Under the pieces are notes generated by a model. The model was given only the letters and a program-made list of their open reading frames with translations. It was not told the origin of the DNA and made no database searches. This document shows, piece by piece, positions 1-64,000 of a stretch of 64,000 nt of DNA; position 1 is the stretch's first letter; the number at the start of each line of letters is the position of its first letter. Origin of the DNA: Ranitomeya imitator (Eukaryota); contig NC_091291.1 in assembly GCF_032444005.1 (NCBI RefSeq), forward strand, positions 141,174,001 to 141,238,000. The letters run 5' to 3'. The position numbers were made by a program, and so were the translations under genes.

Positions 1-175
1 AGGGTAAGGGAAGGAGAGAGGAGAGGATGGAAGGGGCAGGGAATGATGGAAGAGAGGATGGAAGGCTCAGGAAAGGATGGAGAGGACAGAAGGGTCAAAG
101 AAGGAGAGAGGAGAGGACGGAAGGGTCAGGGAAGGATGGAGGAGAGGACAGATGGAGAAGGAGGGAGGAGGATAG
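1..175. repeat. Polypurine (GA-rich) low-complexity tract
   Basis: AGGGAAGGAGAGGAGAGG-type sequence, almost devoid of pyrimidines. Confidence 0.85.
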
Positions 176-537
176 CTGTGTTTGGCTGCAGCTTTCTCTC
201 CTCTCCCCATTGAAAACCAGATGCGCACCTGAAGACCTGAGATTTAACAGGGTACTTCCATCTCAGTGAGTGATGACATAACTGGGATGTGCAGCAGTGG
301 TGGTCTGACCTCTGGGACCCTCACTGACCTTAAGAATGATAGGACCTCAGCACTGTGTCCCTGTTATTGCTTTTCTCTGGAGAAGGGTTTTCCATTCCAG
401 TCAATGGTTTGACTGGATTTTTCTGTCCATTATGGTGGCCGCTCCTGTGTATGCAGGAAACATGGCCAATAAGGAAGCAGTGGGGCGATCATTCTCCGGA
501 TCTGTGCTGGTCCCAGTGGTCGGATTCCCAACAATCA

Positions 538-815
538 TTAAAGAGGCGCTGTCACCAGGTCAGAAGCGGACGGCGTTTGCTCTTCATTTCTTTCCGCTGA
601 TTATTCCTCTTTTTGTTTTTTTAACCCATCATATGGTTCCAGAGTTACAAACTTTTATAGCCTTTAAAAAGGAGGCGGCGCTCACAGGGTAATAATACAG
701 AGTCATACAGACACGCCCCGGAGGATCTGTGAGCCACACCCCCTTGTAAAGACTATAAAAACTTGTACTGAATGAAAAGGCCCATACCTCTGCAACTGTA
801 GAGTTACTAATAATA
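538..815. mobile_element. Probable truncated T2/Kolobok-type MITE
   Basis: Begins TTAAAGAGGCGCTGTCACCA, resembling the TTAA-AGG..CTGTCACCA termini of frog T2 MITEs, with imperfect internal palindromy. No right terminus seen before the minisatellite. Confidence 0.35.
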
Positions 816-825
816 ATAATTAATA

Positions 826-3800
826 GGCACATCCCTATACCTCCCATACAGCCGTCACCGCACAGATCTGTCACCTATAGCTCCCATACAGCCGTCACCC
901 ACCACACAGCACAGATGTCACCTATACCTCCCATACAGCCGTCACCACACAGCACAGATCTGTCACCTATACCTCCCATACAGCCGTTACCACAGATCTG
1001 TCACCTATACCTCCCATACAGCCGTCACCGCACAGATCTGTCACCTATAGCTCCCATACAGCCGTCACCCACCACACAGCACAGATGTCACCTATACCTC
1101 CCATACAGCCGTCACCACACAGCACAGATCTGTCACCTATACCTCCCATACAGCCGTTACCACAGATCTGTCACCTATACCTCCCATACAGCCGTCACCG
1201 CACAGATCTGTCACCTATAGCTCCCATACAGCCGTCACCCACCACACAGCACAGATGTCACCTATACCTCCCATACAGCCGTCACCACACAGCACAGATC
1301 TGTCACCTATAGCTCCCATACAGCCGTTACCACAGATCTGTCACCTATACCTCCCATACAGCCGTCACCACACAGCACAGATCTGTCACCTATACCTCCC
1401 ATACAGCCGTTACCACACAGCACAGATCTGTCACCTATAGCTCCCATACAGCCGTCACCACACAGCACAGATCTGTCACCTATAGCTCCCATACAGCCGT
1501 CACCACACAGGACAGATCTGTCACCTATACCTCCCATACAGCCGTTACCACACAGCACAGATCTGTCACCTATAGCTCCCATACAGCCGTCACCACACAG
1601 CACAGATCTGTCACCTATAGCTCCCATACAGCCGTCACCACACAGGACAGATCTGTCACCTATACCTCCCATACAGCCGTCACAGCACAGCACAGATCTG
1701 TCACCTATAGCTCCCATACAGCCATCACAGCACAGCACAGATCTGCCACCTATACCTCCCATACAGCCGTCACCACACAGCACAGATCTGTCACCTATAC
1801 CTCCCATACAGCCGTCACCACACAGCACAGATCTGTCACCTATACCTCCCATACAGCCGTTACCACACAGATCTGTCACCTATACCTCCCATACAGCCGT
1901 CACCGCACAGATCTGTCACCTATAGCTCCCATACAGCCGTCACCACACAGCACAGATCTGTCACCTATAGCTCCCATACAGCCGTCACCACACAGCACAG
2001 ATCTGTCACCTATAGCTCCCATACAGCCGTCACCCACCACACAGCACAGATGTCACCTATACCTCCCATACAGCCGTCACCACACAGCACAGATCTGTCA
2101 CCTATACCTCCCATACAGCCGTTACCACAGATCTGTCACCTATACCTCCCATACAGCCGTCACCGCACAGATCTGTCACCTATAGCTCCCATACAGCCGT
2201 CACCCACCACACAGCACAGATGTCACCTATACCTCCCATACAGCCGTCACCACACAGCACAGATCTGTCACCTATACCTCCCATACAGCCGTTACCACAC
2301 AGCACAGATCTGTCACCTATAGCTCCCATACAGCCGTCACCACACAGCACAGATCTGTCACCTATAGCTCCCATACAGCCGTCACCACACAGGACAGATC
2401 TGTCACCTATACCTCCCATACAGCCGTCACAGCACAGCACAGATCTGTCACCTATAGCTCCCATACAGCCATCACAGCACAGATCTGCCACCTATACCTC
2501 CCATACAGCCGTCACCACACAGCACAGCTCTGTCACCTATAGCTCCCATACAGCCGTTACCACACAGATCTGTCACCTATACCTCCCATACAGCCGTCAC
2601 CGCACAGATCTGTCACCTATAGCTCCCATACAGCCGTCACCACACAGCACAGATCTGTCACCTATAGCTCCCATACAGCCGTCACCACACAGCACAGATC
2701 TGTCACCTATAGCTCCCATACAGCCGTCACCCACCACACAGCACAGATGTCACCTATACCTCCCATACAGCCGTCACCACACAGCACAGATCTGTCACCT
2801 ATACCTCCCATACAGCCGTCACCGCACAGATCTGTCACCTATAGCTCCCATACAGCCGTCACCACACAGCACAGATCTGTCACCTATACCTCCCATACAG
2901 CCGTCACCACACAGCACAGATCTGTCACCTATAGCTCCCATACAGCTGTCACAGCACAGCACAGATCTGTCATCTATACCTCCCATACAGCCATCACAGC
3001 ACAGCACAGATCTGCCATCTATACCTCCCATATAGCCGTCACCGCACAGCACAGATCTGTCACCTATACCTCCCATACAGCCGTCACCACACAGCACAGA
3101 TCTGTCACCTATACCTCCCATACAGCCGTCACCACACAGCACAGATCTGTCACCTATACCTCCCATACAGCCGTCACCACACAGCACAGATCTGTCACCT
3201 ATACCTTCCATACAGCCGTCACCACACAGCACAGATCTGTCACCTATAGCTCCCATACAGCTGTCACCACACAGATCTGTCACCTATACCTCCCATACAA
3301 ACGTCACAGCACAGATATGTCACCTATAGCTCCCATACAGCCGTCACCGCACAGCACAGATCTGTCACCTATACCTCCCATACAGCCGTCACAGCACAGC
3401 ACAGATCTGTCACCTATACCTCCCATACAGCCGTCACCACACAGCACAGATCTGTCACCTATACCTCCCATACAGCCGTCACCACACAGCATAGATCTGT
3501 CACCTATACCTCCCATACAGCCGCCACCGCACCGCACAGATCTGTCACCTATACCGCCCATACAGCCGCCAACGCACCGCACAGATCTGTCACCTATACC
3601 TCCCATACAGCTGTCACCACACAGCACAGATCTGTCACCTATACCTCTCATACAAACGTCACAGCACAGATCTGTCACCTATAGCTCCCATACAGACGTC
3701 ACAGCACAGATCTGTCACCTATAGCTCCCATACAGCCGTCACCGCACAGCACAGATCTGTCACCTATAGCTCCCATACAGCCGTCACCGCACAGCACAGA

Positions 3801-4620
3801 TCTGTCACCTATACCTTCCATACAGACGTCACGGCACAGATCTGTCACCTATACCTCCCATACAGCAGTCACGGCACCTCACAGATCTGCCACCTATAGC
3901 TCCCATACAGCCGTCACCGCACAGATCTGTCACCTATACCGCCCATACAGCCGTCACGGCACCTCACAGATCTGTCACCTATACCTCCCATACAGCCGTC
4001 ACCGCACTGCACAGATCTGTCACCTATACCTCCCATACAGACGTCACAGCACAGATCTGTCACCTATACTGCCCATACAGCCGTCACCACACAGCACAGA
4101 TCTGTCACCTATAGCTCCCATACAGACGTCACAGCACAGATCTGTCACCTATACTGCCCATACAGCCGTCACCACACAGCACAGATCTGTCACCTATAGC
4201 TCCCATACAGCCGTCACCACACAGATCTGTTACCTATACCTCCCATATAACCGTCACCACACAGCACAGATCTGCCACCTATACCGCCCATACAGCCGTC
4301 ACCACACAGCACAGATCTGCCACCTATACAGCCGTCACCACACAGCACAGATCTGTCACCTATAGCTCCCATACAGCCGTCACCACACAGCACAGATCTG
4401 TCACCTATACCGCCCATACAGCCGTCACCGCACCTCACAGATCTGCCACCTATACCTCCCATACAGGTATATATGTCACAGCACAGCACAGATCTGTCAC
4501 CTATACCGCCCATACAGCCGTCACCGCACTGCACAGATCCATCACCTATACCTCCCATACAGGTATATATATCACCGCACAGATCAGTCACCTATACAGG
4601 TATATATAGCACCGCATAAA
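826..4620. repeat. 45/40-bp minisatellite in ACAD8 intron 7 (~85 units)
   Basis: Unit CAGATCTGTCACCTATA(C/G)CTCCCATACAGCCGTCACC(ACACAG)CA; 170-bp higher-order period at 915/1085/1255 and 2050/2220. Confidence 0.97.
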
Positions 4621-4635
4621 TCTGCCGGCTCTCAC

Positions 4636-7600
4636 CTATGTTTATCCTCCCTCCATTCAGTCCTTTCATTGCAATCAGGAATCCTTGGCCTTCCTCACCG
4701 AGCCGGTTTGATACGGGGACGACACAATCCTCAAATATCACCGCTCTTGTTGGCTGCGAGTTCCACCCAACCTGCAGCAGAAATCATTGCGGGGTCACAA
4801 AGGAGAAGACCGGAAACACTCAGCTTTCTGCAGATCCTGAATGGCCTATAAATCAGTACAGGTATACATACCTCCACACATCCAATCCAATGCAGGTCTC
4901 TACACAGCAATTGGCAGGCCACTCAGGGACGTCACCCAGCTTTCTACAGATCCTGAATGGCAGATTTAACTTGCAAAAAGAGGGGTGACAACACTGTCCG
5001 TGCTGCGCTCAGCAGATTGGATGATTATGGGCGAGTGCCGTGAGGCTGTGCAGGTGATTGCACGGTCACACACTAACAGTATCAGTACCAGGTCACACTC
5101 CCTTATTTTGCACACAGATCCGATTTGCCTCCTCACCTTTTTTTCTTTCTTTCCAAAGCTGAGCCCCGGTGTCCCCTTCTCCACCACCAGGCAGGAGATG
5201 CCCCGCGATCCGCTGCCCCCCGTCCTGCACATCACTAGGTACACATCTGTGTCTCCTCCACCGCTGATGAAAGCCTGGAGGATGAAGACGGGAGTGACAA
5301 CGAGCTGCACCCTACAACATTCATGTTACAGCTGAACATCACTCAAATCCTGACACCTGGAGTGGAAACCGTCCTCCTCCTCCCCAGAGGCCGGGAAGCT
5401 GAGATACGAGGCGCTGTTTGTATGGTGAACCATAGATTTACCAGTGATGACAAATGCCAACAGCCCCACATATCTCAGCTTCCCGAGTCCCTACCGGACA
5501 GATCTGTGGTCACATCCAGCACCTTGGATCCATTCAGGAGGTAGTGATCGCCGTCCCGCTTTGCAGATGTCAGCAGAGACGCTGCGTCACTTCCACTGCC
5601 TGGGAATAGCCAGAGAGGAGCGTATCAGTAACATGTCCTCCCGAGGAGGTATACGGTATATACACTGCGATCAGTACTCACCTGGCTCCGTCAGACAGTA
5701 AGACGCAAACTTCTCCATGCTGCAGAGCGCGGGGCAGAGCCGATGCCGCTGATCATCGTTCCCAAACGTGTCGATCATCCAAACACACATACTGAGGGGG
5801 GAGCAGACCATGAACGTGAGCGTCACAGACCACCCGTACAGAGACTGTGAAGGGTTAAACTAAACTAAAGGGCTTAATTTTGTGCTTTTCGAATCCATCT
5901 TGCTGTTTTGAGATAAATTCTGTTACTGGGCTAAAGTTCACAGCTGTTATGAGACCTTGATTGTTTCAGCCTGAACAAGATATGACACTGAGGGTGTATT
6001 GTTCTACGAGACCTTGTCGTACAAGCTGTTCCTGCATTCTTATAGGTTAATAACTGTGAGCGTGTTCTTATGTTGATTGGTTGAAGCATAACTTGTTAAG
6101 ATTATGAAAAGTGTGACACAATAAACGGGGGTCAGAGATCTGCTCGATCCTCCCAAACAGAGACACAGAGACATACGTCTCCGTCTGGTCATTTTCAGTT
6201 GCCTGCAAAACGCCCTGTGGATCAATTTGAAAATCGCTGAGTCAACCGTGAAGGGTCACTTCAGATCCTCCCCCAACAAGACCCCCCTGTACCACATGTC
6301 ACTGCCCCTGCATCAATAGGACGACAGGTGCCGGATTAGAGGAGATGCCGGATTAGAGAAGATTCCGGATTATCAGGGCGGTCATAGAGAAGTATCCAGA
6401 GCTCACTGGTCAGGGAAGAGAGACTCCAGGAAGGAAATATCTAAGGAGGGATCGCCCGAGGCCGCAAAGATGACTTCTGTTCCCCCTGCAAACGCTCCCA
6501 GCAGCCCGGACCCCATCATCACACATGGGGGGCACAGGCTAGAACAGCCAGATTACAGGAGGGAAGAGGAAGATTATTATTATCGTCCCGAAATTAACGA
6601 GGACGTCCAGCAACGGTCTGATGTGTCATCTACTACAACATTGATTTAAGAAGCTTTTGGGGCATTTTATGTTTTTGTTTCTGCTTCGTACTAGTCGTTT
6701 ACAGACAGATGAAATGTGCACAATACGCAGAAACGTCCGGGGTCCCACGGCACATTCATGGGGGGCTATATTTTTTCAGTCCCATCGTCCCTCCCGTATG
6801 AAGGCCGTCCCCATTTTCCCCTGGTGTATACCATTCAGCCACATTGCCCCCACGGGTACAACATCCGACCCCTAGCCACCCAATCTGTAATACATCCGGG
6901 TCCTCACTGCTGGTGTATAACCTCCGGCCCCTCACATCTCCCCTCCAGTGTATAGCCTCGGCCCCTCACACCCCCCCTCCAGTGTATAGCCTCGGCCCCT
7001 CACACCCCCCCTCCAGTGTATAGCCTCGGCCCCTCACATCCCCCCTCCAGTGTATAGCCTCGGCCCCTCACACCCCCCCTCCAGTGTATAGCCTCCGGCC
7101 CCTCACACCCCCCCCCTCCAGTGTATAGCCTCCGGCCCCTCACACCCCCCCTCCAGTGTATAGCATCCGGCCCCCCACACCCCCCTTCCAGTGTATATCC
7201 TCCGGCCCCTCACACCCCCCCTCCAGTGTATATCCTCCGGCCCCTCACACCCCCCCTCCAGTGTATATCCTCCAGCCCCTCACATCCTCCCTCCAGTGTA
7301 TATCCTCCGGCCCCTCTCACCCTCCCTCCAGTGTATATCCTCCGGCCCCTCACCCCCCCCCCTCCAGTGTATATCCTCCGGCCCCTCACATCCCCCCTCC
7401 AGTGTATATCCTCCGACCCCTCACATCCCCCCTCCAGTGTATATCCTCCGGCCCCTCACATCCCCCCTCCAGTGTATATCCTCCGGCCCCTCACATCCCC
7501 CCTCCAGTGTATAGCCTCCGACCCCTCACACCCCCCCCTCCAGTGTACAGCCTCCGACCCCTCACCCCCCCTCCAGTGTATAGCCTCCACCCCTCACACA

Positions 7601-10600
7601 CCCCCTCCAGTGTATAGCCTCCACCCCTCACACCCCCTCCAGTGAATAGCCTCCGGCCCCTCACACCCCCCCTCCAGTGTATAGCCTCCACCCCTCACAC
7701 CCCCCCTCCAGTGTATAGCCTCCACCCCTCACACCCCCTCCAGTGTATAGCCTCTGGCCCCTCACACCCCCCCTTCAGTGTATAGCCTCCACCCCTCACA
7801 CCCCCCTCCAGTGTATAGCCTCCGGCCCCTCACACCCCCTCCAGTGCATAGCCTCCCAACCCCCCCCACACCTCCCCCTTCAGTGTATAGCCTTCAGCCC
7901 CTCACACCCCCCCTCCAGTGTATATCCTCTGACCCCTCACACCCCCCCTCCAGTGTATATCCTCCGGCCCCTCACACCCCCCCTCCAGTGTATAGCCTCC
8001 CACCCCTCCCCCTCCAGTGTATAGCCTCCACCCCTCACACACCCCCTCCAGTGTATAGCCTCCACCCCTCACACCCCCTCCAGTGTATAGCCTCCACCCC
8101 TCACACCCCCCCTCCAGTGTATAGCCTCCACCCCTCACACCCCCTCCAGTGTATAGCCTCCACCCCTCACACCCCCCCTCTAGTGTATAGCCTCCACCCC
8201 TCACACCCCCTCCAGTGTATAGCCTCTGGCCCCTCACACCCCCCCTTCAGTGTATAGCCTCCACCCCTCACATCCCCCTCCAGTGTATAGCCTCCGGCCC
8301 CTCACACCCCCTCCAGTGCATAGCCTCCCACCCCTCACACCTCCCCCTTCAGTGTATAGCCTCCAGCCCCTCACACCCCCCCTCCAGTGTATATCCTCTG
8401 ACCCCTCACACCCCCCCTCCAGTGTATATCCTCCGGCCCCTCACACCCCCCCTCCAGTGTATAGCCTCCTCCCCCTCCAGTGTATAGCCTCCGGCCCCTC
8501 ACCCCCCCCCCTCCAGTGTATATCCTCCGGCCCCTCACATCCCCCCTCCAGTGTATATCCTCTGGCCCCTCACATCCCCCCTCCAGTGTATAGCCTCCGG
8601 CCCCTCACACCCCCCCTCCAGTGTATAGCCTCCACCCCTCACATCCCCCCACCAGTGTATAGCCTCCACCCCTCACACCCCCTCCAGTGTATATCCTCCG
8701 GCCCCTCACACCCCCCCCCCTCACACAATTGCATATGGTGTAGAACTGTAGATGCAGGACAGAGAAGCCCTGGTGATGTAAAGTGGAGGGGGCACATACT
8801 TTTCTGTACATAGTGTATACAGACATTACACATTGGAGCCCATATAGTGCAATCTCCTGTGCAGGATGCAACGTGATCTATGCAGGGGTGCGGGGCGCGG
8901 CATGGTCCATGTCGGGGTGCGGGGTGAGGGTCGTCACGTGGCCCATGGGGGGGCACAGCGCAGTCTGCGGGGGAGCACATTGATGCGATCCATGGGTTGG
9001 TGCTGGTCGTCGCATGGTCTGTGGGGTTGCAGTGCAGTCTGTGGGGCGGTGCGGGTCGTTGTGCGGTCCGTGGGGCGGTGCGGGTCATTGTGCGGTCCGT
9101 GGGGCGGTGCGGGTCATTGTGCGGTCCGTGGGGCGGTGCCGGTCGTTGTGCGGTCCGTGGGGCGGTGCGGGTCGTTGTGTGCTCCTTGGGGCGGTGCGGG
9201 TCATTGTGCGGTCCGTGGGGCGGTGCGGGTCGTTGTGCGGTCCGTGGGGCGGTGCGGGTCGTTGTGCGGTCCGTGGGGCAGGGCGGTGCGGGTCGTTGTG
9301 CGGTCCGTGGGGCGGTGCCGGTCGTTGTGCGGTCTGTGGGGCGGTGCGGGTCGTTGTGCGGTCCGTGGGGCGGTGCGGGTCGTTGTGCGGTCCGTGGGGC
9401 GGTGCGGGTCATTGTGCGGTCCGTGGGGCAGGGCGGTGCGGGTCGTTGTGCGGTCCGTGGGGCAGGGCGGGTCGTTGTGCGGTCCGTGGGGCGGTGCGGG
9501 TCGTTGTGCGGTCCGTGGGGCGGTGCGGGTCGTTGTGCGGTCCGTGGGGCGGTGCGGGTCGTTGTGCGGTCCGTGGGGCGGTGCCGGTCGTTGTGCGGTC
9601 CGTGGGGCGGTGCGGGTCGTTGTGCGGTCCGTGGGGCGGTGCCGGTCGTTGTGCGGTCTGTGGGGCGGTGCGGGTCGTTGTGCGGTGCCGGTCGTTGTGC
9701 GGTCTGTGGGGCGGTGCGGGTCGTTGTGCGGTCCGTGGGGCGGTGCGGGTCGTTGTGCGGTGCCGGTCGTTGTGCGGTCTGTGGGGCGGTGCGGGTCGTT
9801 GTGCGGTCCGTGGGGCGGTGCGGGTCGTTGTGCGGTCCGTGGGGCGGTGCGGGTCGTTGTGCGGTCCGTGGGGCGGTGCGGGTCGTTGTGCGGTCCGTGG
9901 GGCGGTGCGGGTCGTTGTGCGGTCCGTGGGGCGGTGCCGGTCGTTGTGCGGTCTGTGGGGCGGTGCGGGTCGTTGTGCGGTGCCGGTCGTTGTGCGGTCT
10001 GTGGGGCGGTGCGGGTCGTTGTGCGGTCCGTGGGGCGGTGCGGGTCGTTGTGCGGTGCCGGTCGTTGTGCGGTCTGTGGGGCGGTGCGGGTCGTTGTGCG
10101 GTCCGTGGGGCGGTGCGGGTCGTTGTGCGGTCCGTGGGGCGGTGCGGGTCGTTGTGCGGTCCGTGGGGCGGTGCGGGTCGTTGTGCGGTCCGTGGGGCGG
10201 TGCGGGTCGTTGTGCGGTCCGTGGGGCGGTGCGGGTCGTTGTGCGGTCCGTGGGGCGGTGCCGGTCGTTGTGCGGTCCGTGGGGCGGTGCGGGTCGTTGT
10301 GCGGTGCCGGTCGTTGTGCGGTCTGTGGGGCGGTGCGGGTCGTTGTGCGGTCCGTGGGGCGGTGCGGGTCGTTGTGCGGTCCGTGGGGCGGTGCGGGTCG
10401 TTGTGCGGTCCGTGGGGCGGTGCGGGTCGTTGTGCGGTCCGTGGGGCGGTGCGGGTCGTTGTGCGGTCCGTGGGGCGGTGCGGGTCGTTGTGCGGTCCGT
10501 GGGGCGGTGCGGGTCGTTGTGCGGTCCGTGGGGCGGTGCGGGTCGTTGTGCGGTCCGTGGGGCGGTGCGGGTCGTTGTGCGGTCCGTGGGGCAGTGCGGG

Positions 10601-11461
10601 TCGTTGTGCGGTCCGTGGGGCGGTGTGGGTCGTTGTGCTGGCGGTGCCCCCTACTTGTGGATGCTCATGTACGCCGTGGTGCTGACGCATCCTGTAGCCA
10701 GCGCCTCGAATATGATGGAGGTGTCCAGACGAGACAGGCCCGATCCTCCCACGTCTGGACGGGTGTAGATCCCACCGAAGCCGAGCTGTGCCGCCCTCCG
10801 CATGGTCTCCACGGGGAACATCTCCTGTGTGCGGAGGAGGAGGAGGAGATATCGGTCACATTGCAGGATTAGCGCCGCCGCTGTGCGCAGGGAGTGTGCG
10901 GTACTGCAGCTCAGCCCCACATGTCACCACACACATCCCCGGCGGAGCTTCCCCCTCACACGCTCCTTCCTCACCTTCTCATCCCACAGCGCCATGTTTG
11001 GAGACATCTCTTTGGAGGCAAAGTTGAAGGCCACTTTCTGAAACTCCTTCTGCTCCTCACTCAGCCCAATGGAGGCTGCAAAACACGGGAATCACAACAC
11101 CTGCAGCAGAACTACAACTCCCAGCATGCCCTTTTTATAATATCACACCTAGAATTAGTTGCCAAGGGCAACCCCAGTCCTGATAGCGGTTTCCATTCTA
11201 ACCAATCAGAATACAGCATCTTAGTCACATGACAACCCTTGCTCTCTCAGAAGCCGTCATGTGACCTTTCCTGCAGCCGATGAATGACATAAGTCACGTG
11301 TACACCATATTCCCGTTCGCTCCGCCCACTAATTGTTAACCCTTCGTGTCCTTACGATCTACAGCTGAAGCCGTCCCTCTGCCGGGAGCTGCGCTCATCC
11401 CGCTGAGAACATTTCTGAGAGACCGAGAGAGCAGAGATCCGAGCCTGACCCCGAGGGCCAT
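4636..11461 (-). CDS. ACAD8: Isobutyryl-CoA dehydrogenase, mitochondrial; 5' partial (exons 1-7; the remaining exons, 8-11 in human, lie left of position 1)
   Basis: Coding exons (minus strand): 11461-11356, 11075-10975, 10824-10655, 5791-5682, 5599-5523, 5274-5137, 4771-4636; all GT-AG with continuous phase. Translation: [21 protein letters not shown] (Arg-rich, acid-free presequence)...[20 protein letters not shown]...[36 protein letters not shown]...[18 protein letters not shown]...LNGSKAFISGGG...[25 protein letters not shown]...GLNGGRINI, matching recalled vertebrate ACAD8. Confidence 0.97.
5846..6278 (+). mobile_element. Solo LTR (ERV1/Gypsy-type), antisense to ACAD8, in intron 3
   Basis: Starts TGTGAAGGG, ends CCCCAACA; 4-bp target-site duplication AGAC at 5842-5845 and 6279-6282; ATTGG at 6076 and AATAAA at 6120-6125; AT-richer than its flanks. 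Confidence 0.8.
6912..8720. repeat. ~32-34-bp C-rich minisatellite in ACAD8 intron 3
   Basis: Unit CCGGCCCCTCACAC(C)nTCCAGTGTATA(G/T)CCT with a variable C run; G-rich on the ACAD8 sense strand. Confidence 0.97.
9037..10648. repeat. 29-bp CpG-dense minisatellite in ACAD8 intron 3 (~55 units)
   Basis: Unit CGGTGCGGGTCGTTGTGCGGTCCGTGGGG; abuts the exon 3 donor at 10654. Confidence 0.97.
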
Positions 11462-11660
11462 AACTGTGAGCGCCGACGTCGAGCTTGCGGGGCATCACGG
11501 TACATGTAGTTTATATCCCAGGAGATGCACAATTGTGCAGGGAAGAAAGGAAACTACAATTCCCAGCAGCCCGCGCAGAGGGGGCGGAGCTCTGTGGTAT
11601 ATGATCTTCTGATTAGCCAGGCGAAGAGGCTCGTCTTAAAGGAGCCGCCGCTGTTAGGTA
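11462..11660. promoter_or_regulatory. Bidirectional promoter ACAD8/THYN1
   Basis: Divergent 5' ends about 150-200 bp apart; AACTACAATTCCCAGCA (~11552-11568, ZNF143-associated motif typical of bidirectional promoters) and GC box GGGGCGGAG (~11581); CpG-rich. Confidence 0.75.
11590..11657 (+). other. THYN1: Probable non-coding first exon of THYN1 (start approximate)
   Basis: Donor-like TTAG|GTAACT at 11657/11658 just downstream of the GC-box/ACTACA promoter. The ATG-containing exon begins with an acceptor (tttcag at 14066). The TSS cannot be determined from sequence. Confidence 0.5.
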
Positions 11661-11982
11661 ACTATGGCTGGAGGTGTGGGGCCGCACGGTGCTGTGGAGG
11701 AGCGGGCATGCTGGGAGCTGTAGTGCTTACTTTATCATTTACATCGTCTATCTGTAACGTCAGACTCCGCAGCAGCAGAACATCGTCCCACATACTGCAG
11801 AGCAGCGGCCGCCATAGCCCGGAGCATCCCCACACGCCGCAGCACATCGCCAGCCATAGTGACCCGGGCACAGCCGCCCTCTCAGACGGCAGCTTCAGCC
11901 CCATCCGGATCACTGAGCCGCACCCCCCACATCACAGGTCAGCACATGTCTGGACACACGGGAATCCACGGGGCACCGTATA

Positions 11983-12905
11983 CGAAATCCACCCCCCCAT
12001 ATACCGGGAGCGACCCCACGAAATCCACCCCCCCCATATACCGGGAGCGACCCCACGAAATCCACCCCCCCATATACCGGGAGCGACCGCACGAGATCCA
12101 CCCCCCCCCCCCCCATATACCGGGAGCGACCCCACAAAATCCACCCCCCCCATATACCGGGAGCGACCCCACGAAATCCACCCCCCCATATACCGGGAGC
12201 GACCCCACAAAATCCACCCCCCCCATATACCGGGAGCGACCCCACAAAATCCACCCCCCCATATACCGGGAGCGACCCCACAAAATCCACCCCCCCATAT
12301 ACCGGGAGCGACCCCACAAAATCCACCCCCCCATATACCGGGAGCGACCCCACAAAATCCACCCCCCCCATATACCGGGAGCGACCCCACAAAATCCACC
12401 CCCCCATATACCGGGAGCGACCCCACAAAATCCACCCCCCCATATACCGGGAGCGACCCCACAAAATCCCCCCCCCATATACCGGGAGCGACCCCACAAA
12501 ATCCACCCCCCCATATACCGGGAGCGACCCCACAAAATCCACCCCCCCCATATACCGGGAGCGACCCCACAAAATCCACCCCCCCATATACCGGGAGCGA
12601 CCCCACAAAATCCACCCCCCCATATACCGGGAGCGACCCCACAAAATCCACCCCCCCATATACCGGGAGCGACCCCACAAAATCCACCCCCCCATATACC
12701 GGGAGCGACCCCACAAAATCCACCCCCCCATATACCGGGAGCGACCCCACAAAATCCACCCCCCCATATACCGGGAGCGACCCCACAAAATCCACCCCCC
12801 CCATATACCGGGAGCGACCCCACAAAATCCACCCCCCCCATATACCGGGAGCGACCCCACAAAATCCCCCCCCCATATACCGGGAGCAACCCCACAAAAT
12901 CCACA
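11983..12905. repeat. ~35-bp minisatellite in the THYN1 5'UTR intron
   Basis: Unit (C)6-8ATATACCGGGAGCGACCCCACAAAATCCA; degenerate tail continues to ~13200. Confidence 0.95.
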
Positions 12906-13203
12906 CCACCCCCCGCCCTGTATACCAGGAGCGCCCCACTAAATTCCCCCTTCCTCCCTATACTGGGAGCGCCCCAAGAGACCCCCAATACACCAGGAGC
13001 GCCCCACGAGACCCCCCTGTACACTGGGAGGGCCCCACCAAATCTCCCCCCGTACATCGGGAGCAACACCACAAAATCCCCCCTCCTCTCCCATACACCA
13101 GGAGCGCCCCACTTGACCCCCCCCCCCCCCCGTGTACCGGGAACACCCCACAAGCACCCCCCATGAGACCCGCATACTGGGAACCCTCCACAAGTCCCAC
13201 CGT

Positions 13204-14014
13204 GCAGTGGTTGCAGCAGCGCCTCCTCTGGCCAATCATACAGCGGTTGCAGCGGCACCTCCTCTGGCCAATCATACAGCGGTTGCAGCGGCGCCTCCCC
13301 TGGCCGAACATACAGCGGTTGCAGCGGCGCCTCCTCTGGCCGATCATACAGCGGTTGCAGCGGCCCCTCCTCTGGCCGATCATACAGCGGTTGCAGCGGT
13401 GCCTCCACTGGCCGATCATACAGCGGTTGCAGCTGCGCCTCCTCTGGCCGATCATACAGCGGTTGCAGCGGCACCTCCTCTGGCCGATCATACAGCGGTT
13501 GCAGCGGCGCCTCCACTGGCCGATCATACAGCGGTTGCAGCTGCGCCTCCTCTGGCCGATCATACAGCGGTTGCAGCGGTGCCTCCACTGGCCGATCATA
13601 CAGCGGTTCCTCCCCTCGCCGATCATACAGCGGTTGCAGTGGCGCCTCCTCTGGCCGATCATACAGCGGTTGCAGCGGCATCTCCTCTGACCAATGATAC
13701 AGCGGTTGCAGTGGCATCTCCTCTGACCAATGATACAGCGGTTGCAGCGGCATCTCCTCTGACCAATGATACAGCGGTTGCAGCGGCATCTCCTCTGACC
13801 AATGATACAGCGATTGCAGCGGCATCTCCTCTGACCAATGATACAGGGGTTGCAGCTCTGCCTCCTCTGGCCGATCATACAGGGGTTGCAGCGGCATTTC
13901 CTCTGGCCGATCATACAGCGGTTGCAGCGGTCCCTCCTCTGGCTGATCATACAGGGGTTGCAGCAGCGTTTCCTCTGGCCGATCATACAGGGGTTGCAGC
14001 GGCGCTTCCACTGG
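13204..14014. repeat. 36-bp minisatellite in the THYN1 5'UTR intron
   Basis: Unit CATACAGCGGTTGCAGCGGCGCCTCCTCTGGCCGAT; ends about 50 nt before the acceptor at 14066. Confidence 0.95.
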
Positions 14015-14076
14015 TCGCTGTTCTTTACCTGACTTCACTTTTTTCTTTGAATTTCTAATTTTTCAGGAATTGACCG

Positions 14077-16319
14077 ATGCGTCGGAATAAGAGGAAGCGC
14101 GCGGCATCTCCGGCTGCAGGTCAGTCAGTGGTCGGCTCCGTCATACTCACCTGGGTGCTGCCACCAGTCCGGACGACAGGCATAAGTCCGATGCTGGGAA
14201 CGACATTGGCGGCTGCAGATCCCAGACAGTGTTCTGTATTCTTATTGCTTTTCCTGTACGTGGCCTGGAAACCATCAACAAGCAGCTGCTGACGGATCTT
14301 ACCTGGTTTATAGTTCCTACAGTTGATTCTTGTACTGTAACGTTCCTGCCGTCTTCACGTGGAGCAGAGCTGTTGTGACTAGATACTAGACTGCTCGAGT
14401 CACCAAGAGGCGCTCCATGCTGAGGTCCAGAGCAGGCGGCCCCCATGTGCTGGTTACATGACCATTCACAGCACCACTCCTCAGCGGCGGGACAGATCTG
14501 GCAACAGCAGCTTCTTGATGGCTTCCAATTTTTCTTACACCAAAGTAGAAATGACCTGAAAAACACTATTTCTGAAAAAATCTTTTATTACTGCAGATGG
14601 AAAAGATGATTGTGACCCAGGGGGCAACTTGGGGGCAAAGAAAGCTGGGAGGACTCAAAAGAAAGTGGCCGGGCCGTCCACCTCTGCTGACAGTCGGAAG
14701 GCAGATTATCACTGCTGGCTGATGAAGTCTGAGCCTGAGAGCAGAATGGAGAAAAGCATGGACATGAAGGTCAGGGCGGGGGATTATCACTCACATCCGT
14801 GCCCCCTCCTCCTAAGTAATGTGGTGAATGTACGGGTGGGCGTTCGACGGGATGATCTGACTACACAGGCTTATTGTGTAGTCTGTCACCATGGAGACGC
14901 ATGGCTCTGCCTAGGAGCTGTATGTACAGAACGGGTCACAATTTAGTTTTTTTATGTTTTTCAGTTTGGTATAGAAGATTTGAAGTCGCAGCCGAACCAG
15001 ACGGCGAGCTGGGACGGAGTCCGGAACTACCAGGTCCGGGACCCGCGGATGAGACCGACAGCAGAACCGGGTCCATTATTGATTATTTTATACTTTTATG
15101 TCTCCAGGCGAGAAACTTCATGAGGGCGATGAAGATCGGGCAGGAGGCGTTCTTCTATCACAGCAACTGCAAGGAGCCCGGCATCGCGGGAATTGTCAAG
15201 GTGGGTCCGGCGGGCGGGGGTCTATGAGCCGATACTGTCAGGAACGTCATAACCAATCCCAGGGTGGACACCTGACTTATTACAGGATTAGAAGAACTTT
15301 ACTGTTTTATGTACACAGCTCCCATGCATAGCTATGTGTCTCCATGGTTACAGACTACAAACAGGCCCGGTGTGGTCTGATCAGTGAGATGGTGGCAAAA
15401 TCTCGCGTCACTCCGTTCCCTCTGCCCCCTCAGCGTGTGACTGCAGGATCGGGTTATGAATAGTTGTGCATGGGGGCTGCATACACAAAATGGTAAGACT
15501 GAAGAAAGACAAAAAATATGACCAGTTTCTTGATGGAGCGAGATAACGGACGGTGCCATTAGGTTTGTGGATGGCTGCTGACAGGAGCGAGGCACCGCAG
15601 GTTGTCACTTGTTTCCTGTCCTGCCTTTTTTCTAGGTTGTGAAGGAAGCCCACCCGGACCACACACAGTTTGATTCAAAGAATCCACATTATGATGCTGC
15701 CAGCAATAAAGACAACCCGAAATGGTGCATGGTGAGCGCGCCCCGACGTCACAGCTAGTAAGAGGTCAATGGCGTTTCTACTAAACAGCGCCACCCATGA
15801 TTGCAGGACATGTCTGGTATTACATCTCATTCCGCCCTCCCAAGCATTTCAGTGTCACCATGCTGCAATACCAGACATAACCTGTACATAGGGGTGGTGC
15901 TGTTTATGTGGATTGTCCGGCCGTCATGTCAGTTCCCACAATGCACTCCTCCTCTCTGAAAATCCATAAACCCGCACTATCCGTGCCCCCCGCTCCTTAC
16001 AGGTGGATGTGCAGTTTGTCCGAATGCTGAGACGTTACATTTCTCTGGCGGAACTGAAGACCCTGCACCAAAAGCACAAGACGGACGGCGGCCCCCTCCG
16101 AGCCGTGGCGCTCTTCACCCGAGCGAGGCTGTCTGTGCAGCCGCTAACACAAGGTGGGTGTAAAGGGCCCGAGGTCCTGGACGCTGCCACTAGGGGGCGT
16201 TGTGGCTACTCTTACGGTTATAAAACGTCGGGCTACACCGCAGCTTTATATAAGGCTGGTCTTTTCTTATTACAGAGGAGTTTGACTTTATATTGAGCCT
16301 GGAAGAGAAGACCCCGTAG
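14077..16319 (+). CDS. THYN1: Thymocyte nuclear protein 1 (EVE/PUA-like domain), 222 aa, complete
   Basis: Coding exons 14077-14119, 14597-14769, 14965-15033, 15108-15200, 15636-15731, 16003-16153, 16276-16319 (669 nt including TAG). Motifs WLMKSEPESR, WDGVRNYQARNFMRAMK, FFYHSNCKEPGIAG, VDVQFVR, LFTRARLSVQPLTQEEFDFILSLEEK. An acceptor at 14066 implies an upstream non-coding exon. Confidence 0.97.
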
Positions 16320-16385
16320 CAGGAAAGTGACGACTGAGCGACCGTCTGCACCTCTTCTTTGCTTTTTTTTCCTACTTTTTATAGT

Positions 16386-16391
16386 ATTAAA
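16386..16391 (+). terminator. Candidate THYN1 polyadenylation signal (ATTAAA)
   Basis: ATTAAA 67 nt after the stop codon, followed by a GT/T-rich tract. Confidence 0.6.
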
Positions 16392-17289
16392 AGTTTAAGG
16401 TTAGTTTTGTGGTTCATGAGTGGAGATCTGGGGTCCCTGTCTGGAGTTCTGGGGTCAGCTGCCCCCTGATCAGCTGTTTGCAGGTCCCACAGCGCCATAC
16501 TCTGTGTAGTGGTCACTCCCAGTACTGCAGCTCAAATCACACGCTTCAATAGCGGAGATGCAGTACCAGTAATGGCCACTATCATGTAGGGCGCTGTGCT
16601 GTCCCAAAACCTTCCATCTGGCCGTGCTGGGACCTGGAAACACCTGATTAGTCGGGGGGCCGGGTGTCAGACCGCCCCTCGCTTTTCTAGTGATGACCTA
16701 AGTCACGGACAATCCCTGTAACAGTATAACGCGATTATTCAGGGCAGTAGATCTGCAATCAGACCGGGACTTACATCCGTAACCGGGAAGCTACAATGCG
16801 CCCTCTGCAGTTACATTCGCCAAAAAGTCACAAGTGATGAATCAGGCGGAAACATCAGGAGACACAAATATTCGCCCACCAGTGGTGTAGAGAAGAAACC
16901 AATAAATCAGGAGTCAAAAGCTTTCAAAGAATAAGGGCCATAAAGAGAAAAGAGGCGCAAAAGCAACAATGAATCGGGGCCTAAACCGCCGTAATTAGAG
17001 GCAAGGCCTGCGTCGCCCCTGGAAACAGACTACAGTTTAGCTCCATTGTTGTCAGATCCGATTGCTCCATTATCACAGTAAACGATCCGATCACCCGACT
17101 AATGAGCGCCGACACCGGTGAATAATCTCAATGGCCGATTACTGGTGTAAATGCTCCATAACGTACCCACGGCCCACAATGCACTGTGCCCGGGAGCTTC
17201 AATAGAGCAGAGAATATGGAGATGGGACCCCAGGTCTTGTGTGGTCCGTCCATTGGACAACCCACCTCCAGCTAATGCACACACCTCTC

Positions 17290-18075
17290 AGCCCCAGGAG
17301 AGGCCCCCTACATCCCAGGAACAGCCCCCTCCGCACCAGGGGAGGCCCCCTACATCCCAGGAACAGCCCCCTCCGCACCAGGAGAGGCCCCCTCCACCCC
17401 AGGAGCGACCCTCACTACAAAGAACAGCCCCCTCCGCACCAGGAGAGGCCCCCTCCACCCCAGGAGCGACCCTCACTACAAAGAACAGCCCCCTCCGCAC
17501 CAGGGGAGGCCCCCTACATCCCAGGAACAGCCCCCTCCGCACTAGGAGAGGCCCCCTCCACCCCAGGAGCGACCCTCACTACAAAGAACAGCCCCCTCCG
17601 CACTAGGAGAGGCCCCCTCCACCCCAGGAGCGACCCTCACTACAAAGAACAGCCCCCTCCGCACCAGGGGAGGCCCCCTACATCCCAGGAACAGCCCCCT
17701 CCGCACCAGGAGAGGCCCCCTCCACCCCAGGAGCGACCCTCACTACAAAGAACAGCCCCCTCCGCACCAGGGGAGGCCCCCTACATCCCAGGAACAGCCC
17801 CCTCCGCACTAGGAGAGGCCCCCTCCACCCCAGGAGCGACCCTCACTACAAAGAACAGCCCCCTCCGCACTAGGAGAGGCCCCCTCCACCCCAGGACCGA
17901 CCCTCACTACAAAGAACAGCCCCCTCCGCACTAGGAGAGGCCCCCTACATCCCAGGAACAGCCCCCTCCACCCCAGGAGAGGCCCCCTACATCCCAGGAA
18001 CAGCCCCCTCCACCCCAGGAGCAGTCCCCTGCACAAGGAGCATCTGCCTCAGGAGCAGCCCCCTGCACTGAGCAG
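17290..18075. repeat. Composite ~41/61-bp minisatellite between the THYN1 and VPS26B 3' ends
   Basis: Alternating blocks GAGGCCCCCTACATCCCAGGAACAGCCCCCTCCGCACCAG and GAGGCCCCCTCCACCCCAGGAGCGACCCTCACTACAAAGAACAGCCCCCTCCGCAC. Confidence 0.93.
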
Positions 18076-18249
18076 CCCCTCCGCTCACCCCTTCAGCCAA
18101 TGAGACTCCCCCTGTACAATAAGCGCTCTCTTAAACATAATGAGCACCTTTCTGCACGAGGAGGGCTTTGTCCGCTCTAGAAGCACCTTTCGGCCAAGGA
18201 TCGGGCCCCCCACATAATAAGCACCCTTCTTCATTCTGAGACATTGTTA

Positions 18250-18255
18250 TTTAAT
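18250..18255 (-). terminator. Candidate VPS26B polyadenylation signal (ATTAAA on minus strand), implying a ~2.9-kb 3'UTR
   Basis: AT-rich block at 18241-18310 with ATTAAA on the minus strand; 18.3-21.1 kb is non-repetitive and lacks a convincing ORF. Confidence 0.35.
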
Positions 18256-21161
18256 CTGAGACTAATAAAAACAATGTAAAATAGACATTTATACAATGAA
18301 CCATGGGAAATAAACACTGCAGTCGGAATGGAGGTTGATTTTTGGATCGAGGGTGAACTTTAACCTTTCTGCAATGTGTCCAAATGATTCTCGCAGACGT
18401 GTAGTGCGGGCGCCGAAGCCTGGCTCCCAAGAGCTTACAATCTACTAGTGGCGTTAGAGGCACAGCCATGGGTGCAAAGTGCAATACATCAGTGCCCACC
18501 TAATAAATACACTGCAATATACCATGTACCAGGGGCAGCGTCCGTACCCATTACTGTACCCCGGGAGACGTGAAATACTGGGACTTCACTTTTATACATT
18601 TTTTTTCATTATTTTAACATAAAACAAAAAATACTGATACTGCCGCCTTTAACCCTTACCTTACATGTGAGAGATGTGCCAGTTGTATATGATATACACT
18701 CGGCTTTGCTCGCTCCTCTCCATATTTTGGTCCATTGCCGTCCTTGCAACGGATTTGATGAGTCAAAGTGGAAAGTAAATTAACGTTTTTGGGGGGAGAT
18801 TTTGTTTGTAAACACGAATGGCAGCTAGAAAAGAATACTGTGAGGTTGACAATAAGTGAGACGGCGAGTTATGGCGTGCGTGGAGGTTGAAGTCTAAATG
18901 TTCGTCCATTTTGCAGGATGATGGACAGGTCTAATCTAGTAAATTATTAAAATTACCCATTTAGGAAAAAAAAAATCTGGAGATTCTGCTTTGTGTCGAT
19001 CCTCTTTTACCCCTCCTGGCAATGCATAACCAACCTGACAGCTGGGCATTCCACTGTTGTTGAGCCATGTCCCCACGTGGTCTCATCATCAGTATCAGAC
19101 ATGGTAAAAATTTACACCCCCCTGTTACGTGACGCAAATTGTCGCATTGTTTTCTACCATTTCCAGGAGGGAAAACAGAGGACTACACATGGAAATCTGC
19201 TCCAGAGCGGTTATTTCATGGGGATTCCAGCATTTGCTAACAGACTTGTCAGGAGCGTGGCCCGACCTCCGTCAAAAACGCATATTAATGCCCTATTGTA
19301 TATAAAAGCGGTGGGGTCGCACGTTTTGGCCGCTGCGCGCAGAGGACGATGCTGTTGAACATTGATGAGATTCAGAAGGAGCTTGTCCTAATGGAGGCCC
19401 GGTGGGATGTGCAGCCAGAAGGCGCCCCTTTAATTTAACCCCTTCAGTTCCTTCATGCCTATACTATAGGACGGTCATCCCGATGTGATTTACAGTCAGT
19501 GTCAGTCTCCCCACGTTGAATGACCGTCTGTGAATAGAGGAGGGGGACGCCGTCCAGTCCCAGAGGGGATTCCAGAACACCCATCCCGTAAACTTTCCAG
19601 TTCTTGCTAGAGGTATATCAATCATATAAAGTAAGCACTGGGACTTTATGATCGTGGGGGTCAGACCTCTGAGACCATTACCCACCCAGAGATTAAAGGG
19701 GCGGCATTTCAGCCATTGTTTCTCTGCACGGCAGGGCCCCGGGGATGACTGTGCTGTTACTGGGGCCACATTGTGCACGGAAAACCACGAAGGCACCACG
19801 GCGCTGAACAGTCACGGCCACCTTTCTCTCTGGATCTGTTGGGGGGGTCCCATAGTTCACCGCCCCCCACTTAAGGAGATGGGGTCCTCCTTTTTTAGCT
19901 TATATAAAACCAGATCGTGAATGAGATACCAGCGCCGGCACTCAATGGACCTGGACTCCGAGGTCAGAACCTCCGTGACTTCACCCGACACCATACCACA
20001 GTCATATGGTAACCGGCGTACGACCAGGACACAATGACAGCAACATCGTGGCGTAATGCGGGTGAATCAGGTAGCGATGTAACCCGCCCGGTACCACCAC
20101 CGTGACAGTGAACCATGGTACCTTGCTTGTCACGGTGCCGTGGGGTGGCCGAGGGACCCCATTTACTGGCATTACTCTGTGTAATCTGCGTCACGGCCAA
20201 AGTCCAAACCTCCGGCCAGATGTACTCACTTATCAGCCACCACAGACCGTGTCCTCCAGTCTCATGACTTATCTGAGGTGCAGAACCTCCCAGGCCCCCG
20301 ATCACTACTGTGCGACCCCTCCTGGATTTTACCATCAATTTGTGACTGATATCAGCCGCTCCTCAGAGGTTTCCGTGGCCACCCTGCGACTTGTGTCATG
20401 GGGCAACAATTCTCAGACAAATCGCCCAACCCAAAACTTCTGCAGCACTGGTCTGTGAGACAATTAGAAAGAAAAAAAAAAAAAAAATCGCAGACAACTG
20501 CGAGCGAGTCTGAGTGCAGTGAAGTCTATGGCAGCGCGCGTCGGAGCGGCTTGTGACCGGCAACAGAAAACTTTTGTGACTTCGGCACAGTCTGTCCCTT
20601 TAAGATCCAGCTACTGTACCTGCGAGGCTTCTTCCCAGCATGCATCTCCTGATTATCCCCCTTTATACTGTCTATATAACGGAGACGGTCCGTCCTGTGC
20701 GTCTGAATCCACGGACGGGGTAAAGCAGAGCGACGGCGCCCCTGGTGGTCAGAGCAGCGCTGCACTGGTGAGAGGTGCTTGGAATGGACAGTCGGGTCCT
20801 ATATGGGCACCGATAGTCGAGGGTCAGCACTAACTACAACCACACGGTGAAGGGGCACTGACCCTTAGGACCTCCAGCCCGATGTGCGGGGCTTCAACTG
20901 CGACAAGGACAAGCCGATGAGAGCATAAAAAGTATAAACACAAAGGGTTAAGAGAGCGCGATCCCCTCCCTCCCCCACCCCTATGTTACACAATGTCAAG
21001 TAGCAGCAAAAGGAACGGACAGCCGGCCCCGAAAGAGACGCCGGCCGTGCCCCTCTGCAAGCTTGACCCACCGAGTGTCCGTGGGGTCGCGGGTGGCGGA
21101 CGGGTGGGCTCCGAGAGTCTGTTTAGTCACTAATGAAGCCGTTGTCCTACTGAACAGGCAG

Positions 21162-24100
21162 TCACTCGTTCTCTTGGTCTCCTGCAGCCGCCCCGCTCAG
21201 CTGAGGCCGGTTGTCGGGGTGCGTTCCCTCGAATCTCTGCGAGGCGATGGCGGCCTGGTGAGACATGCTCTTCCGCACGATGTCTCCTTTACGCCATAAC
21301 ACCACCTCCTGGAGGAGAGAGGACGGGAGAAGGCACGATAATCTGGTGTGGCCAAAAAGCATGCAGACGTCCCGCCCGATTGTGTGTCGCCAGCATACGC
21401 CATCACTTTACGGATCTGACACCTGGGACCCTCACTGGAAACAATGGCCGCATAGTCCAGGTGAAGCCAGCGATTGGCACAGTGATCAGGCGCATGCGCT
21501 CAGATATTTTCCGTCACCTGATCACTGCACCAATCGCGGATCCGGTGGCATCCAGACGGCACAGTGATGGCGGCCACCAGCAGAGCGGCATCATCTAGAG
21601 CCACAGGGCTGAAAAGAGATGACTGTACCTGTGTATGAAAGTGTGTGCAGCCCCTCACTCCTACCACGGGGGGCGCCGCTCACCTGCTGTTTGAAGTAGC
21701 GCCTCTCCTCCTCGTCGATCAGCACTAAGTTGAGGTAATAGCGCACGCTGAACTTCTTGTTGATGTCCCTCATCGTTGGGGTCAGCTCGTATCCCGCGAG
21801 GAACAGCCGGATGGGGATGGATTCACCTACAGGGCGAGGAAGACGAGGAGAAAAGTTACCGCGGAGGTTGAGTGTAATCAGTCCGGAGAATAAAGATGGT
21901 CGCTGCACTGCGGGGGTGCTGCAGGGGGCCTGTGGCTATATCGGAGGTCACCCAGCTTTTCTAGGCTCCTGAGCACATTACATGGGGGCAGGGCAATCAC
22001 TGTTGGGCAGACGTGCCGTTCAGTTTGGAAAAGCTGGGTGCCAACTCGCCACACAGACAGTCACCGAACACTCGCCGGCGTGGACGGTACCTCGCACCGG
22101 CGCTCCGTCCATGATCTCGTACTTGGCGATGGTGTCGTTTTCGTGGTAGACGTTTGGGCCGGTGCCCGTGGTCTCCCGCTTGATGATATCGATCTCCATG
22201 TGTTTGATCTTGATTCGCACCAAAAGGAAGTAGATTTTCCCCACGATGACGTCTTTCAGGTGATATCTGTTACAGGAGAAAACAGGGCGGCGTTCAGACC
22301 CGGAGGACGGCTGCCGTATACTGGGGGGCTTATTAGGACCGCTGCAGCCGGTGGCCGCATTCACACGTCGTACTCACCAACCCTGCAGCATTTTAATTAA
22401 GATTTTGATGCATTGCTTTTTAAATTTGGAACTAGTCAATCGGCAGCAAATATACAGGGCCGCCTTACCGCAATAAACCGCGATCTGACCGCAGTGTGAA
22501 TACAGCCGAGGAGGGTGAAAGCTGCACCAAAATAAGATAGCGTGTGAATGGGGTCGGAAAACAGACGATGGGCGCAGACTTACTTGGACTTGTTGTACTC
22601 AAACTCGATGTGCAGACAATCTTCGATCCCCACCTCCATCTTGATGGAAGAGTTCATCTCGGGGTACGTGCTCAGCGTGTGGACCACGATATCCAGCTCT
22701 TTCCCCACGTCATTGAGCCGGCGGCTGAGGGTGGCGCGCAGGAAGTACCTGGGCGGACAAGAGCGGCAGAGGTGAAAACGGCAGAAAACGCAGCACCCAT
22801 CCGCTCCACACCACCGGCCTCCGCTGCCATTACTGCACTCTGGATCCATCTGCAGCATCAGTCCTGCGCTGACACATTGCAACAAAGTGTCAGGACAGGA
22901 CACAAATGTTTGCTGCGGCACTTAACACAACACTGAGTATAACTGTACCAGACCCTCAGCTGTGAGAAGGATTGGATGGAATCAAGAATGTTCCCATTCA
23001 ATGACACAATCAGAGATATTGATCCAAAGTTACAGAGCTTTATCTTTCTCTGTACAGCCCCTTTAACTTGTGAGATTCCCCAGCACCGTACCGTAGCTTC
23101 ACGTTCTGCCCCGTGTACGACTCGTACGGCTTCTCCACATGCGTGAACTCAAAGTCAAAACTCTGTGATTGTGAGAGCTCCCCGGGCCGCGCCAAATCCT
23201 TCACCAGCGACACGAACTCATGGTGGTTTCCCCGGTCGTAGTACAACTCTGAGGAGAAAGCGAGAGAAGAGTGAGGAGGCAGAAGAGGAGCAGAGGAGAG
23301 GCGGGACAGAAAAGGAGAGGCGGAAGAGGAAAGGAGCAGAGGAGAGGCAGAAGAGGAAAGGAGCAAAGGAGAGGCAGAAGAGAAAAGGAGCAGAGGAGAG
23401 GCAGAAGAGAAAAGGAGGAGAAGCAGAAGAGGAAAGGAGCAAAGGAGAAGCAGAAGAGGAAAGGAGCAGAGGAGATGCAGGAGAGAAAAGGAGCAGAGGA
23501 GAGGCAGAAGAGAAAAGGAGCAGAGGAGAGGCAGAAGAGAAGAGGAGCAGAGGAGCAAAAGGAGAGGAGATGTGCAAAATTAGAGGAAAAGAGAAGATGC
23601 GCAAAAGGAAACGCTCAAGAGGTGAAGAGGAGAGGTGCAAGAGGAGGAGAGGCGGAAGAGGAGAGGAGCAGAGGAGAGGCGGAAGAGGAGAGGTGCAGAG
23701 AAGAGGCTGAAGAGGAAAAGAGCAGAGAAGGAGAGGCGGGGCAGAGAAAGAGGAGCAGAGGAGAGCCGCAAAAGGAAACGCGCAAGAGGCGAAGAGGAGA
23801 GGTGCAAGAGGAGAAGAAGAACAGCGGCGCAAGAGGACAAGAAGATCGGCGCAAGAGGACAAGAAGATCGGCGCAAGAGGACAAGAAGATCGGCGCAAGA
23901 GGACAAGAAGATCGGCGCAAGAGGACAAGAAGATCGGCGCAAGAGGACAAGAAGATCGGCGCAAGACGACAAGAAGATCGGCGCAAGACGACAAGAAGAT
24001 CGGCGCAAGACGACAAGAAGATCGGCGCAAGACGACAAGAAGATCGGCGCAAGACGACAAGAAGATCGGCGCAAGACGACAAGAAGATCGGCGCAAGACG

Positions 24101-27100
24101 ACAAGAAGATCGGCGCAAGACGACAAGAAGATCGGCGCAAGACGAGAAGAAGATCGGCGCAAGACGACAAGAAGATCGGCGCAAGACGACAAGAAGATCG
24201 GCGCAAGACGACAAGAAGATCGGCGCAAGACGACAAGAAGATCGGCGCAAGACGACAAGAAGATCGGCGCAAGACGAGAAGAAGATCGGCGCAAGACGAG
24301 AAGAAGATCGGCGCAAGACGAGAAGAAGATCGGCGCAAGACGAGAAGAAGATCGGCGCAAGACGAGAAGAAGATCGGCGCAAGACGAGAAGAAGATCGGC
24401 GCAAGACGAGAAGAAGATCGGCGCAAGACGAGAAGAAGATCGGCGCAAGACTAGAAGAAGATCGGCGCAAGACTAGAAGAAGATCGGCGCAAGACTAGAA
24501 GAAGATCGGCGCAAGACGAGAAGAAGAGCGGCGCAAGACGAGAAGAAGAGCGGCGCAAGACGAGAAGAGCGGCGCAAGACGAGAAGAAGAGCGGCGCAAG
24601 ACGAGAAGAAGAGCGGCGCAAGACGAGAAGAGCGGCGCAAGATGAGAAGAAGAGCTGCGCAAGAGGAGAAGAAGAGCGGCGCAAGATCAGAAGGGGTCGA
24701 GGCGTAAGAGGAGGAGATGCGCAAGAGGAGCTTGAGGATGTGAAAAAGAGGAGGAGAGGCGGAAGAGGAGGAGTGTGAGGATGTGAAAAGAGGTGAAGAG
24801 GAAGAAGAGGAGACTATTCACTGACATGTAGAAATACGTAGAGGAGATCTCCGATCCTGCACGAGCCACATTCCAGTACTAATGCCTGGAAATAACTGAT
24901 CCTGCACCAGCAGCAATCCACTACTGGTGCGAAGGCTGTGCAGTCGGAGCTGATGTCCGTTTTAGTGGAGATGGTATAAAATGGACCGACTGCGATTCCC
25001 AAAATATATAAGAAATTGGCTTCAGTAGTTCAATGCAGGATGAGCTGTAAATGTTTTCATAATACCGTAATTTAGGAAAGTTATGAAATGTTCTATAAAT
25101 GTCTGTTCTGTTCCTGATCTCAGCTTTTAGTTGAGATGAATCTGTGCTGCACTTTATGCACATGCTCAGTAGTGACCGTTGCTGTGGGGTCATAGATGAG
25201 ATGAATCTGTGCTGCACTTTATGCACATGCTCAGTAGTGACTGATGCTGTGGAGTCTGGGTCAGGGAAATTGAGGAGTCGGAGTCAGTGGTTTGGATTGC
25301 CGACTCCATAGCCCTGACAGATACCAAGAAATAACGGATCCTGCACCAGCCGCCATCCACTACTGATAAGACTGTGGCGTCGGTAAGCCAGACCCCTGAC
25401 TCCCCAAATTCCCTGACTCCACAGCATCGGTCACTGCTGAGCATGTGCATAAAGTGCAGCACAGATTCATCTCCACTAAATGCCGAGATCCTAAGATCAG
25501 GAACAGAACAGACATTTATAGAACATTTCATAACTTTCCCAAATTATTCTGAAAACATTTACAGCACATCCTGCACTGAACCCAACTTATTATATATTAG
25601 GAGTTGGAGTCCGTCCATTTTATACAGACTCCAACTCCGATTCCACCAAAATGGGCACTGACTCCGACTCCACAGACCTGGATGTCTGGATATAACGGAT
25701 CCTGCACGAGCCGCCATCCACTACTGCCGGCCGGCAATCCTGCACCGGGGCGCAGAGCTGGAGGCTTCCGCATTTCCCGCCAGCAGCGGCACTTCTGCAT
25801 ATACCATACACACTGATCTCCTGACACTGAGGGTCACGGCTGCACAGACACTTCCCATCCTGAGCCGTCTTATACATGATATATGGAGCATTCTCAGCTG
25901 GATGACTCCAATAATGAATACCTGCACAGTGCCACCCAGCTTTCCCCAGAGCCTGAATGCCACCTACACCTGCTGTATATTTCCCCTACTTTGTCAGTCT
26001 TCACTGCAGTTCTGGTATCCTATTCCTGAATCAGCAGGCTCAGGCTGAGCAGAGTGCTCCACACAGGACGTAGTCGCCTTCGGGTCCATTCCACCAGTGA
26101 CCTCATATCAGCAGCTGTTTCCCTTCTCGCGGGCGGAGGGGTGGTTGCCCAGCGGGCGGCCGTGGGGTCCGGGAACGGTCACTCTTTGAGGTGGGAGATG
26201 TTTATCAGAACAGAATAAGAAAACAACTTCCTCTATCAGCAGGAATCAAACAGTCCTGAGCTGAGCACAGGGGCCGCAGTGTCCCCCGGGGGCCGGGCAC
26301 AAATGTACGCTAAAGGCCGAACCCTGGAGACCAAGTGCTGCTATGTAGAAATCAGTCACCACTACAGCAACTGAACAACTACAAGTCCCAGCATGCTGAC
26401 ATAGTGGCCACACTGGGAGTTGTAGTTGAGTTCAGAAATCAATAACGTTCCCGGTATCTGGAAATCCACATTAGGATCTCTGCTTCCGCTGCTGATTGTT
26501 CCTTACTAACAGGGGGCAGCGATCCTAATGGGGTCTTCATGGAGACCTTTAGGGTAAGTTCACACAGCGCGTTCTTGCTGATTTTTTTTCTGCAGCAAAA
26601 CCTGATTTTCTTGGCAGGAAAGAAGCTGCGTCAAAAAGGCAGGTTTAGGTGCGTTTTTGGTATGTATTTGGTGCGGTTTTTTTTTCTCTTTGTCCATTCT
26701 AATGTCCTTGGATTTTCAGCAGCAAAAACGTAGCAAATAATGATATCTGCATTTGGGCTGCGTTTTTTCAACACCCATTCAAGTCAATTGGCGAAAAACA
26801 CTGAAAAAATGCAGCAAAAACGCTGAAAAGTGACATGCTCTATGTCCAAAAAACACAGCAAAGCACAAAATGCAGATCACACAAAAAAACAATGTGTGCG
26901 ACTGTGCAGGAGATTTCTGAAAACTCATAGGCTCTGCTGGTATTGTAAAAGGCAAAAAAAAAAAATATAGCAGCAAAAACGCCCTGTGTGAACGTATCCT
27001 TATACGCCAGAGCCGACTCTGATCTCTGCGCCGACACATTGTAACAACCAGAGCAGAAGCCCCCGACACATTGTAACAACCAGAGCAGAAGCCCCCGACA

Positions 27101-30100
27101 CATTGTAACAACCAGAGCAGAAGCCCCCGACACATTGTAACAACCAGAGCAGAAGCCCCCGATACATTGTAACAACCAGAGCAGAAGCCCCCGACACATT
27201 GTAACAACCAGAGCAGAAGCCCCCGATACATTGTAACAACCAGAGCAGAAGCCCCCGACACATTGTAACAACCAGAGCAGAAGCCCCCGATACATTGTAA
27301 CAACCAGAGCAGAAGCCCCCGATACATTGTAACAACCAGAGCAGAAGCCCCCGACACATTGTAACAACCAGAGCAGAAGCCCCCGACACATTGTAACAAC
27401 CAGAGCAGAAGCCCCCGACACATTGTAACAACCAGAGCAGGAGCCCCCGACACATTGTAACAACCAGAGCAGGAGCCCCCGACACATTGTAACAACCAGA
27501 GCAGAAGCCCCCGACACATTGTAACAACCAGAGCAGAAGCCCCCGACACATTGTAACAACCAGAGCAGAAGCCCCCGACACATTGTAACAACCAGAGCAG
27601 AAGCCCCCGACACATTGTAACAACCAGAGCAGAAGCCCCCGACACATTGTAACAACCAGAGCAGAAGCCCCCGACACATTGTAACAACCAGAGCAGGAGC
27701 CCCCGACACATTGTAACAACCAGAGCAGGAGCCCCCGACACATTGTAACAACCAGAGCAGAAGCCCCCGACACATTGTAACAACCAGAGCAGAAGCCCCC
27801 GACACATTGTAACAACCAGAGCAGAAGCCCCCGACACATTGTAACAACCAGAGCAGAAGCCCCCGACACATTGTAACAACCAGAGCAGAAGCCCCCGACA
27901 CATTGTAACAACCAGAGCAGAAGCCCCCGACACATTGTAACAACCAGAGCAGAAGCCCCCGACACATTGTAACAACCAGAGCAGAAGCCCCCGACACATT
28001 GTAACAACCAGAGCAGAAGCCCCCGACACATTGTAACAACCAGAGCAGAAGCCCCCGACACATTGTAACAACCAGAGCAGAAGCCCCCGACACATTGTAA
28101 CAACCAGAGCAGAAGCCCCCGACACATTGTAACAACCAGAGCAGAAGCCCCCGACACATTGTAACAACCAGAGCAGAAGCCCCCGACACATTGTAACAAC
28201 CAGAGCAGAAGCCCCCGACACATTGTAACAACCAGAGCAGAAGCCCCCGACACATTGTAACAACCAGAGCAGAAGCCCCCGACACATTGTAACAACCAGA
28301 GCAGAAGCCCCCGACACATTGTAACAACCAGAGCAGAAGCCCCCGACACATTGTAACAACCAGAGCAGAAGCCCCCGACACATTGTAACAACCAGAGCAG
28401 GAGCCCCCGACACATTGTAACAACCAGAGCAGAAGCCCCCGACACATTGTAACAACCAGAGCAGAAGCCCCCGACACATTGTAACAACCAGAGCAGAAGC
28501 CCCCGACACATTGTAACAACCAGAGCAGAAGCCCCCGACACATTGTAACAACCAGAGCAGGAGCCCCCGACACATTGTAACAACCAGAGCAGGAGCGCCA
28601 ACACCTGTGGTCCCCCGGCTGCACCCCCTGTCACTGCTGCCACATGTGGTCCCCCCGCTGCACCCCCTGTCACTGCTGGCACCTGTGGTCCCCCGGCTGC
28701 ACCCCCTGTCACTGCTGCCACATGTGGTCCCCCCGCTGCACCCCCTGTCACTGCTGGCACCTGTGGTCCCCCGGCTGCACCCCTGTCACTGCTGGCACCT
28801 GTGGTCCCCCGGCTGCACCCCCTGTCACTGCTGGCACCTGTGGTCCCCCGGCTGCACCCCCTGTCACTGCTGGCACCTGTGGTCCCCCGGTTGCACCCCC
28901 TGTCACTACTGGCACCTGTGGTCCCCCGGATGCACCCCCTGTCACTGCTGGCACCTGTGGTCCCCCCGGCTGCACCCCCTGTCACTGCTGGCGCCTGTGG
29001 TCCCCCGGCTGCACCCCCTGTCACTGCTGGCACCTGTTGTCTCCCGGTGGCACCACCTGTCACTGCTGGCACCTGTGGTCCCCGGGCAGCACCTTCTGTC
29101 ACCTGTGGTCCCCCGGCTGCACCCCATGTCACTGCTGGCACCTGTGGTCCCCCGGTTGCATCCCGTCACTGGCTGTGGTCCCCCGGCTGCACCTACTGTC
29201 ACCCGTGGTCCCCCGGCTGCACCCCCTGTCACTGATGCCACATGTGGTCCCCCGGCTGCACCCCCTGTCACTGCTGGCACCTGTGGTCCCCTGGCTGCAC
29301 CCCCTGTCACTGCTGGCACCTGTGGTCCCCCGGCTGCACCCCCTGTCACTGCTGGCACCTGTGGTCCCCCGGTTGCACCCCCTGTCACCTGTGGTTCCCC
29401 GGATGCACCCCCATCACTGCTGGCACCTGTGGTCCCCCGGCTGCACCACCTGTCACTGCTGGCGCCTGTGGTCCCCCGGCTGCACCCCTTGTCACTGCTG
29501 GCACCTGTGGTCCCCCAGCTGCACCCCCTGTCACTGCTGGCACCTGTGGTCCCCCGGCTGCACCCCCTGTCACTGTAGGCACCTGTGGTCCCCCGGTTGC
29601 ACCCCCTGTCACTACTGGCACCTGTGGTCCCCCGGATGCACCCCCTGTCACTGCTGGCACCTGTGGTTCCCCGGATGCACTCCCATCACTGCTGGCACCT
29701 GTGGTCCCCCGGCTGCACCCCCTGTCACTGCTGGCGCCTGTGGTCCCCCGGCTGCACCCCCTGTCACTGCTGGCACCTGTTGTCTCCCGGTGGCACCACC
29801 TGTCACTGTTAGCACCTGTGGTCCCCGGGCTGCACCTCCTGTCACCTGTGGTCCCCCGGCTGCACCCCATGTCACTGCTGGCACCTGTGGTCCCCCGTTT
29901 GAATCCCGTCACTGGCTGTGGTCCCCCGGCTGCACCTACTGTCACCCGTGGTCCCCCGGCTGCACACCGTCACTGCTGACACCTGTGGTCCTCTGGCTGC
30001 ACCCCATCATTGCTGGCACCTGTGGTCCCCCGTTTGCACCCCCTGTCACTGCTGGCACCTGTGGTCCGCCGGCTGCAACCCCTGTCACTGCTGGCACCTG

Positions 30101-30818
30101 TGGTCCCCCGGCTGCAACCCCTGTCACTGTTGGCACCTGTGATCCCCCGGCTAAACCCCCTGTCACTGCTGGCACCTGTGATCCCCCGGCTAAACCCCCT
30201 GTCACTGCTGGCACCTGTGGTCCCGCGGTTGCACCCCCTGTCACTGCTGGCACCTGTGGTCCCCCGGCTGCCCCCTGTCACTGCTAGCACCTGTGGTCCC
30301 CCGGCTGCACCCCCTGTCACTGCTGGCACCTGTGGTCCCCCGGCTGCACCCCCTGGCACTACTGGCTCCTGTGGTCCCCCATTTGCACCTCCTGGCACTG
30401 CTGGCACATGTGGTCCCCCATTTGCACCTCCTGGCACTGCTGGCACATGTGGTCCCCCGGCTGCATCACCTGGCACCTGTGGTCCCCCATTTGCACCCCG
30501 TCAATCCTGGCACTTGTGGTCCCCCAGCTGCACCTTCTGGGACTTGTAGTGCCCTCAGTCACCCCCGTGCTCGCGCAGAGCCCCGCCCTCCTCACCGATC
30601 TGCCCGATGAACTCGATCTTCAGCCCCTGGTGCTCCAGCCTCTTGCCCGGGCTCCGCAGGGTGACGGTGACGCGGCCGGACACCGTCTCTCCGTCGTAGA
30701 AGAGGAAATATTTCTCCTTCTTGCCGTCCTCCGTCTTGTGCTCCACCCGCCGGCGGCTCTCTGCATCCGTCAGCGTGATGTCCAGCTCCGCTGCCGGCCC
30801 GAAGCCGAAGAAGCTCAT
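21162..30818 (-). CDS. VPS26B: Retromer subunit VPS26B, 336 aa, complete
   Basis: Coding exons (minus): 30818-30596, 23248-23092, 22748-22584, 22266-22091, 21826-21684, 21308-21162 (1011 nt). MSFFGFG...EHKTEDGKKEKYFLFYDGETVSG...ELYYDRGNHHEFVSLVKDLARPGE...YHLKDVIVGKIYFLLVRIKIKHMEIDIIKRETTGTGPNVYHENDT...EVVLWRKGDIVRKSMSHQAAIASQRFEGT; these are the B-paralog-type residues. Confidence 0.98.
22353..22507. mobile_element. Short Harbinger/PIF-like MITE relic in VPS26B intron 3
   Basis: Imperfect terminal inverted repeats GGCCGCATTCACAC / GTGTGAATACAGCC. Confidence 0.45.
23251..24812. repeat. Polypurine tract plus 22-bp minisatellite (23822-24685) at the 3' end of VPS26B intron 1
   Basis: Unit AAGAAGATCGGCGCAAGACGA(C/G); flanked by GA-rich degenerate sequence that runs up to the exon 2 acceptor. 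Confidence 0.95.
24932..25316. mobile_element. MITE copy 1 (GGCTGTGGAGTCGG...CCGACTCCACAGCCCTG-type termini)
   Basis: Termini GGCTGTGCAGTCGG and CCGACTCCATAGCCCTG; the interior is the reverse complement of copy 2. Confidence 0.65.
25368..25680. mobile_element. MITE copy 2, inverted relative to copy 1
   Basis: Termini GACTGTGGCGTCGG and CCGACTCCACAGACCTG; e.g. GAGCATGTGCATAAAGTGCAGCACAGATTCATCTC is the reverse complement of 25134-25168. Confidence 0.65.
26552..26999. mobile_element. Harbinger/PIF (Tourist-like) MITE in VPS26B intron 1
   Basis: TIRs GGGTAAGTTCACAC / GTGTGAACGTATCC; TTA duplication at 26549-26551 and 27000-27002; palindromic interior with repeated GCAGCAAAAACGC motifs. Confidence 0.75.
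27031..28596. repeat. Highly homogeneous 32-bp minisatellite (~49 units)
   Basis: Unit CCGACACATTGTAACAACCAGAGCAGAAGCCC; only A/G (gaagcc/gagcc) and C/T (gaca/gata) variants. Confidence 0.98.
28598..30545. repeat. 39-bp minisatellite at the 5' end of VPS26B intron 1
   Basis: Unit GGCACCTGTGGTCCCCCGGCTGCACCCCCTGTCACTGCT; ends about 50 nt from the exon 1 donor. Confidence 0.96.
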
Positions 30819-31250
30819 GGCTGCGGCGGAGACGAGGGCCCGGAACCAGGCGGCTGACAGCACCGAATCTCCACAGACCCCGGTCTCCGCTGCTGAGGAT
30901 CCAGCACACTGCGCACGCGCACAGCTCGGCCTGGATGACGCCGCACGTCACTGTGATGCCAGACACCAATATGATCCCCGAATGGCCAAGCAGAGCCAGT
31001 GCGCAGGCGTCATAGTCAATGCAGCGTGCTACTGACGTAATGGAGGAGCGCCATATTTCTTTTGGGCAACCGCTACCTGAGCCAGTAAGAGAGATGGCCG
31101 TAACACGAACATTCAAGTCCTCGGTTCTCATTGGCTGAAGGCGAAGCATAGTGATGACGTTCCAATCTGTGATTGGTAATTTCGTGTTGGGTTTTGGCGC
31201 TGGGCAGCAACTAACGGAGGAGCGGCGGTGTCTGCAGAAAACACCGGGAG
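30819..31250. promoter_or_regulatory. Bidirectional CpG-island promoter VPS26B/NCAPD3
   Basis: 432 bp between the two ATGs. NRF1 consensus TGCGCACGCGCA at 30910-30921 and a near-match at 31000; CRE-like TGACGT at 31033 and 31155; CCAAT/ATTGG at 30966, 31130, 31162, 31172; E2F consensus TTTGGCGC at 31193-31200; YY1-like GAGATGGCGG overlapping the NCAPD3 ATG. Confidence 0.8.
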
Positions 31251-34200
31251 ATGGCGGATAAGTCGGCGGTGCTGCTGGAGGCCCTGGACCGGTGCGGGTT
31301 CCGGAGCCTGAGGAAAGGTGAGCCCGACCTGCAATTGTGTAACGTCCAGCGTGACGGCAGCGTGCTACTCATATACAGTGTGCAGCATTATGCTCCAGAG
31401 CTGCACTCACTATGTACATACATTACATTACTGATCCTGAGTTACATCATGTATTATACTCCAGAGCTGCACTCACTATTCTGCTGGTGCAGTCACTGTG
31501 TACATACATTACTGATCCTGAGTTACATCCTGTATTATACCCCAGAGCTGCACTCACTATTCTGCTGGTGCAGTCACTGTGTACATACATTACATTACTG
31601 TTCCTGAGTTACATCCTGTATTATACCCCAGAGCTGCACTCACTATTCTGCTGGTGCAGTCACTGTGTACATACATTACATTACTGATCCTGAGTTACAT
31701 CCTGTATTATACCCCAGAGCTGCACTCACTATTCTGCTGGTGCAGTCACTGTGTACATACATTACATTGCTGATCCTGAGTTACATCCTGTATTATACTC
31801 CAGAGCTGCACTCACTATTCTGCTGGTGCAGTCACTGTGTACATACATTACTGATCCTGAGTTACATCCTGTATTATACTCCAGAGCTGCACTCACTATT
31901 CTGCTGGTGCAATCACTGTGTACATACATTACATTGCTGATCCTGAGTTACATCCTGTATTATACTCCAGAGCTGCACTCACTATTCTGCTGGTGCAGTC
32001 ACTGTGTACACACATTACTGATCCTGAGTTACATCCTGTATTATACCCCAGAGCTGCACTCACTATTCTGCTGGTGCAGTCACTGTGTACATACATTACA
32101 TTGCTGATCCTGAGTTACATCCTGTATTATACTCCAGAGCTGCACTCACTATTCTGCTGGTGCAGTCACTGTGTACATACATTACTGATCCTGAGTTACA
32201 TCCTGTATTATACTCCAGAGCTGCACTCACTATTCTGCTGGTGCAATCACTGTGTACATACATTACATTACTGATCCTGAGTTACATCATGTATTATACT
32301 CCAGAGCTGCACTCACTATTCTGCTGGTGCAGTCACTGTGTACATACATTACATTACTGATCCTGAGTTACATCCTGTATTATACCCCAGAGCTGCACTC
32401 ACTATTCTGCTGGTGCAGTCACTGTGTACATACATTACATTACTGATCCTGAGTTACATCCTGTATTATCCTCCAGAGCTGCACTCACTATTCTGCTGGT
32501 GCAGTCACTGTGTACATACATTACATTACTGATCCTGAGTTACCTCCTGTATTATACCCCAGAGCTGCACTCACTATTCTGCTGGTGCAGTCACTGTGTA
32601 CATACATTACATTACTGATCCTGAGTTACATCCTGTATTATACCCCAGAGCTGCACTCACTATTCTGCTGGTGCAGTCACTGTGTACATACATTACATTA
32701 CTGATCCTGAGTTACATCCTGTATTATACCCCAGAGCTGCACTCACTATTCTGCTGGTGCAGTCACTGTGTACATACATTACATTGCTGATCCTGAGTTA
32801 CATCCTGTATTTTACCCCAGAGCTGCACTCACTATTCTGCTGGTGCAGTCACTGTGTACATACATTACATTGCTGATCCTGAGTTACATCCTGTATTTTA
32901 CCCCAGAGCTGCACTCACTATTCTGCTGGTGCAGTCACTGTGTACATACATTACATTACTGATCCTGAGTTACCTCCTGTATTATACCCCAGAGCTGCAC
33001 TCACTATTCTGCTGGTGCAGTCACTGTGTACATACATTACATTACTGATCCTGAGTTACATCCTGTATTATACCCCAGAGCTGCACTCACTATTCTGCTG
33101 GTGCAGTCACTGTGTACATACATTACATTGCTGATCCTGAGTTACATCCTGTATTTTACCCCAGAGCTGCACTCACTATTCTGCTGGTGCAGTCACTGTG
33201 TACATACATTACATTACTGATCCTGAGTTACATCCTGTATTGTACTCCAGAGCTGCACTCACTATTCTGCTGGTGCAGTCACTGTGTACATACATTACAT
33301 TGCTGATCCTGAGTTACATCCTGTATTTTACCCCAGAGCTGCACTCACTATTCTGCTGGTGCAGTCACTGTGTACATATATTACATTACTGATCCTGAGT
33401 TACATCCTGTATTATACTCTAGAGCTGCACTCACTATTCTGCTGGTGCAGTCACTGTGTACATACATTACATTACTGATCCTGAGTTACATCCTGTATTA
33501 TACCCCAGAGCTGCACTCACTATTCTGCTGGTGCAGTCACTATTCTGCTGGTGCAGTCACTGTGTACATACATTACATTACTGATCCTGAGTTAATCCTG
33601 TATTATACCCCAGAGCTGCACTCACTATTCTGCTGGTGCAGTCACTGTGTACATACATTACATTACTGATCCTGAGTTACATCCTGTATTATACTCCAGA
33701 GCTGCACTCACTATTCTGCTGGTGCAGTCAGTGTGTACATACATTACATTACTGATCCTGAGTTACATCCTGTATTATACCCCAGAGCTGCACTCACTAT
33801 TCTGCTGGTACAGTCACTGTGTACATACATTACATTACTGATCCTGAGTTACATCCTGTATTATACCCCAGAGCTGCACTCACTATTCTGCTGGTACAGT
33901 CACTGTGTACATACATTACATTACTGATCCTGATACTCCAGAGCTGCACTCACTATTCTGCTGGTGCAGTCACTGTGTATATACATTACAGTACTGAGCA
34001 TATATTAGTCCCCGGAGCTGTGCTCACCATTCTTTCATCCTGCATGTACATTACACCGGTGTTTCTTCTCTTGCAGCCTGGGTGGATTCCGTCTGGGACT
34101 TGGACTTCACAGAGTCTGAGCCACTGGACTCCCGTGTGGAGGCTGATATTGTGGAGAACGGGCTGGAGGTGCTGAATTACTTGTATGAGGCTCTTCTGCC

Positions 34201-37200
34201 TTTCACATCTGATGATCAGGTGAACTCACTGTTTAAGGCCTCTTACTACTGTCTCTTCTGCCTCGTGTAGCTCCTCTTACTTCTGCCTCTTCTGCCGCCT
34301 CGTGTAGCGCCTCTTACTTCTGTCTCTTTTGCCTCGTGTAGCGCCTCTTACTTCTGCCGCTTCCTACCTCATGTAGCGCCTCTTACTTCTGCCGCTTCCT
34401 GCCTCGTGCAGCGCCTCTTACTTCTGTCTCTTCTGCCGCCTCATGTAATGCCTCTTACTTCTGCCGCTTCCTACCTCGTGTAGCGCCTCTTACTTCTGCC
34501 GCTTCCTACCTCGTGTAGCGCCTCTTACTTCTGTCTCTTCTGCCTCGTGTAGCTCCTCTTACTTCTGCCTCTTCTGCCGCCTCGTGTAGCGCCTCTTACT
34601 TCTGTCTCTTTTGCCTCGTGTAGCGCCTCTTACTTCTGCCGCTTCCTACCTCGTGTAGCGCCTCTTACTTCTGCCGCTTCCTGCCTCGTGCAGCGCCTCT
34701 TACTTCTGTCTCTTCTGCCGCCTCATGTAATGCCTCTTACTTCTGCCGATTCCTGACTCGTGTAGCGCCTCTTACTTCTGCCTCTTCTGCCGCCTCGTGT
34801 AGCGCCTCTTACTTCTGTCTCTTTTGCCTCGTGTAACGCCTCTTACTTCTGCCGCTTCCTACCTCGTGTAGCGCCTCTTACTTCTGCCGCTTCCTACCTC
34901 GTGTAGCGCCTCTTACTTCTGCCGCTTCCTACCTCGTGTAGCGCCTCTTACTTCTGCCGCTTCCTGCCTCGTGTAGCGCCTCTTACTTCTGTCTCTTCTG
35001 CCTCGTGTAGCTCCTCTTACTTCTGCCTCTTCTGCCGCCTCGTGTAGCGCCTCTTACTTCTGTCTCTTTTGCCTCGTGTAGCGCCTCTTACTTCTGTCTC
35101 TTCTGCCGCCTCATGTAACGCCTCTTACTTCTGCCGATTCCTGCCTCGTGTAACGCCTCTTACTTCTGCCGCTTCCTGCCTCGTGTAGCGCCTCTTACTT
35201 CTGCCACTTCCTGCCTCGTGTAGCGCCTCTTACTTCTGTCTCTTCTGCCGCCTCATGTAATGCCTCTTACTTCTGCCGATTCCTGCCTCGTGTAGCGCCT
35301 CTTCTGCCACTTCCTGCCTCGTGTAACGCCTCTTACTTCTGCCACTTCCTGCCTCGTGCATCTCCACTTCCTGCCTCGTGTAGCGCCTCTTCTGCCGCTT
35401 CCTGCCTCGTGTAGCGCCTCTTCCTGGCTCGCGTAGCGCCTCTTACTTCCTCCGCTTCCTGCCTCGTGCAACGCCTCTTACTTCTGCCGCTTCCTGCCTC
35501 GTGTAACGCCTCTTACTTCTGCCGCTTCCTGCCTCGTGTAGCGCCTCTTACTTCTGCCACTTCCTGCCTTGTGCAGCTCCACTTCTGCCACTTCCTGCCT
35601 CGTGTAGCTCCTCTTACTTCTGCCACTTCCTGCCTCGTGTAGCGCCTCTTACTTCTGCCTCTTCCTGCCTCGTGCAGCGCCTCTTACTTCTGCCTCTTCC
35701 TGGCTCGCGTAGCGCCTGTTCTGCTGCTTCCTGCCTCATGTAGCGCCTCTTCTGCCGCTTCCTGCCTCATGTAGCGTCTCTTCTGCTCCTTCCTGCCTCG
35801 TGTAGCGTCTCTTCTGCTGCTTCCTGCCTCGTGTAGCGTCTCTTCTGCTGCTTCCTGCCTCGTGTAGCGTCTCTTCTGCTCCTTCCTGCCTCGTGTAGCG
35901 CCTCTTCTGCCGCTTCCTGCCTCGTGTAACGCCTCTGTGTCCACCTCGCGTAGCGCCTCTGTGGCCGCCTCTTACTTTTGCCGCTTCCTGCAGAGCGCCT
36001 GGGTCCTGTTGTCGGAGAACAACATCTGCTGTAACTCTTTGGTGGCCGTGCTCTACCACTTCATCCAGGCGGGAGAGAAGAAGGCGGCGGGGGCCATGCA
36101 GCGGACGCTGGGCCTCACTGCGGCCGGATTGTACTTCCTTCTGCTGGAAGTGCCAGGTGAGTGCCCCCGATATCATCTCGGGCATCGGGCCTGGTGCGAG
36201 GTCGGGGGAGGGGAGCAGCAATCGGCGATTAGTTTTTGGGCTCCTGGTTCTGTTCCACCTGTGTGGCCAAGTGTAACGTCGCGGGCTGTGACCGTCACAT
36301 GACTGCCGCTCTTCTCTATGGCAGGAAGTGTCGTCAATCGGGTGTTTCACCCCGTGCTGTTTGATAAGAGCGTGAGCTGCCTGGAGAAGTGCTGGCCCCA
36401 GGACCCGGATAGCAACCGGAAGAGGAAGAAGGACTCCACAAAAAGCTCCCAGGGCAACAACCGCGGAGGAAGGAAGAGGCCGAGACCACCCCGCCGGAAC
36501 GACACTGAGGTATGACCAGGAATGACGGGGCGGCGGGCACCACGGGGCATTCGGAGACCAAGATGCAGCGAGCTGCAGAACAGTCGGATCCGTGTGATCT
36601 CTCGTCTCCATGTTGTGTTGCCAGATGAGTGATGACTTGGACGAGGAGGCGCAGGAGGAGGACGTCTTCTTCTCTACCCACGACCTGAAGAACATCCGAG
36701 ACGCCATCATCCTCCTCCTGAACAACTTCCTGCGTCTCCTGCAGACGTTTTCCCTGAAGGAGAAGCCGCAGAGCTTGGTGCACTGTATGCAGGTGAGGAG
36801 CGGCCGCTGCAGTCCGACGCTCCGAGTCCTCGTGCCCACGGTCTGTCACCTGGCTGAGGGCGAGGCTGGCGCAGTGGGGCACGACCCGTTATTACAGCTC
36901 CTTTCTTAGCAGGGGTGTCCGCCTGGGAAATCCCATCATTCATAGGAGTGACGGCTGCTCTCCTCTTTTCTTCGCAGACCTTCATCAATCTCACCAGCTT
37001 TGAGACGGTCCCACAAGTTTTAGCATTTTCCAGTTCCAGGTGAGTTTTTCTGTGGCTTTTTGCCCTAAATAATGAGGTTGTGAGTTATCCCTTAATGTAC
37101 TGATTGCTGGGGGTCCCACCGATTGTGAAGACAGGGTGGTCCTGAGCAGCGCGAGACTCCCGGAGATAGTGGCAGTAAGTGAAGGGTGGCTGTGCTTGTT

Positions 37201-40200
37201 GGCCTGGCACTGCAGAGCCCCCTTCTTCAGGTTTCGGGTGGTCCTCCCAGGAATCGGTGAATATGGGGGTAACTTACAATAATGCTACAGTAAGGACCAG
37301 GCTGCGCCTCTGGTCAGAATTGTGTCTTCTCCAATGGTGGAAGCATCTGAGGAGCGCGGGCACTAATGATGGCGACATCCGGCCAGATGCCGATCAGCAC
37401 TTAAAAGCAGTTTTGCTATAAACTTGTAAGTGCTGCGCTCCTTTCCATGGAAACTTGCCACCTCTGAAAGCTTGCAGTGGAGGCCGGGAACCTTGGCAAT
37501 AACCTGTAGAATTACCAATTGCTCCTTTCTTGGGATGTGCTCGTTGTAGCTAACCTTTCATGTCTTTTTATATTTGCAGTTCACCCGAGCGGATGCAGTA
37601 CGTGCCACAGCTGGCGTACCACGGCTTGTGGCTGCTGTGTCTGCCCCTGCACGGAGACTGCAATCAGGTGCGGGGCGCGATCTGGTCTCTGTAACCTCTC
37701 CCTAAATAAACAGACAGTGTCGGGGCGGTGGGCCCCCGGGGCAGTGTCGGGGCGGTGGGCCCCCGGGGCAGTGTCGGGGCGGTGGGCCCCCGGGGCAGTG
37801 TCGGGGCGGTGGGCCGCCACCACCTACTAGGACCAGGGCAGCCCCCGCCTAAGGCGTTACTGACGGCTCAGAGGCTGTCACTTCTTCTAGGTTCCTTGCC
37901 CCTTCTGGTCTCCTCCCGATCCTGCTGCCATCGCCTTCACACGTTTTTCCTTTTCCCCTGTCAGACTCTTCGCCGTCTTTTCCAGCGCCTGCTGAGCGTC
38001 ATTCTCATGGTGAAGGGAGGCGAAGGGTCACACCCCACCCTGCTCAGCGTCACCGCTCCAGTCACCAGTGCCAGGGACCAGGCGGTCCGATTTGTCAGGT
38101 TAGTATCTGTGCTGTGTATCGCTGCCTTGTTGCATCGCTGTCATTTCTTATGGCCGCACCTAGTTTACATTGTAATCTGCACTTAGCTTTTTCATCCAGC
38201 AGATGGCGACGTCTGACCGGTGTCCTGATAATGTGTTTCTCCTCCGCAGTTTCCTGGTGGATGAGCTGAAGGAGGCGTCCTTCCCTGTTCTCCACATCTT
38301 ATTGCAGCACGTGTGTGTGAAGGTAAAGCGCCCACATATCGCCGACCTGCGCCCGAGGACGTCTCGTCTGCAGTTTATCTGTGGGTGTCCTGCACCTGCC
38401 GTTAGTGCTTGTGGTCCGGCACTTACCGTTAGCTGCTGCCTCCCAGATGCGAAGTGCGTCGCTGCAGAATACCCCCGTACATGCGCTTCAGTGTGAACAC
38501 GAGCCATGGGCTCCCAGTGCTCCGGGAGGGTCCGGATGCCGTCACTGCGCCCCGTTACCCGTACATCGCCGCCCCCAATGACTGGATCTAGGAGACTGAC
38601 ATGTGACTGCTCTTCTCTGCCGGATTCACACCTGTGTCCAGACCCAGCACCGGGCTCCCGCCTCCATCTCGAGAGTGTCATAGTGAGACTGTCAGGTCCG
38701 AGACAGAAGCCCCGCGGATGGTCCGTGCATCGCAGTCTGTACGCTCGTAACTGGCAAAACGCACGTGTGTGAATCCGGCCTTAAACTGGGGGACATCAGA
38801 TGTGATCGGATCAAGAAAGCAGCAGTCCGGGCCTGGCGTATTGGTGACCCCACCGCTGGATAGTGGGGGGATGTGGATATATGGCCGATGTGTGCAGCTC
38901 CGTCCATTGTGCAGAACCGCAGCGGCCGCTGCACTCAGCATCTAACCAGAGCCGATGCTGACCATTGGGGGCGCTGGGTGTCGGACCCCCGCTGATTTCA
39001 TACTATTATCCGATAGTTAGGTGATCAATGTGTTGTGACCGGACAATCTCCTGTATGAGGAGAACTTTCTCATAAGTTACAAATTCTGCTGACTAGTCAC
39101 AATTGTCCTGTTCATTTAGAGATGACTATCAGCGCGCACACTCCCTCCCTCCCTGCCGCGCGCACACTCCCTCCCTCCCTGCCGCGCGCACACTCCCTCC
39201 CTCCCTGCCGCGCGCACACTCCCTCCCTCCCTGCCGCGCGCACACTCCCTCCCTCCCTGCCGCGCGCACACTCCCTCCCTCCCTGCCGCGCGCACACTCC
39301 CTCCCTCCCTGCCACGCGCTGCCTGGCCGCACTCTCCCTGCCGCAATTTCCCTCCGTCATGCTCCTTTGGTTACGTTTTGTCTTCTAGTTCCCGGATAAG
39401 TCTGAGTACAGAACTTCTGCCGCCAACGCTCTGGTGAAACTACTAGAGAAGCTTCCGGACCCAGAATACGCCTCCTTCATAGACTGGCTGTACAAATACT
39501 CCCGCAACGCCAAGGTACGACGCACCTTCCTCTGCTCTTCCACGTGCAGCAGCCGCCGTCCTCTGCTCTTCCGCGTGCAGCAGCCGCCGTCCTCTGCTCT
39601 TCCGCGTGCAGCAGCCGCCGTCCTCTGCTCTTCCGCGTGCAGCAGCCGCCGTCCTCTGCTCTTCCGCGTGCAGCAGCCGCCGTCCTCTGCTCTTCCGCGT
39701 GCAGCAGCCGCCGTCCTCTGCTCTTCCGCGTGCAGCAGCCGCCGTCCTCTGCTCTTCCGCGTGCAGCAGCCGCCGTCCTCTGCTCTTCCGCGTGCAGCAG
39801 CCGCCGTCCTCTGCTCTTCCGCGTGCAGCAGCCGCCGTCCTCTGCTCTTCCGCGTGCAGCCGCCGCCGCCATCCTCTTTGCTGCTTCTTTCTAGATGCGA
39901 TCCAATAGATAGTTCTGCAATGTTTTATCTTCTACCTGATGGTTCCGACTCTGCTGTCTGTGGGTGACTGGAAACGTGTTCACAATCAGGTGAGAATTCA
40001 GAGACCTAAACCAAACGGCTGAGCGTTTTGCACAGTTGTATCAGCGTACTATTCCTTCCCTGAAGGTTTGTTGCAATGTGTCAGCGCAGACAGATCATGT
40101 AAGTGTGAACTCCAGACTTACTGATCAGAGGATTTTGTAGACTGGACGCGATTGTAACAAACTCCGAATAAGTTTAGTGTCGGGGAATGAACTGTTCAGA

Positions 40201-43200
40201 TTCTCTGACTGCCGACCGTGATCCTGAAAATGGTGAAAATTATGTTTTAAGGTTTTAATTGTAATGGTCCCTGTAACCACGACGACTTTAACCCCTTGTA
40301 CCGATCTCTCGGCACAGATCTCGTATCGAGTGTTTGCTCTGGACGTCGCCATCGCTCTGCTGGAGCTGCCGGAGCGGACGCCCGATGCTTCCCTCCCGGT
40401 GGAGAGAATAAAGTTTGTACAGCACAAGTTCCTGCTGCACGCCATGGTGTTCAGCCGCTGCTCCGACAAAGCCCCGACTGTGCGGAGTAAAGCGCTGTCA
40501 TGCCTGGCGCACTGTCTGGAAAAAAACTCCACGACTGTGTCCGAAGGAGTCACCGAGCTGCTGCAAGGAAGTAAGTACACCCGCGTCCTGACTAGTAGTA
40601 ATGTCTGCACCTTCTGCCTGCCTGCTGCTTAATAGAAGAAACTAATCCAGAGTTACATCCTGAATTATACCCCAGAGCTGCACTCACTATTCTGCTGGTG
40701 CAGTCACTGTGTACATACATTACATTACTGATCCTGAGTTACCTCCTGTATTATACCCCAGAGCTGCACTCACTATTCTGCTGGTGCAGTCACTATGTAC
40801 ATACATTACATTACTGATCCTGAGTTACATCCTGTATTATACTCCAGAGCTGCACTCACTATTCTGCTGGTGCAATCACTGTGTACATACATTACATTAC
40901 TGATCCTGAGTTACCTCCTGTATTATATCCCAGAGCTGCACTCACTATTCTGCTGGTGCAGTCACTATGTACATACATTACATTACTGATCCTGAGTTAC
41001 ATCCTGTATTATACTCCAGAGCTGCACTCACTATTCTGCTGGTGCAGTCACTGTGTACATACATTACATTACTGATCCTGAGTTACCTCCTGTATTATAC
41101 CCCAGAGCTGCACTCACTATTCTGCTGGTGCAGTCACTATGTACATACATTACATTACTGATCCTGAGTTACATCCTGTATTATACTCCAGAGCTGCACT
41201 CACTATTCTGCTGGTGCAGTCACTATGTACATACATTACATTACTGATCCTGAGTTACATCCTGTATTATACTCCAGTGCTGCACTCATTATTCTGCTGG
41301 TGCAATCACTGTGTACATACATTACATTACTGATCCTGAGTTACCTCCTGTATTATACTCCAGTGCTGCACTCATTATTCTGCTGGTGCAGTCACTGTGT
41401 ACATACATTACATTACTGATCCTGAGTTACATCCTGTATTATACTCCAGAGCTGCACTCATTATTCTGCTGGTGCAGTCACTGTGTACATACATTACATT
41501 ACTGATCCTGAGTTACATCCTGTATTATACCCCACTCACTATTCTGCTGGTGCAGTCACTGTGTACATACATTACTGATCCTGAGTTACATCCTGTATTA
41601 TACCCCAGAGCAGCACTCACTATTCTGCTGGTGCAGTCACTGTGTACATACATTACATTACTGATCCTGAGTTACATCCTGTATTATACCCCAGAGCTGC
41701 ACTCACTATTCTGCTGGTGCAGTCACTGTGTACATACATTACATTACTGATCCTGAGATACCTCCTGTATTATACTCCAGAGCTGCACTCACTATTCTGC
41801 TGGTGCAGTCACTGTGTACATACATTACATTACTGATCCTGGGTTACATCCTGTATTATACCCCAGAGCTGCACTCACTATTCTGCTGGTGCAGTCACTG
41901 TGTACATACATTACATTACTGATCCTGGGTTACATCCTGTATTATACCCCAGAGCTGCACTCACTATTCTGCTGGTGCAGTCACTGTGTACATACATTAC
42001 ATTACTGATCCTGAGTTACATCCTGTATTATACCCCAGAGCTGCACTCACTATTCTGCTGGTGCAGTCACTGTGCGGTCTGAATGTGTCCCGGTCGGGTC
42101 AGTAGTTTGGGTAAATAAGGGCGGATATGGGGTTTCGCTGCTGGTGCTCGGTGTGATGGCTGCATTTCCTGGATTTGTTCTTGGTCATTTTTTGCCTCTC
42201 ATTTCCCGTTCTCAGGCAGCTGTCGTACAATCTCTGCAGCCGAGGCAGCCACTGAGAGCACGGTGAACGGCACAGAAGGTAAGGGGGGATGTGAGTGGCA
42301 CCGTGGCCGGGTCTGGTGATGGCAGTTGGATGCTCTGTGGCAGGGTCTGGTAGCGTTTTGGCGTGCTGAGGTCTGGTGGGGGCAGTCGCGCGCTCCGTGG
42401 CCAGCTCTGGTGGTGGCGGTCGGATGCGCCGGGTCTGGTGGTGGTGGTCGGATGCGCCGGGTCTGGTGGTGGTGGTCGGATGTGCTGTGGCCAGCTCTGT
42501 TGGTGGCGGTCGGACGTGCTGTGGCTGGGTCTGGTGGTGGCGGTCGGACACACCGGGTCTGGTGGTGGTGGTCGGATGTGCTGTGGCCAGCTCTGTTGGT
42601 GGCGGTCGGATGTGCTGTGGCTGGGTCTGGTGGTGGCGGTCGGATGTGCTGTGGCCAGCTCTGTTGGTGGCGGTCGGACGTGCTGTGGCTGGGTCTGGTG
42701 GTGGCGGTCGGACACACCGGGTCTGGTGGTGGCGGTCGGACGCGCCGCGGCCGGGTCCGTTCATTATCTGCTTATGATATTGCCCCCGGCAGCTTCTACT
42801 CACAGCCGCAAGACCCCTGGTGCCCTGAGGACCATCGAGGTGACGGACGACTGTGACCCCATAGGGACTGATGGTGAGTGGCGCTGGACTCTCGTCCTCC
42901 AGCTGTTGTGAAACTACAACTCCCATCATGCATTGCTACATATTCCCGTGAGGGATCACATGGTCATCTGTGTCCGTTTTCGTACGTGGCAGACACATTT
43001 GTTTTCGTGGCTTTTCCAGGCAGGGACACGCTGGCGATGCTGCGGCTCAGAGCCGGCGACGAGAAGACGAATGTCCGGAAATCCGCACTGCAGGTGAGCG
43101 GTGATCATGGGGAGGATCGGTGATCGGCTGATCTCTCCAGGAATCTTGTGGATCTCCATCTCCCAGATCTTCTCTTCTCCAGGTCCTGGTGAACATCCTG

Positions 43201-46200
43201 AAGTACAACCTGATCCCCTGCAGCTCCAGTGATCTGTGCACCCTGCAGGACCGCTGCCGAGACCCCGCCGTGTCCGTGCGGAAGCAGGCGCTGACCTCCC
43301 TGACCGAGCTGCTGCAGGTGCGGCGTCTGCGCACTTCTCGTGCTACAGTCATTCAGGGGGTGTTTGTCTTTTAAGGCTCTATTCACATCCAGAGCTGCAC
43401 TGATTGCTTGGACGTGTGTCACACCTTGGACATTGCACCTCTTCCTCAGCAGATCCTGCTGTTCATAGGGGTAAAGTAATCAGCAGGAGATAAAGGGTTA
43501 ATAATGGAGACAAATGAGGCCGAGTTTCATTTTTTGGGTGCAGCTTTGGATGTGAACCGTAACTAATTTGCAAATTCATTAAATGTTATTTAAAGATTAC
43601 AGTAACCCATAAAGTCTCTAAATGGCTGCTAGAGTGAAGCTGCAGTGTAAAGCAGGTCTAACAGCTTCTTGCTGGCAGCAGATGGAAGCCTTTATTGTTT
43701 GCGTTCTCAAGCTGTAAAAACGATCTAATACTTCTCACAGCTGAGGTTTTGTTTCTGTTCTGGCTAGGCTCAGCCTCACAATGTGGCGGTGCAGAAGGCC
43801 TGTCTGACAGGGCTGATCCCGGTGGTGCTGGACACAGAGGTGACCGTGCAGGACAAAACCCTGGAGTGTCTGGAGCAGCTCCTCCTGCAGAGCATCAAGC
43901 ACCAGAACCGCTACCGGGAGGAGGACGAGAAGCAGAAGCTCAGCTGGGACCTACTGCACCTGCTGACCACCGAGAGCCAGGACCTCAGGTGGGACCTGCA
44001 GGACGGAGGGGGGGTGCATACATGCAGGATGCTGGGTTGGAAAGTGTGTGCAGGATGCAGGGGTGGTGCATGCTGGATGGAGTGGTGGTGTGTACACGCA
44101 GGACAGAGTGGTGGTGCGTGCAGGACAGAGTAGTGGTAGTGGTGGTGCGTGCAGGACGGAGTGGTGGTGGTGCATGTGTGCAGGACGGAGTGGTGGTGGT
44201 GCATGTGTGCAGGACGGAGTGGTGGTGGTGCATGTGTGCAGGACGGAGTGGTGGTGGTGCATGTGTGCAGGACGGAGTGGTGGTGGTGCATGTGTGCAGG
44301 ACGGAGTGGTGGTGGTGCATGTGTGCAGGATGGAGTGGTGCATGTGTGCAGGATGGAGTGGTGCATGTGTGCAGGATGGAGTGGTGGTGGTGCATGTGTG
44401 CAGGATGGAGTGGTGGTGGTGCATGTGTGCAGGACGGAGTGGTGGTGGTGGTGCATGTGTGCAGGATGGAGTGGTGGTGCATGTGTGCAGGACGGAGTGG
44501 TGGTGGTGGTGCATGTGTGCAGGATGGAGTGGTGGTGCATGTGTGCAGGACGGAGTGGTGGTGGTGGTGCATGTGTGCAGGATGGAGTGGTGGTGCATGT
44601 GTGCAGGATGGAGTGGTGGTGGTGCATGTGTGCAGGACGGAGTGGTGGTGGTGCATGTGTGCAGGACGGAGTGGTGATGGTGCATGTGTGCAGGATGGAG
44701 TGGTGGTGGTGCATGTGTGCAGGACGGAGTGGTGGTGCGGGTGAGCGAGCAGGACTCAGGCGTGAGAGGTGCAGGATGGAGTGGTGGTGGTGCATGTGTG
44801 CAGGACGGAGTGGTGGTGCATGTGTGCAGGACGGAGTGGTGGTGGTGGTGCATGTGTGTAGGACGGAGTGGTGGTGGTGCATGTGTGCAGGACGGAGTGG
44901 TGGTGGTGGTGGTGCATGTGTGCAGGACGGAGTGGTGGTGGTGTATGTGTGCAGGACGGAGTGGTGATGGTGCATGTGTGCAGGACGGAGTGGTGGTGCG
45001 GGTGAGCGAGCAGGACTCAGGGGTGAGAGGTGCAGGATGGAGTGGTGGTGGTGCATGTGTGCAGGATGGAGTGGTGGTGCATGTGTGCAGGATGGAGTGG
45101 TGGTGGTGCATGTGTGCAGGATGGAGTGGTGGTGGTGCATGTGTGCAGGATGGAGTGGTGGTGGTGCATGTGTGCAGGACGGAGTGGTGATGGTGCATGT
45201 GTGCAGGATGGAGTGGTGGTGGTGCATGTGTGCAGGATGGAGTGGTGGTGCATGTGTGCAGGATGGAGTGGTGGTGGTGCATGTGTGCAGGATGGAGTGG
45301 TGATGGTGCATATGTGCAGGATGGAGTGGTGGTGGTGCATGTGTGCAGGACGGAGTGGTGGTGGTGGTGGTGCATGTGTGCAGGACGGAGTGGTGGTGGT
45401 GGTGGTGCATGTGTGCAGGACGGAGTGGTGGTGCGGGTGAGCGAGCAGGACTCAGGGGTGAGAGGTGCAGGATGGAGTGGTGGTGGTGCATGTGTGCAGG
45501 ACGGAGTGGTGGTGGTGCATGTGTGCAGGACGGAGTGGTGGTGGTGCATGTGTGCAGGACGGAGTGGTGGTGGTGCATGTGTGCAGGACGGAGTGGTGGT
45601 GGTGCATGTGTGCAGGACGGAGTGGTGGTGGTGCATGTGTGCAGGACGGAGTGGTGGTGGTGCATGTGTGCAGGACGGAGTGGTGGTGGTGCATGTGTGC
45701 AGGACGGAGTGGTGGTGCGGGTGAGCGAGCAGGACTCAGGCGTGAGAGGTACAGGATGGAGTGGTGGTGGTGCATGTGTGCAGGACGGAGTGGTGGTGGT
45801 GGTGCATGTGTGCAGGACGGAGTGGTGGTGGTGCATGTGTGCAGGACGGAGTGGTGGTGGTGCATGTGTGCAGGACGGAGTGGTGATGGTGCATGTGTGC
45901 AGGACGGAGTGGTGGTGGTGCATGTGTGCAGGACGGAGTGGTGGTGGTGCATGTGTGCAGGACGGAGTGGTGGTGGTGCATGTGTGCAGGACGGAGTGGT
46001 GGTGGTGCATGTGTGCAGGACGGAGTGGTGGTGGTGCATGTGTGCAGGACGGAGTGGTGGTGGTGCATGTGTGCAGGACGGAGTGGTGGTGGTGCATGTG
46101 TGCAGGACGGAGTGGTGGTGGTGCATGTGTGCAGGACGGAGTGGTGGTGGTGCATGTGTGCAGGACGGAGTGGTGGTGGTGCATGTGTGCAGGACGGAGT

Positions 46201-49200
46201 GGTGGTGGTGCATGTGTGCAGGACGGAGTGGTGGTGGTGCATGTGTGCAGGACGGAGTGGTGGTGGTGGTGCATGTGTGCAGGACGGAGTGGTGGTGGTG
46301 GTGCATGTGTGCAGGACGGAGTGGTGGTGGTGCATGTGTGCAGGACGGAGTGGTGGTGGTGCATGTGTGCAGGACGGAGTGGTGGTGGTGCATGTGTGCA
46401 GGATGGAGTGGTGGTGCATGTGTGCAGGATGGAGTGGTGGTGGTGCATGTGTGCAGGATGGAGTGGTGATGGTGCATGTGTGCAGGACGGAGTGGTGGTG
46501 GTGGTGGTGCATGTGTGCAGGACGGAGTGGTGGTGGTGGTGGTGGTGCATGTGTGCAGGACGGAGTGGTGATGGTGCATGTGTGCAGGATGGAGTGGTGG
46601 TGGTGCATGTGTGCAGGACGGAGTGGTGGTGGTGGTGGTGTATGTGTGCAGGACGGAGTGGTGATGGTGCATGTGTGCAGGACGGAGTGGTGGTGCGGGT
46701 GAGCGAGCAGGACTCAAGGGTGAGAGGTGCAGGATGGAGTGGTGGTGGTGCATGTGTGCAGGATGGAGTGGTGGTGCATGTGTGCAGGATGGAGTGGTGG
46801 TGGTGGTGCATGTGTGCAGGACGGAGTGGTGATGGTGCATGTGTGCAGGATGGAGTGGTGGTGGTGCATGTGTGCAGGACGGAGTGGTGGTGGTGCATGT
46901 GTGCAGGACGTGGTGGTGGTGTATGTGTGCAGGACGGAGTGGTGATGGTGCATGTGTGCAGGACGGAGTGGTGGTGCGGGTGAGCGAGCAGGACTCAGGG
47001 GTGAGAGGTGCAGGACGGAGTGGTGGTGGTGCATGTGTGCAGGACGGAGTGGTGGTGGTGCATGTGTGCAGGACGGAGTGGTGGTGGTGCATGTGTGCAG
47101 GACGGAGTGGTGGTGGTGCATGTGTGCAGGACGGAGTGGTGGTGGTGCATGTGTGCAGGACGGAGTGGTGGTGGTGCATGTGTGCAGGACGGAGTGGTGG
47201 TGGTGCATGTGTGCAGGACGGAGTGGTGGTGGTGCATGTGTGCAGGACGGAGTGGTGGTGCGGGTGAGCGAGCAGGACTCAGGCGTGAGAGGTGCAGGAT
47301 GGAGTGGTGGTGGTGCATGTGTGCAGGACGGAGTGGTGGTGGTGGTGCATGTGTGCAGGACGGAGTGGTGGTGGTGGTGCATGTGTGCAGGACGGAGTGG
47401 TGGTGGTGGTGCATGTGTGCAGGACGGAGTGGTGGTGGTGCATGTGTGCAGGACGGAGTGGTGGTGGTGCATGTGTGCAGGACGGAGTGGTGGTGGTGCA
47501 TGTGTGCAGGACGGAGTGGTGGTGGTGCATGTGTGCAGGACGGAGTGGTGGTGGTGCATGTGTGCAGGACGGAGTGGTGGTGGTGCATGTGTGCAGGACG
47601 GAGTGGTGGTGGTGCATGTGTGCAGGACGGAGTGGTGGTGGTGCATGTGTGCAGGACGGAGTGGTGGTGCATGTGTGCAGGACGGAGTGGTGGTGGTGCA
47701 TGTGTGCAGGACGGAGTGGTGGTGCATGTGAGCGAGCAGGACTCAGGGGTGAGAGGTGCAGGATGGAGGGGTGTGTGAGCATGATCCCCTGCCCGACAGC
47801 GGGTGTCTGGAGGGTCAGCAGGGTCCACGTCACACAGCCGGCCCCTGTGAGCCGCGATCGCAGTGATCTGAGTGGTTAATCAGTGGTCACACACCGTCCC
47901 GCGCTCGAGGCTCCCGCCAGCTAATAGTCATGTGATACTCCGGCGCCGCTCCATCGATGCCGGATTACCAGACTCTTGTGTGTCCGCAGCCGCTACCTGA
48001 CGAAGGCGTTTCACATCTGGGCCAAGCGGGATAAATTTACCTCCACGTTAATCAACAACCTGATCTCTCACACGGAGACGGAGCGCGCGGCCTCCGCCTG
48101 GATGCTGCTCTCCAAGGTCGCCGGCTCCGCACCCAAACTGGACTACACTAAAATCCTGATGTCCTGGGAGCAGCTGAGGCGGTAAGTGGGGCGGTAAGTG
48201 GCGCGGTAGGTGGAGCGGTAAGTGGGGCGGTAAGTGCGGATCTCGCCTGCGGGGCTCGTGACGACGCAGAGTTCAGCTTTATTCTGCCTCTTCCAGGGAG
48301 ACGGACGCCGGCTCCAGCGCCACCACCGGGCACATCCTGTGCGTGATCGGACACATCGCCAAACATCTCCCCGCGGAGCGGAGGGCGCAGCTGATCGGTG
48401 AGCCGCAGGGGCCCGTTAGATCTGACCTTGCTGGCAGCGCTTCCTCTCCATTCCTAGGACCTCTGCTTGCTGTCATTGACTCCTCGCCTTCGGAGGCCGG
48501 AAACCATTGAGTCGTGAGTGCCTCTGAGGCGGAGACAGTGGTGTCCGGTGTTCCTCAGCACACGGAGATCTTGTGCTTGTGGTTACGGCTTATTCGTGAC
48601 TCTGTTAATTATAATGGGGGCGCCAGGCAGCAGGTACTGTAATGTCCTCCTCTTACAGATGAAGTAAAGTCCTGGCTGACGGAGTGCACCTTTCCCCCGG
48701 AGATCATCAGTCCGGCTGTGGAGACCCTGCAGAAGTTGTGCTACGCTCACCGGGAGGCGCCTGAAGCCGTGCAGGTAGCGCACCGACACCGCGGCCTCTG
48801 TATACTGCTGTACACGCCGTGCGCTCGCCGGCTCCACCTAGAGGCCGCTGGCAGTAACCGCTCTCCATTTTCTCGGGCTGCAGGAGCTGCTCAATGAGGT
48901 CTGCGGGGACCTGGTGTCCGTCTGCGAGGCGCACATTTCCTCCGTGGTGATGGCCGACACACAGAACGTTCCGTTTGATCAGCAATTAATGGTGAGAGAC
49001 GTAAGATTCTGCACCTTCCATCCTCGTCTAAAAAATATCAACCCTTTCCTGCTCAATGTCAGATATACTGTATACGTCGGGTGTGTGGATCGGCTCCGGT
49101 GCACGCTGTGTCATATGGGGGCGTTTAAGGCAGGCATTCCCGTCCGGCATCTGTACAAATGCCCACCGGCAACCCAGTCTGCACTGTGCTCTGTGAGCTG

Positions 49201-52200
49201 AGCCGCCTGCACTGATACATTGTAGCAAACTATTGGGGATCGAAGAGCGTTGTTTGGACCAGAAACAGTTGCATCCACTGCAGCCTACAGGATTGCAGTC
49301 TGAATGTTGTCTGCATTCACTGACATCAAGCAGAGACTGTGACTTGGAGTCCCTCATTTACTTCCATCCTGTCTATTAACAATGTTCTATTGACTTTATT
49401 TCCACACGTCCTTCCTCTTGTAGCCACAAGGGGGAGCTCTGGTGTAAATCATCTCCGCATAGAAAGTCCTCCCTCTGCTGGCTGTAGATGGAATTACGCC
49501 ATTGTAGACTTTTTGCTAATTTCTCATGTTTTCCTGTTATAATCTTCCCCTTCTTAGGTCCGACATCTCTTCATCCTGGGAGAAGCGGCTCAGCTTTGTC
49601 CGGCACGTGTCGAGAAAAAAGTCCTCCTCCTGGTTCAGTCCATCTTAGCCTCAGTGTCCCCGGAGCAGAGTGAGCGGTGTCTGTGTATGACATATCCTGC
49701 TGTGGGATAAGGTTCGGGGCTGCAGTAACGTCTACCTCTTACTCCATAGACTCAGGTGACACTGAGCAAGATGGCGCCCCGCTGTCCCAACCGCTGTCCC
49801 AACCGCTGTCCCAGTTCCGAGGGTCTTCTATGCCGCCCCTGATCCGAGCCCACGCCTTCATCACACTCGGTGAGAAAACTGCACATTTGTGTTATAGGTT
49901 ATCATTTATAGGGAAAACCTGCAGGTAATGAAATCACAGCTGGCAGAATAGTGAGTGCAGCTCTGCAGTATAGTACAGGATGTAACTCAGGATCAGTAAT
50001 GTAATGTATGTACACAGTGACTGCACCAGCAGAATAATGAGCGCAGCTCTGGGGTATAATACAGGATGTAACTCGGGATCAGTAATGTAATGTATGTACA
50101 CAGTGACTGCACCAGCAGAATAGTGAGTGCAGCTCTGGGGTATAATACAGTATGTAACTCAGGATCAGTAATGTAATGTATGTACACAGTGACTGCACCA
50201 GCAGAATAGTGAGTGCAGCTCTGGAGTATAATACAGGATGTAACTCAGGATCAGTAATGTATTGTATGTACACAGTGACTGCACCAGCAGAATAGTGAGT
50301 GCAGCTCTGGAGTATAATACAGGGGGTAACTCAGGATCAGTAATGTATGTACACAGTGACTGCACCAGCAGAATAGTGAGTGCAGCTCTGGGGTATAATA
50401 CAGGATGTAACTCTGGATCAGTAATGTATGTACACAGTGACTGCACCAGCAGAATAGTGAGTGCAGCTCTGGGGTATAATACAGGATGTAACTCAGGATC
50501 AGTAATGTAATGTATGTACACAGTGATTGCACCAGCAGAATAGTGAGTGCAGCTCTGGGGTATAATACAGGAGGTAACTCAGGATCAGTAATGTAATGTA
50601 TGTACACAGTGACTGCACCAGCAGAATAGTGAGTGCAGCTCTGGAGTATAATACAGGATGTAACTCAGGATCAGTAATGTAATGTATGTACACAGTGACT
50701 GCACCAGCAGAATAGTGAGTGCAGCTCTGGAGTATAATACAGGATGTAACTCAGGATCAGTTATGTAATGTATGTGCACAGTGACTGCACCAGCAGAATA
50801 GTGAGTGCAGCTCTGGGGTATAATACAGATGTAACTCAGGATCAGTAATGTAATGTATGTACACAGTGACTGCACCAGCAGAATAGCGAGTGCAGCTCTG
50901 GAGTATAATACAGGATGGAACTCAGGATCAGTAATGTATGTACACAGTGAATGCACCAGCAGAATAGTGAGTGCAGCTCTGGAGTATAATACAGGAGGTA
51001 ACTCAGGATCAGTAATGTAATGTATGTACACAGTGACTGCGCCAGCAGAATAGTGAGTACAGCTCTGGAGTATAATACAGGAGGTAACTCAGGATCGGTA
51101 ATGTAATGTATGTACACAGTGACTGCACCAGCAGAATAGTGAGTGCAGCTCTGGGGTATAATACAGGATGTAACTTAGGATCAGTAATGTAATGTATGTA
51201 CACAGTGACTGCACCAGCAGAATAGTGAGTGCAGCTCTGGGGTATAATACAGGATGTAATTCAGGATCAGTAATGTAATGTATGTACACAGTGACTGCGC
51301 CAGCAGAATAGTGAGTACAGCTCTGGAGTATAATACAGGAGGTAACTCAGGATCGGTAATGTAATGTATGTACACAGTGACTGCACCAGCAGAATAGCGA
51401 GTGCAGCTCTGAAGTATAATGCAGGATGTTGCGTATACGCAGTGGCTTTCTCTTGGCTTATTCTATATGTAGACTGTATAAATCCTCGTTCTGCACTTTC
51501 TCCCTCAGGGAAGTTGTGTCTGCAGCACGAGGATCTGGCTAAGAACTGTATTCCCGCTCTGGCTCGAGAGCTGGAAGTATCTAATGACTTGGCCATCCGC
51601 AACAACGTGATCATCGTCATCTGTGACCTGTGTGTTCGGTACACTACGATGGCGGACAGATACATCCCTAATGTGTCCGTGTGTCTCCGGGACAGAGACG
51701 CTTTCATCAGAAAACAGACCCTGATCATGCTGACCAACCTGCTGCAGGTGAGCGGCGCGGACCACCGGCACGGACCAGCGGCGCAGTATTTCCAGTGCCG
51801 CTGAGGTTATTTCTTTCTAGCCATTAGTAATAACAATATAACAAGCTATAGACCACCTGAACAATGCTTAGTGGTCCGCCAGCCCCCCAGGGACGGGGCG
51901 TCCTCACATCCGCTTGTTTCCTCATTGCAGGAGGAGTTTGTGAAGTGGAAAGGGTCGCTGTTCTTCCGCTTCGTCAGTGTCCTGGTGGACCCAGACCCCG
52001 ATATCGCCCAGTAAGTCTCTGTGGAGTCGGGGGGCCGGGCCTCGGCTCTGTGCGGGGACCTTACCCTCCGCTCCCACCTTTCAGGTTCGGGGAGTTTTGC
52101 TTGGTTCATCTTCTCCTGAAAAGAAACCCGGTGATGTTCTCGCAGCATTTCATCGAATGCATCTTCCACTTCACGTCCTACGACAAACACGACAAGTACA

Positions 52201-55200
52201 ACAAGTTTCCCCAGAGTGAGAGGTGAGCCCCCCAATGCCACCGCCGCATCGTTTCCCCCTGGACCCGCTGACGGCCGATCTGCATTTTAGGGAGAAGAGA
52301 CTTTTCTCCCTGAAAGGGAAAGAGAACAAGGAGAAGCGGATGAAGATCTACCTGTTCCTGCTGGAGCACTTCACCGACGAGCAGAGGTTCAACCTGACGC
52401 TGAAGATCAGCGAGAACGTGCTAGGTACATCTGCACCCGACCATAACCTACACCTCGCCTGTGGCTCTGCAGCTGGAACTACAAGGCCCAGCATGGCATG
52501 GAAGCAGCAGGCAGTCATATCGCGCTGGGACTTGTAGTTACGACGGAGAACCGCAGGCCGGACGTTGTCCTCCTAGACCTTTTTATGAGGGTTGATGGCG
52601 GTACGTTAGATCTTCTGCCTGGTGGGGTCCGTGCAGTGATCGCCGTCCTTCTCCCTCCGCCCGCAGCGATCTTCGTGGACGGGCTGTTACCGATCGACAT
52701 GGAAGCCAATGAGCTGCTGTCCGACATCTTTGAGATCATGAGCTGCAAGGAGATTAAGTTATCGGCAATGAGGTCAAAACCCGGGGAGGACATCGGCGGC
52801 GGGGATGATGATGAGATGGCCATGGCTGACGCCGTGATGCAGGTGGCACAGAAGAAGCTCATTTCCCAGGTGACGTGGTACCGCTGACGGCCGTGGTTTC
52901 TCTGCGCCGGGTCTGCTGCATCACTTGCTGTTTCGTCTCCCTGCACAGGTCCAGAAGAAGAACTTTGTAGAAAACATCATCCCCATCATCTCGTCTCTGA
53001 AGGGCATGTTGGAGCAGCAGCGGATCCCGGCCATGCGGGACCTCATGAACTACTTGCGGGTAGGTAGCGGTGCGAGGAACCCGCGAGGGTCGTTTGTACG
53101 GGCGTGATGACGTTCTGCTCCACCTGCAGGAGATGATGCAGGACTACCGCGATGAGATCAAGGACTTCTTCGCTGCGGATAAACAGCTGGCGGCGGAGCT
53201 GGAGTACGACATGAAGATGTATGAGGAGCAGCTGCAGAAGGAGCAGGAGAAAACTACTGCGGGTGTACCAGGGAGTCCACAGGTGAGGGGGACGGGCACT
53301 GCCGGTGTACCAGGAAGTCTGTGGGCGAGGGGGACGGGTGCTGCGGGTGTACCTGGGAATCCACAGGTGAGGGGGACGGGTGCTGCCGGTGTACCAGGAG
53401 GTCTGCGGGCGAGGGGGACGGGTGCTGTGGGTGTACCGGGGAGTCTGCGGGTGTACCTGGGAGGCCACAGGAAAGAGGGACGGGAGCTGCGGGTGTACCA
53501 GGGAGTCCACAGGTGAGGGGGACGGGCGCTGCCGGTGTACCAGGAGGTCTGCGGGCGAGGGGGACGGGTGCTGCCGGTGTACCAGGGAGTCTACAGGTGA
53601 GGGGGACGGGCGCTGCCGGTGTACCAGGAAGTCTGCGGGCGAGGGGGACGGGTGCTGCGGGTGTACCTGGGAGGCCATAGGCAAGGGGGACGGGCACTGC
53701 AGGTGTACCAGGAAGTCTGCGGGTGAGGGGGACGGCCGCTGTGGGTGTACCAGGAAGTCCACAGGTGAGGGGGACGGGCTCTGTGGGTGTACCGGGGAGG
53801 CCATGGGTGAGGGGGATGGGTGCTGTGGGTGTACCTGGGAGGCCATGGGCGAGGGGGATGGGTGCTGTGGGTGTACCTGGGAGGCCATGGGCAAGGGGGA
53901 TGGGTGCTGTGGGTGTACCTGGGAGGCCACATGCAAGGGGGACAGGAGCTGCGTGTGTACCTAGGAGGCCACGGGCACTGTGGGTGTACCATGGAGTCTG
54001 CAGGTGTAGGGGATGGGCGCTGCGGGTGTACCGGGGAGTCTGCAGGTGAGGGGGATGGGCGCTGAGGGTGTACCTGGGGGGGCTGGTGCTCTGCCACTGG
54101 ACCTGCTGGGTATAGAGGGGTAGATTATCCCTATAGGTTGTCCTATTGATGGACCCTCCGCTGTGACTAAAGAGGAGCTGCCGCACTTCTCCGATTCCTG
54201 AGACGTCCCGCTTGATGCTTTCGGCTTTTGCTACCAGTTGGGGTTCAGGGGCGCTTCTATTCACATTCACCCCTGGGCCTGTTGTCATCCTCCTGACCGC
54301 GGTGAAATTTTACAACCCTGACCACTGTCCCTTTATGAGGTTATAACTCTGGAGCTTCAGAGGATCCCGGTGATTCTGGGATTGACGTATTGTCCTTCAT
54401 GATAGCGGTAACATTTGTTCACTATGATTTGCATTTATTTATGGCAAAAAAAAAATGGAAATTTGACAAATTCTGAACATTTAGCAATTTTATTTCTTAT
54501 GTCCTTAAATCAGAGAGGGATGACACACAAAATAGTTAATGAATAACATTTCCCACATGTCTACTTTACATCAGCACAATTTTGGAAACCTAACCAAAAA
54601 AAAATTAGGATGTTTGAAGTCACTTTGAGGGGTGTACATGACAGAAAATACCTGAAAGTGACACCATTCTAAAACCTGCTCAACCCCCTCAAGGTGCTCA
54701 AAACCACATTCAAGAAGTTTATTAACCCTTCAGGTGCTTCACAGGAACTGAAGCAATGTGGAAGGAAAAAATGAACATTTAACTTCACCCATGATGGCAC
54801 CACCTGAGAGGGATCCGCCCTGCAAGGACAGGAAATCTACTGAAATAACAGGGCAGTACCTCTCCCCTCACCTCTGTTGGTTTCCTGTCCTTGATGGGAA
54901 CCTTGTGTTGGAATCAGCGGTTTTACAGATGAAAAACAATCCAGGAAGAGACTCCAGACTTTGCTGCAAGCCTTAGGTCTGTTATCAGGGCTGAGGTGGA
55001 AGGTTACCCTAAATCCCTTTGAATAAAAGAAAAGATCTAGGGCGGTCTCTATGGAGTCAGACGATTCTCCACTATCGGGGGGAGAATGTCGCAGTGAGTC
55101 CTCCTCCTCTGACAGTGACTTGGGGGGCAGACCAGGCTTTCCAGTGGAGGACACTGATGGACTAGTCGGACACATTAGGTCAACAATGTGCCTAAAAGAA

Positions 55201-58200
55201 GAGAAGTCATCTAGGTCCCTGGAGGACGTGATGTTCGGAGGGTTGGAGGAGAGGAGAAAGCGAACCTTTACGGTTAATGGTAAACTCCAGGTGCTCATTA
55301 ATAATGAGTGGGGAAAAAACGGGACTAGTGCCTTACCCTCATCCTCAGACAGGAGATATCCTGTGCGGAAAAGGACTCTGAGATCAAGTCCTGAGAATTG
55401 ATGGAGCAGTGGTAAAGTCATCAGAGATTGTCTCTGCCCTCTGAGGACTCCGGGGGGCTCAGGGATCCGCTAGGCAAGAAAGCGGATGGATGCCTAAAGC
55501 ACAGCTGGGAGGCAGCAGCAGGGGGTCTGAAGCCTGCAATGCCCGCTCCCTTATGATCTGGCTCCAACAAATGGAGGAGCAGCATAAGGGCAGGACCCCT
55601 CGAGGGAGAAAATCCTGGCCAACATGCCCCGGCTTCATGGAGAGGCAGCGTTCCTGGCGGACACTAACGCAGACTCCGTACGGCTAGGTCGGCAGGGCCA
55701 TCAAATGTTGCCAGACAAGCCTTCGGGCTACAGGGCTTTCCAGAGGATTTGCCATGTAAGACTAGGCACCATTTCATGCGACGGACAATGTCTATTCGGG
55801 AAGAATTAGACAACCTGGAAAAGGCCGGTGCCAATAAGAAGAGCTTTCCCGGATTCCCTAGAGATGCGAGAGCCTTCTTTTCGGAGGAACAGATTTAATA
55901 GGGGACGTCCTACGGGAGAAAGAAGCAAGTGGGAGTTTAAGGGCAGAAAGAAGGCCGGATTTTTGATCGGTGGCCCCTCTTCATCTTCCAGAAGCCCTCT
56001 CCATGATGCCAGGCTAGTGGTAGGAGGAACATCTCCCTCGTTATCCAGGCCTGGGAGAACTTCTCCCCCAGTCTCTGGGTTCTGAAGATAGGGAAAAAAA
56101 ATTCTACATGCCGCGTAAAACTTTCATAGTGACACCCCACAAGAGGTCATCGGAAGAACTAGCCCTGGAAGCAGAGATCATGGGTCCAATAAACAGGTTC
56201 TGTGCGAGGTCCCGGACCAGGAAAAGGGAAGCGGATTTTATTCCCACGTCTTTTTGATAAAAGAAAAACAACTGATAGTTCTGAAGGAACCATCATCAAT
56301 CTGAGGAACCTCAACCGGTAGATAAACAACCGCTCCTTCAAGATGGAGTCTGAACCTCGGCCATAAAGCGGTTACATCACAACTGTTTTATGGCGGTCAT
56401 TGACTTAGGGGGAACCTGTCTCCAGTAATAATGCTGTGTGCCCTCTACAACCCCCTACCCCAATGCTTTTGTACTTTTTCAATTGGCAGGCAATACGGGG
56501 ACCTTCTTCCCATCAAGACCCTAATGTTTGGCACTCGGGAAGGTGAGGGTCCCTGTACTTCTGAAACTGATGGTGCCCGTATCATCCCAGGTCAATGTTT
56601 TCCAGCAGTTTCTCCAAACAATGAAGAAGGAAAGATCACAAATCAGGTGCAGCGAGTGCTCCGAGAGGGGAATCCGAATAGACGCGATTTACCCTTGTGA
56701 AGCCTGGCCTTTGTATTAAGGACTGCTTCATGGAGTGCCGCACGTCCACAAATTAACATTTCTTTTTACCCTGCTGACACAAAACACTTTTATAATCTGA
56801 TGTCCTCCGCACATCTTACACAGAACACCATATTATAAATTTATACACTAGGAAAACCAACAGCATTATATTAATTACTATAACTATGCCTCTAGATAAG
56901 TTCCCTGAAGGGTCTAGTTTCTAAAATGGTGTCACTTGTGGGGGGAATTCACTGTTTAGACACATCAGGGGCTCTCCAAACGCAACATGGTGTCCGCAGA
57001 CCATACCATTAACCTGTGCTCCAACCAGTCTCTCCTTCCGTTCTGAGCCTTGCCGTGCACCCAAACAGTAGTTTTCTCCCACATATGGAATATCTGCCTA
57101 CTCAGGAGAAACTGCACAACAAGTTTTTGGGTCCATTTTCTCCTGTTACTCTTCTGAAAATAAAAACCAATGGAGCTAAAAAGAACAATTTTTGTGGAAA
57201 AGAAAAAACTGATTTTACTTTTCACGGATCAACATTATAAATTTCTGTGAAGCACTTGGGGATTCAAGGTGCTCACCACACATCTAGATAAGTTCCTTGT
57301 GGGGTGTAGTTTCCACTGTCGAGGCACCTCGGGGCCTCTCCAATCGCAACATGGCGGCCCAGGCGTGCACCCAAACAGTGCTTCCCCCCCTCCCCCACAT
57401 ATGGGATATCGGTGTACTCTGAAGAAATTGCACAACAAATGGGCTCCATTTTCTTCTGATACCCTTATGAAAATAAGAAAAATTTGGCCGAAGTAAAATT
57501 TTTGTTAAAGTGAAATGTTCATTTTTTTTAAAAAAATTTTTATTTCCACATTGCATCAGTTCCTGTGAGGCACCTAAAGGGTTAATAAAATTCTCAAATG
57601 TGGTTTTGAGCACCTTGAGAGGTGCAGTTTTTATAATGGTGTAACTTTTGGGTATTTTCTGTCATATAAGCCCCTCAGTGACCTCAAATGTGAGGTCCCA
57701 AAACAAAAAAATTGTAAATTTTATTGGAAAAATTAGACATTGGTGGTAAACTTTTAACCCTTCTAACTTCCTACAGAAAAAATAATTTAAAACAAATGTG
57801 CTGATGTAAAGTAGACATGTGGGAAATGTTATTAACTATTTTGTGCGATATGACTCTTTGGATTAAGGGCATAAAATGAAAAGTTTTACATTTTTCTAAA
57901 TTTTTGTCAATTACCGCATAAAGTGAAACTCATCAGAATTGAAAAAATGTCATGGTCACTAACGTGCAACCAGGCTTTGGGGTCAAGGGGTTAATATGCC
58001 TTTAGACCCCTTCCCTCCCCAGCAAATGCTTGTACAACCTAGGGAGTGTGCGCGGGGGTCCGCATGGAGTGTGGGAACAGGAGTAGAGCGCTGATGGTAT
58101 CATGGCGCCTGAGCACTGCCGCTCTTCCCGCTTTCCCCCTCCTGGGATTTTGCACCTGGCCGTCGGCCCCTTCAGTACAGGATGGGTTGCAGGACTTTGT

Positions 58201-59293
58201 CCTCACTTTTCTTTGTGTTCATAGGCCACTGCTGACGGTGCTGGTTCCCCCCAAAACCCAGCTGCTCTTGGCTCCCCCCAATATCCAGCCGCTCTTGGCT
58301 CCCCTCTGCGCGCCATACAGGAGGCCCCAGGCGAGGGGCCATCTACGCCCATTACACCCATGGTTGGCGCCCTTGCAGGACAAGGTTTCCGGACAAGGTA
58401 AGCATCAAACCTACAGGGTTCGGCTCCGATCCTGGGACCTGTCTGCTGACGGCTGTGTCCGCTCCTTCAGGCAGATGTCGCTCAGCACTTTCGCCATCCT
58501 CAACTCTGCAAAGAAAACCGTGGAAAAGCAACTGAAGCCAAGAAGCAAAAGCATCGGGGCGAAGCCATCAACACCGTGCTTCTCCAGCAGCAATAAGCTG
58601 GGTATGAGCAGAATGCGCTTATAGGGTGGGCTGGGATCACTGTCCTGGCGAGGCTGGGTGGGCCGGGTACATGCCACCTTCCGATTAAAATTAATCCTGG
58701 TTGATCATTCGTGCTTTTTTTCCTGCAGTCACATTCAGCAGCTCCGACCAAAGATCCAACATGTCCCTTGAAGGAAGAGCTATTAGCACTCCGGAGAGTA
58801 AGTATGCCACTGCTGCTGGGCTAGACCCATCCACTGCACCAGATATGGCGGCAAGTGTCAGGTAGGGGATAGTTAAGTCGCGGTGGTGAATTGTGTCCAC
58901 GTCTATATTTGTAGGAACCATTAGTAATGTGACTTTTGGCGCCGGGGTGAGTTACATCAGTGCCAACCATACGCCAGACGAAAACTTGAACTCTTCACAA
59001 AACCAGGAGAACGTTCTATACATCGTATCTCCAGACAGGCCGTGAGTACTGCGTGGGCGAGCCGGGGGTACTGCGTGGGCGGGCGGTGCAGTGATCCAGA
59101 GCGGATAGAATTAATTGTCCCAAAGAAGTTTTGGCAGAAATTGTGACTCTTCCACCGGTGTGCCAAGACTTGTGTTTTCTTCCATCCTCTTAGGGCACCG
59201 CAGCCTGGAGTATGGAAGGTGGAGTCTCCGGTGCAGCGGAGGGGCACCCGCCGGGTGCAGTCGCCACGAGAGCCACTCAAGCCGCCCAACTAG
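31251..59293 (+). CDS. NCAPD3: Condensin II complex subunit D3 (HEAT-repeat HAWK protein), about 1480 aa, complete
   Basis: 34 coding exons: 31251-31317, 34077-34219, 35994-36156, 36325-36509, 36625-36792, 36978-37039, 37580-37667, 37965-38098, 38250-38322, 39389-39514, 40318-40570, 42216-42278, 42793-42873, 43020-43093, 43183-43317, 43768-43988, 47990-48181, 48297-48397, 48659-48774, 48884-48991, 49558-49669, 49750-49869, 51509-51747, 51931-52010, 52085-52222, 52291-52424, 52667-52869, 52949-53059, 53130-53282, 58225-58397, 58471-58601, 58729-58797, 58915-59041, 59194-59293 (4443 nt; all GT-AG; phases close). Motifs [83 protein letters not shown] (matches the human CDK1 site region T1415), [10 protein letters not shown]. 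The exon 22 acceptor could be 49750 or 49756; the exon 29 donor is ambiguous (see findings). Confidence 0.95.
31393..33990 (+). repeat. 86-bp dispersed satellite, array 1 (NCAPD3 intron 1)
   Basis: Unit CCAGAGCTGCACTCACTATTCTGCTGGTGCAGTCACTGTGTACATACATTACATTACTGATCCTGAGTTACATCCTGTATTATAC(C/T), with 81-bp variants; about 30 units. Confidence 0.98.
34238..35993. repeat. ~35-38-bp minisatellite filling NCAPD3 intron 2
   Basis: Unit GCCTCGTGTAGCGCCTCTTACTTCTGCCGCTTCCT; begins 18 nt after the donor and ends in the exon 3 acceptor. Confidence 0.96.
37715..37815. repeat. 27-bp GC-rich repeat (~3.5 units), NCAPD3 intron 7
   Basis: CAGTGTCGGGGCGGTGGGCCCCCGGGG tandem. Confidence 0.9.
38618..38780. 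mobile_element. Short Harbinger/PIF-like MITE relic, NCAPD3 intron 9
   Basis: Inverted termini GCCGGATTCACAC / GTGTGAATCCGGC, followed by TTA on the right. Confidence 0.55.
39133..39316. repeat. 26-bp repeat (~7 units), NCAPD3 intron 9
   Basis: GCGCGCACACTCCCTCCCTCCCTGCC tandem. Confidence 0.93.
39530..39868. repeat. 31-bp repeat (~11 units), NCAPD3 intron 10
   Basis: CTCTGCTCTTCCGCGTGCAGCAGCCGCCGTC tandem, beginning about 15 nt after the exon 10 donor. Confidence 0.95.
40647..42074 (+). repeat. 86-bp dispersed satellite, array 2 (NCAPD3 intron 11)
   Basis: Same unit and orientation as array 1; about 16-17 units. Confidence 0.98.
42340..42752. repeat. Degenerate ~25-37-bp GGT-rich repeat, NCAPD3 intron 12
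   Basis: GGTGGTGGCGGTCGGATGTGCTGTGGC(CAGCTCTGTT/TGGGTCT) units. Confidence 0.9.
43382..43556. mobile_element. 175-bp MITE-like element with 19-bp terminal inverted repeats
   Basis: TTCACATCCAGAGCTGCAC (43382-43400) vs GTGCAGCTTTGGATGTGAA (43538-43556), 18/19 complementary. Confidence 0.55.
44010..47765. repeat. ~29-bp minisatellite with a variable (GGT)n core, NCAPD3 intron 16
   Basis: Unit GCAGGA(C/T)GGAGT(GGT)nGCATGTGT, with an interspersed longer variant GCGGGTGAGCGAGCAGGACTCAGG(C/G)GTGAGAGGT. Confidence 0.97.
48179..48237 (+). repeat. 12-bp repeat x5 comprising the NCAPD3 exon 17 donor site
   Basis: GCG|GTAAGTGGG x5; GT at 48182, 48194, 48206, 48218, 48230. Confidence 0.92.
49942..51426 (-). 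repeat. 86-bp dispersed satellite, array 3, inverted (NCAPD3 intron 22)
   Basis: Reverse complement of the array 1/2 unit (CAGCAGAATAGTGAGTGCAGCTCTGG...); about 17 units. Confidence 0.98.
53255..54075 (+). repeat. 42-bp minisatellite overlapping the NCAPD3 exon 29 3' end and donor
   Basis: Unit TGC(G/C)GGTGTACCAGGGAGTCCACAG|GTGAGGGGGACGGG(C/T)GC; the first copy is coding (AGVPGSPQ). Confidence 0.93.
54784..56410 (+). mobile_element. 5'-half relic of a DIRS-type retrotransposon nested in the piggyBac element
   Basis: ITR-like start TTCACCCATGATGGCACCACCTGAGAGGGATCCGCCC with a 13-bp hairpin (54823-54835 / 54881-54893); gag-like ORF 55051-55401 (...[11 protein letters not shown]...RRYP); frameshifted RT N-terminus at 56020-56410 ([33 protein letters not shown]), then truncated. 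Confidence 0.7.
56470..56757 (+). pseudogene. piggyBac (PGBD4-like) transposase C-terminal fragment with Cys-rich domain
   Basis: Across frames: [25 protein letters not shown]; [23 protein letters not shown]; PGLCIKDCF. The CxxC...C...C...C spacing fits a piggyBac CRD. Confidence 0.65.
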
Positions 59294-59480
59294 ACGGAGC
59301 AGTGCGGGGCTCGGCCTAGTCACTGGCGTCAGTCACTTCTCTGTATATATTTCTCTGTGCCCCATTGCTGATCTTTGCCTTATTTTGCACCTGTCCTGTT
59401 AACCATGTTGATAAATTGTATGTTTCTCTCACTTTGTGTTTTTGGAGCTGCAGATTTTCTGTAATCACTTTATAATGCTT

Positions 59481-59486
59481 ATTAAA
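59481..59486 (+). terminator. Candidate NCAPD3 polyadenylation signal (ATTAAA)
   Basis: ATTAAA about 190 nt after the TAG stop in an AT-rich 3'UTR. Confidence 0.55.
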
Positions 59487-60089
59487 AGGTTTTCACACGG
59501 GTCGTTCTGTGGCCAGATAGTGGCATGTTTTAAGGAGAAAAAACATTTTCATTTTTAATCCTTTTTTTTTTTCTCGCAGGGAAGTTGGCTTTGCCCGTGC
59601 GTTTCCAGTAAAGGCTGTGGCAAAAAGGAGATTTTTGTGTACTCGCCGTAAAATCTTTCTCTTAGCCTCTAATTGGGGGACACAGGACCATGGGTGTTAT
59701 GCTGCCGTCCACTAGGAGGTGACACTATGCATAATCTGAAAAAGATTAACCGTGGCTCCTCCGCTGCAGTATACACCCCTGGACGGCGTCAGCCTTCTCC
59801 AGTATTGTGCAAAAGCATTAGGAGGAACATAACATGAATAACATAACCATGCCTATAAGAAGGCCACTATGTAAGAGTTCAAAGAACAATGTGAGAACTC
59901 GACAGTAACAACGGCTTGTAAAGGGCAACAGGGTAGGAGCTGTGTCCCCCTATTAGAGGCTAAGAGAAAGAGATTTTACGGTGCGTACACAAAAATCTCC
60001 TTTACTCTGTCGCCTCATTGGGTGACACAGGACAATGGGATGTCCCAAAGCAGTCCCTGAGTGGGAAGCAATGGACTAATACTTTGCAG

Positions 60090-61200
60090 ACAGGCCCCAC
60101 ACTTGGGGCACAGCCGCCTGCAGAACCCGCCTACCCAGACTTGCATCCGCTGAGGACTGGGTATGAACTCTAGTGTTTAGTAAACGTATGTAGGCTAGTC
60201 CAAGTGGCCGCCTTACATACTTGTTGTGCCGAAGCCTGGTGCCGAATGGCCCAGGAGGCCCCTACCGCCCGTGTAGAGTGTGCCGTAATACCGGCTGGAA
60301 GGAGAGAATTTTTAAGGCGGTAGTCCTCTAGTATGGTGGATTTGATCCACCTGGCAAGGGTAGCTTTGGAAGCCGGCAGACCCTGGCGGTCGCCTTCCAG
60401 AACAAGGAAAAGAGAATCAGACCTCCGGAAGGGCGCAGTCCTAGACACATATATACGCAATGCCCTGACAAGATCAAGCGTATGCAGAGCCTTCTACACT
60501 CTATGAACCGGAACGGGACAAAGGGATGGCAGTGAAATTTCCTCATTGAGGTGGAAGTGGGAACCAACCTTCGGAAGGAAGGATGGGACCGTACGGAGAA
60601 CTACCTTGTCCTGGTGAAAAGCCAGGAAGGGCAGTCTGCAGGAGAGTGCTGACAGTTCAGACACCCTGCGTAGCGAGGGGATTGCCACCAGAAAGACCAC
60701 CTTCTGGGATAGAAGGCGGAGTGGGACCTCCCTAAGGGGTTCGAAAGGTGGTCCCTGCAATGCTGTCAGGACTAGGTTGAGGTCCCACATTTCTAGTGGA
60801 CGTCTGTAGGGGGGGAACCAATCAGGAAACCCCCTGAAGAAAAGCCCTTGCGGCTTGTTAGCAATGCGTCTCTGAAAAAGCAGTGAGAGGGCTGACACCT
60901 GGCTCTTAAGCGAGCCCAGGGACAGCCTGGCCTCCAGACCCGACTGGAGAAAACCAAGTACTTGGAGGAGAGAATAAGGGAGTGGGGTCTGGCCACGAGA
61001 TTCGCACCAGGTAAAGAAAGCTTTCCAGGTACAGTAATAAATCTTGGCAGAGGCTGGCTTCCGTGCCCTGATCATGGTTCCAATGAAGTCCGGCGATAGC
61101 CCTGCCTGGGTTAGAACCCAGGTCTCAAGGGCCACGCCATCAAATTGAGAGCCCCTGAGTTCTGGTGGTAGAAAGGGCCTTGTGATAGAAGGTCGGGGAG
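60090..61200 (-). pseudogene. DIRS tyrosine recombinase, frameshifted, catalytic Tyr codon destroyed
   Basis: ARKPASAKIY..WK, LSLGSLKSQVSALS, WDLNLVL, LRRVSEL (box I Arg), FHQDKVVLRT..FLPKV, AHSTRAVGASWA (box II), CKAATWTSLHTFTKH*. Confidence 0.88.
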
Positions 61201-62810
61201 ACGCCAGGGGACGTCTGCTGTAAGTTGTACGATGTCGGCGTATCATGTACGTCTGGGCCAGTCCGGTGCGATTAGGATGGTTGGAACTCCCTCTTGCTTG
61301 ATCTTCCTCACCACTCTGGATATCAGGGGGAGAGGTGGAAAAATGTTCAGTCCTGAACCAGGGCATCTGCTCCGATCGACTGCAGATCGTGTGTTCTGGC
61401 CATGAAGTTGGAGATCTTGACATTGAAGTGGGATGCCATTAGGTCCACCACGTCCGGAGTCCCCCAGCGATGGCAGATCTGGTGAAAAATTTCGGGATGG
61501 AGAGACCACTCTCCCCGAGTCCATTCCTTGTCGGCTGAGGAAGTTTGCTTCCCAGTTGTCCACACCTGCAATGTGGACCGCCGAGAGAACCGACCCTGTG
61601 TCTTCCGCCCAGTGGAGGATGTGTATCACTTCTCGCATCGCCTGGGTACTGCGGGTCCCTCCTTGGTGGTTCACATATGCCACAGCCGTGGCATTGTCCG
61701 ACTGTACTCTGATGTGAGAGGCTGCCAGTAAGTGACGGCTCTCAATGCCAGGAGGATGGCATGAATTTCCAGGATGTTCATGGGCATGGTCTTCCACTGG
61801 TGACTACTTGCCCTGTGATGTAGGTGCACCGCATCCCAACCCGTAAGGACCTTCCATTGACCTGTGAGAAAGGATTTCCCCGTTGCTAGCAAGGTTGGCT
61901 TGAGCCACCAGTGCAGGGACCTCCTGGTTGACGACGTTAGCTGGAACTCCCTGTCGAGAGAAAAAGGATTCCTGTCCCAGGGCTTGAGAATGGCTAGTTG
62001 GAGAGGCCTGAGGTGAAACTGGGCAAATGGGACCGCTTCTAGTGCTGCCACCATCCTTCCGAGGACTCTCATGGCAAACCGGAGAAATCGGGGGGGGGGG
62101 GAGGGGGTTTGCGGAGGAGGGTGCGATGACTTTTGTAGGCTGACTAACCAGCCCAGGCGACTCGGAGTGTCGATTTGTGAGTGACACGCTGAGCTCGCAG
62201 TCCTTGAAGGTGGAAGCTTTGATGAGGAGATCGTCCAGGTATGGAACGACTACTATGCCTCTGGAGTGCAGGACGTCCATGGTGGCTGCCATGACCTTGG
62301 TAAACACTCTGGGAGCCGTGGCGAGTCCGAACGGGAGAGCCACGAACTGGCAGAGGTCCTGGTCGATTGCGAACCTGAGAAATCTCTGATGGGCGGGTGC
62401 AATCGGTATATGCAGGTATGCGTCTTGTATGTCTATGGAGGCGAGATATTCTCCCTTCTCCATGGATGCAATGATGGACCGAAAGGACTCCATGCGGAAG
62501 TGACAAACCCGTACATATTTGTTGAGTTGTTTTAGGTCAAGTACGGGCTGCACGCTGCCTCCTATCTTGGACTACGAATAGATTGGAGTAGAACCCTCGG
62601 AAGCGCTCGGCCGCGGGAACCAGTATTATGACTCCTGCTTGAAGAAGCGAGGAAACCGCTTGGTGGAAGGCACGAGCCTTGGCTGGCGGTTTTGGGGGAA
62701 TAGAGGAAGAATCGGTTCGGTGGGTTGGAGGTGAACTCTATCTTGTATCCGGAAGACACTAGTTCCCTGACCCACCTGTCTTCTGTAATAGGCAGCCAGA
62801 CTTGCTGAAA
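61200..62810 (-). pseudogene. DIRS reverse transcriptase - RNase H - methyltransferase-like region, frameshifted
   Basis: PVLDLKQLNK, FRMES, LASIDIQDAYLHIPI, QFVALPFGLATAPRVFTKVM, PYLDDLL (RT); IRVQSDNATAVAYVNHQGGTRS (RNase H); VDLMAS...FPPLPLISRVVRKIKQE...LIAPDWPRR (MT-like). Split over several frames. Confidence 0.88.
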
Positions 62811-62859
62811 GAGCAGAAGTCAGCCGCCTACGGGTGTGGTGTCTTCCGGAGTCCGTGAG

Positions 62860-63700
62860 TCATGATGAGGAGAAAGTCTGAGGTTTTCCTCCTTTGGGCT
62901 TCGACTGGCCTGCTTTTGACTGCCAGGTCTTGTCGGACCTTTGCGTCGACCGTGAGTTGTCCCTGCATGGGGAACGGTTACGATTTTGTGCTGGATGCGA
63001 GATGGACCAGCCCGAAGAATTCCAAAAGGATTGGAATAGAGTTTGGTTACGCTTCTTGTAAGTGCATTTAGGTTTCAGTTGAGGGAGAGAGGTACTCTTC
63101 CCCCCGGTGGTGTTGGATATCATTGTGTCCAACTTTCCACCGAAAAGTCGCCCACTGAGATACGGGAGGTGCGTGAGGGACTTCTTTGAGGCTGTGTCCA
63201 CTTTCCATTCCCGCAGCCAGAGGATACGCTGAGTCGTGATGGCGTTTGATGCTATCCCTGCTACACCCCTTGCTGAATCCAGAGCTGCATGGAGCATGTA
63301 ATCTGCTACAACTGCTATTTGAACCACTTGGTCCGACAGCTCAGGAGGGGATGCTTGGAGGCCAGCTTGTAAATTTTTGGCCCAAGCCAGGATGGCCTTG
63401 GCAGCCCAAACTGAAGCGAACGTGGGAGTCAGGGAGGCCCCTGCAGCCTCGAAAATTGAACGAGCCATGCGTTCTACCTGCCGGTCTGCTGTGTCCCTGA
63501 GGGTTGAGCTATCTGGCAGTGAAAGGAGGGTCTGTGCTGCTAGTCTAGAGACTGGGGGGTCCACGTCGGGTCGATCTGTCCATTCTTTGGTGTCCTTCTG
63601 CGGGAAGGGGTACCTCGCCTCCAAATATTTGTGATTAGCGAACTTCTCAGGCTGTGAGCTGCTTTTTAAGGATCGCCTTAAAAACTCTGGGTGGTTAGAG
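62860..63700 (-). pseudogene. DIRS gag/ORF1 (partial)
   Basis: ORF 62860-63624: YPFPQKDTKEWTDRPDVDPPVSRLA...LRDTADRQVE..., typical of DIRS1 ORF1. Confidence 0.75.
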
Positions 63701-64000
63701 AAGACCTTAGGCAGTTTCAGAACTCATTCAAAGGAAATCTTGTGTTCTGGAGCCTCCGGGGGTGGATCAGATGTCCAGCACCCGATGGATGGAAGAGATT
63801 ACGTCCTCAACTAGCACTGTATTGCAAGGGGGAATTGGGATCAGGGACCCCTCCATTTCCTTGTCTTTGTCGGAGTCACAGATGCCTTCCAAATTCTGTG
63901 TATCATTGAGGCGTCCCCTGGTGGGTGAACTAGGGTGGAGATCTGCATTGTCTGTCCCTGGTAGGGGACGGTCTAGGTGACCTGGAACTACGCTGTCTCT

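What the first reader, a model, noticed from the sequence alone, without database searches (positions are those of the whole stretch)
826..4660. 3.8-kb ACAD8 intron 7 array is an amplified copy of the exon 7 / intron 7 junction with the +5G deleted
Junction on the + strand, 4610-4660: CACCGCATAAATCTG-ccggctc-TCACCTAT-gtttat-CCTCCCTCCATTCAG. Repeat unit: CACCGCACAGATCTG-TCACCTAT-a-CCTCC--CATACAG. The unit therefore spans about 25 nt of exon and 25 nt of intron. On the sense strand the true donor is ATAG|GTGAGA, while each of ~85 copies reads ATAG|GTGACA because a 7-nt deletion removes the conserved +5G. Inference: only a splicing-weakened version of the duplicated donor was tolerated and amplified.
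Basis: partly seen in the sequence, partly recalled or inferred. Interest (0 to 1): 0.7.

Follow-up and report, generated by a model that had tools for sequence, protein, structure and literature searches.

The report
Splice-junction minisatellite in frog ACAD8 intron
A 3.8-kb repeat at the start of an ACAD8 intron grew out of the exon/intron boundary and carries 86 weakened copies of the splice signal, while messenger RNA uses only the real one; this kind of repeat is already known from human F7 and from amphioxus.

Summary
The array is real: 86 head-to-tail units of 36-51 nt (mostly 45) fill 826-4635 and run in register up to the donor of ACAD8 exon 7 (minus strand, 4636-4771).

What is firm:
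- The first 36 intron bases are a diverged unit (p<1e-4).
- The register continues 4 nt into the exon, giving ATAG|GTGA.

No copy has +5G: 75 read TAG|GTGACA. A 7-nt indel (4625-4631) separates them from the true TAG|GTGAGA. Whether it was a deletion or an insertion is undetermined.

Spliced contigs from four public runs join exons 4-7. All leave exon 7 exactly at 4636 for exon 8. No pseudo-donor use was seen, but contigs cannot show absence.

The claim that only a weakened donor was tolerated is unsupported:
- Two verified donors of the same gene pair with U1 more weakly than the copies do.
- In human F7, identical pseudo-sites stay silent.

This is a large new member of a known kind: the F7 IVS7, IFI6 and CBS minisatellites, and the amphioxus "mirages".

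The scan already noted the same kind of array in other genes of this genome (ofd1, EMC1, FLVCR1, AK7, WTIP).

The parts
826..4591 (-). Intronic minisatellite of 85 units of 36-51 nt (mostly 45). On the gene strand each unit carries a junction-like ...TATAG|GTGAC... motif.
   Evidence: TRF; unit list; motif search, 80 matches against 0.02 expected
871..2835 (-). The half of the array far from the exon. It is built of multi-unit higher-order repeats (unit strings ABCD, FGH, DGGAB; 170-bp period), which points to recent block duplications.
   Evidence: TRF period 170; unit-type string
3195..4591 (-). The part of the array near the exon. It is made almost entirely of unique unit variants, which are older and not homogenised. 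The units at 4446-4631 share a GGTATATAT motif with the intron start.
4592..4635 (-). First 44 nt of intron 7, which is the first and most diverged unit. Its first 36 nt align to the neighbouring proximal unit with one 7-nt gap.
   Evidence: anchored alignment p<1e-4 under four of five scoring schemes, 1e-4 under the fifth; profile hit 4608-4639
4625..4631 (-). 7-nt segment (gene strand GAGCCGG, intron +5 to +11) that is present only in the true junction. Its absence puts C at +5 in the copies.
   Evidence: alignments
4630..4638 (-). Authentic donor TAG|GTGAGA, used in mRNA.
   Evidence: a loose end exactly at 4636 in spliced contigs of four runs, continuing into letters that translate ASCSLGAAHA
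4586..4594 (-). First pseudo-donor TAG|GTGACT, 44 nt into the intron. Its TAG (4592-4594) is an in-frame stop for any read-through from exon 7.
4636..4771 (-). ACAD8 exon 7 (136 nt, 45 codons plus 1 nt).
   Evidence: PDB search: 42 of 45 residues identical to human ACAD8 214-258, E 2e-22; joints
4636..4660 (-). Only the last 4 nt (4636-4639, ATAG) are firmly in register with the array.
4772..5791 (-). Context: intron 6 (4772-5136), exon 6 (5137-5274), intron 5 (5275-5522), exon 5 (5523-5599), intron 4 (5600-5681) and exon 4 (5682-5791). All introns are GT..AG and all joints were seen in contigs.

Best explanation
This is an intronic minisatellite seeded by a tandem duplication of a short segment spanning the exon 7/intron 7 boundary of ACAD8. 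The segment held at least the last 4 exon bases plus about 36-40 intron bases, and possibly up to 25 exon bases. The downstream copy lay wholly in the intron and was free to diverge. It was then amplified by unequal exchange or replication slippage to 86 units, with the most recent block duplications at the end far from the exon. As a result the intron carries 86 copies of the junction core. 84 of them keep GT and all have C or T instead of G at +5. They are most likely inert by-products. The spliceosome uses the authentic donor, which is both the most upstream and the strongest. Any use of a copy would retain an in-frame TAG and expose the transcript to nonsense-mediated decay.

Shown here: the array and its register across the junction; homology of the intron start to the units; the polarity of homogenisation; use of the authentic donor in RNA.

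Inferred: the duplication event itself, its extent into the exon, its neutrality, and the silence of the copies.
For: - The array and its units.
- The TCACCTAT anchor recurs at 4632, in register, 44 nt after the last unit.
- The first 36 intron bases match the proximal unit at p<1e-4.
- The exon tail including ATAG matches at p 5e-5 to 0.036 against the genomic null.
- A profile of distal units hits 4608-4639, crossing the donor. The hit has E 0.33 over about 119 kb searched, which makes it very unlikely at one pre-specified position.
- Unique unit variants lie beside the exon and higher-order repeats lie distally. Published 'mirage' arrays show the same pattern, with boundary units escaping homogenisation (PMC3087553).
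- The exon is a conserved ACAD8 coding exon, so it must be the source and not the copy.
- Spliced contigs in four runs leave exon 7 exactly at 4636.
- The copies pair with U1 about 3 kcal/mol more weakly than the true donor, and the first pseudo-junction holds an in-frame TAG.
- 43% of the window is minisatellite in 22 arrays, and ACAD8 introns 4-6 are only 82-365 nt. Random short duplications should therefore often span a junction.
- Human precedents exist: F7, IFI6, CBS, LMNB2 and PDGF.
Against: - Exon homology beyond ATAG is not significant on its own (p 0.02-0.6), and the profile alignment does not extend into it.
- Window-wide, the profile hit at the junction is only the third best, at E 0.33. 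Its weight rests on its position and register.
- No outgroup sequence was available, so neither the ancestral state nor the age is known.
- Single-locus status was checked only within 64 kb.
- The RNA evidence comes from assembled contigs, which drop rare isoforms. NMD would hide mis-spliced products further.
Confidence: 0.8

Rival explanations
1. A faithful duplicate of the donor would have caused mis-splicing, so only a copy that had lost +5G through a 7-nt deletion could be tolerated and amplified. The uniform +5C is then the footprint of selection.
For: - 0 of 86 copies have +5G, and U1 pairing is -6.5 against -9.5 kcal/mol.
- Any pseudo-donor use would give a premature stop.
- In human IFI6 and CBS, proximal pseudo-sites identical to the true donor are actually used, so faithful copies can carry a cost.
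Against: - Uniformity is what homogenisation of one founder unit produces with no selection at all.
- Two RNA-verified donors of the same gene are weaker than the copies by the same measure: intron 5 AAG|GTGCTG at -5.3 and intron 3 CAA|GTAGGG at -4.7.
- F7, LMNB2 and PDGF tolerate identical pseudo-sites.
- Three units carry a new GTGAGG site.
- Scan notes report arrays of intact strong donors in ofd1 and EMC1 of this genome (untested here).
- The polarity of the indel is unknown.
Confidence: 0.2
2. An intron-only array. The units were never copied from exon sequence. The array arose inside the intron, for example by slippage between short direct repeats. The 4-nt ATAG continuity and the gapped similarity further into the exon would then be chance or microhomology at the breakpoint.
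For: - Exon similarity beyond ATAG is not significant.
- The profile alignment stops at ATAG.
- Four indels are needed to derive the 40-nt unit from the 61-nt junction.
Against: - A 4-nt exact continuation in register has a chance of about 0.004, and the anchored test including it gives p of 0.036 or less against genomic segments.
- The array starts at intron base +1 exactly.
- The human F7 array has the same anatomy, with the last 4 bp of the exon plus 33 bp of the intron.
Confidence: 0.12
3. A dispersed satellite or a transposon-borne minisatellite that happens to lie beside exon 7.
For: - The window is 43% minisatellite.
- An unrelated 86-bp satellite does occur in three separate arrays in the window.
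Against: - All 80 matches to the unit core lie inside 863-4596.
- The best hits of the unit profile elsewhere in the window are 12-15 nt chance matches.
- The array grades into the intron start and the exon, and the most junction-like units are proximal.
- The only partly fitting contigs listed for the four runs are the mRNA contigs that run on into exons 3 and 8. No listed piece joins array units to foreign flanks.
Confidence: 0.04
4. A functional array. The 84 weak U1-binding sites would act as a U1 snRNP sink or as a splicing or retention regulator for ACAD8 pre-mRNA.
For: - There is a high density of GT-containing junction cores on the transcribed strand.
- Array sequence is present in RNA-type runs X3 and X4.
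Against: - There is no conservation evidence.
- The structure is that of a turning-over VNTR, with sequence differences between individuals at 4530-4542.
- ACAD8 mRNA is spliced normally.
- Arrays of many unrelated sequences fill neighbouring introns.
Confidence: 0.05

Closest known systems
Human F7 intron 7 37-bp VNTR (Borensztajn et al. 2006, PMC1557585)
   Same: - It is an intronic minisatellite that starts at the donor.
- Its first monomer is the last 4 bp of the exon plus the start of the intron, as with ATAG plus the intron start here.
- The donor core is reiterated in every unit.
- Only the most upstream, authentic donor is used.
   Different: - F7 has 5-9 pseudo-sites identical to the true donor. 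ACAD8 has 86 copies that all differ from it at +5 and beyond through a 7-nt indel.
- The F7 sites were shown to be functional by minigene mutagenesis. Nothing was tested at the bench here.
- The organism here is a frog, not a human.
Other human junction-spanning minisatellites listed in PMC1557585: IFI6 (6-16) intron 2, CBS intron 13, LMNB2, PDGF intron 4
   Same: The first monomer spans an exon-intron boundary, and 10-25 reiterated donors lie in the intron.
   Different: - In IFI6 and CBS the two proximal pseudo-sites are used constitutively. No such use was seen here in contigs.
- The copy number here is three to five times larger.
Amphioxus 'mirages' (Adh3 and globin genes; PMC3087553)
   Same: - They are minisatellite-like tandem duplications of exon/intron boundaries.
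- They do not disturb normal splicing.
- They evolve in concert inside the array, while the boundary units escape homogenisation.
- They recur in many genes of one genome.
   Different: - Mirages have few units (3-6 in the globin genes), with unit lengths up to about 160 bp, and can involve either boundary.
- Here there are 86 short units at a donor.

Membership tests
Minisatellite whose first monomer spans an exon-intron boundary (F7 IVS7 type, 'mirage') | A tandem array of 10-100-bp units lying in an intron and directly abutting the exon | tested here: met
   86 units of 36-51 nt at 826-4635; the exon's last base is 4636
Minisatellite whose first monomer spans an exon-intron boundary (F7 IVS7 type, 'mirage') | The array register continues across the junction, so that the first monomer holds exon bases plus the intron start | tested here: met
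   The ATAG|GTGA 8-mer is in register at 4632; the intron's first 36 nt are homologous at p<1e-4; 4 exon nt are firm and a further ~20 nt are inconclusive
Minisatellite whose first monomer spans an exon-intron boundary (F7 IVS7 type, 'mirage') | The donor sequence is reiterated in the units as pseudo-sites | tested here: met
   84 of 86 copies keep TAG|GT. Unlike F7 they are not identical to the true donor: they have +5 C or T instead of G
Minisatellite whose first monomer spans an exon-intron boundary (F7 IVS7 type, 'mirage') | The authentic, most upstream donor is the one used in mRNA | tested here: met
   Spliced contigs of runs X3, X4, X12 and X15 all leave exon 7 at 4636. Absence of pseudo-site use cannot be shown with contigs
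Minisatellite whose first monomer spans an exon-intron boundary (F7 IVS7 type, 'mirage') | Variable copy number between alleles (VNTR) | tested here: inconclusive
   A contig of run X4 differs at five bases in 4530-4542. Copy number could not be measured
Minisatellite whose first monomer spans an exon-intron boundary (F7 IVS7 type, 'mirage') | Local, single-locus origin of the unit | not testable with these tools
   No copy lies elsewhere in the 64-kb window. No whole-genome search was available, and a blank in the scan index means nothing
Dispersed satellite or transposon-borne minisatellite | The same unit occurs at many unrelated loci | tested here: inconclusive
   None in the window. No listed contig piece joins array units to foreign flanks. 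The whole genome was not searched

The most novel reading that the evidence does not exclude
Junction-seeded minisatellites may be systematically over-produced in this frog genome. The scan has flagged the same anatomy in ofd1, EMC1, FLVCR1, AK7, WTIP and now ACAD8. The cause would be a lineage-specific mutational process that favours the 5' splice-site region of transcribed genes. In ACAD8, selection against decoy donors would then have filtered which founder unit could expand. The evidence here does not exclude this, but a neutral account fits equally well: very high minisatellite birth (43% of this window) combined with very short introns.
Probability: 0.1. Interest if true: 0.65.

Novelty: new member of a known kind. 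Interest (0 to 1): 0.3.

Why it matters
It is a natural experiment in 5' splice-site choice. A housekeeping mitochondrial enzyme gene carries 84 GT-containing look-alikes of its own donor, in register, starting 44 nt downstream of the real one, and still splices correctly. Human F7 has identical pseudo-sites. Together the two separate the effect of position (the first site wins) from the effect of site strength.

It also shows how a short intron can grow by kilobases in a frog genome where minisatellites make up much of the gene space. It cautions against reading selection into the uniformity of a homogenised array.

It does not change what is known about ACAD8 or about minisatellite biology.

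Tried and rejected
1. I looked for exon 8 in 1-825 so that real joints across the array could be seen. It is not in the window, so the exon 7-8 junction appears only as a loose end.
2. A free, window-wide profile search with 81 distal units put the junction third, at E 0.33, behind a chance palindrome at about 5493-5508. The distal consensus alone therefore does not prove homology. Position, register and the proximal units do.
3. I looked for intermediate units that keep more of the exon tail. None appears among the 44 distinct unit sequences.
4. I tested for a gradient of unit-to-junction similarity along the array. Only the last 4-5 units stand out, and the rest of the array is flat.
5. Look-ups in the scan index by sequence and by relatives were blank. 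Per the operators this is uninformative.
6. I did not get an outgroup sequence. No tool here reaches other frog genomes without a joined protein model, so I did not build the joined ACAD8 protein and searched exon 7 alone.
7. I did not compute MaxEnt or Shapiro-Senapathy scores, because the matrices are not available offline. I used the U1 5'-end duplex energy instead. The 11-nt U1 sequence came from my own knowledge, and the measure is crude.
8. One paper search failed on a syntax error.

Full report
**What is there**

Tandem Repeats Finder reports a 45-bp unit at 834-4329 with 80.2 copies and 88% matches. It also reports a 170-bp higher-order period, and diverged units continuing to 4582. 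Cutting the region at the 8-mer TCACCTAT and its close variants gives 86 units of 36-51 nt: 53 of 45 nt, 18 of 40 nt, and the rest between 36 and 51 nt. A 17-nt core of the unit has 80 matches in the window, all at 863-4596, where 0.02 are expected.

**The gene**

The gene lies on the minus strand. Bases 4771-4636 translate to 45 residues, of which 42 are identical to residues 214-258 of human ACAD8 (PDB 1RX0, E 2e-22; the next best acyl-CoA dehydrogenase scores 1e-9). Upstream exons at about 11.4 kb, about 11.0 kb, 10655-10810, 5682-5791, 5523-5599 and 5137-5274 make this the seventh coding exon.

The exon ends ATAG at 4636 and the intron starts GTGAGA at 4635. Exon 8 is not in the window.

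**Does the array copy the junction?**

The 8-mer that anchors every unit (gene strand ATAG|GTGA) recurs at 4632-4639. That is 44 nt after the last unit, it is in register, and it is the real exon/intron junction.

*The intron side.* The first 36 intron bases align with the neighbouring proximal unit with one 7-nt gap. No random genomic segment and no shuffle reached that score in 10,000 trials under four of five scoring schemes; under the fifth the genomic p-value was 1e-4. The array therefore begins at intron base +1.

*The exon side.* This is weaker.
- Anchored at the donor, it has p 5e-5 to 0.036 against genomic 25-mers and 0.001 to 0.09 against shuffles, depending on gap costs.
- With the shared ATAG removed, it has p 0.02 to 0.6.
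- A profile HMM of 81 distal units, searched against the rest of the window, aligns to 4608-4639: ATAG, GTGA, a 7-nt insertion, then 18 nt. It stops at ATAG. Window-wide this hit is only third, at E 0.33. At a single pre-specified position it is highly unlikely by chance.

My reading is that a junction-spanning first monomer is well supported, with 4 exon nt plus about 36 intron nt. The further ~20 exon nt are possible but unproven. Because the exon is a conserved coding exon, it must be the source and not the copy.

**Anatomy of the array**

Writing each distinct unit as a letter gives ABCDABCDABEBFGHFGHIJKBLDGGABCDABFGHIMNODGGABDGB... for the part far from the exon. For the last third, beside the exon, almost every letter is unique. 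Recent multi-unit duplications therefore sit distally, and old, unhomogenised units sit at the exon boundary. Only the last four or five units share the GGTATATAT motif of the intron start. Published 'mirage' arrays show the same pattern, with boundary units escaping homogenisation (PMC3087553).

**The donors**

Counts of the 86 pseudo-junctions:

| Sequence | Copies |
|---|---|
| TAG\|GTGACA | 75 |
| TAG\|GTGGCA | 6 |
| GTAACA, GTGATG, GTGACT | 1 each |
| GT lost | 2 |

None has G at +5. The difference from the true TAG|GTGAGA comes from the 7 nt at 4625-4631, which are present only in the true copy.

As a crude strength measure I used the duplex energy with the U1 5' end:

| Donor | Sequence | U1 duplex (kcal/mol) |
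|---|---|---|
| Intron 7, authentic | TAG\|GTGAGA | -9.5 |
| Pseudo-donors (most copies) | TAG\|GTGACA | -6.5 |
| Intron 4 | CAG\|GTGAGT | -13.6 |
| Intron 6 | AAG\|GTGAGG | -10.1 |
| Intron 5 | AAG\|GTGCTG | -5.3 |
| Intron 3 | CAA\|GTAGGG | -4.7 |

The copies are weaker than their parent but lie within the working range of donors in this same gene. Introns 4-6 were seen as joints in RNA contigs, and the intron 3 donor was seen as a loose end at 5791 that runs into exon 3.

Reading from exon 7 into the intron meets TAG at 4592-4594, at the first pseudo-junction. Every pseudo-donor isoform would therefore carry a premature stop.

**RNA**

One run search and one lay of reads were allowed. Four runs (X3, X4, X12, X15; Logan contigs) were laid on 4300-5900.
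- Between them they contain spliced contigs joining exons 4-5-6-7 with GT..AG introns.
- All four have a contig that leaves the stretch exactly at 4636 and continues for more than 250 nt. The first letters of that continuation, after the exon's last G, translate ASCSLGAAHA. From my own knowledge of the family, this is the expected continuation of ACAD8.
- No contig leaves from a pseudo-donor. However, contigs drop rare forms, and NMD would hide such products.
- X3 and X4 also hold array pieces (4355-4466, 4489-4626). One has five base differences at 4530-4542, so the array exists and varies in other samples.

**Mechanism**

The most likely history has three steps.
1. A short tandem duplication spanned the donor.
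2. The downstream copy lay in the intron and diverged, acquiring or inheriting the 7-nt difference.
3. It expanded by unequal exchange or slippage.

The setting makes this unsurprising. 43% of the window is minisatellite, in 22 arrays, and ACAD8 introns 4-6 are 82-365 nt. A random 40-60-nt duplication therefore has a fair chance of including a junction. This last step is inference.

The copies are silent most plausibly because the true donor is upstream and stronger. Experiments on human F7 show that even identical pseudo-sites stay silent for positional reasons (PMC1557585).

**Known relatives and novelty**

[quoted passage not shown] PMC3087553 describes the amphioxus 'mirages'. The ACAD8 array meets the defining features that I could test. 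It is a large new member of this kind, unusual in that all copies differ from the parent donor.

Earlier notes of this scan report the same anatomy in other genes of this genome: ofd1, EMC1, FLVCR1, AK7 and WTIP, plus a related case in ATP4A. One note calls the organism a poison frog, probably Ranitomeya imitator. I did not test those notes or the species name.

**Left out**

Noticed in passing
window 9032-10654: A second ACAD8 intron also starts with an array. The 29-bp minisatellite at 9032-10638 (about 55 copies) begins some 16 nt after the exon 3 donor (CAA|GTAGGG; intron +1 at 10654). Its unit has no GT on the gene strand, so it does not amplify the donor. Intron 3 also holds a 35-bp array at 6913-8717.
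   Followed up: partly
whole window: 43% of the 64 kb (27.4 kb in 22 arrays with units of 22-86 bp) is minisatellite. An 86-bp satellite occurs in three separate arrays: 31402-33997 and 40641-42074 on one strand, and 49943-51429 inverted.
   Followed up: partly
window 5275-5522 and 10654: Two RNA-supported ACAD8 donors are far from consensus: intron 5 AAG|GTGCTG (no +4A, no +5G) and intron 3 CAA|GTAGGG.
   Followed up: partly
window 3845-3889, 3930-3974, 4401-4445: Three units carry a variant (CACCTCACAG on the + strand) that creates a new GTGAGG on the gene strand. This site has +5G but a poor exon side (TCT|).
   Followed up: no
window 4744-5164: Runs X3 and X4 each hold a 423-nt contig covering all of intron 6, at roughly a fifth of the exon depth. 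This may be intron retention, pre-mRNA or DNA carry-over. The contigs have single-G insertions after 4930 and 4958 and substitutions at 5046 and 5073 relative to the window.
   Followed up: no
window 4320-4355 and 4588-4631: The same 9-nt deletion (TATGGGAGG, lying between two TAT repeats on the gene strand) has shortened two separate units to CTGTATAG. This looks like recurrent slippage inside units.
   Followed up: no
window 1-149: A purine-rich 31-bp tandem repeat (about 5 copies) lies at the window start, still inside ACAD8 intron 7.
   Followed up: no

What the first reader, a model, noticed from the sequence alone, without database searches (positions are those of the whole stretch)
826..54075. 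Minisatellites seeded at, and built from, splice signals across four genes
About 20 unrelated tandem arrays cover ~43% of the window. Seen: most begin or end within 0-75 nt of an exon boundary (ACAD8 introns 3 and 7; the THYN1 acceptor; both ends of VPS26B intron 1; NCAPD3 introns 1, 2, 10, 11, 12, 16, 17, 22, 29). In at least four cases the unit is a recognisable copy of the adjacent splice site. Inference: a locus-intrinsic process expands introns by tandem amplification of exon-intron junction sequence, leaving fields of decoy splice sites that the spliceosome must ignore, with copies often crippled at one key position. I do not know this described as a systematic phenomenon.
Basis: partly seen in the sequence, partly recalled or inferred. 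Interest (0 to 1): 0.72.

Follow-up and report, generated by a model that had tools for sequence, protein, structure and literature searches.

The report
Minisatellite-filled introns in a poison frog
In a poison-frog stretch carrying four housekeeping genes, 43% of the DNA is tandem repeats sitting in the introns, and four of these arrays are amplified copies of a real splice site; this mostly follows from many repeats arising in very short introns, a kind of repeat already known from human genes, so a special splice-site-copying process is suggested but not shown.

Summary
TRF finds 22 arrays covering 42.8% of the window, and 15 of 20 intronic arrays lie within 75 nt of an exon of ACAD8, THYN1, VPS26B or NCAPD3.

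Three arrays are amplified splice junctions beyond doubt: the NCAPD3 intron 2 acceptor and the exon 17 and exon 29 donors. ACAD8 intron 7 is a probable fourth.

- Three large arrays are one 86-bp family. It is 95-98% identical to arrays in the same NCAPD3 introns of Rhinoderma and Dendropsophus, so it is not splice-derived.
- The host introns were short in related frogs (intron 2 about 76 nt, intron 17 about 80 nt).
- Four junction-spanning arrays match the 1.8-3.8 expected from random tandem duplication.
- Closeness to splice sites gives p = 0.002 to 0.89, depending on the intron length assumed.
- RNA contigs show precise splicing, with the first donor of the 12-bp donor array used.

Junction-spanning minisatellites are known from human F7, IFI6 and CBS. 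GC-rich minisatellite expansion is known from frog subtelomeres.

This scan noted the same thing before on other DNA of this genome (FLVCR1, ZNRF1, ofd1). A real bias towards intron ends remains a testable hypothesis.

The parts
834..4636 (-). ACAD8 intron 7 array (45/51-bp unit, about 80 copies). Its diverged outermost copy reaches the exon 7 donor at 4636. The sense-strand unit carries AGGTGACAG and AGGTATAGG donor look-alikes.
   Evidence: 84 sense donors; array-like stretch -3..+45 of the donor, p = 0.002. The test on the exon part alone is marginal (p about 0.08).
6913..8717 (-). ACAD8 intron 3, 35-bp array. It lies 330 free nt from the donor and is not junction-like.
9032..10638 (-). ACAD8 intron 3, 29-bp GC-rich array, 16 nt from the exon 3 donor (exon ends at 10655). 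The unit has no GT on the sense strand and no similarity to the donor.
   Evidence: p = 0.31
11985..14014 (+). Two 36-bp arrays (11985-12904 and 13205-14014) upstream of the THYN1 ATG exon (acceptor-like site at 14066/14067, ATG at 14077). They probably lie in a 5'-UTR intron, which is not verified. There is no similarity to the acceptor.
   Evidence: p = 0.99
17287..18030 (.). Array (61/103/164-bp periods) between the 3' ends of THYN1 and VPS26B. It is not in an intron.
23281..24812 (-). VPS26B intron 1, acceptor-side cluster (27-bp and 22-bp units). It is pyrimidine-rich on the sense strand (Y = 0.77-0.91) and lies 32 nt from the exon 2 acceptor (23248). It resembles polypyrimidine tracts in general, not this acceptor in particular.
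   Evidence: ranks 5 and 2 of 102; p = 0.16
27031..28596 (-). VPS26B intron 1, 32-bp array of 49 copies at 99% identity, so very young.
28602..30568 (-). VPS26B intron 1, 39-bp array, 27 nt from the exon 1 donor (exon ends at 30596). It is unrelated to the donor. A 21-nt core is shared with arrays at the same place in Dendropsophus and Engystomops.
   Evidence: p = 1.0; 17/21; Debr against Epus 42/53
31402..33997 (+). NCAPD3 intron 1, array of the 86-bp family (with 40641-42074 and 49943-51429). It sits mid-intron with flanks of 84 and 79 nt.
34234..35993 (+). NCAPD3 intron 2, 35-bp array that fills the intron. Its last copy is the real acceptor and includes the first 7 bases of exon 3 (exon starts at 35994).
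   Evidence: score 39, rank 1 of 102; p = 0.001; orthologous intron 75-78 nt; the R. variabilis protein uses these boundaries
37715..37815 (+). NCAPD3 intron 7, 27-bp array of 3.7 copies, 47 nt from the donor.
39132..39868 (+). NCAPD3 intron 9 array (26 bp, 39132-39319, 46-69 nt from the exon 10 acceptor) and intron 10 array (31 bp, 39528-39868, 13 nt from the exon 10 donor; its unit looks like an acceptor, not the donor).
40641..42074 (+). NCAPD3 intron 11, 86-bp family array.
42303..42757 (+). NCAPD3 intron 12, 34-bp G-rich array. Degenerate copies start at +25 of the intron and the array ends 35 nt before the exon 13 acceptor.
   Evidence: p = 0.002
43997..47822 (+). NCAPD3 intron 16, 29-bp G-rich array (125 copies by TRF at 44118-47724). 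Degenerate copies run from +9 of the intron to 168 nt before exon 17.
   Evidence: p = 0.002 and 0.012; exon 16 joined to exon 17 in RNA
48178..48236 (+). 12-bp unit (GGCGGTAAGTGG) in 4.9 copies. The first copy is the exon 17 donor (exon ends at 48181). The next four copies are in-frame decoy donors.
   Evidence: rank 1; p = 0.001; RNA joins 48181 to 48297 in 3 runs
49943..51429 (-). NCAPD3 intron 22, 86-bp family array in inverted orientation. The same family, in the same orientation, sits in intron 22 of Rhinoderma and Dendropsophus.
   Evidence: exon 22 joined to exon 23 in RNA
53257..54079 (+). 42-bp array of about 19 copies. Its first copy is the last 26 bases of exon 29 plus the donor (exon ends at 53282) and it is in frame. 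Six copies keep CAGGTGAGG and five have GT changed to GC.
   Evidence: score 32, rank 1; p = 0.001; motif counts; the R. variabilis protein goes from the first donor to exon 30 at 58225

Best explanation
The window is a compact, GC-rich gene cluster of a poison frog: ACAD8, THYN1, VPS26B and NCAPD3. According to earlier notes of this scan the species is Ranitomeya imitator, and its exons are 95-100% identical to R. variabilis NCAPD3.

Minisatellites are born and expanded at a very high rate in this region. I infer that this is because it is a recombination-hot, probably subtelomere-like region of the kind described for frogs.

The arrays come from several sources:
- local tandem duplications of whatever short sequence was there;
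- an old dispersed 86-97-bp repeat family;
- a promoter-proximal array shared with other hyloid frogs.

Exons cannot hold such arrays, and the unique parts of these introns are short (about 75-600 nt ancestrally, and further shortened in this lineage). Every array therefore ends up next to a splice signal. A founding duplication of 12-45 bp often spans the junction itself.

When it does, the outermost copy stays the working splice site: the first donor or the last acceptor. The other copies become unused look-alikes that decay. The cell copes by using the outermost site, as in human F7.

Shown: the arrays, their positions, the junction origin of 3-4 of them, their absence from orthologous introns, and correct splicing at six junctions. 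Inferred: the recombination-driven cause, and the chromosomal position.
For: Density and composition
- Arrays cover 42.8% of the window.
- GC is 54.6%, against 37.5-45.7% at the orthologous loci.
- Orthologous loci carry 1.3% (X. laevis), 3.8% (Engystomops), 9.7% (Dendropsophus) and 18.7% (Rhinoderma) tandem repeats. These loci lie about 61, 60, 19.5 and 6 Mb from a chromosome end.
- This fits the frog pattern of GC-rich, recombining, repeat-rich chromosome ends in PMC10794172.

Intron lengths
- Orthologous introns 2, 10, 12, 16, 17 and 29 are array-free in all three hyloids. Intron 2 is 75-78 nt and intron 17 is 79-202 nt.
- Array-free introns here are shorter than the ortholog median in 19 of 21 cases, with a median ratio of 0.58.

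Expected against observed
- 1.75-3.8 junction-spanning arrays are expected and 4 are observed.

Non-junction sources
- The 86-bp family is 95-98% identical to arrays in introns 1, 11 and 22 of Rhinoderma and introns 1 and 22 of Dendropsophus.
- One array lies outside any intron (17287-18030).

Turnover and splicing
- Array lengths differ between congeners. NCAPD3 spans 32.2 kb in R. variabilis and 28.0 kb here; VPS26B spans 6.2 against 9.65 kb.
- RNA contigs from four runs splice exactly at the mapped sites and use the first of five tandem donors.
- The human precedent, with the most upstream donor used, is in PMC1557585.
Against: - Under nulls that take present-day or ortholog intron lengths at face value, non-TE arrays are closer to junctions than random seeds. 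Fisher p = 0.014 and 0.0023. The pooled NCAPD3 test gives p = 0.0025-0.064, with all eight arrays within 47 nt.
- VPS26B intron 1 is long in all frogs (5-8 kb), yet it has arrays 27 and 32 nt from its two ends here, and 38 and 93 nt in Dendropsophus.
- Sense-strand composition follows position. G-rich arrays sit at donors (7 of 9) and C/T-rich arrays at acceptors (5 of 5), Fisher p = 0.021.
- The chromosomal position of the window and its recombination rate were not testable.
Confidence: 0.62

Rival explanations
1. Junction-biased seeding. Intron ends are themselves preferred birthplaces of minisatellites. The G-rich stretch just after the donor and the polypyrimidine tract before the acceptor are low-complexity, structure-prone DNA. 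In a region with frequent breaks or slippage they duplicate more often than the intron interior.
For: - Positional excess under three of four nulls.
- G-rich arrays at donors and pyrimidine-rich arrays at acceptors (p = 0.021).
- Two of eight NCAPD3 non-TE arrays hit introns that were only about 76-80 nt long.
- Arrays lie at both ends of the long VPS26B intron 1 in two species, with unrelated units on the acceptor side.
- Earlier notes of this scan report similar donor arrays in FLVCR1, ZNRF1 and ofd1 of the same genome. These are unchecked and were picked because they looked like this.
Against: - The excess vanishes if the introns were of the region-typical length of 168 nt when the arrays arose (p = 0.89).
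- The number of junction-spanning arrays is not in excess (P = 0.06-0.56).
- Non-TE arrays in the other four frogs show no such closeness (mean p = 0.62, n = 9).
- Unique intron sequence has shrunk in this lineage, which alone moves arrays towards exons.
- The sample is small (14 arrays, one window), some arrays are not independent, and array edges were adjusted after looking.
Confidence: 0.28
2. Selected function. The arrays are kept because fields of decoy splice sites, or bound splicing factors, regulate the splicing, transcription speed or expression of these genes.
For: - Many sense-strand look-alike sites: 179 donors and 65 acceptors.
- The 42-bp and 12-bp donor arrays are in frame, so use of a later copy would lengthen the protein.
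Against: - Units are unrelated between introns.
- The arrays are absent from orthologous introns.
- Total array length differs between congeners.
- Antisense look-alikes are also common: 107 donors.
- Assembled transcripts use only the authentic sites.
- Copies are decaying, for example GT changed to GC in 5 copies of the 42-bp array.
Confidence: 0.05
3. Assembly artefact. The arrays are misassembled or inflated repeats and the true introns are short.
For: Long arrays of near-identical units, such as 49 copies at 99% identity, are hard to assemble.
Against: - Exons on both sides of arrays 16, 17 and 22 are joined correctly in RNA contigs.
- The sister species' annotated genes have similar multi-kb spans.
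- Independent assemblies of other frogs carry arrays of the 86-97-bp family in the same introns.
- Arrays show internal variants and degenerate edges.
Confidence: 0.03

Closest known systems
Human minisatellites whose first monomer spans an exon-intron boundary: F7 IVS7 (37 bp), IFI6/6-16 intron 2, CBS IVS13 (31 bp), LMNB2, PDGF intron 4 (PMC1557585)
   Same: - A tandem array starts with the last exon bases plus the donor, so the authentic donor is followed by identical or near-identical pseudo-donors.
- Here this applies to NCAPD3 exon 17 (12 bp), exon 29 (42 bp) and probably ACAD8 exon 7.
- At exon 17 only the most upstream donor appears in assembled transcripts, as in F7.
   Different: - There are several such arrays in one gene and in neighbouring genes.
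- One mirror-image case sits at an acceptor: in NCAPD3 intron 2 the last monomer spans the intron-exon boundary.
- The arrays reach 3.7 kb.
- Length polymorphism and rare use of pseudo-sites were not tested here.
Minisatellite/satellite expansion in the GC-rich, highly recombining extended subtelomeres of frogs (Bredeson et al. 2024, PMC10794172)
   Same: - High GC content and very high tandem-repeat density.
- Arrays differ between species.
- Some arrays come from a dispersed repeat.
- Across four orthologous loci, repeat load rises towards chromosome ends.
   Different: - The window's chromosomal position and recombination rate are unknown.
- Of the tetramers reported as enriched, only ACAG is enriched here, about twofold.
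- That paper does not address positions relative to splice sites.
Tandem arrays derived from parts of transposable elements (for example the 52-bp SINE/tRNA-V minisatellite of Xenopus, PMC10794172)
   Same: The 86-bp arrays belong to a family found in several introns, in both orientations and in three frog families. All three arrays here start at about the same phase of the unit.
   Different: No transposon ends, target-site duplications or coding parts were found. Whether the shared intron positions reflect old orthologous insertions or repeated insertion is open.
Earlier notes of this scan on the same genome: donor-junction arrays in FLVCR1, ZNRF1 and ofd1; arrays from the histone H1 3' signal; the IST1 intron 1 G-rich array
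   Same: A local functional sequence is amplified into kb-scale arrays next to the working copy.
   Different: Those are single cases picked by eye. Here about 20 arrays in one window could be tested against a null.

Membership tests
Junction-spanning minisatellite (F7 IVS7 type) | Tandem array of units of about 10 bp or more, in several copies, inside an intron | tested here: met
   TRF: 12 bp x 4.9, 42 bp x about 19, 45 bp x 80, 35 bp x 50
Junction-spanning minisatellite (F7 IVS7 type) | The outermost monomer contains exon bases plus the authentic splice site | tested here: met
   The adjacent junction ranks 1 of 102 and shuffle p <= 0.001 for NCAPD3 exon 17 donor, exon 29 donor and exon 3 acceptor. 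ACAD8 exon 7 donor is probable (p = 0.002; exon part alone p about 0.08). This is not met for the other 10 array/junction pairs tested.
Junction-spanning minisatellite (F7 IVS7 type) | Pseudo-sites are identical or nearly identical to the authentic site | tested here: met
   Exon 17: 4 of 5 copies keep GGTAAGTG. Exon 29: 6 copies keep CAGGTGAGG and 5 have GT changed to GC.
Junction-spanning minisatellite (F7 IVS7 type) | Only, or mainly, the outermost site is used | tested here: met
   At exon 17, RNA contigs of 3 runs join 48181 to 48297. For exon 29 and exon 3 the only support is the annotated protein of the sister species. Contigs cannot show rare isoforms.
Junction-spanning minisatellite (F7 IVS7 type) | Copy number varies between individuals (VNTR) | not testable with these tools
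   The only evidence is indirect: gene spans differ between R. variabilis and this window.
Frog extended-subtelomere minisatellite expansion | Raised GC content and raised tandem-repeat density compared with other regions or orthologs | tested here: met
   GC 54.6% against 37.5-45.7%; tandem repeats 43.5% against 1.3-18.7%
Frog extended-subtelomere minisatellite expansion | Location within the terminal tens of Mb of a chromosome, with high recombination | not testable with these tools
   The window's position is unknown. Among the orthologs, repeat load rises as the locus lies nearer a chromosome end.
Frog extended-subtelomere minisatellite expansion | Arrays enriched in TGGG, AGGG and ACAG | tested here: inconclusive
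   ACAG is 22.3 per kb in arrays against 11.3 outside. TGGG and AGGG are not enriched overall.
Transposon-derived tandem array | The same unit is dispersed at several sites and in several species | tested here: met
   For the 86-bp family only: three introns here, introns 1, 11 and 22 plus VPS26B intron 1 in Rhinoderma, and introns 1 and 22 plus VPS26B intron 1 in Dendropsophus, at 95-98% consensus identity.
Transposon-derived tandem array | Recognisable transposon ends, target-site duplication or a parent element | tested here: not met
   No shared unique flanks are found in the window and the flanks do not align between species. No parent element was found, so membership stays open.

The most novel reading that the evidence does not exclude
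In this poison frog, and perhaps in frogs with very repeat-rich GC-rich regions generally, the two ends of introns are preferred nucleation sites for minisatellites. Splice signals are then systematically amplified into kb-scale fields of decoy sites across many genes. That would be a genome-wide, junction-biased mode of intron growth that has not been described as such.
Probability: 0.28. Interest if true: 0.65.

Novelty: new member of a known kind. Interest (0 to 1): 0.42.

Why it matters
If the tendency of arrays to start at intron ends is real genome-wide, it would link splice-signal sequence composition to the birth of minisatellites. It would also give a natural collection of hundreds of tandem decoy donors and acceptors for studying how the spliceosome picks the right site.

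Even as it stands, the locus shows three things:
- Essential genes tolerate introns that are almost wholly tandem repeat.
- Intron size can change by kilobases between sister species through arrays alone.
- Gene annotation in such genomes must choose among many identical splice sites.

The in-frame 42-bp array at NCAPD3 exon 29 could in principle vary the protein tail.

Tried and rejected
- A point-seed uniform null on TRF edges gave Fisher p = 4e-4 to 1.5e-5. I rejected it as too liberal: it ignores the length of the founding duplication, counts adjacent arrays twice and treats later insertions as ancestral intron. I replaced it with finite-seed and pooled nulls.
- DNA of the sister species R. 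variabilis could not be fetched because the file is too large. Phyllobates and Anomaloglossus proteins are not on record. There is therefore no close-relative intron comparison.
- Looking up the 86-bp unit by sequence in the scan's notes gave nothing.
- Self-comparison of the array-masked window found no shared flanks around the 86-bp arrays. Flanks of the intron 22, 11 and 1 arrays do not align between species, so orthology of the insertions is unresolved.
- The idea that the VPS26B acceptor-side array is a copy of that acceptor was rejected. The similarity is explained by pyrimidine composition (p = 0.16).
- Similarity of the VPS26B exon 1, ACAD8 exon 3, NCAPD3 exon 10 and exon 16 donors and the THYN1 acceptor to their neighbouring units: none.
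- The resemblance of the VPS26B donor-side core to a ZNF143-type promoter motif is from memory and untested.
- Pfam found nothing in the ORFs of the element in NCAPD3 intron 29.
- The tetramer test was inconclusive.
Exons were searched one by one by reference, and junctions were refined only pairwise inside scripts.

Full report
**What is there**

TRF reports 100 rows that merge into 22 arrays with score >=150. They total 27,398 bp, or 42.8% of the 64-kb window. The window has no N.

- ACAD8 lies on the minus strand. Its exon 3 matches PDB 1rx0 at E = 6e-26, against 1e-4 for other acyl-CoA dehydrogenases, and it carries the Acyl-CoA_dh_N and _M domains.
- THYN1 lies on the plus strand and has an EVE domain.
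- VPS26B lies on the minus strand and has a Vps26 domain.
- NCAPD3 lies on the plus strand. It has a Cnd1 domain and is 77% identical over one exon to X. laevis NCAPD3, P0001.
- A reverse-transcriptase-bearing retroelement fills 60-64 kb.
- ACAD8/THYN1 and VPS26B/NCAPD3 are head-to-head pairs.

Earlier notes of this scan name the species as the mimic poison frog. Consistent with that, the annotated NCAPD3 of Ranitomeya variabilis (P0080) is 95-100% identical to most exons.

**Exon map**

I mapped NCAPD3 with X. laevis and R. variabilis proteins, refining junctions pairwise. The other three genes were mapped by reading frames and splice consensus. Exon sizes match those of four other frogs almost one for one.

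Spliced RNA contigs from four public runs give exactly my boundaries for five joints inside the laid stretch: 48181|48297, 48397|48659, 48774|48884, 48991|49558 and 49669|49750. Their loose ends also join exon 16 to exon 17 and exon 22 to exon 23 across two multi-kb arrays.

Three things are not verified:
- the THYN1 5'-UTR exon;
- ACAD8 exon 8, which is not in the window;
- the NCAPD3 exon 2, 29 and 30 boundaries, which rest on the sister species' protein.

**Check of the observation**

By TRF edges, 13 of 18 arrays in introns with both ends known lie <=75 nt from an exon. Adding ACAD8 intron 7 (53 nt) and the THYN1 array (52 nt) gives 15 of 20.

The claim that the arrays are unrelated holds with one exception. 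Three arrays (31402-33997, 40641-42074, and 49943-51429 inverted) are one 86-bp family. No other pair of units is alike.

**Which arrays are made of splice-site sequence**

I compared each unit with all 102 splice junctions of the window.
- The adjacent junction is the top hit, as a clear outlier, for three arrays: the NCAPD3 intron 2 array against the exon 3 acceptor (score 39, next best 22), the 12-bp array against the exon 17 donor (29 against 17), and the 42-bp array against the exon 29 donor (32 against 18).
- Dinucleotide shuffles give p <= 0.001 for all three.
- In each case the real junction is simply the outermost copy. The intron 2 unit holds the pyrimidine tract, an AG and the first 7 bases of exon 3. 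The 12-mer holds the last 4 exon bases plus GTAAGTGG. The 42-mer holds the last 26 exon bases plus the donor and 16 intron bases.
- ACAD8 intron 7 is a probable fourth. The exon part alone matches weakly (an 11-nt match, p about 0.05-0.09). However, the stretch from -3 to +45 around the donor is colinear with the 51-bp unit variant (p = 0.002).
- The donors of ACAD8 exon 3, VPS26B exon 1 and NCAPD3 exons 10 and 16, and the THYN1 acceptor, show no similarity to the neighbouring unit (p = 0.3-1.0). The VPS26B acceptor-side array matches pyrimidine tracts in general (p = 0.16).

**Where the arrays came from: other frogs**

I fetched the orthologous VPS26B-NCAPD3 loci of X. laevis, Engystomops pustulosus, Rhinoderma darwinii and Dendropsophus ebraccatus. 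Three results follow.

First, repeat load and GC content are far lower there.

| Locus | Tandem repeats | GC |
|---|---|---|
| X. laevis | 1.3% | 37.5% |
| Engystomops | 3.8% | 42.1% |
| Dendropsophus | 9.7% | 45.7% |
| Rhinoderma | 18.7% | 45.7% |
| This window | 43.5% | 54.6% |

. Repeat load rises as the locus lies nearer a chromosome end, at about 61, 60, 19.5 and 6 Mb respectively. This is the pattern described for frog extended subtelomeres: GC-rich, highly recombining, and with minisatellites expanded by unequal exchange, some of them from transposon pieces (PMC10794172).

Second, the orthologous introns 2, 10, 12, 16, 17 and 29 carry no arrays in the three hyloids. Several are very short: intron 2 is 75-78 nt and intron 17 is 79-202 nt. 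The junction-derived arrays are therefore lineage-specific and arose in short introns.

Third, the 86-bp family is not local. Its consensus is 95-98% identical to 92-97-bp arrays in introns 1, 11 and 22 and VPS26B intron 1 of Rhinoderma, and in introns 1 and 22 and VPS26B intron 1 of Dendropsophus. The 39-bp array next to VPS26B exon 1 shares a 21-nt core with arrays at the same place in Dendropsophus and Engystomops.

Its annotated NCAPD3 spans 32.2 kb against 28.0 kb here, and its VPS26B spans 6.2 kb against 9.65 kb, so array lengths differ between congeners.

**Is closeness to splice sites more than chance?**

The answer depends on the null.

| Null | Arrays tested | Result |
|---|---|---|
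| Point seed, TRF edges (rejected as too liberal) | 17 | Fisher p = 4e-4 |
| Finite seed, present free intron length | 14 non-TE | Fisher p = 0.014 |
| Finite seed, ortholog median length | 14 non-TE | Fisher p = 0.0023 |
| Finite seed, all introns at the region-typical 168 nt | 14 non-TE | Fisher p = 0.89 |
| Pooled over all NCAPD3 intron sequence | 8 non-TE | geometric-mean distance 6 nt against 21-70 nt, p = 0.0025-0.064 |

- The point-seed test ignores that the founding duplication has a length, counts adjacent arrays twice, and treats later insertions as ancestral intron.
- The finite-seed null places a seed as long as the unit uniformly over the intron and its two junctions. For it, array edges were extended by degenerate copies.
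- In the pooled test, all eight arrays lie within 47 nt of a junction.
- The number of junction-spanning arrays, four, is not in excess of the 1.75-3.8 expected (P = 0.06-0.56).
- Nine non-family arrays in the other four frogs show no closeness (mean p = 0.62).
- Unique intron sequence has shrunk in this lineage. Array-free introns are shorter than the ortholog median in 19 of 21 cases, with a median ratio of 0.58. That alone pushes arrays towards exons.

Two observations do point to a real link with intron ends.
- On the sense strand, arrays nearest a donor are G-rich (7 of 9) and arrays nearest an acceptor are C/T-rich (5 of 5), Fisher p = 0.021.
- The long VPS26B intron 1 has arrays at both ends, here and in Dendropsophus.

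**Decoy sites**

At a threshold set at the 10th percentile of the window's real sites, the arrays hold 179 donor-like and 65 acceptor-like sites on the sense strand. They hold 107 and 32 on the antisense strand.

Crippling is partial.
- In the 42-bp array, six copies keep CAGGTGAGG and five read GGGCGAGG.
- Four of the five 12-mers keep a good donor.
- About 8 of 50 intron 2 units pass as acceptors.

The assembled transcripts use the first donor at exon 17. This is the rule shown experimentally for human F7, where the first monomer of a 37-bp minisatellite spans the exon 7 boundary. The same paper lists IFI6, CBS, LMNB2 and PDGF as further cases (PMC1557585).

**Verdict**

The reading that splice junctions are amplified is right for three, probably four, arrays.

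The reading of a locus-intrinsic process aimed at junctions is not needed for the number of such arrays. It is contradicted for the 86-bp family and the VPS26B promoter-side array. For the positions of the rest it is only suggestively supported.

The best explanation (about 0.6) is a very high rate of minisatellite birth and growth in a GC-rich, probably recombination-hot region with short introns. A true bias towards intron ends (about 0.3) is the interesting rival and needs a genome-wide test.

This scan has noted the same kind of array before on other DNA of this genome: FLVCR1, ZNRF1 and ofd1.

Noticed in passing
window 31402-33997, 40641-42074, 49943-51429; L003 3581-5733, 10602-12574, 23595-24225, 31610-32872; L004 6036-6289, 10303-11009, 25665-26222: An 86-97-bp tandem-repeat family has 95-98% identical consensus units in three frog families (Dendrobatidae, Rhinodermatidae, Hylidae). 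It sits in the same NCAPD3 introns: intron 22 in the same orientation in all three, intron 11 in two, and intron 1 in all three but flipped here. Engystomops and Xenopus lack it. It is either a very old retained insertion or a mobile element with a target preference. No transposon ends were found.
   Followed up: partly
window 28602-30568; L004 8267-9218; L002 8954-9189: Arrays next to VPS26B exon 1 in three hyloid frogs share a core (TGCTGGGAC.TGTAGT...CCCC). The Dendropsophus and Engystomops units are 79% alike. From memory the core resembles a ZNF143-type promoter motif, which also occurs as single copies in NCAPD3 intron 1 of the other frogs. This was not tested.
   Followed up: partly
window 53257-54079: The 42-bp array at the NCAPD3 exon 29 donor is in frame (14 codons). 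Six copies keep a strong donor, so use of a later copy would add 14-residue blocks to the protein tail. Only the sister species' annotation, which uses the first donor, bears on this.
   Followed up: partly
window 54497-54770 and 57537-57874: Inverted repeats of about 84% identity bracket about 3.4 kb inside NCAPD3 intron 29. This looks like a DNA-transposon-like insertion. Its ORFs have no Pfam match.
   Followed up: partly
window 60173-63723 (minus strand): Retroelement with a reverse transcriptase (RVT_1, E = 4e-14) and an ORF matching the LAP2alpha domain (E = 8.5e-12). It lies downstream of NCAPD3, carries no tandem arrays, and is probably DIRS/Ngaro-like.
   Followed up: partly
window 27031-28596: A 32-bp unit repeated 48.9 times at 99% identity directly abuts the older 39-bp array (83% identity). 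A very recent expansion sits next to an old one.
   Followed up: no
window, all array-free introns of NCAPD3: Unique intron sequence is systematically shorter here than in three other hyloid frogs (19 of 21 introns, median ratio 0.58), although this species has a much larger genome. The region is locally compacted while being inflated by arrays.
   Followed up: partly
window 24880-25730: There are direct repeats about 400-440 nt apart (24889, 25328, 25689) and an inverted pair (25028-25123 and 25491-25581, 90% identity) inside VPS26B intron 1. This is a long-period degenerate repeat or a hairpin-forming element.
   Followed up: no
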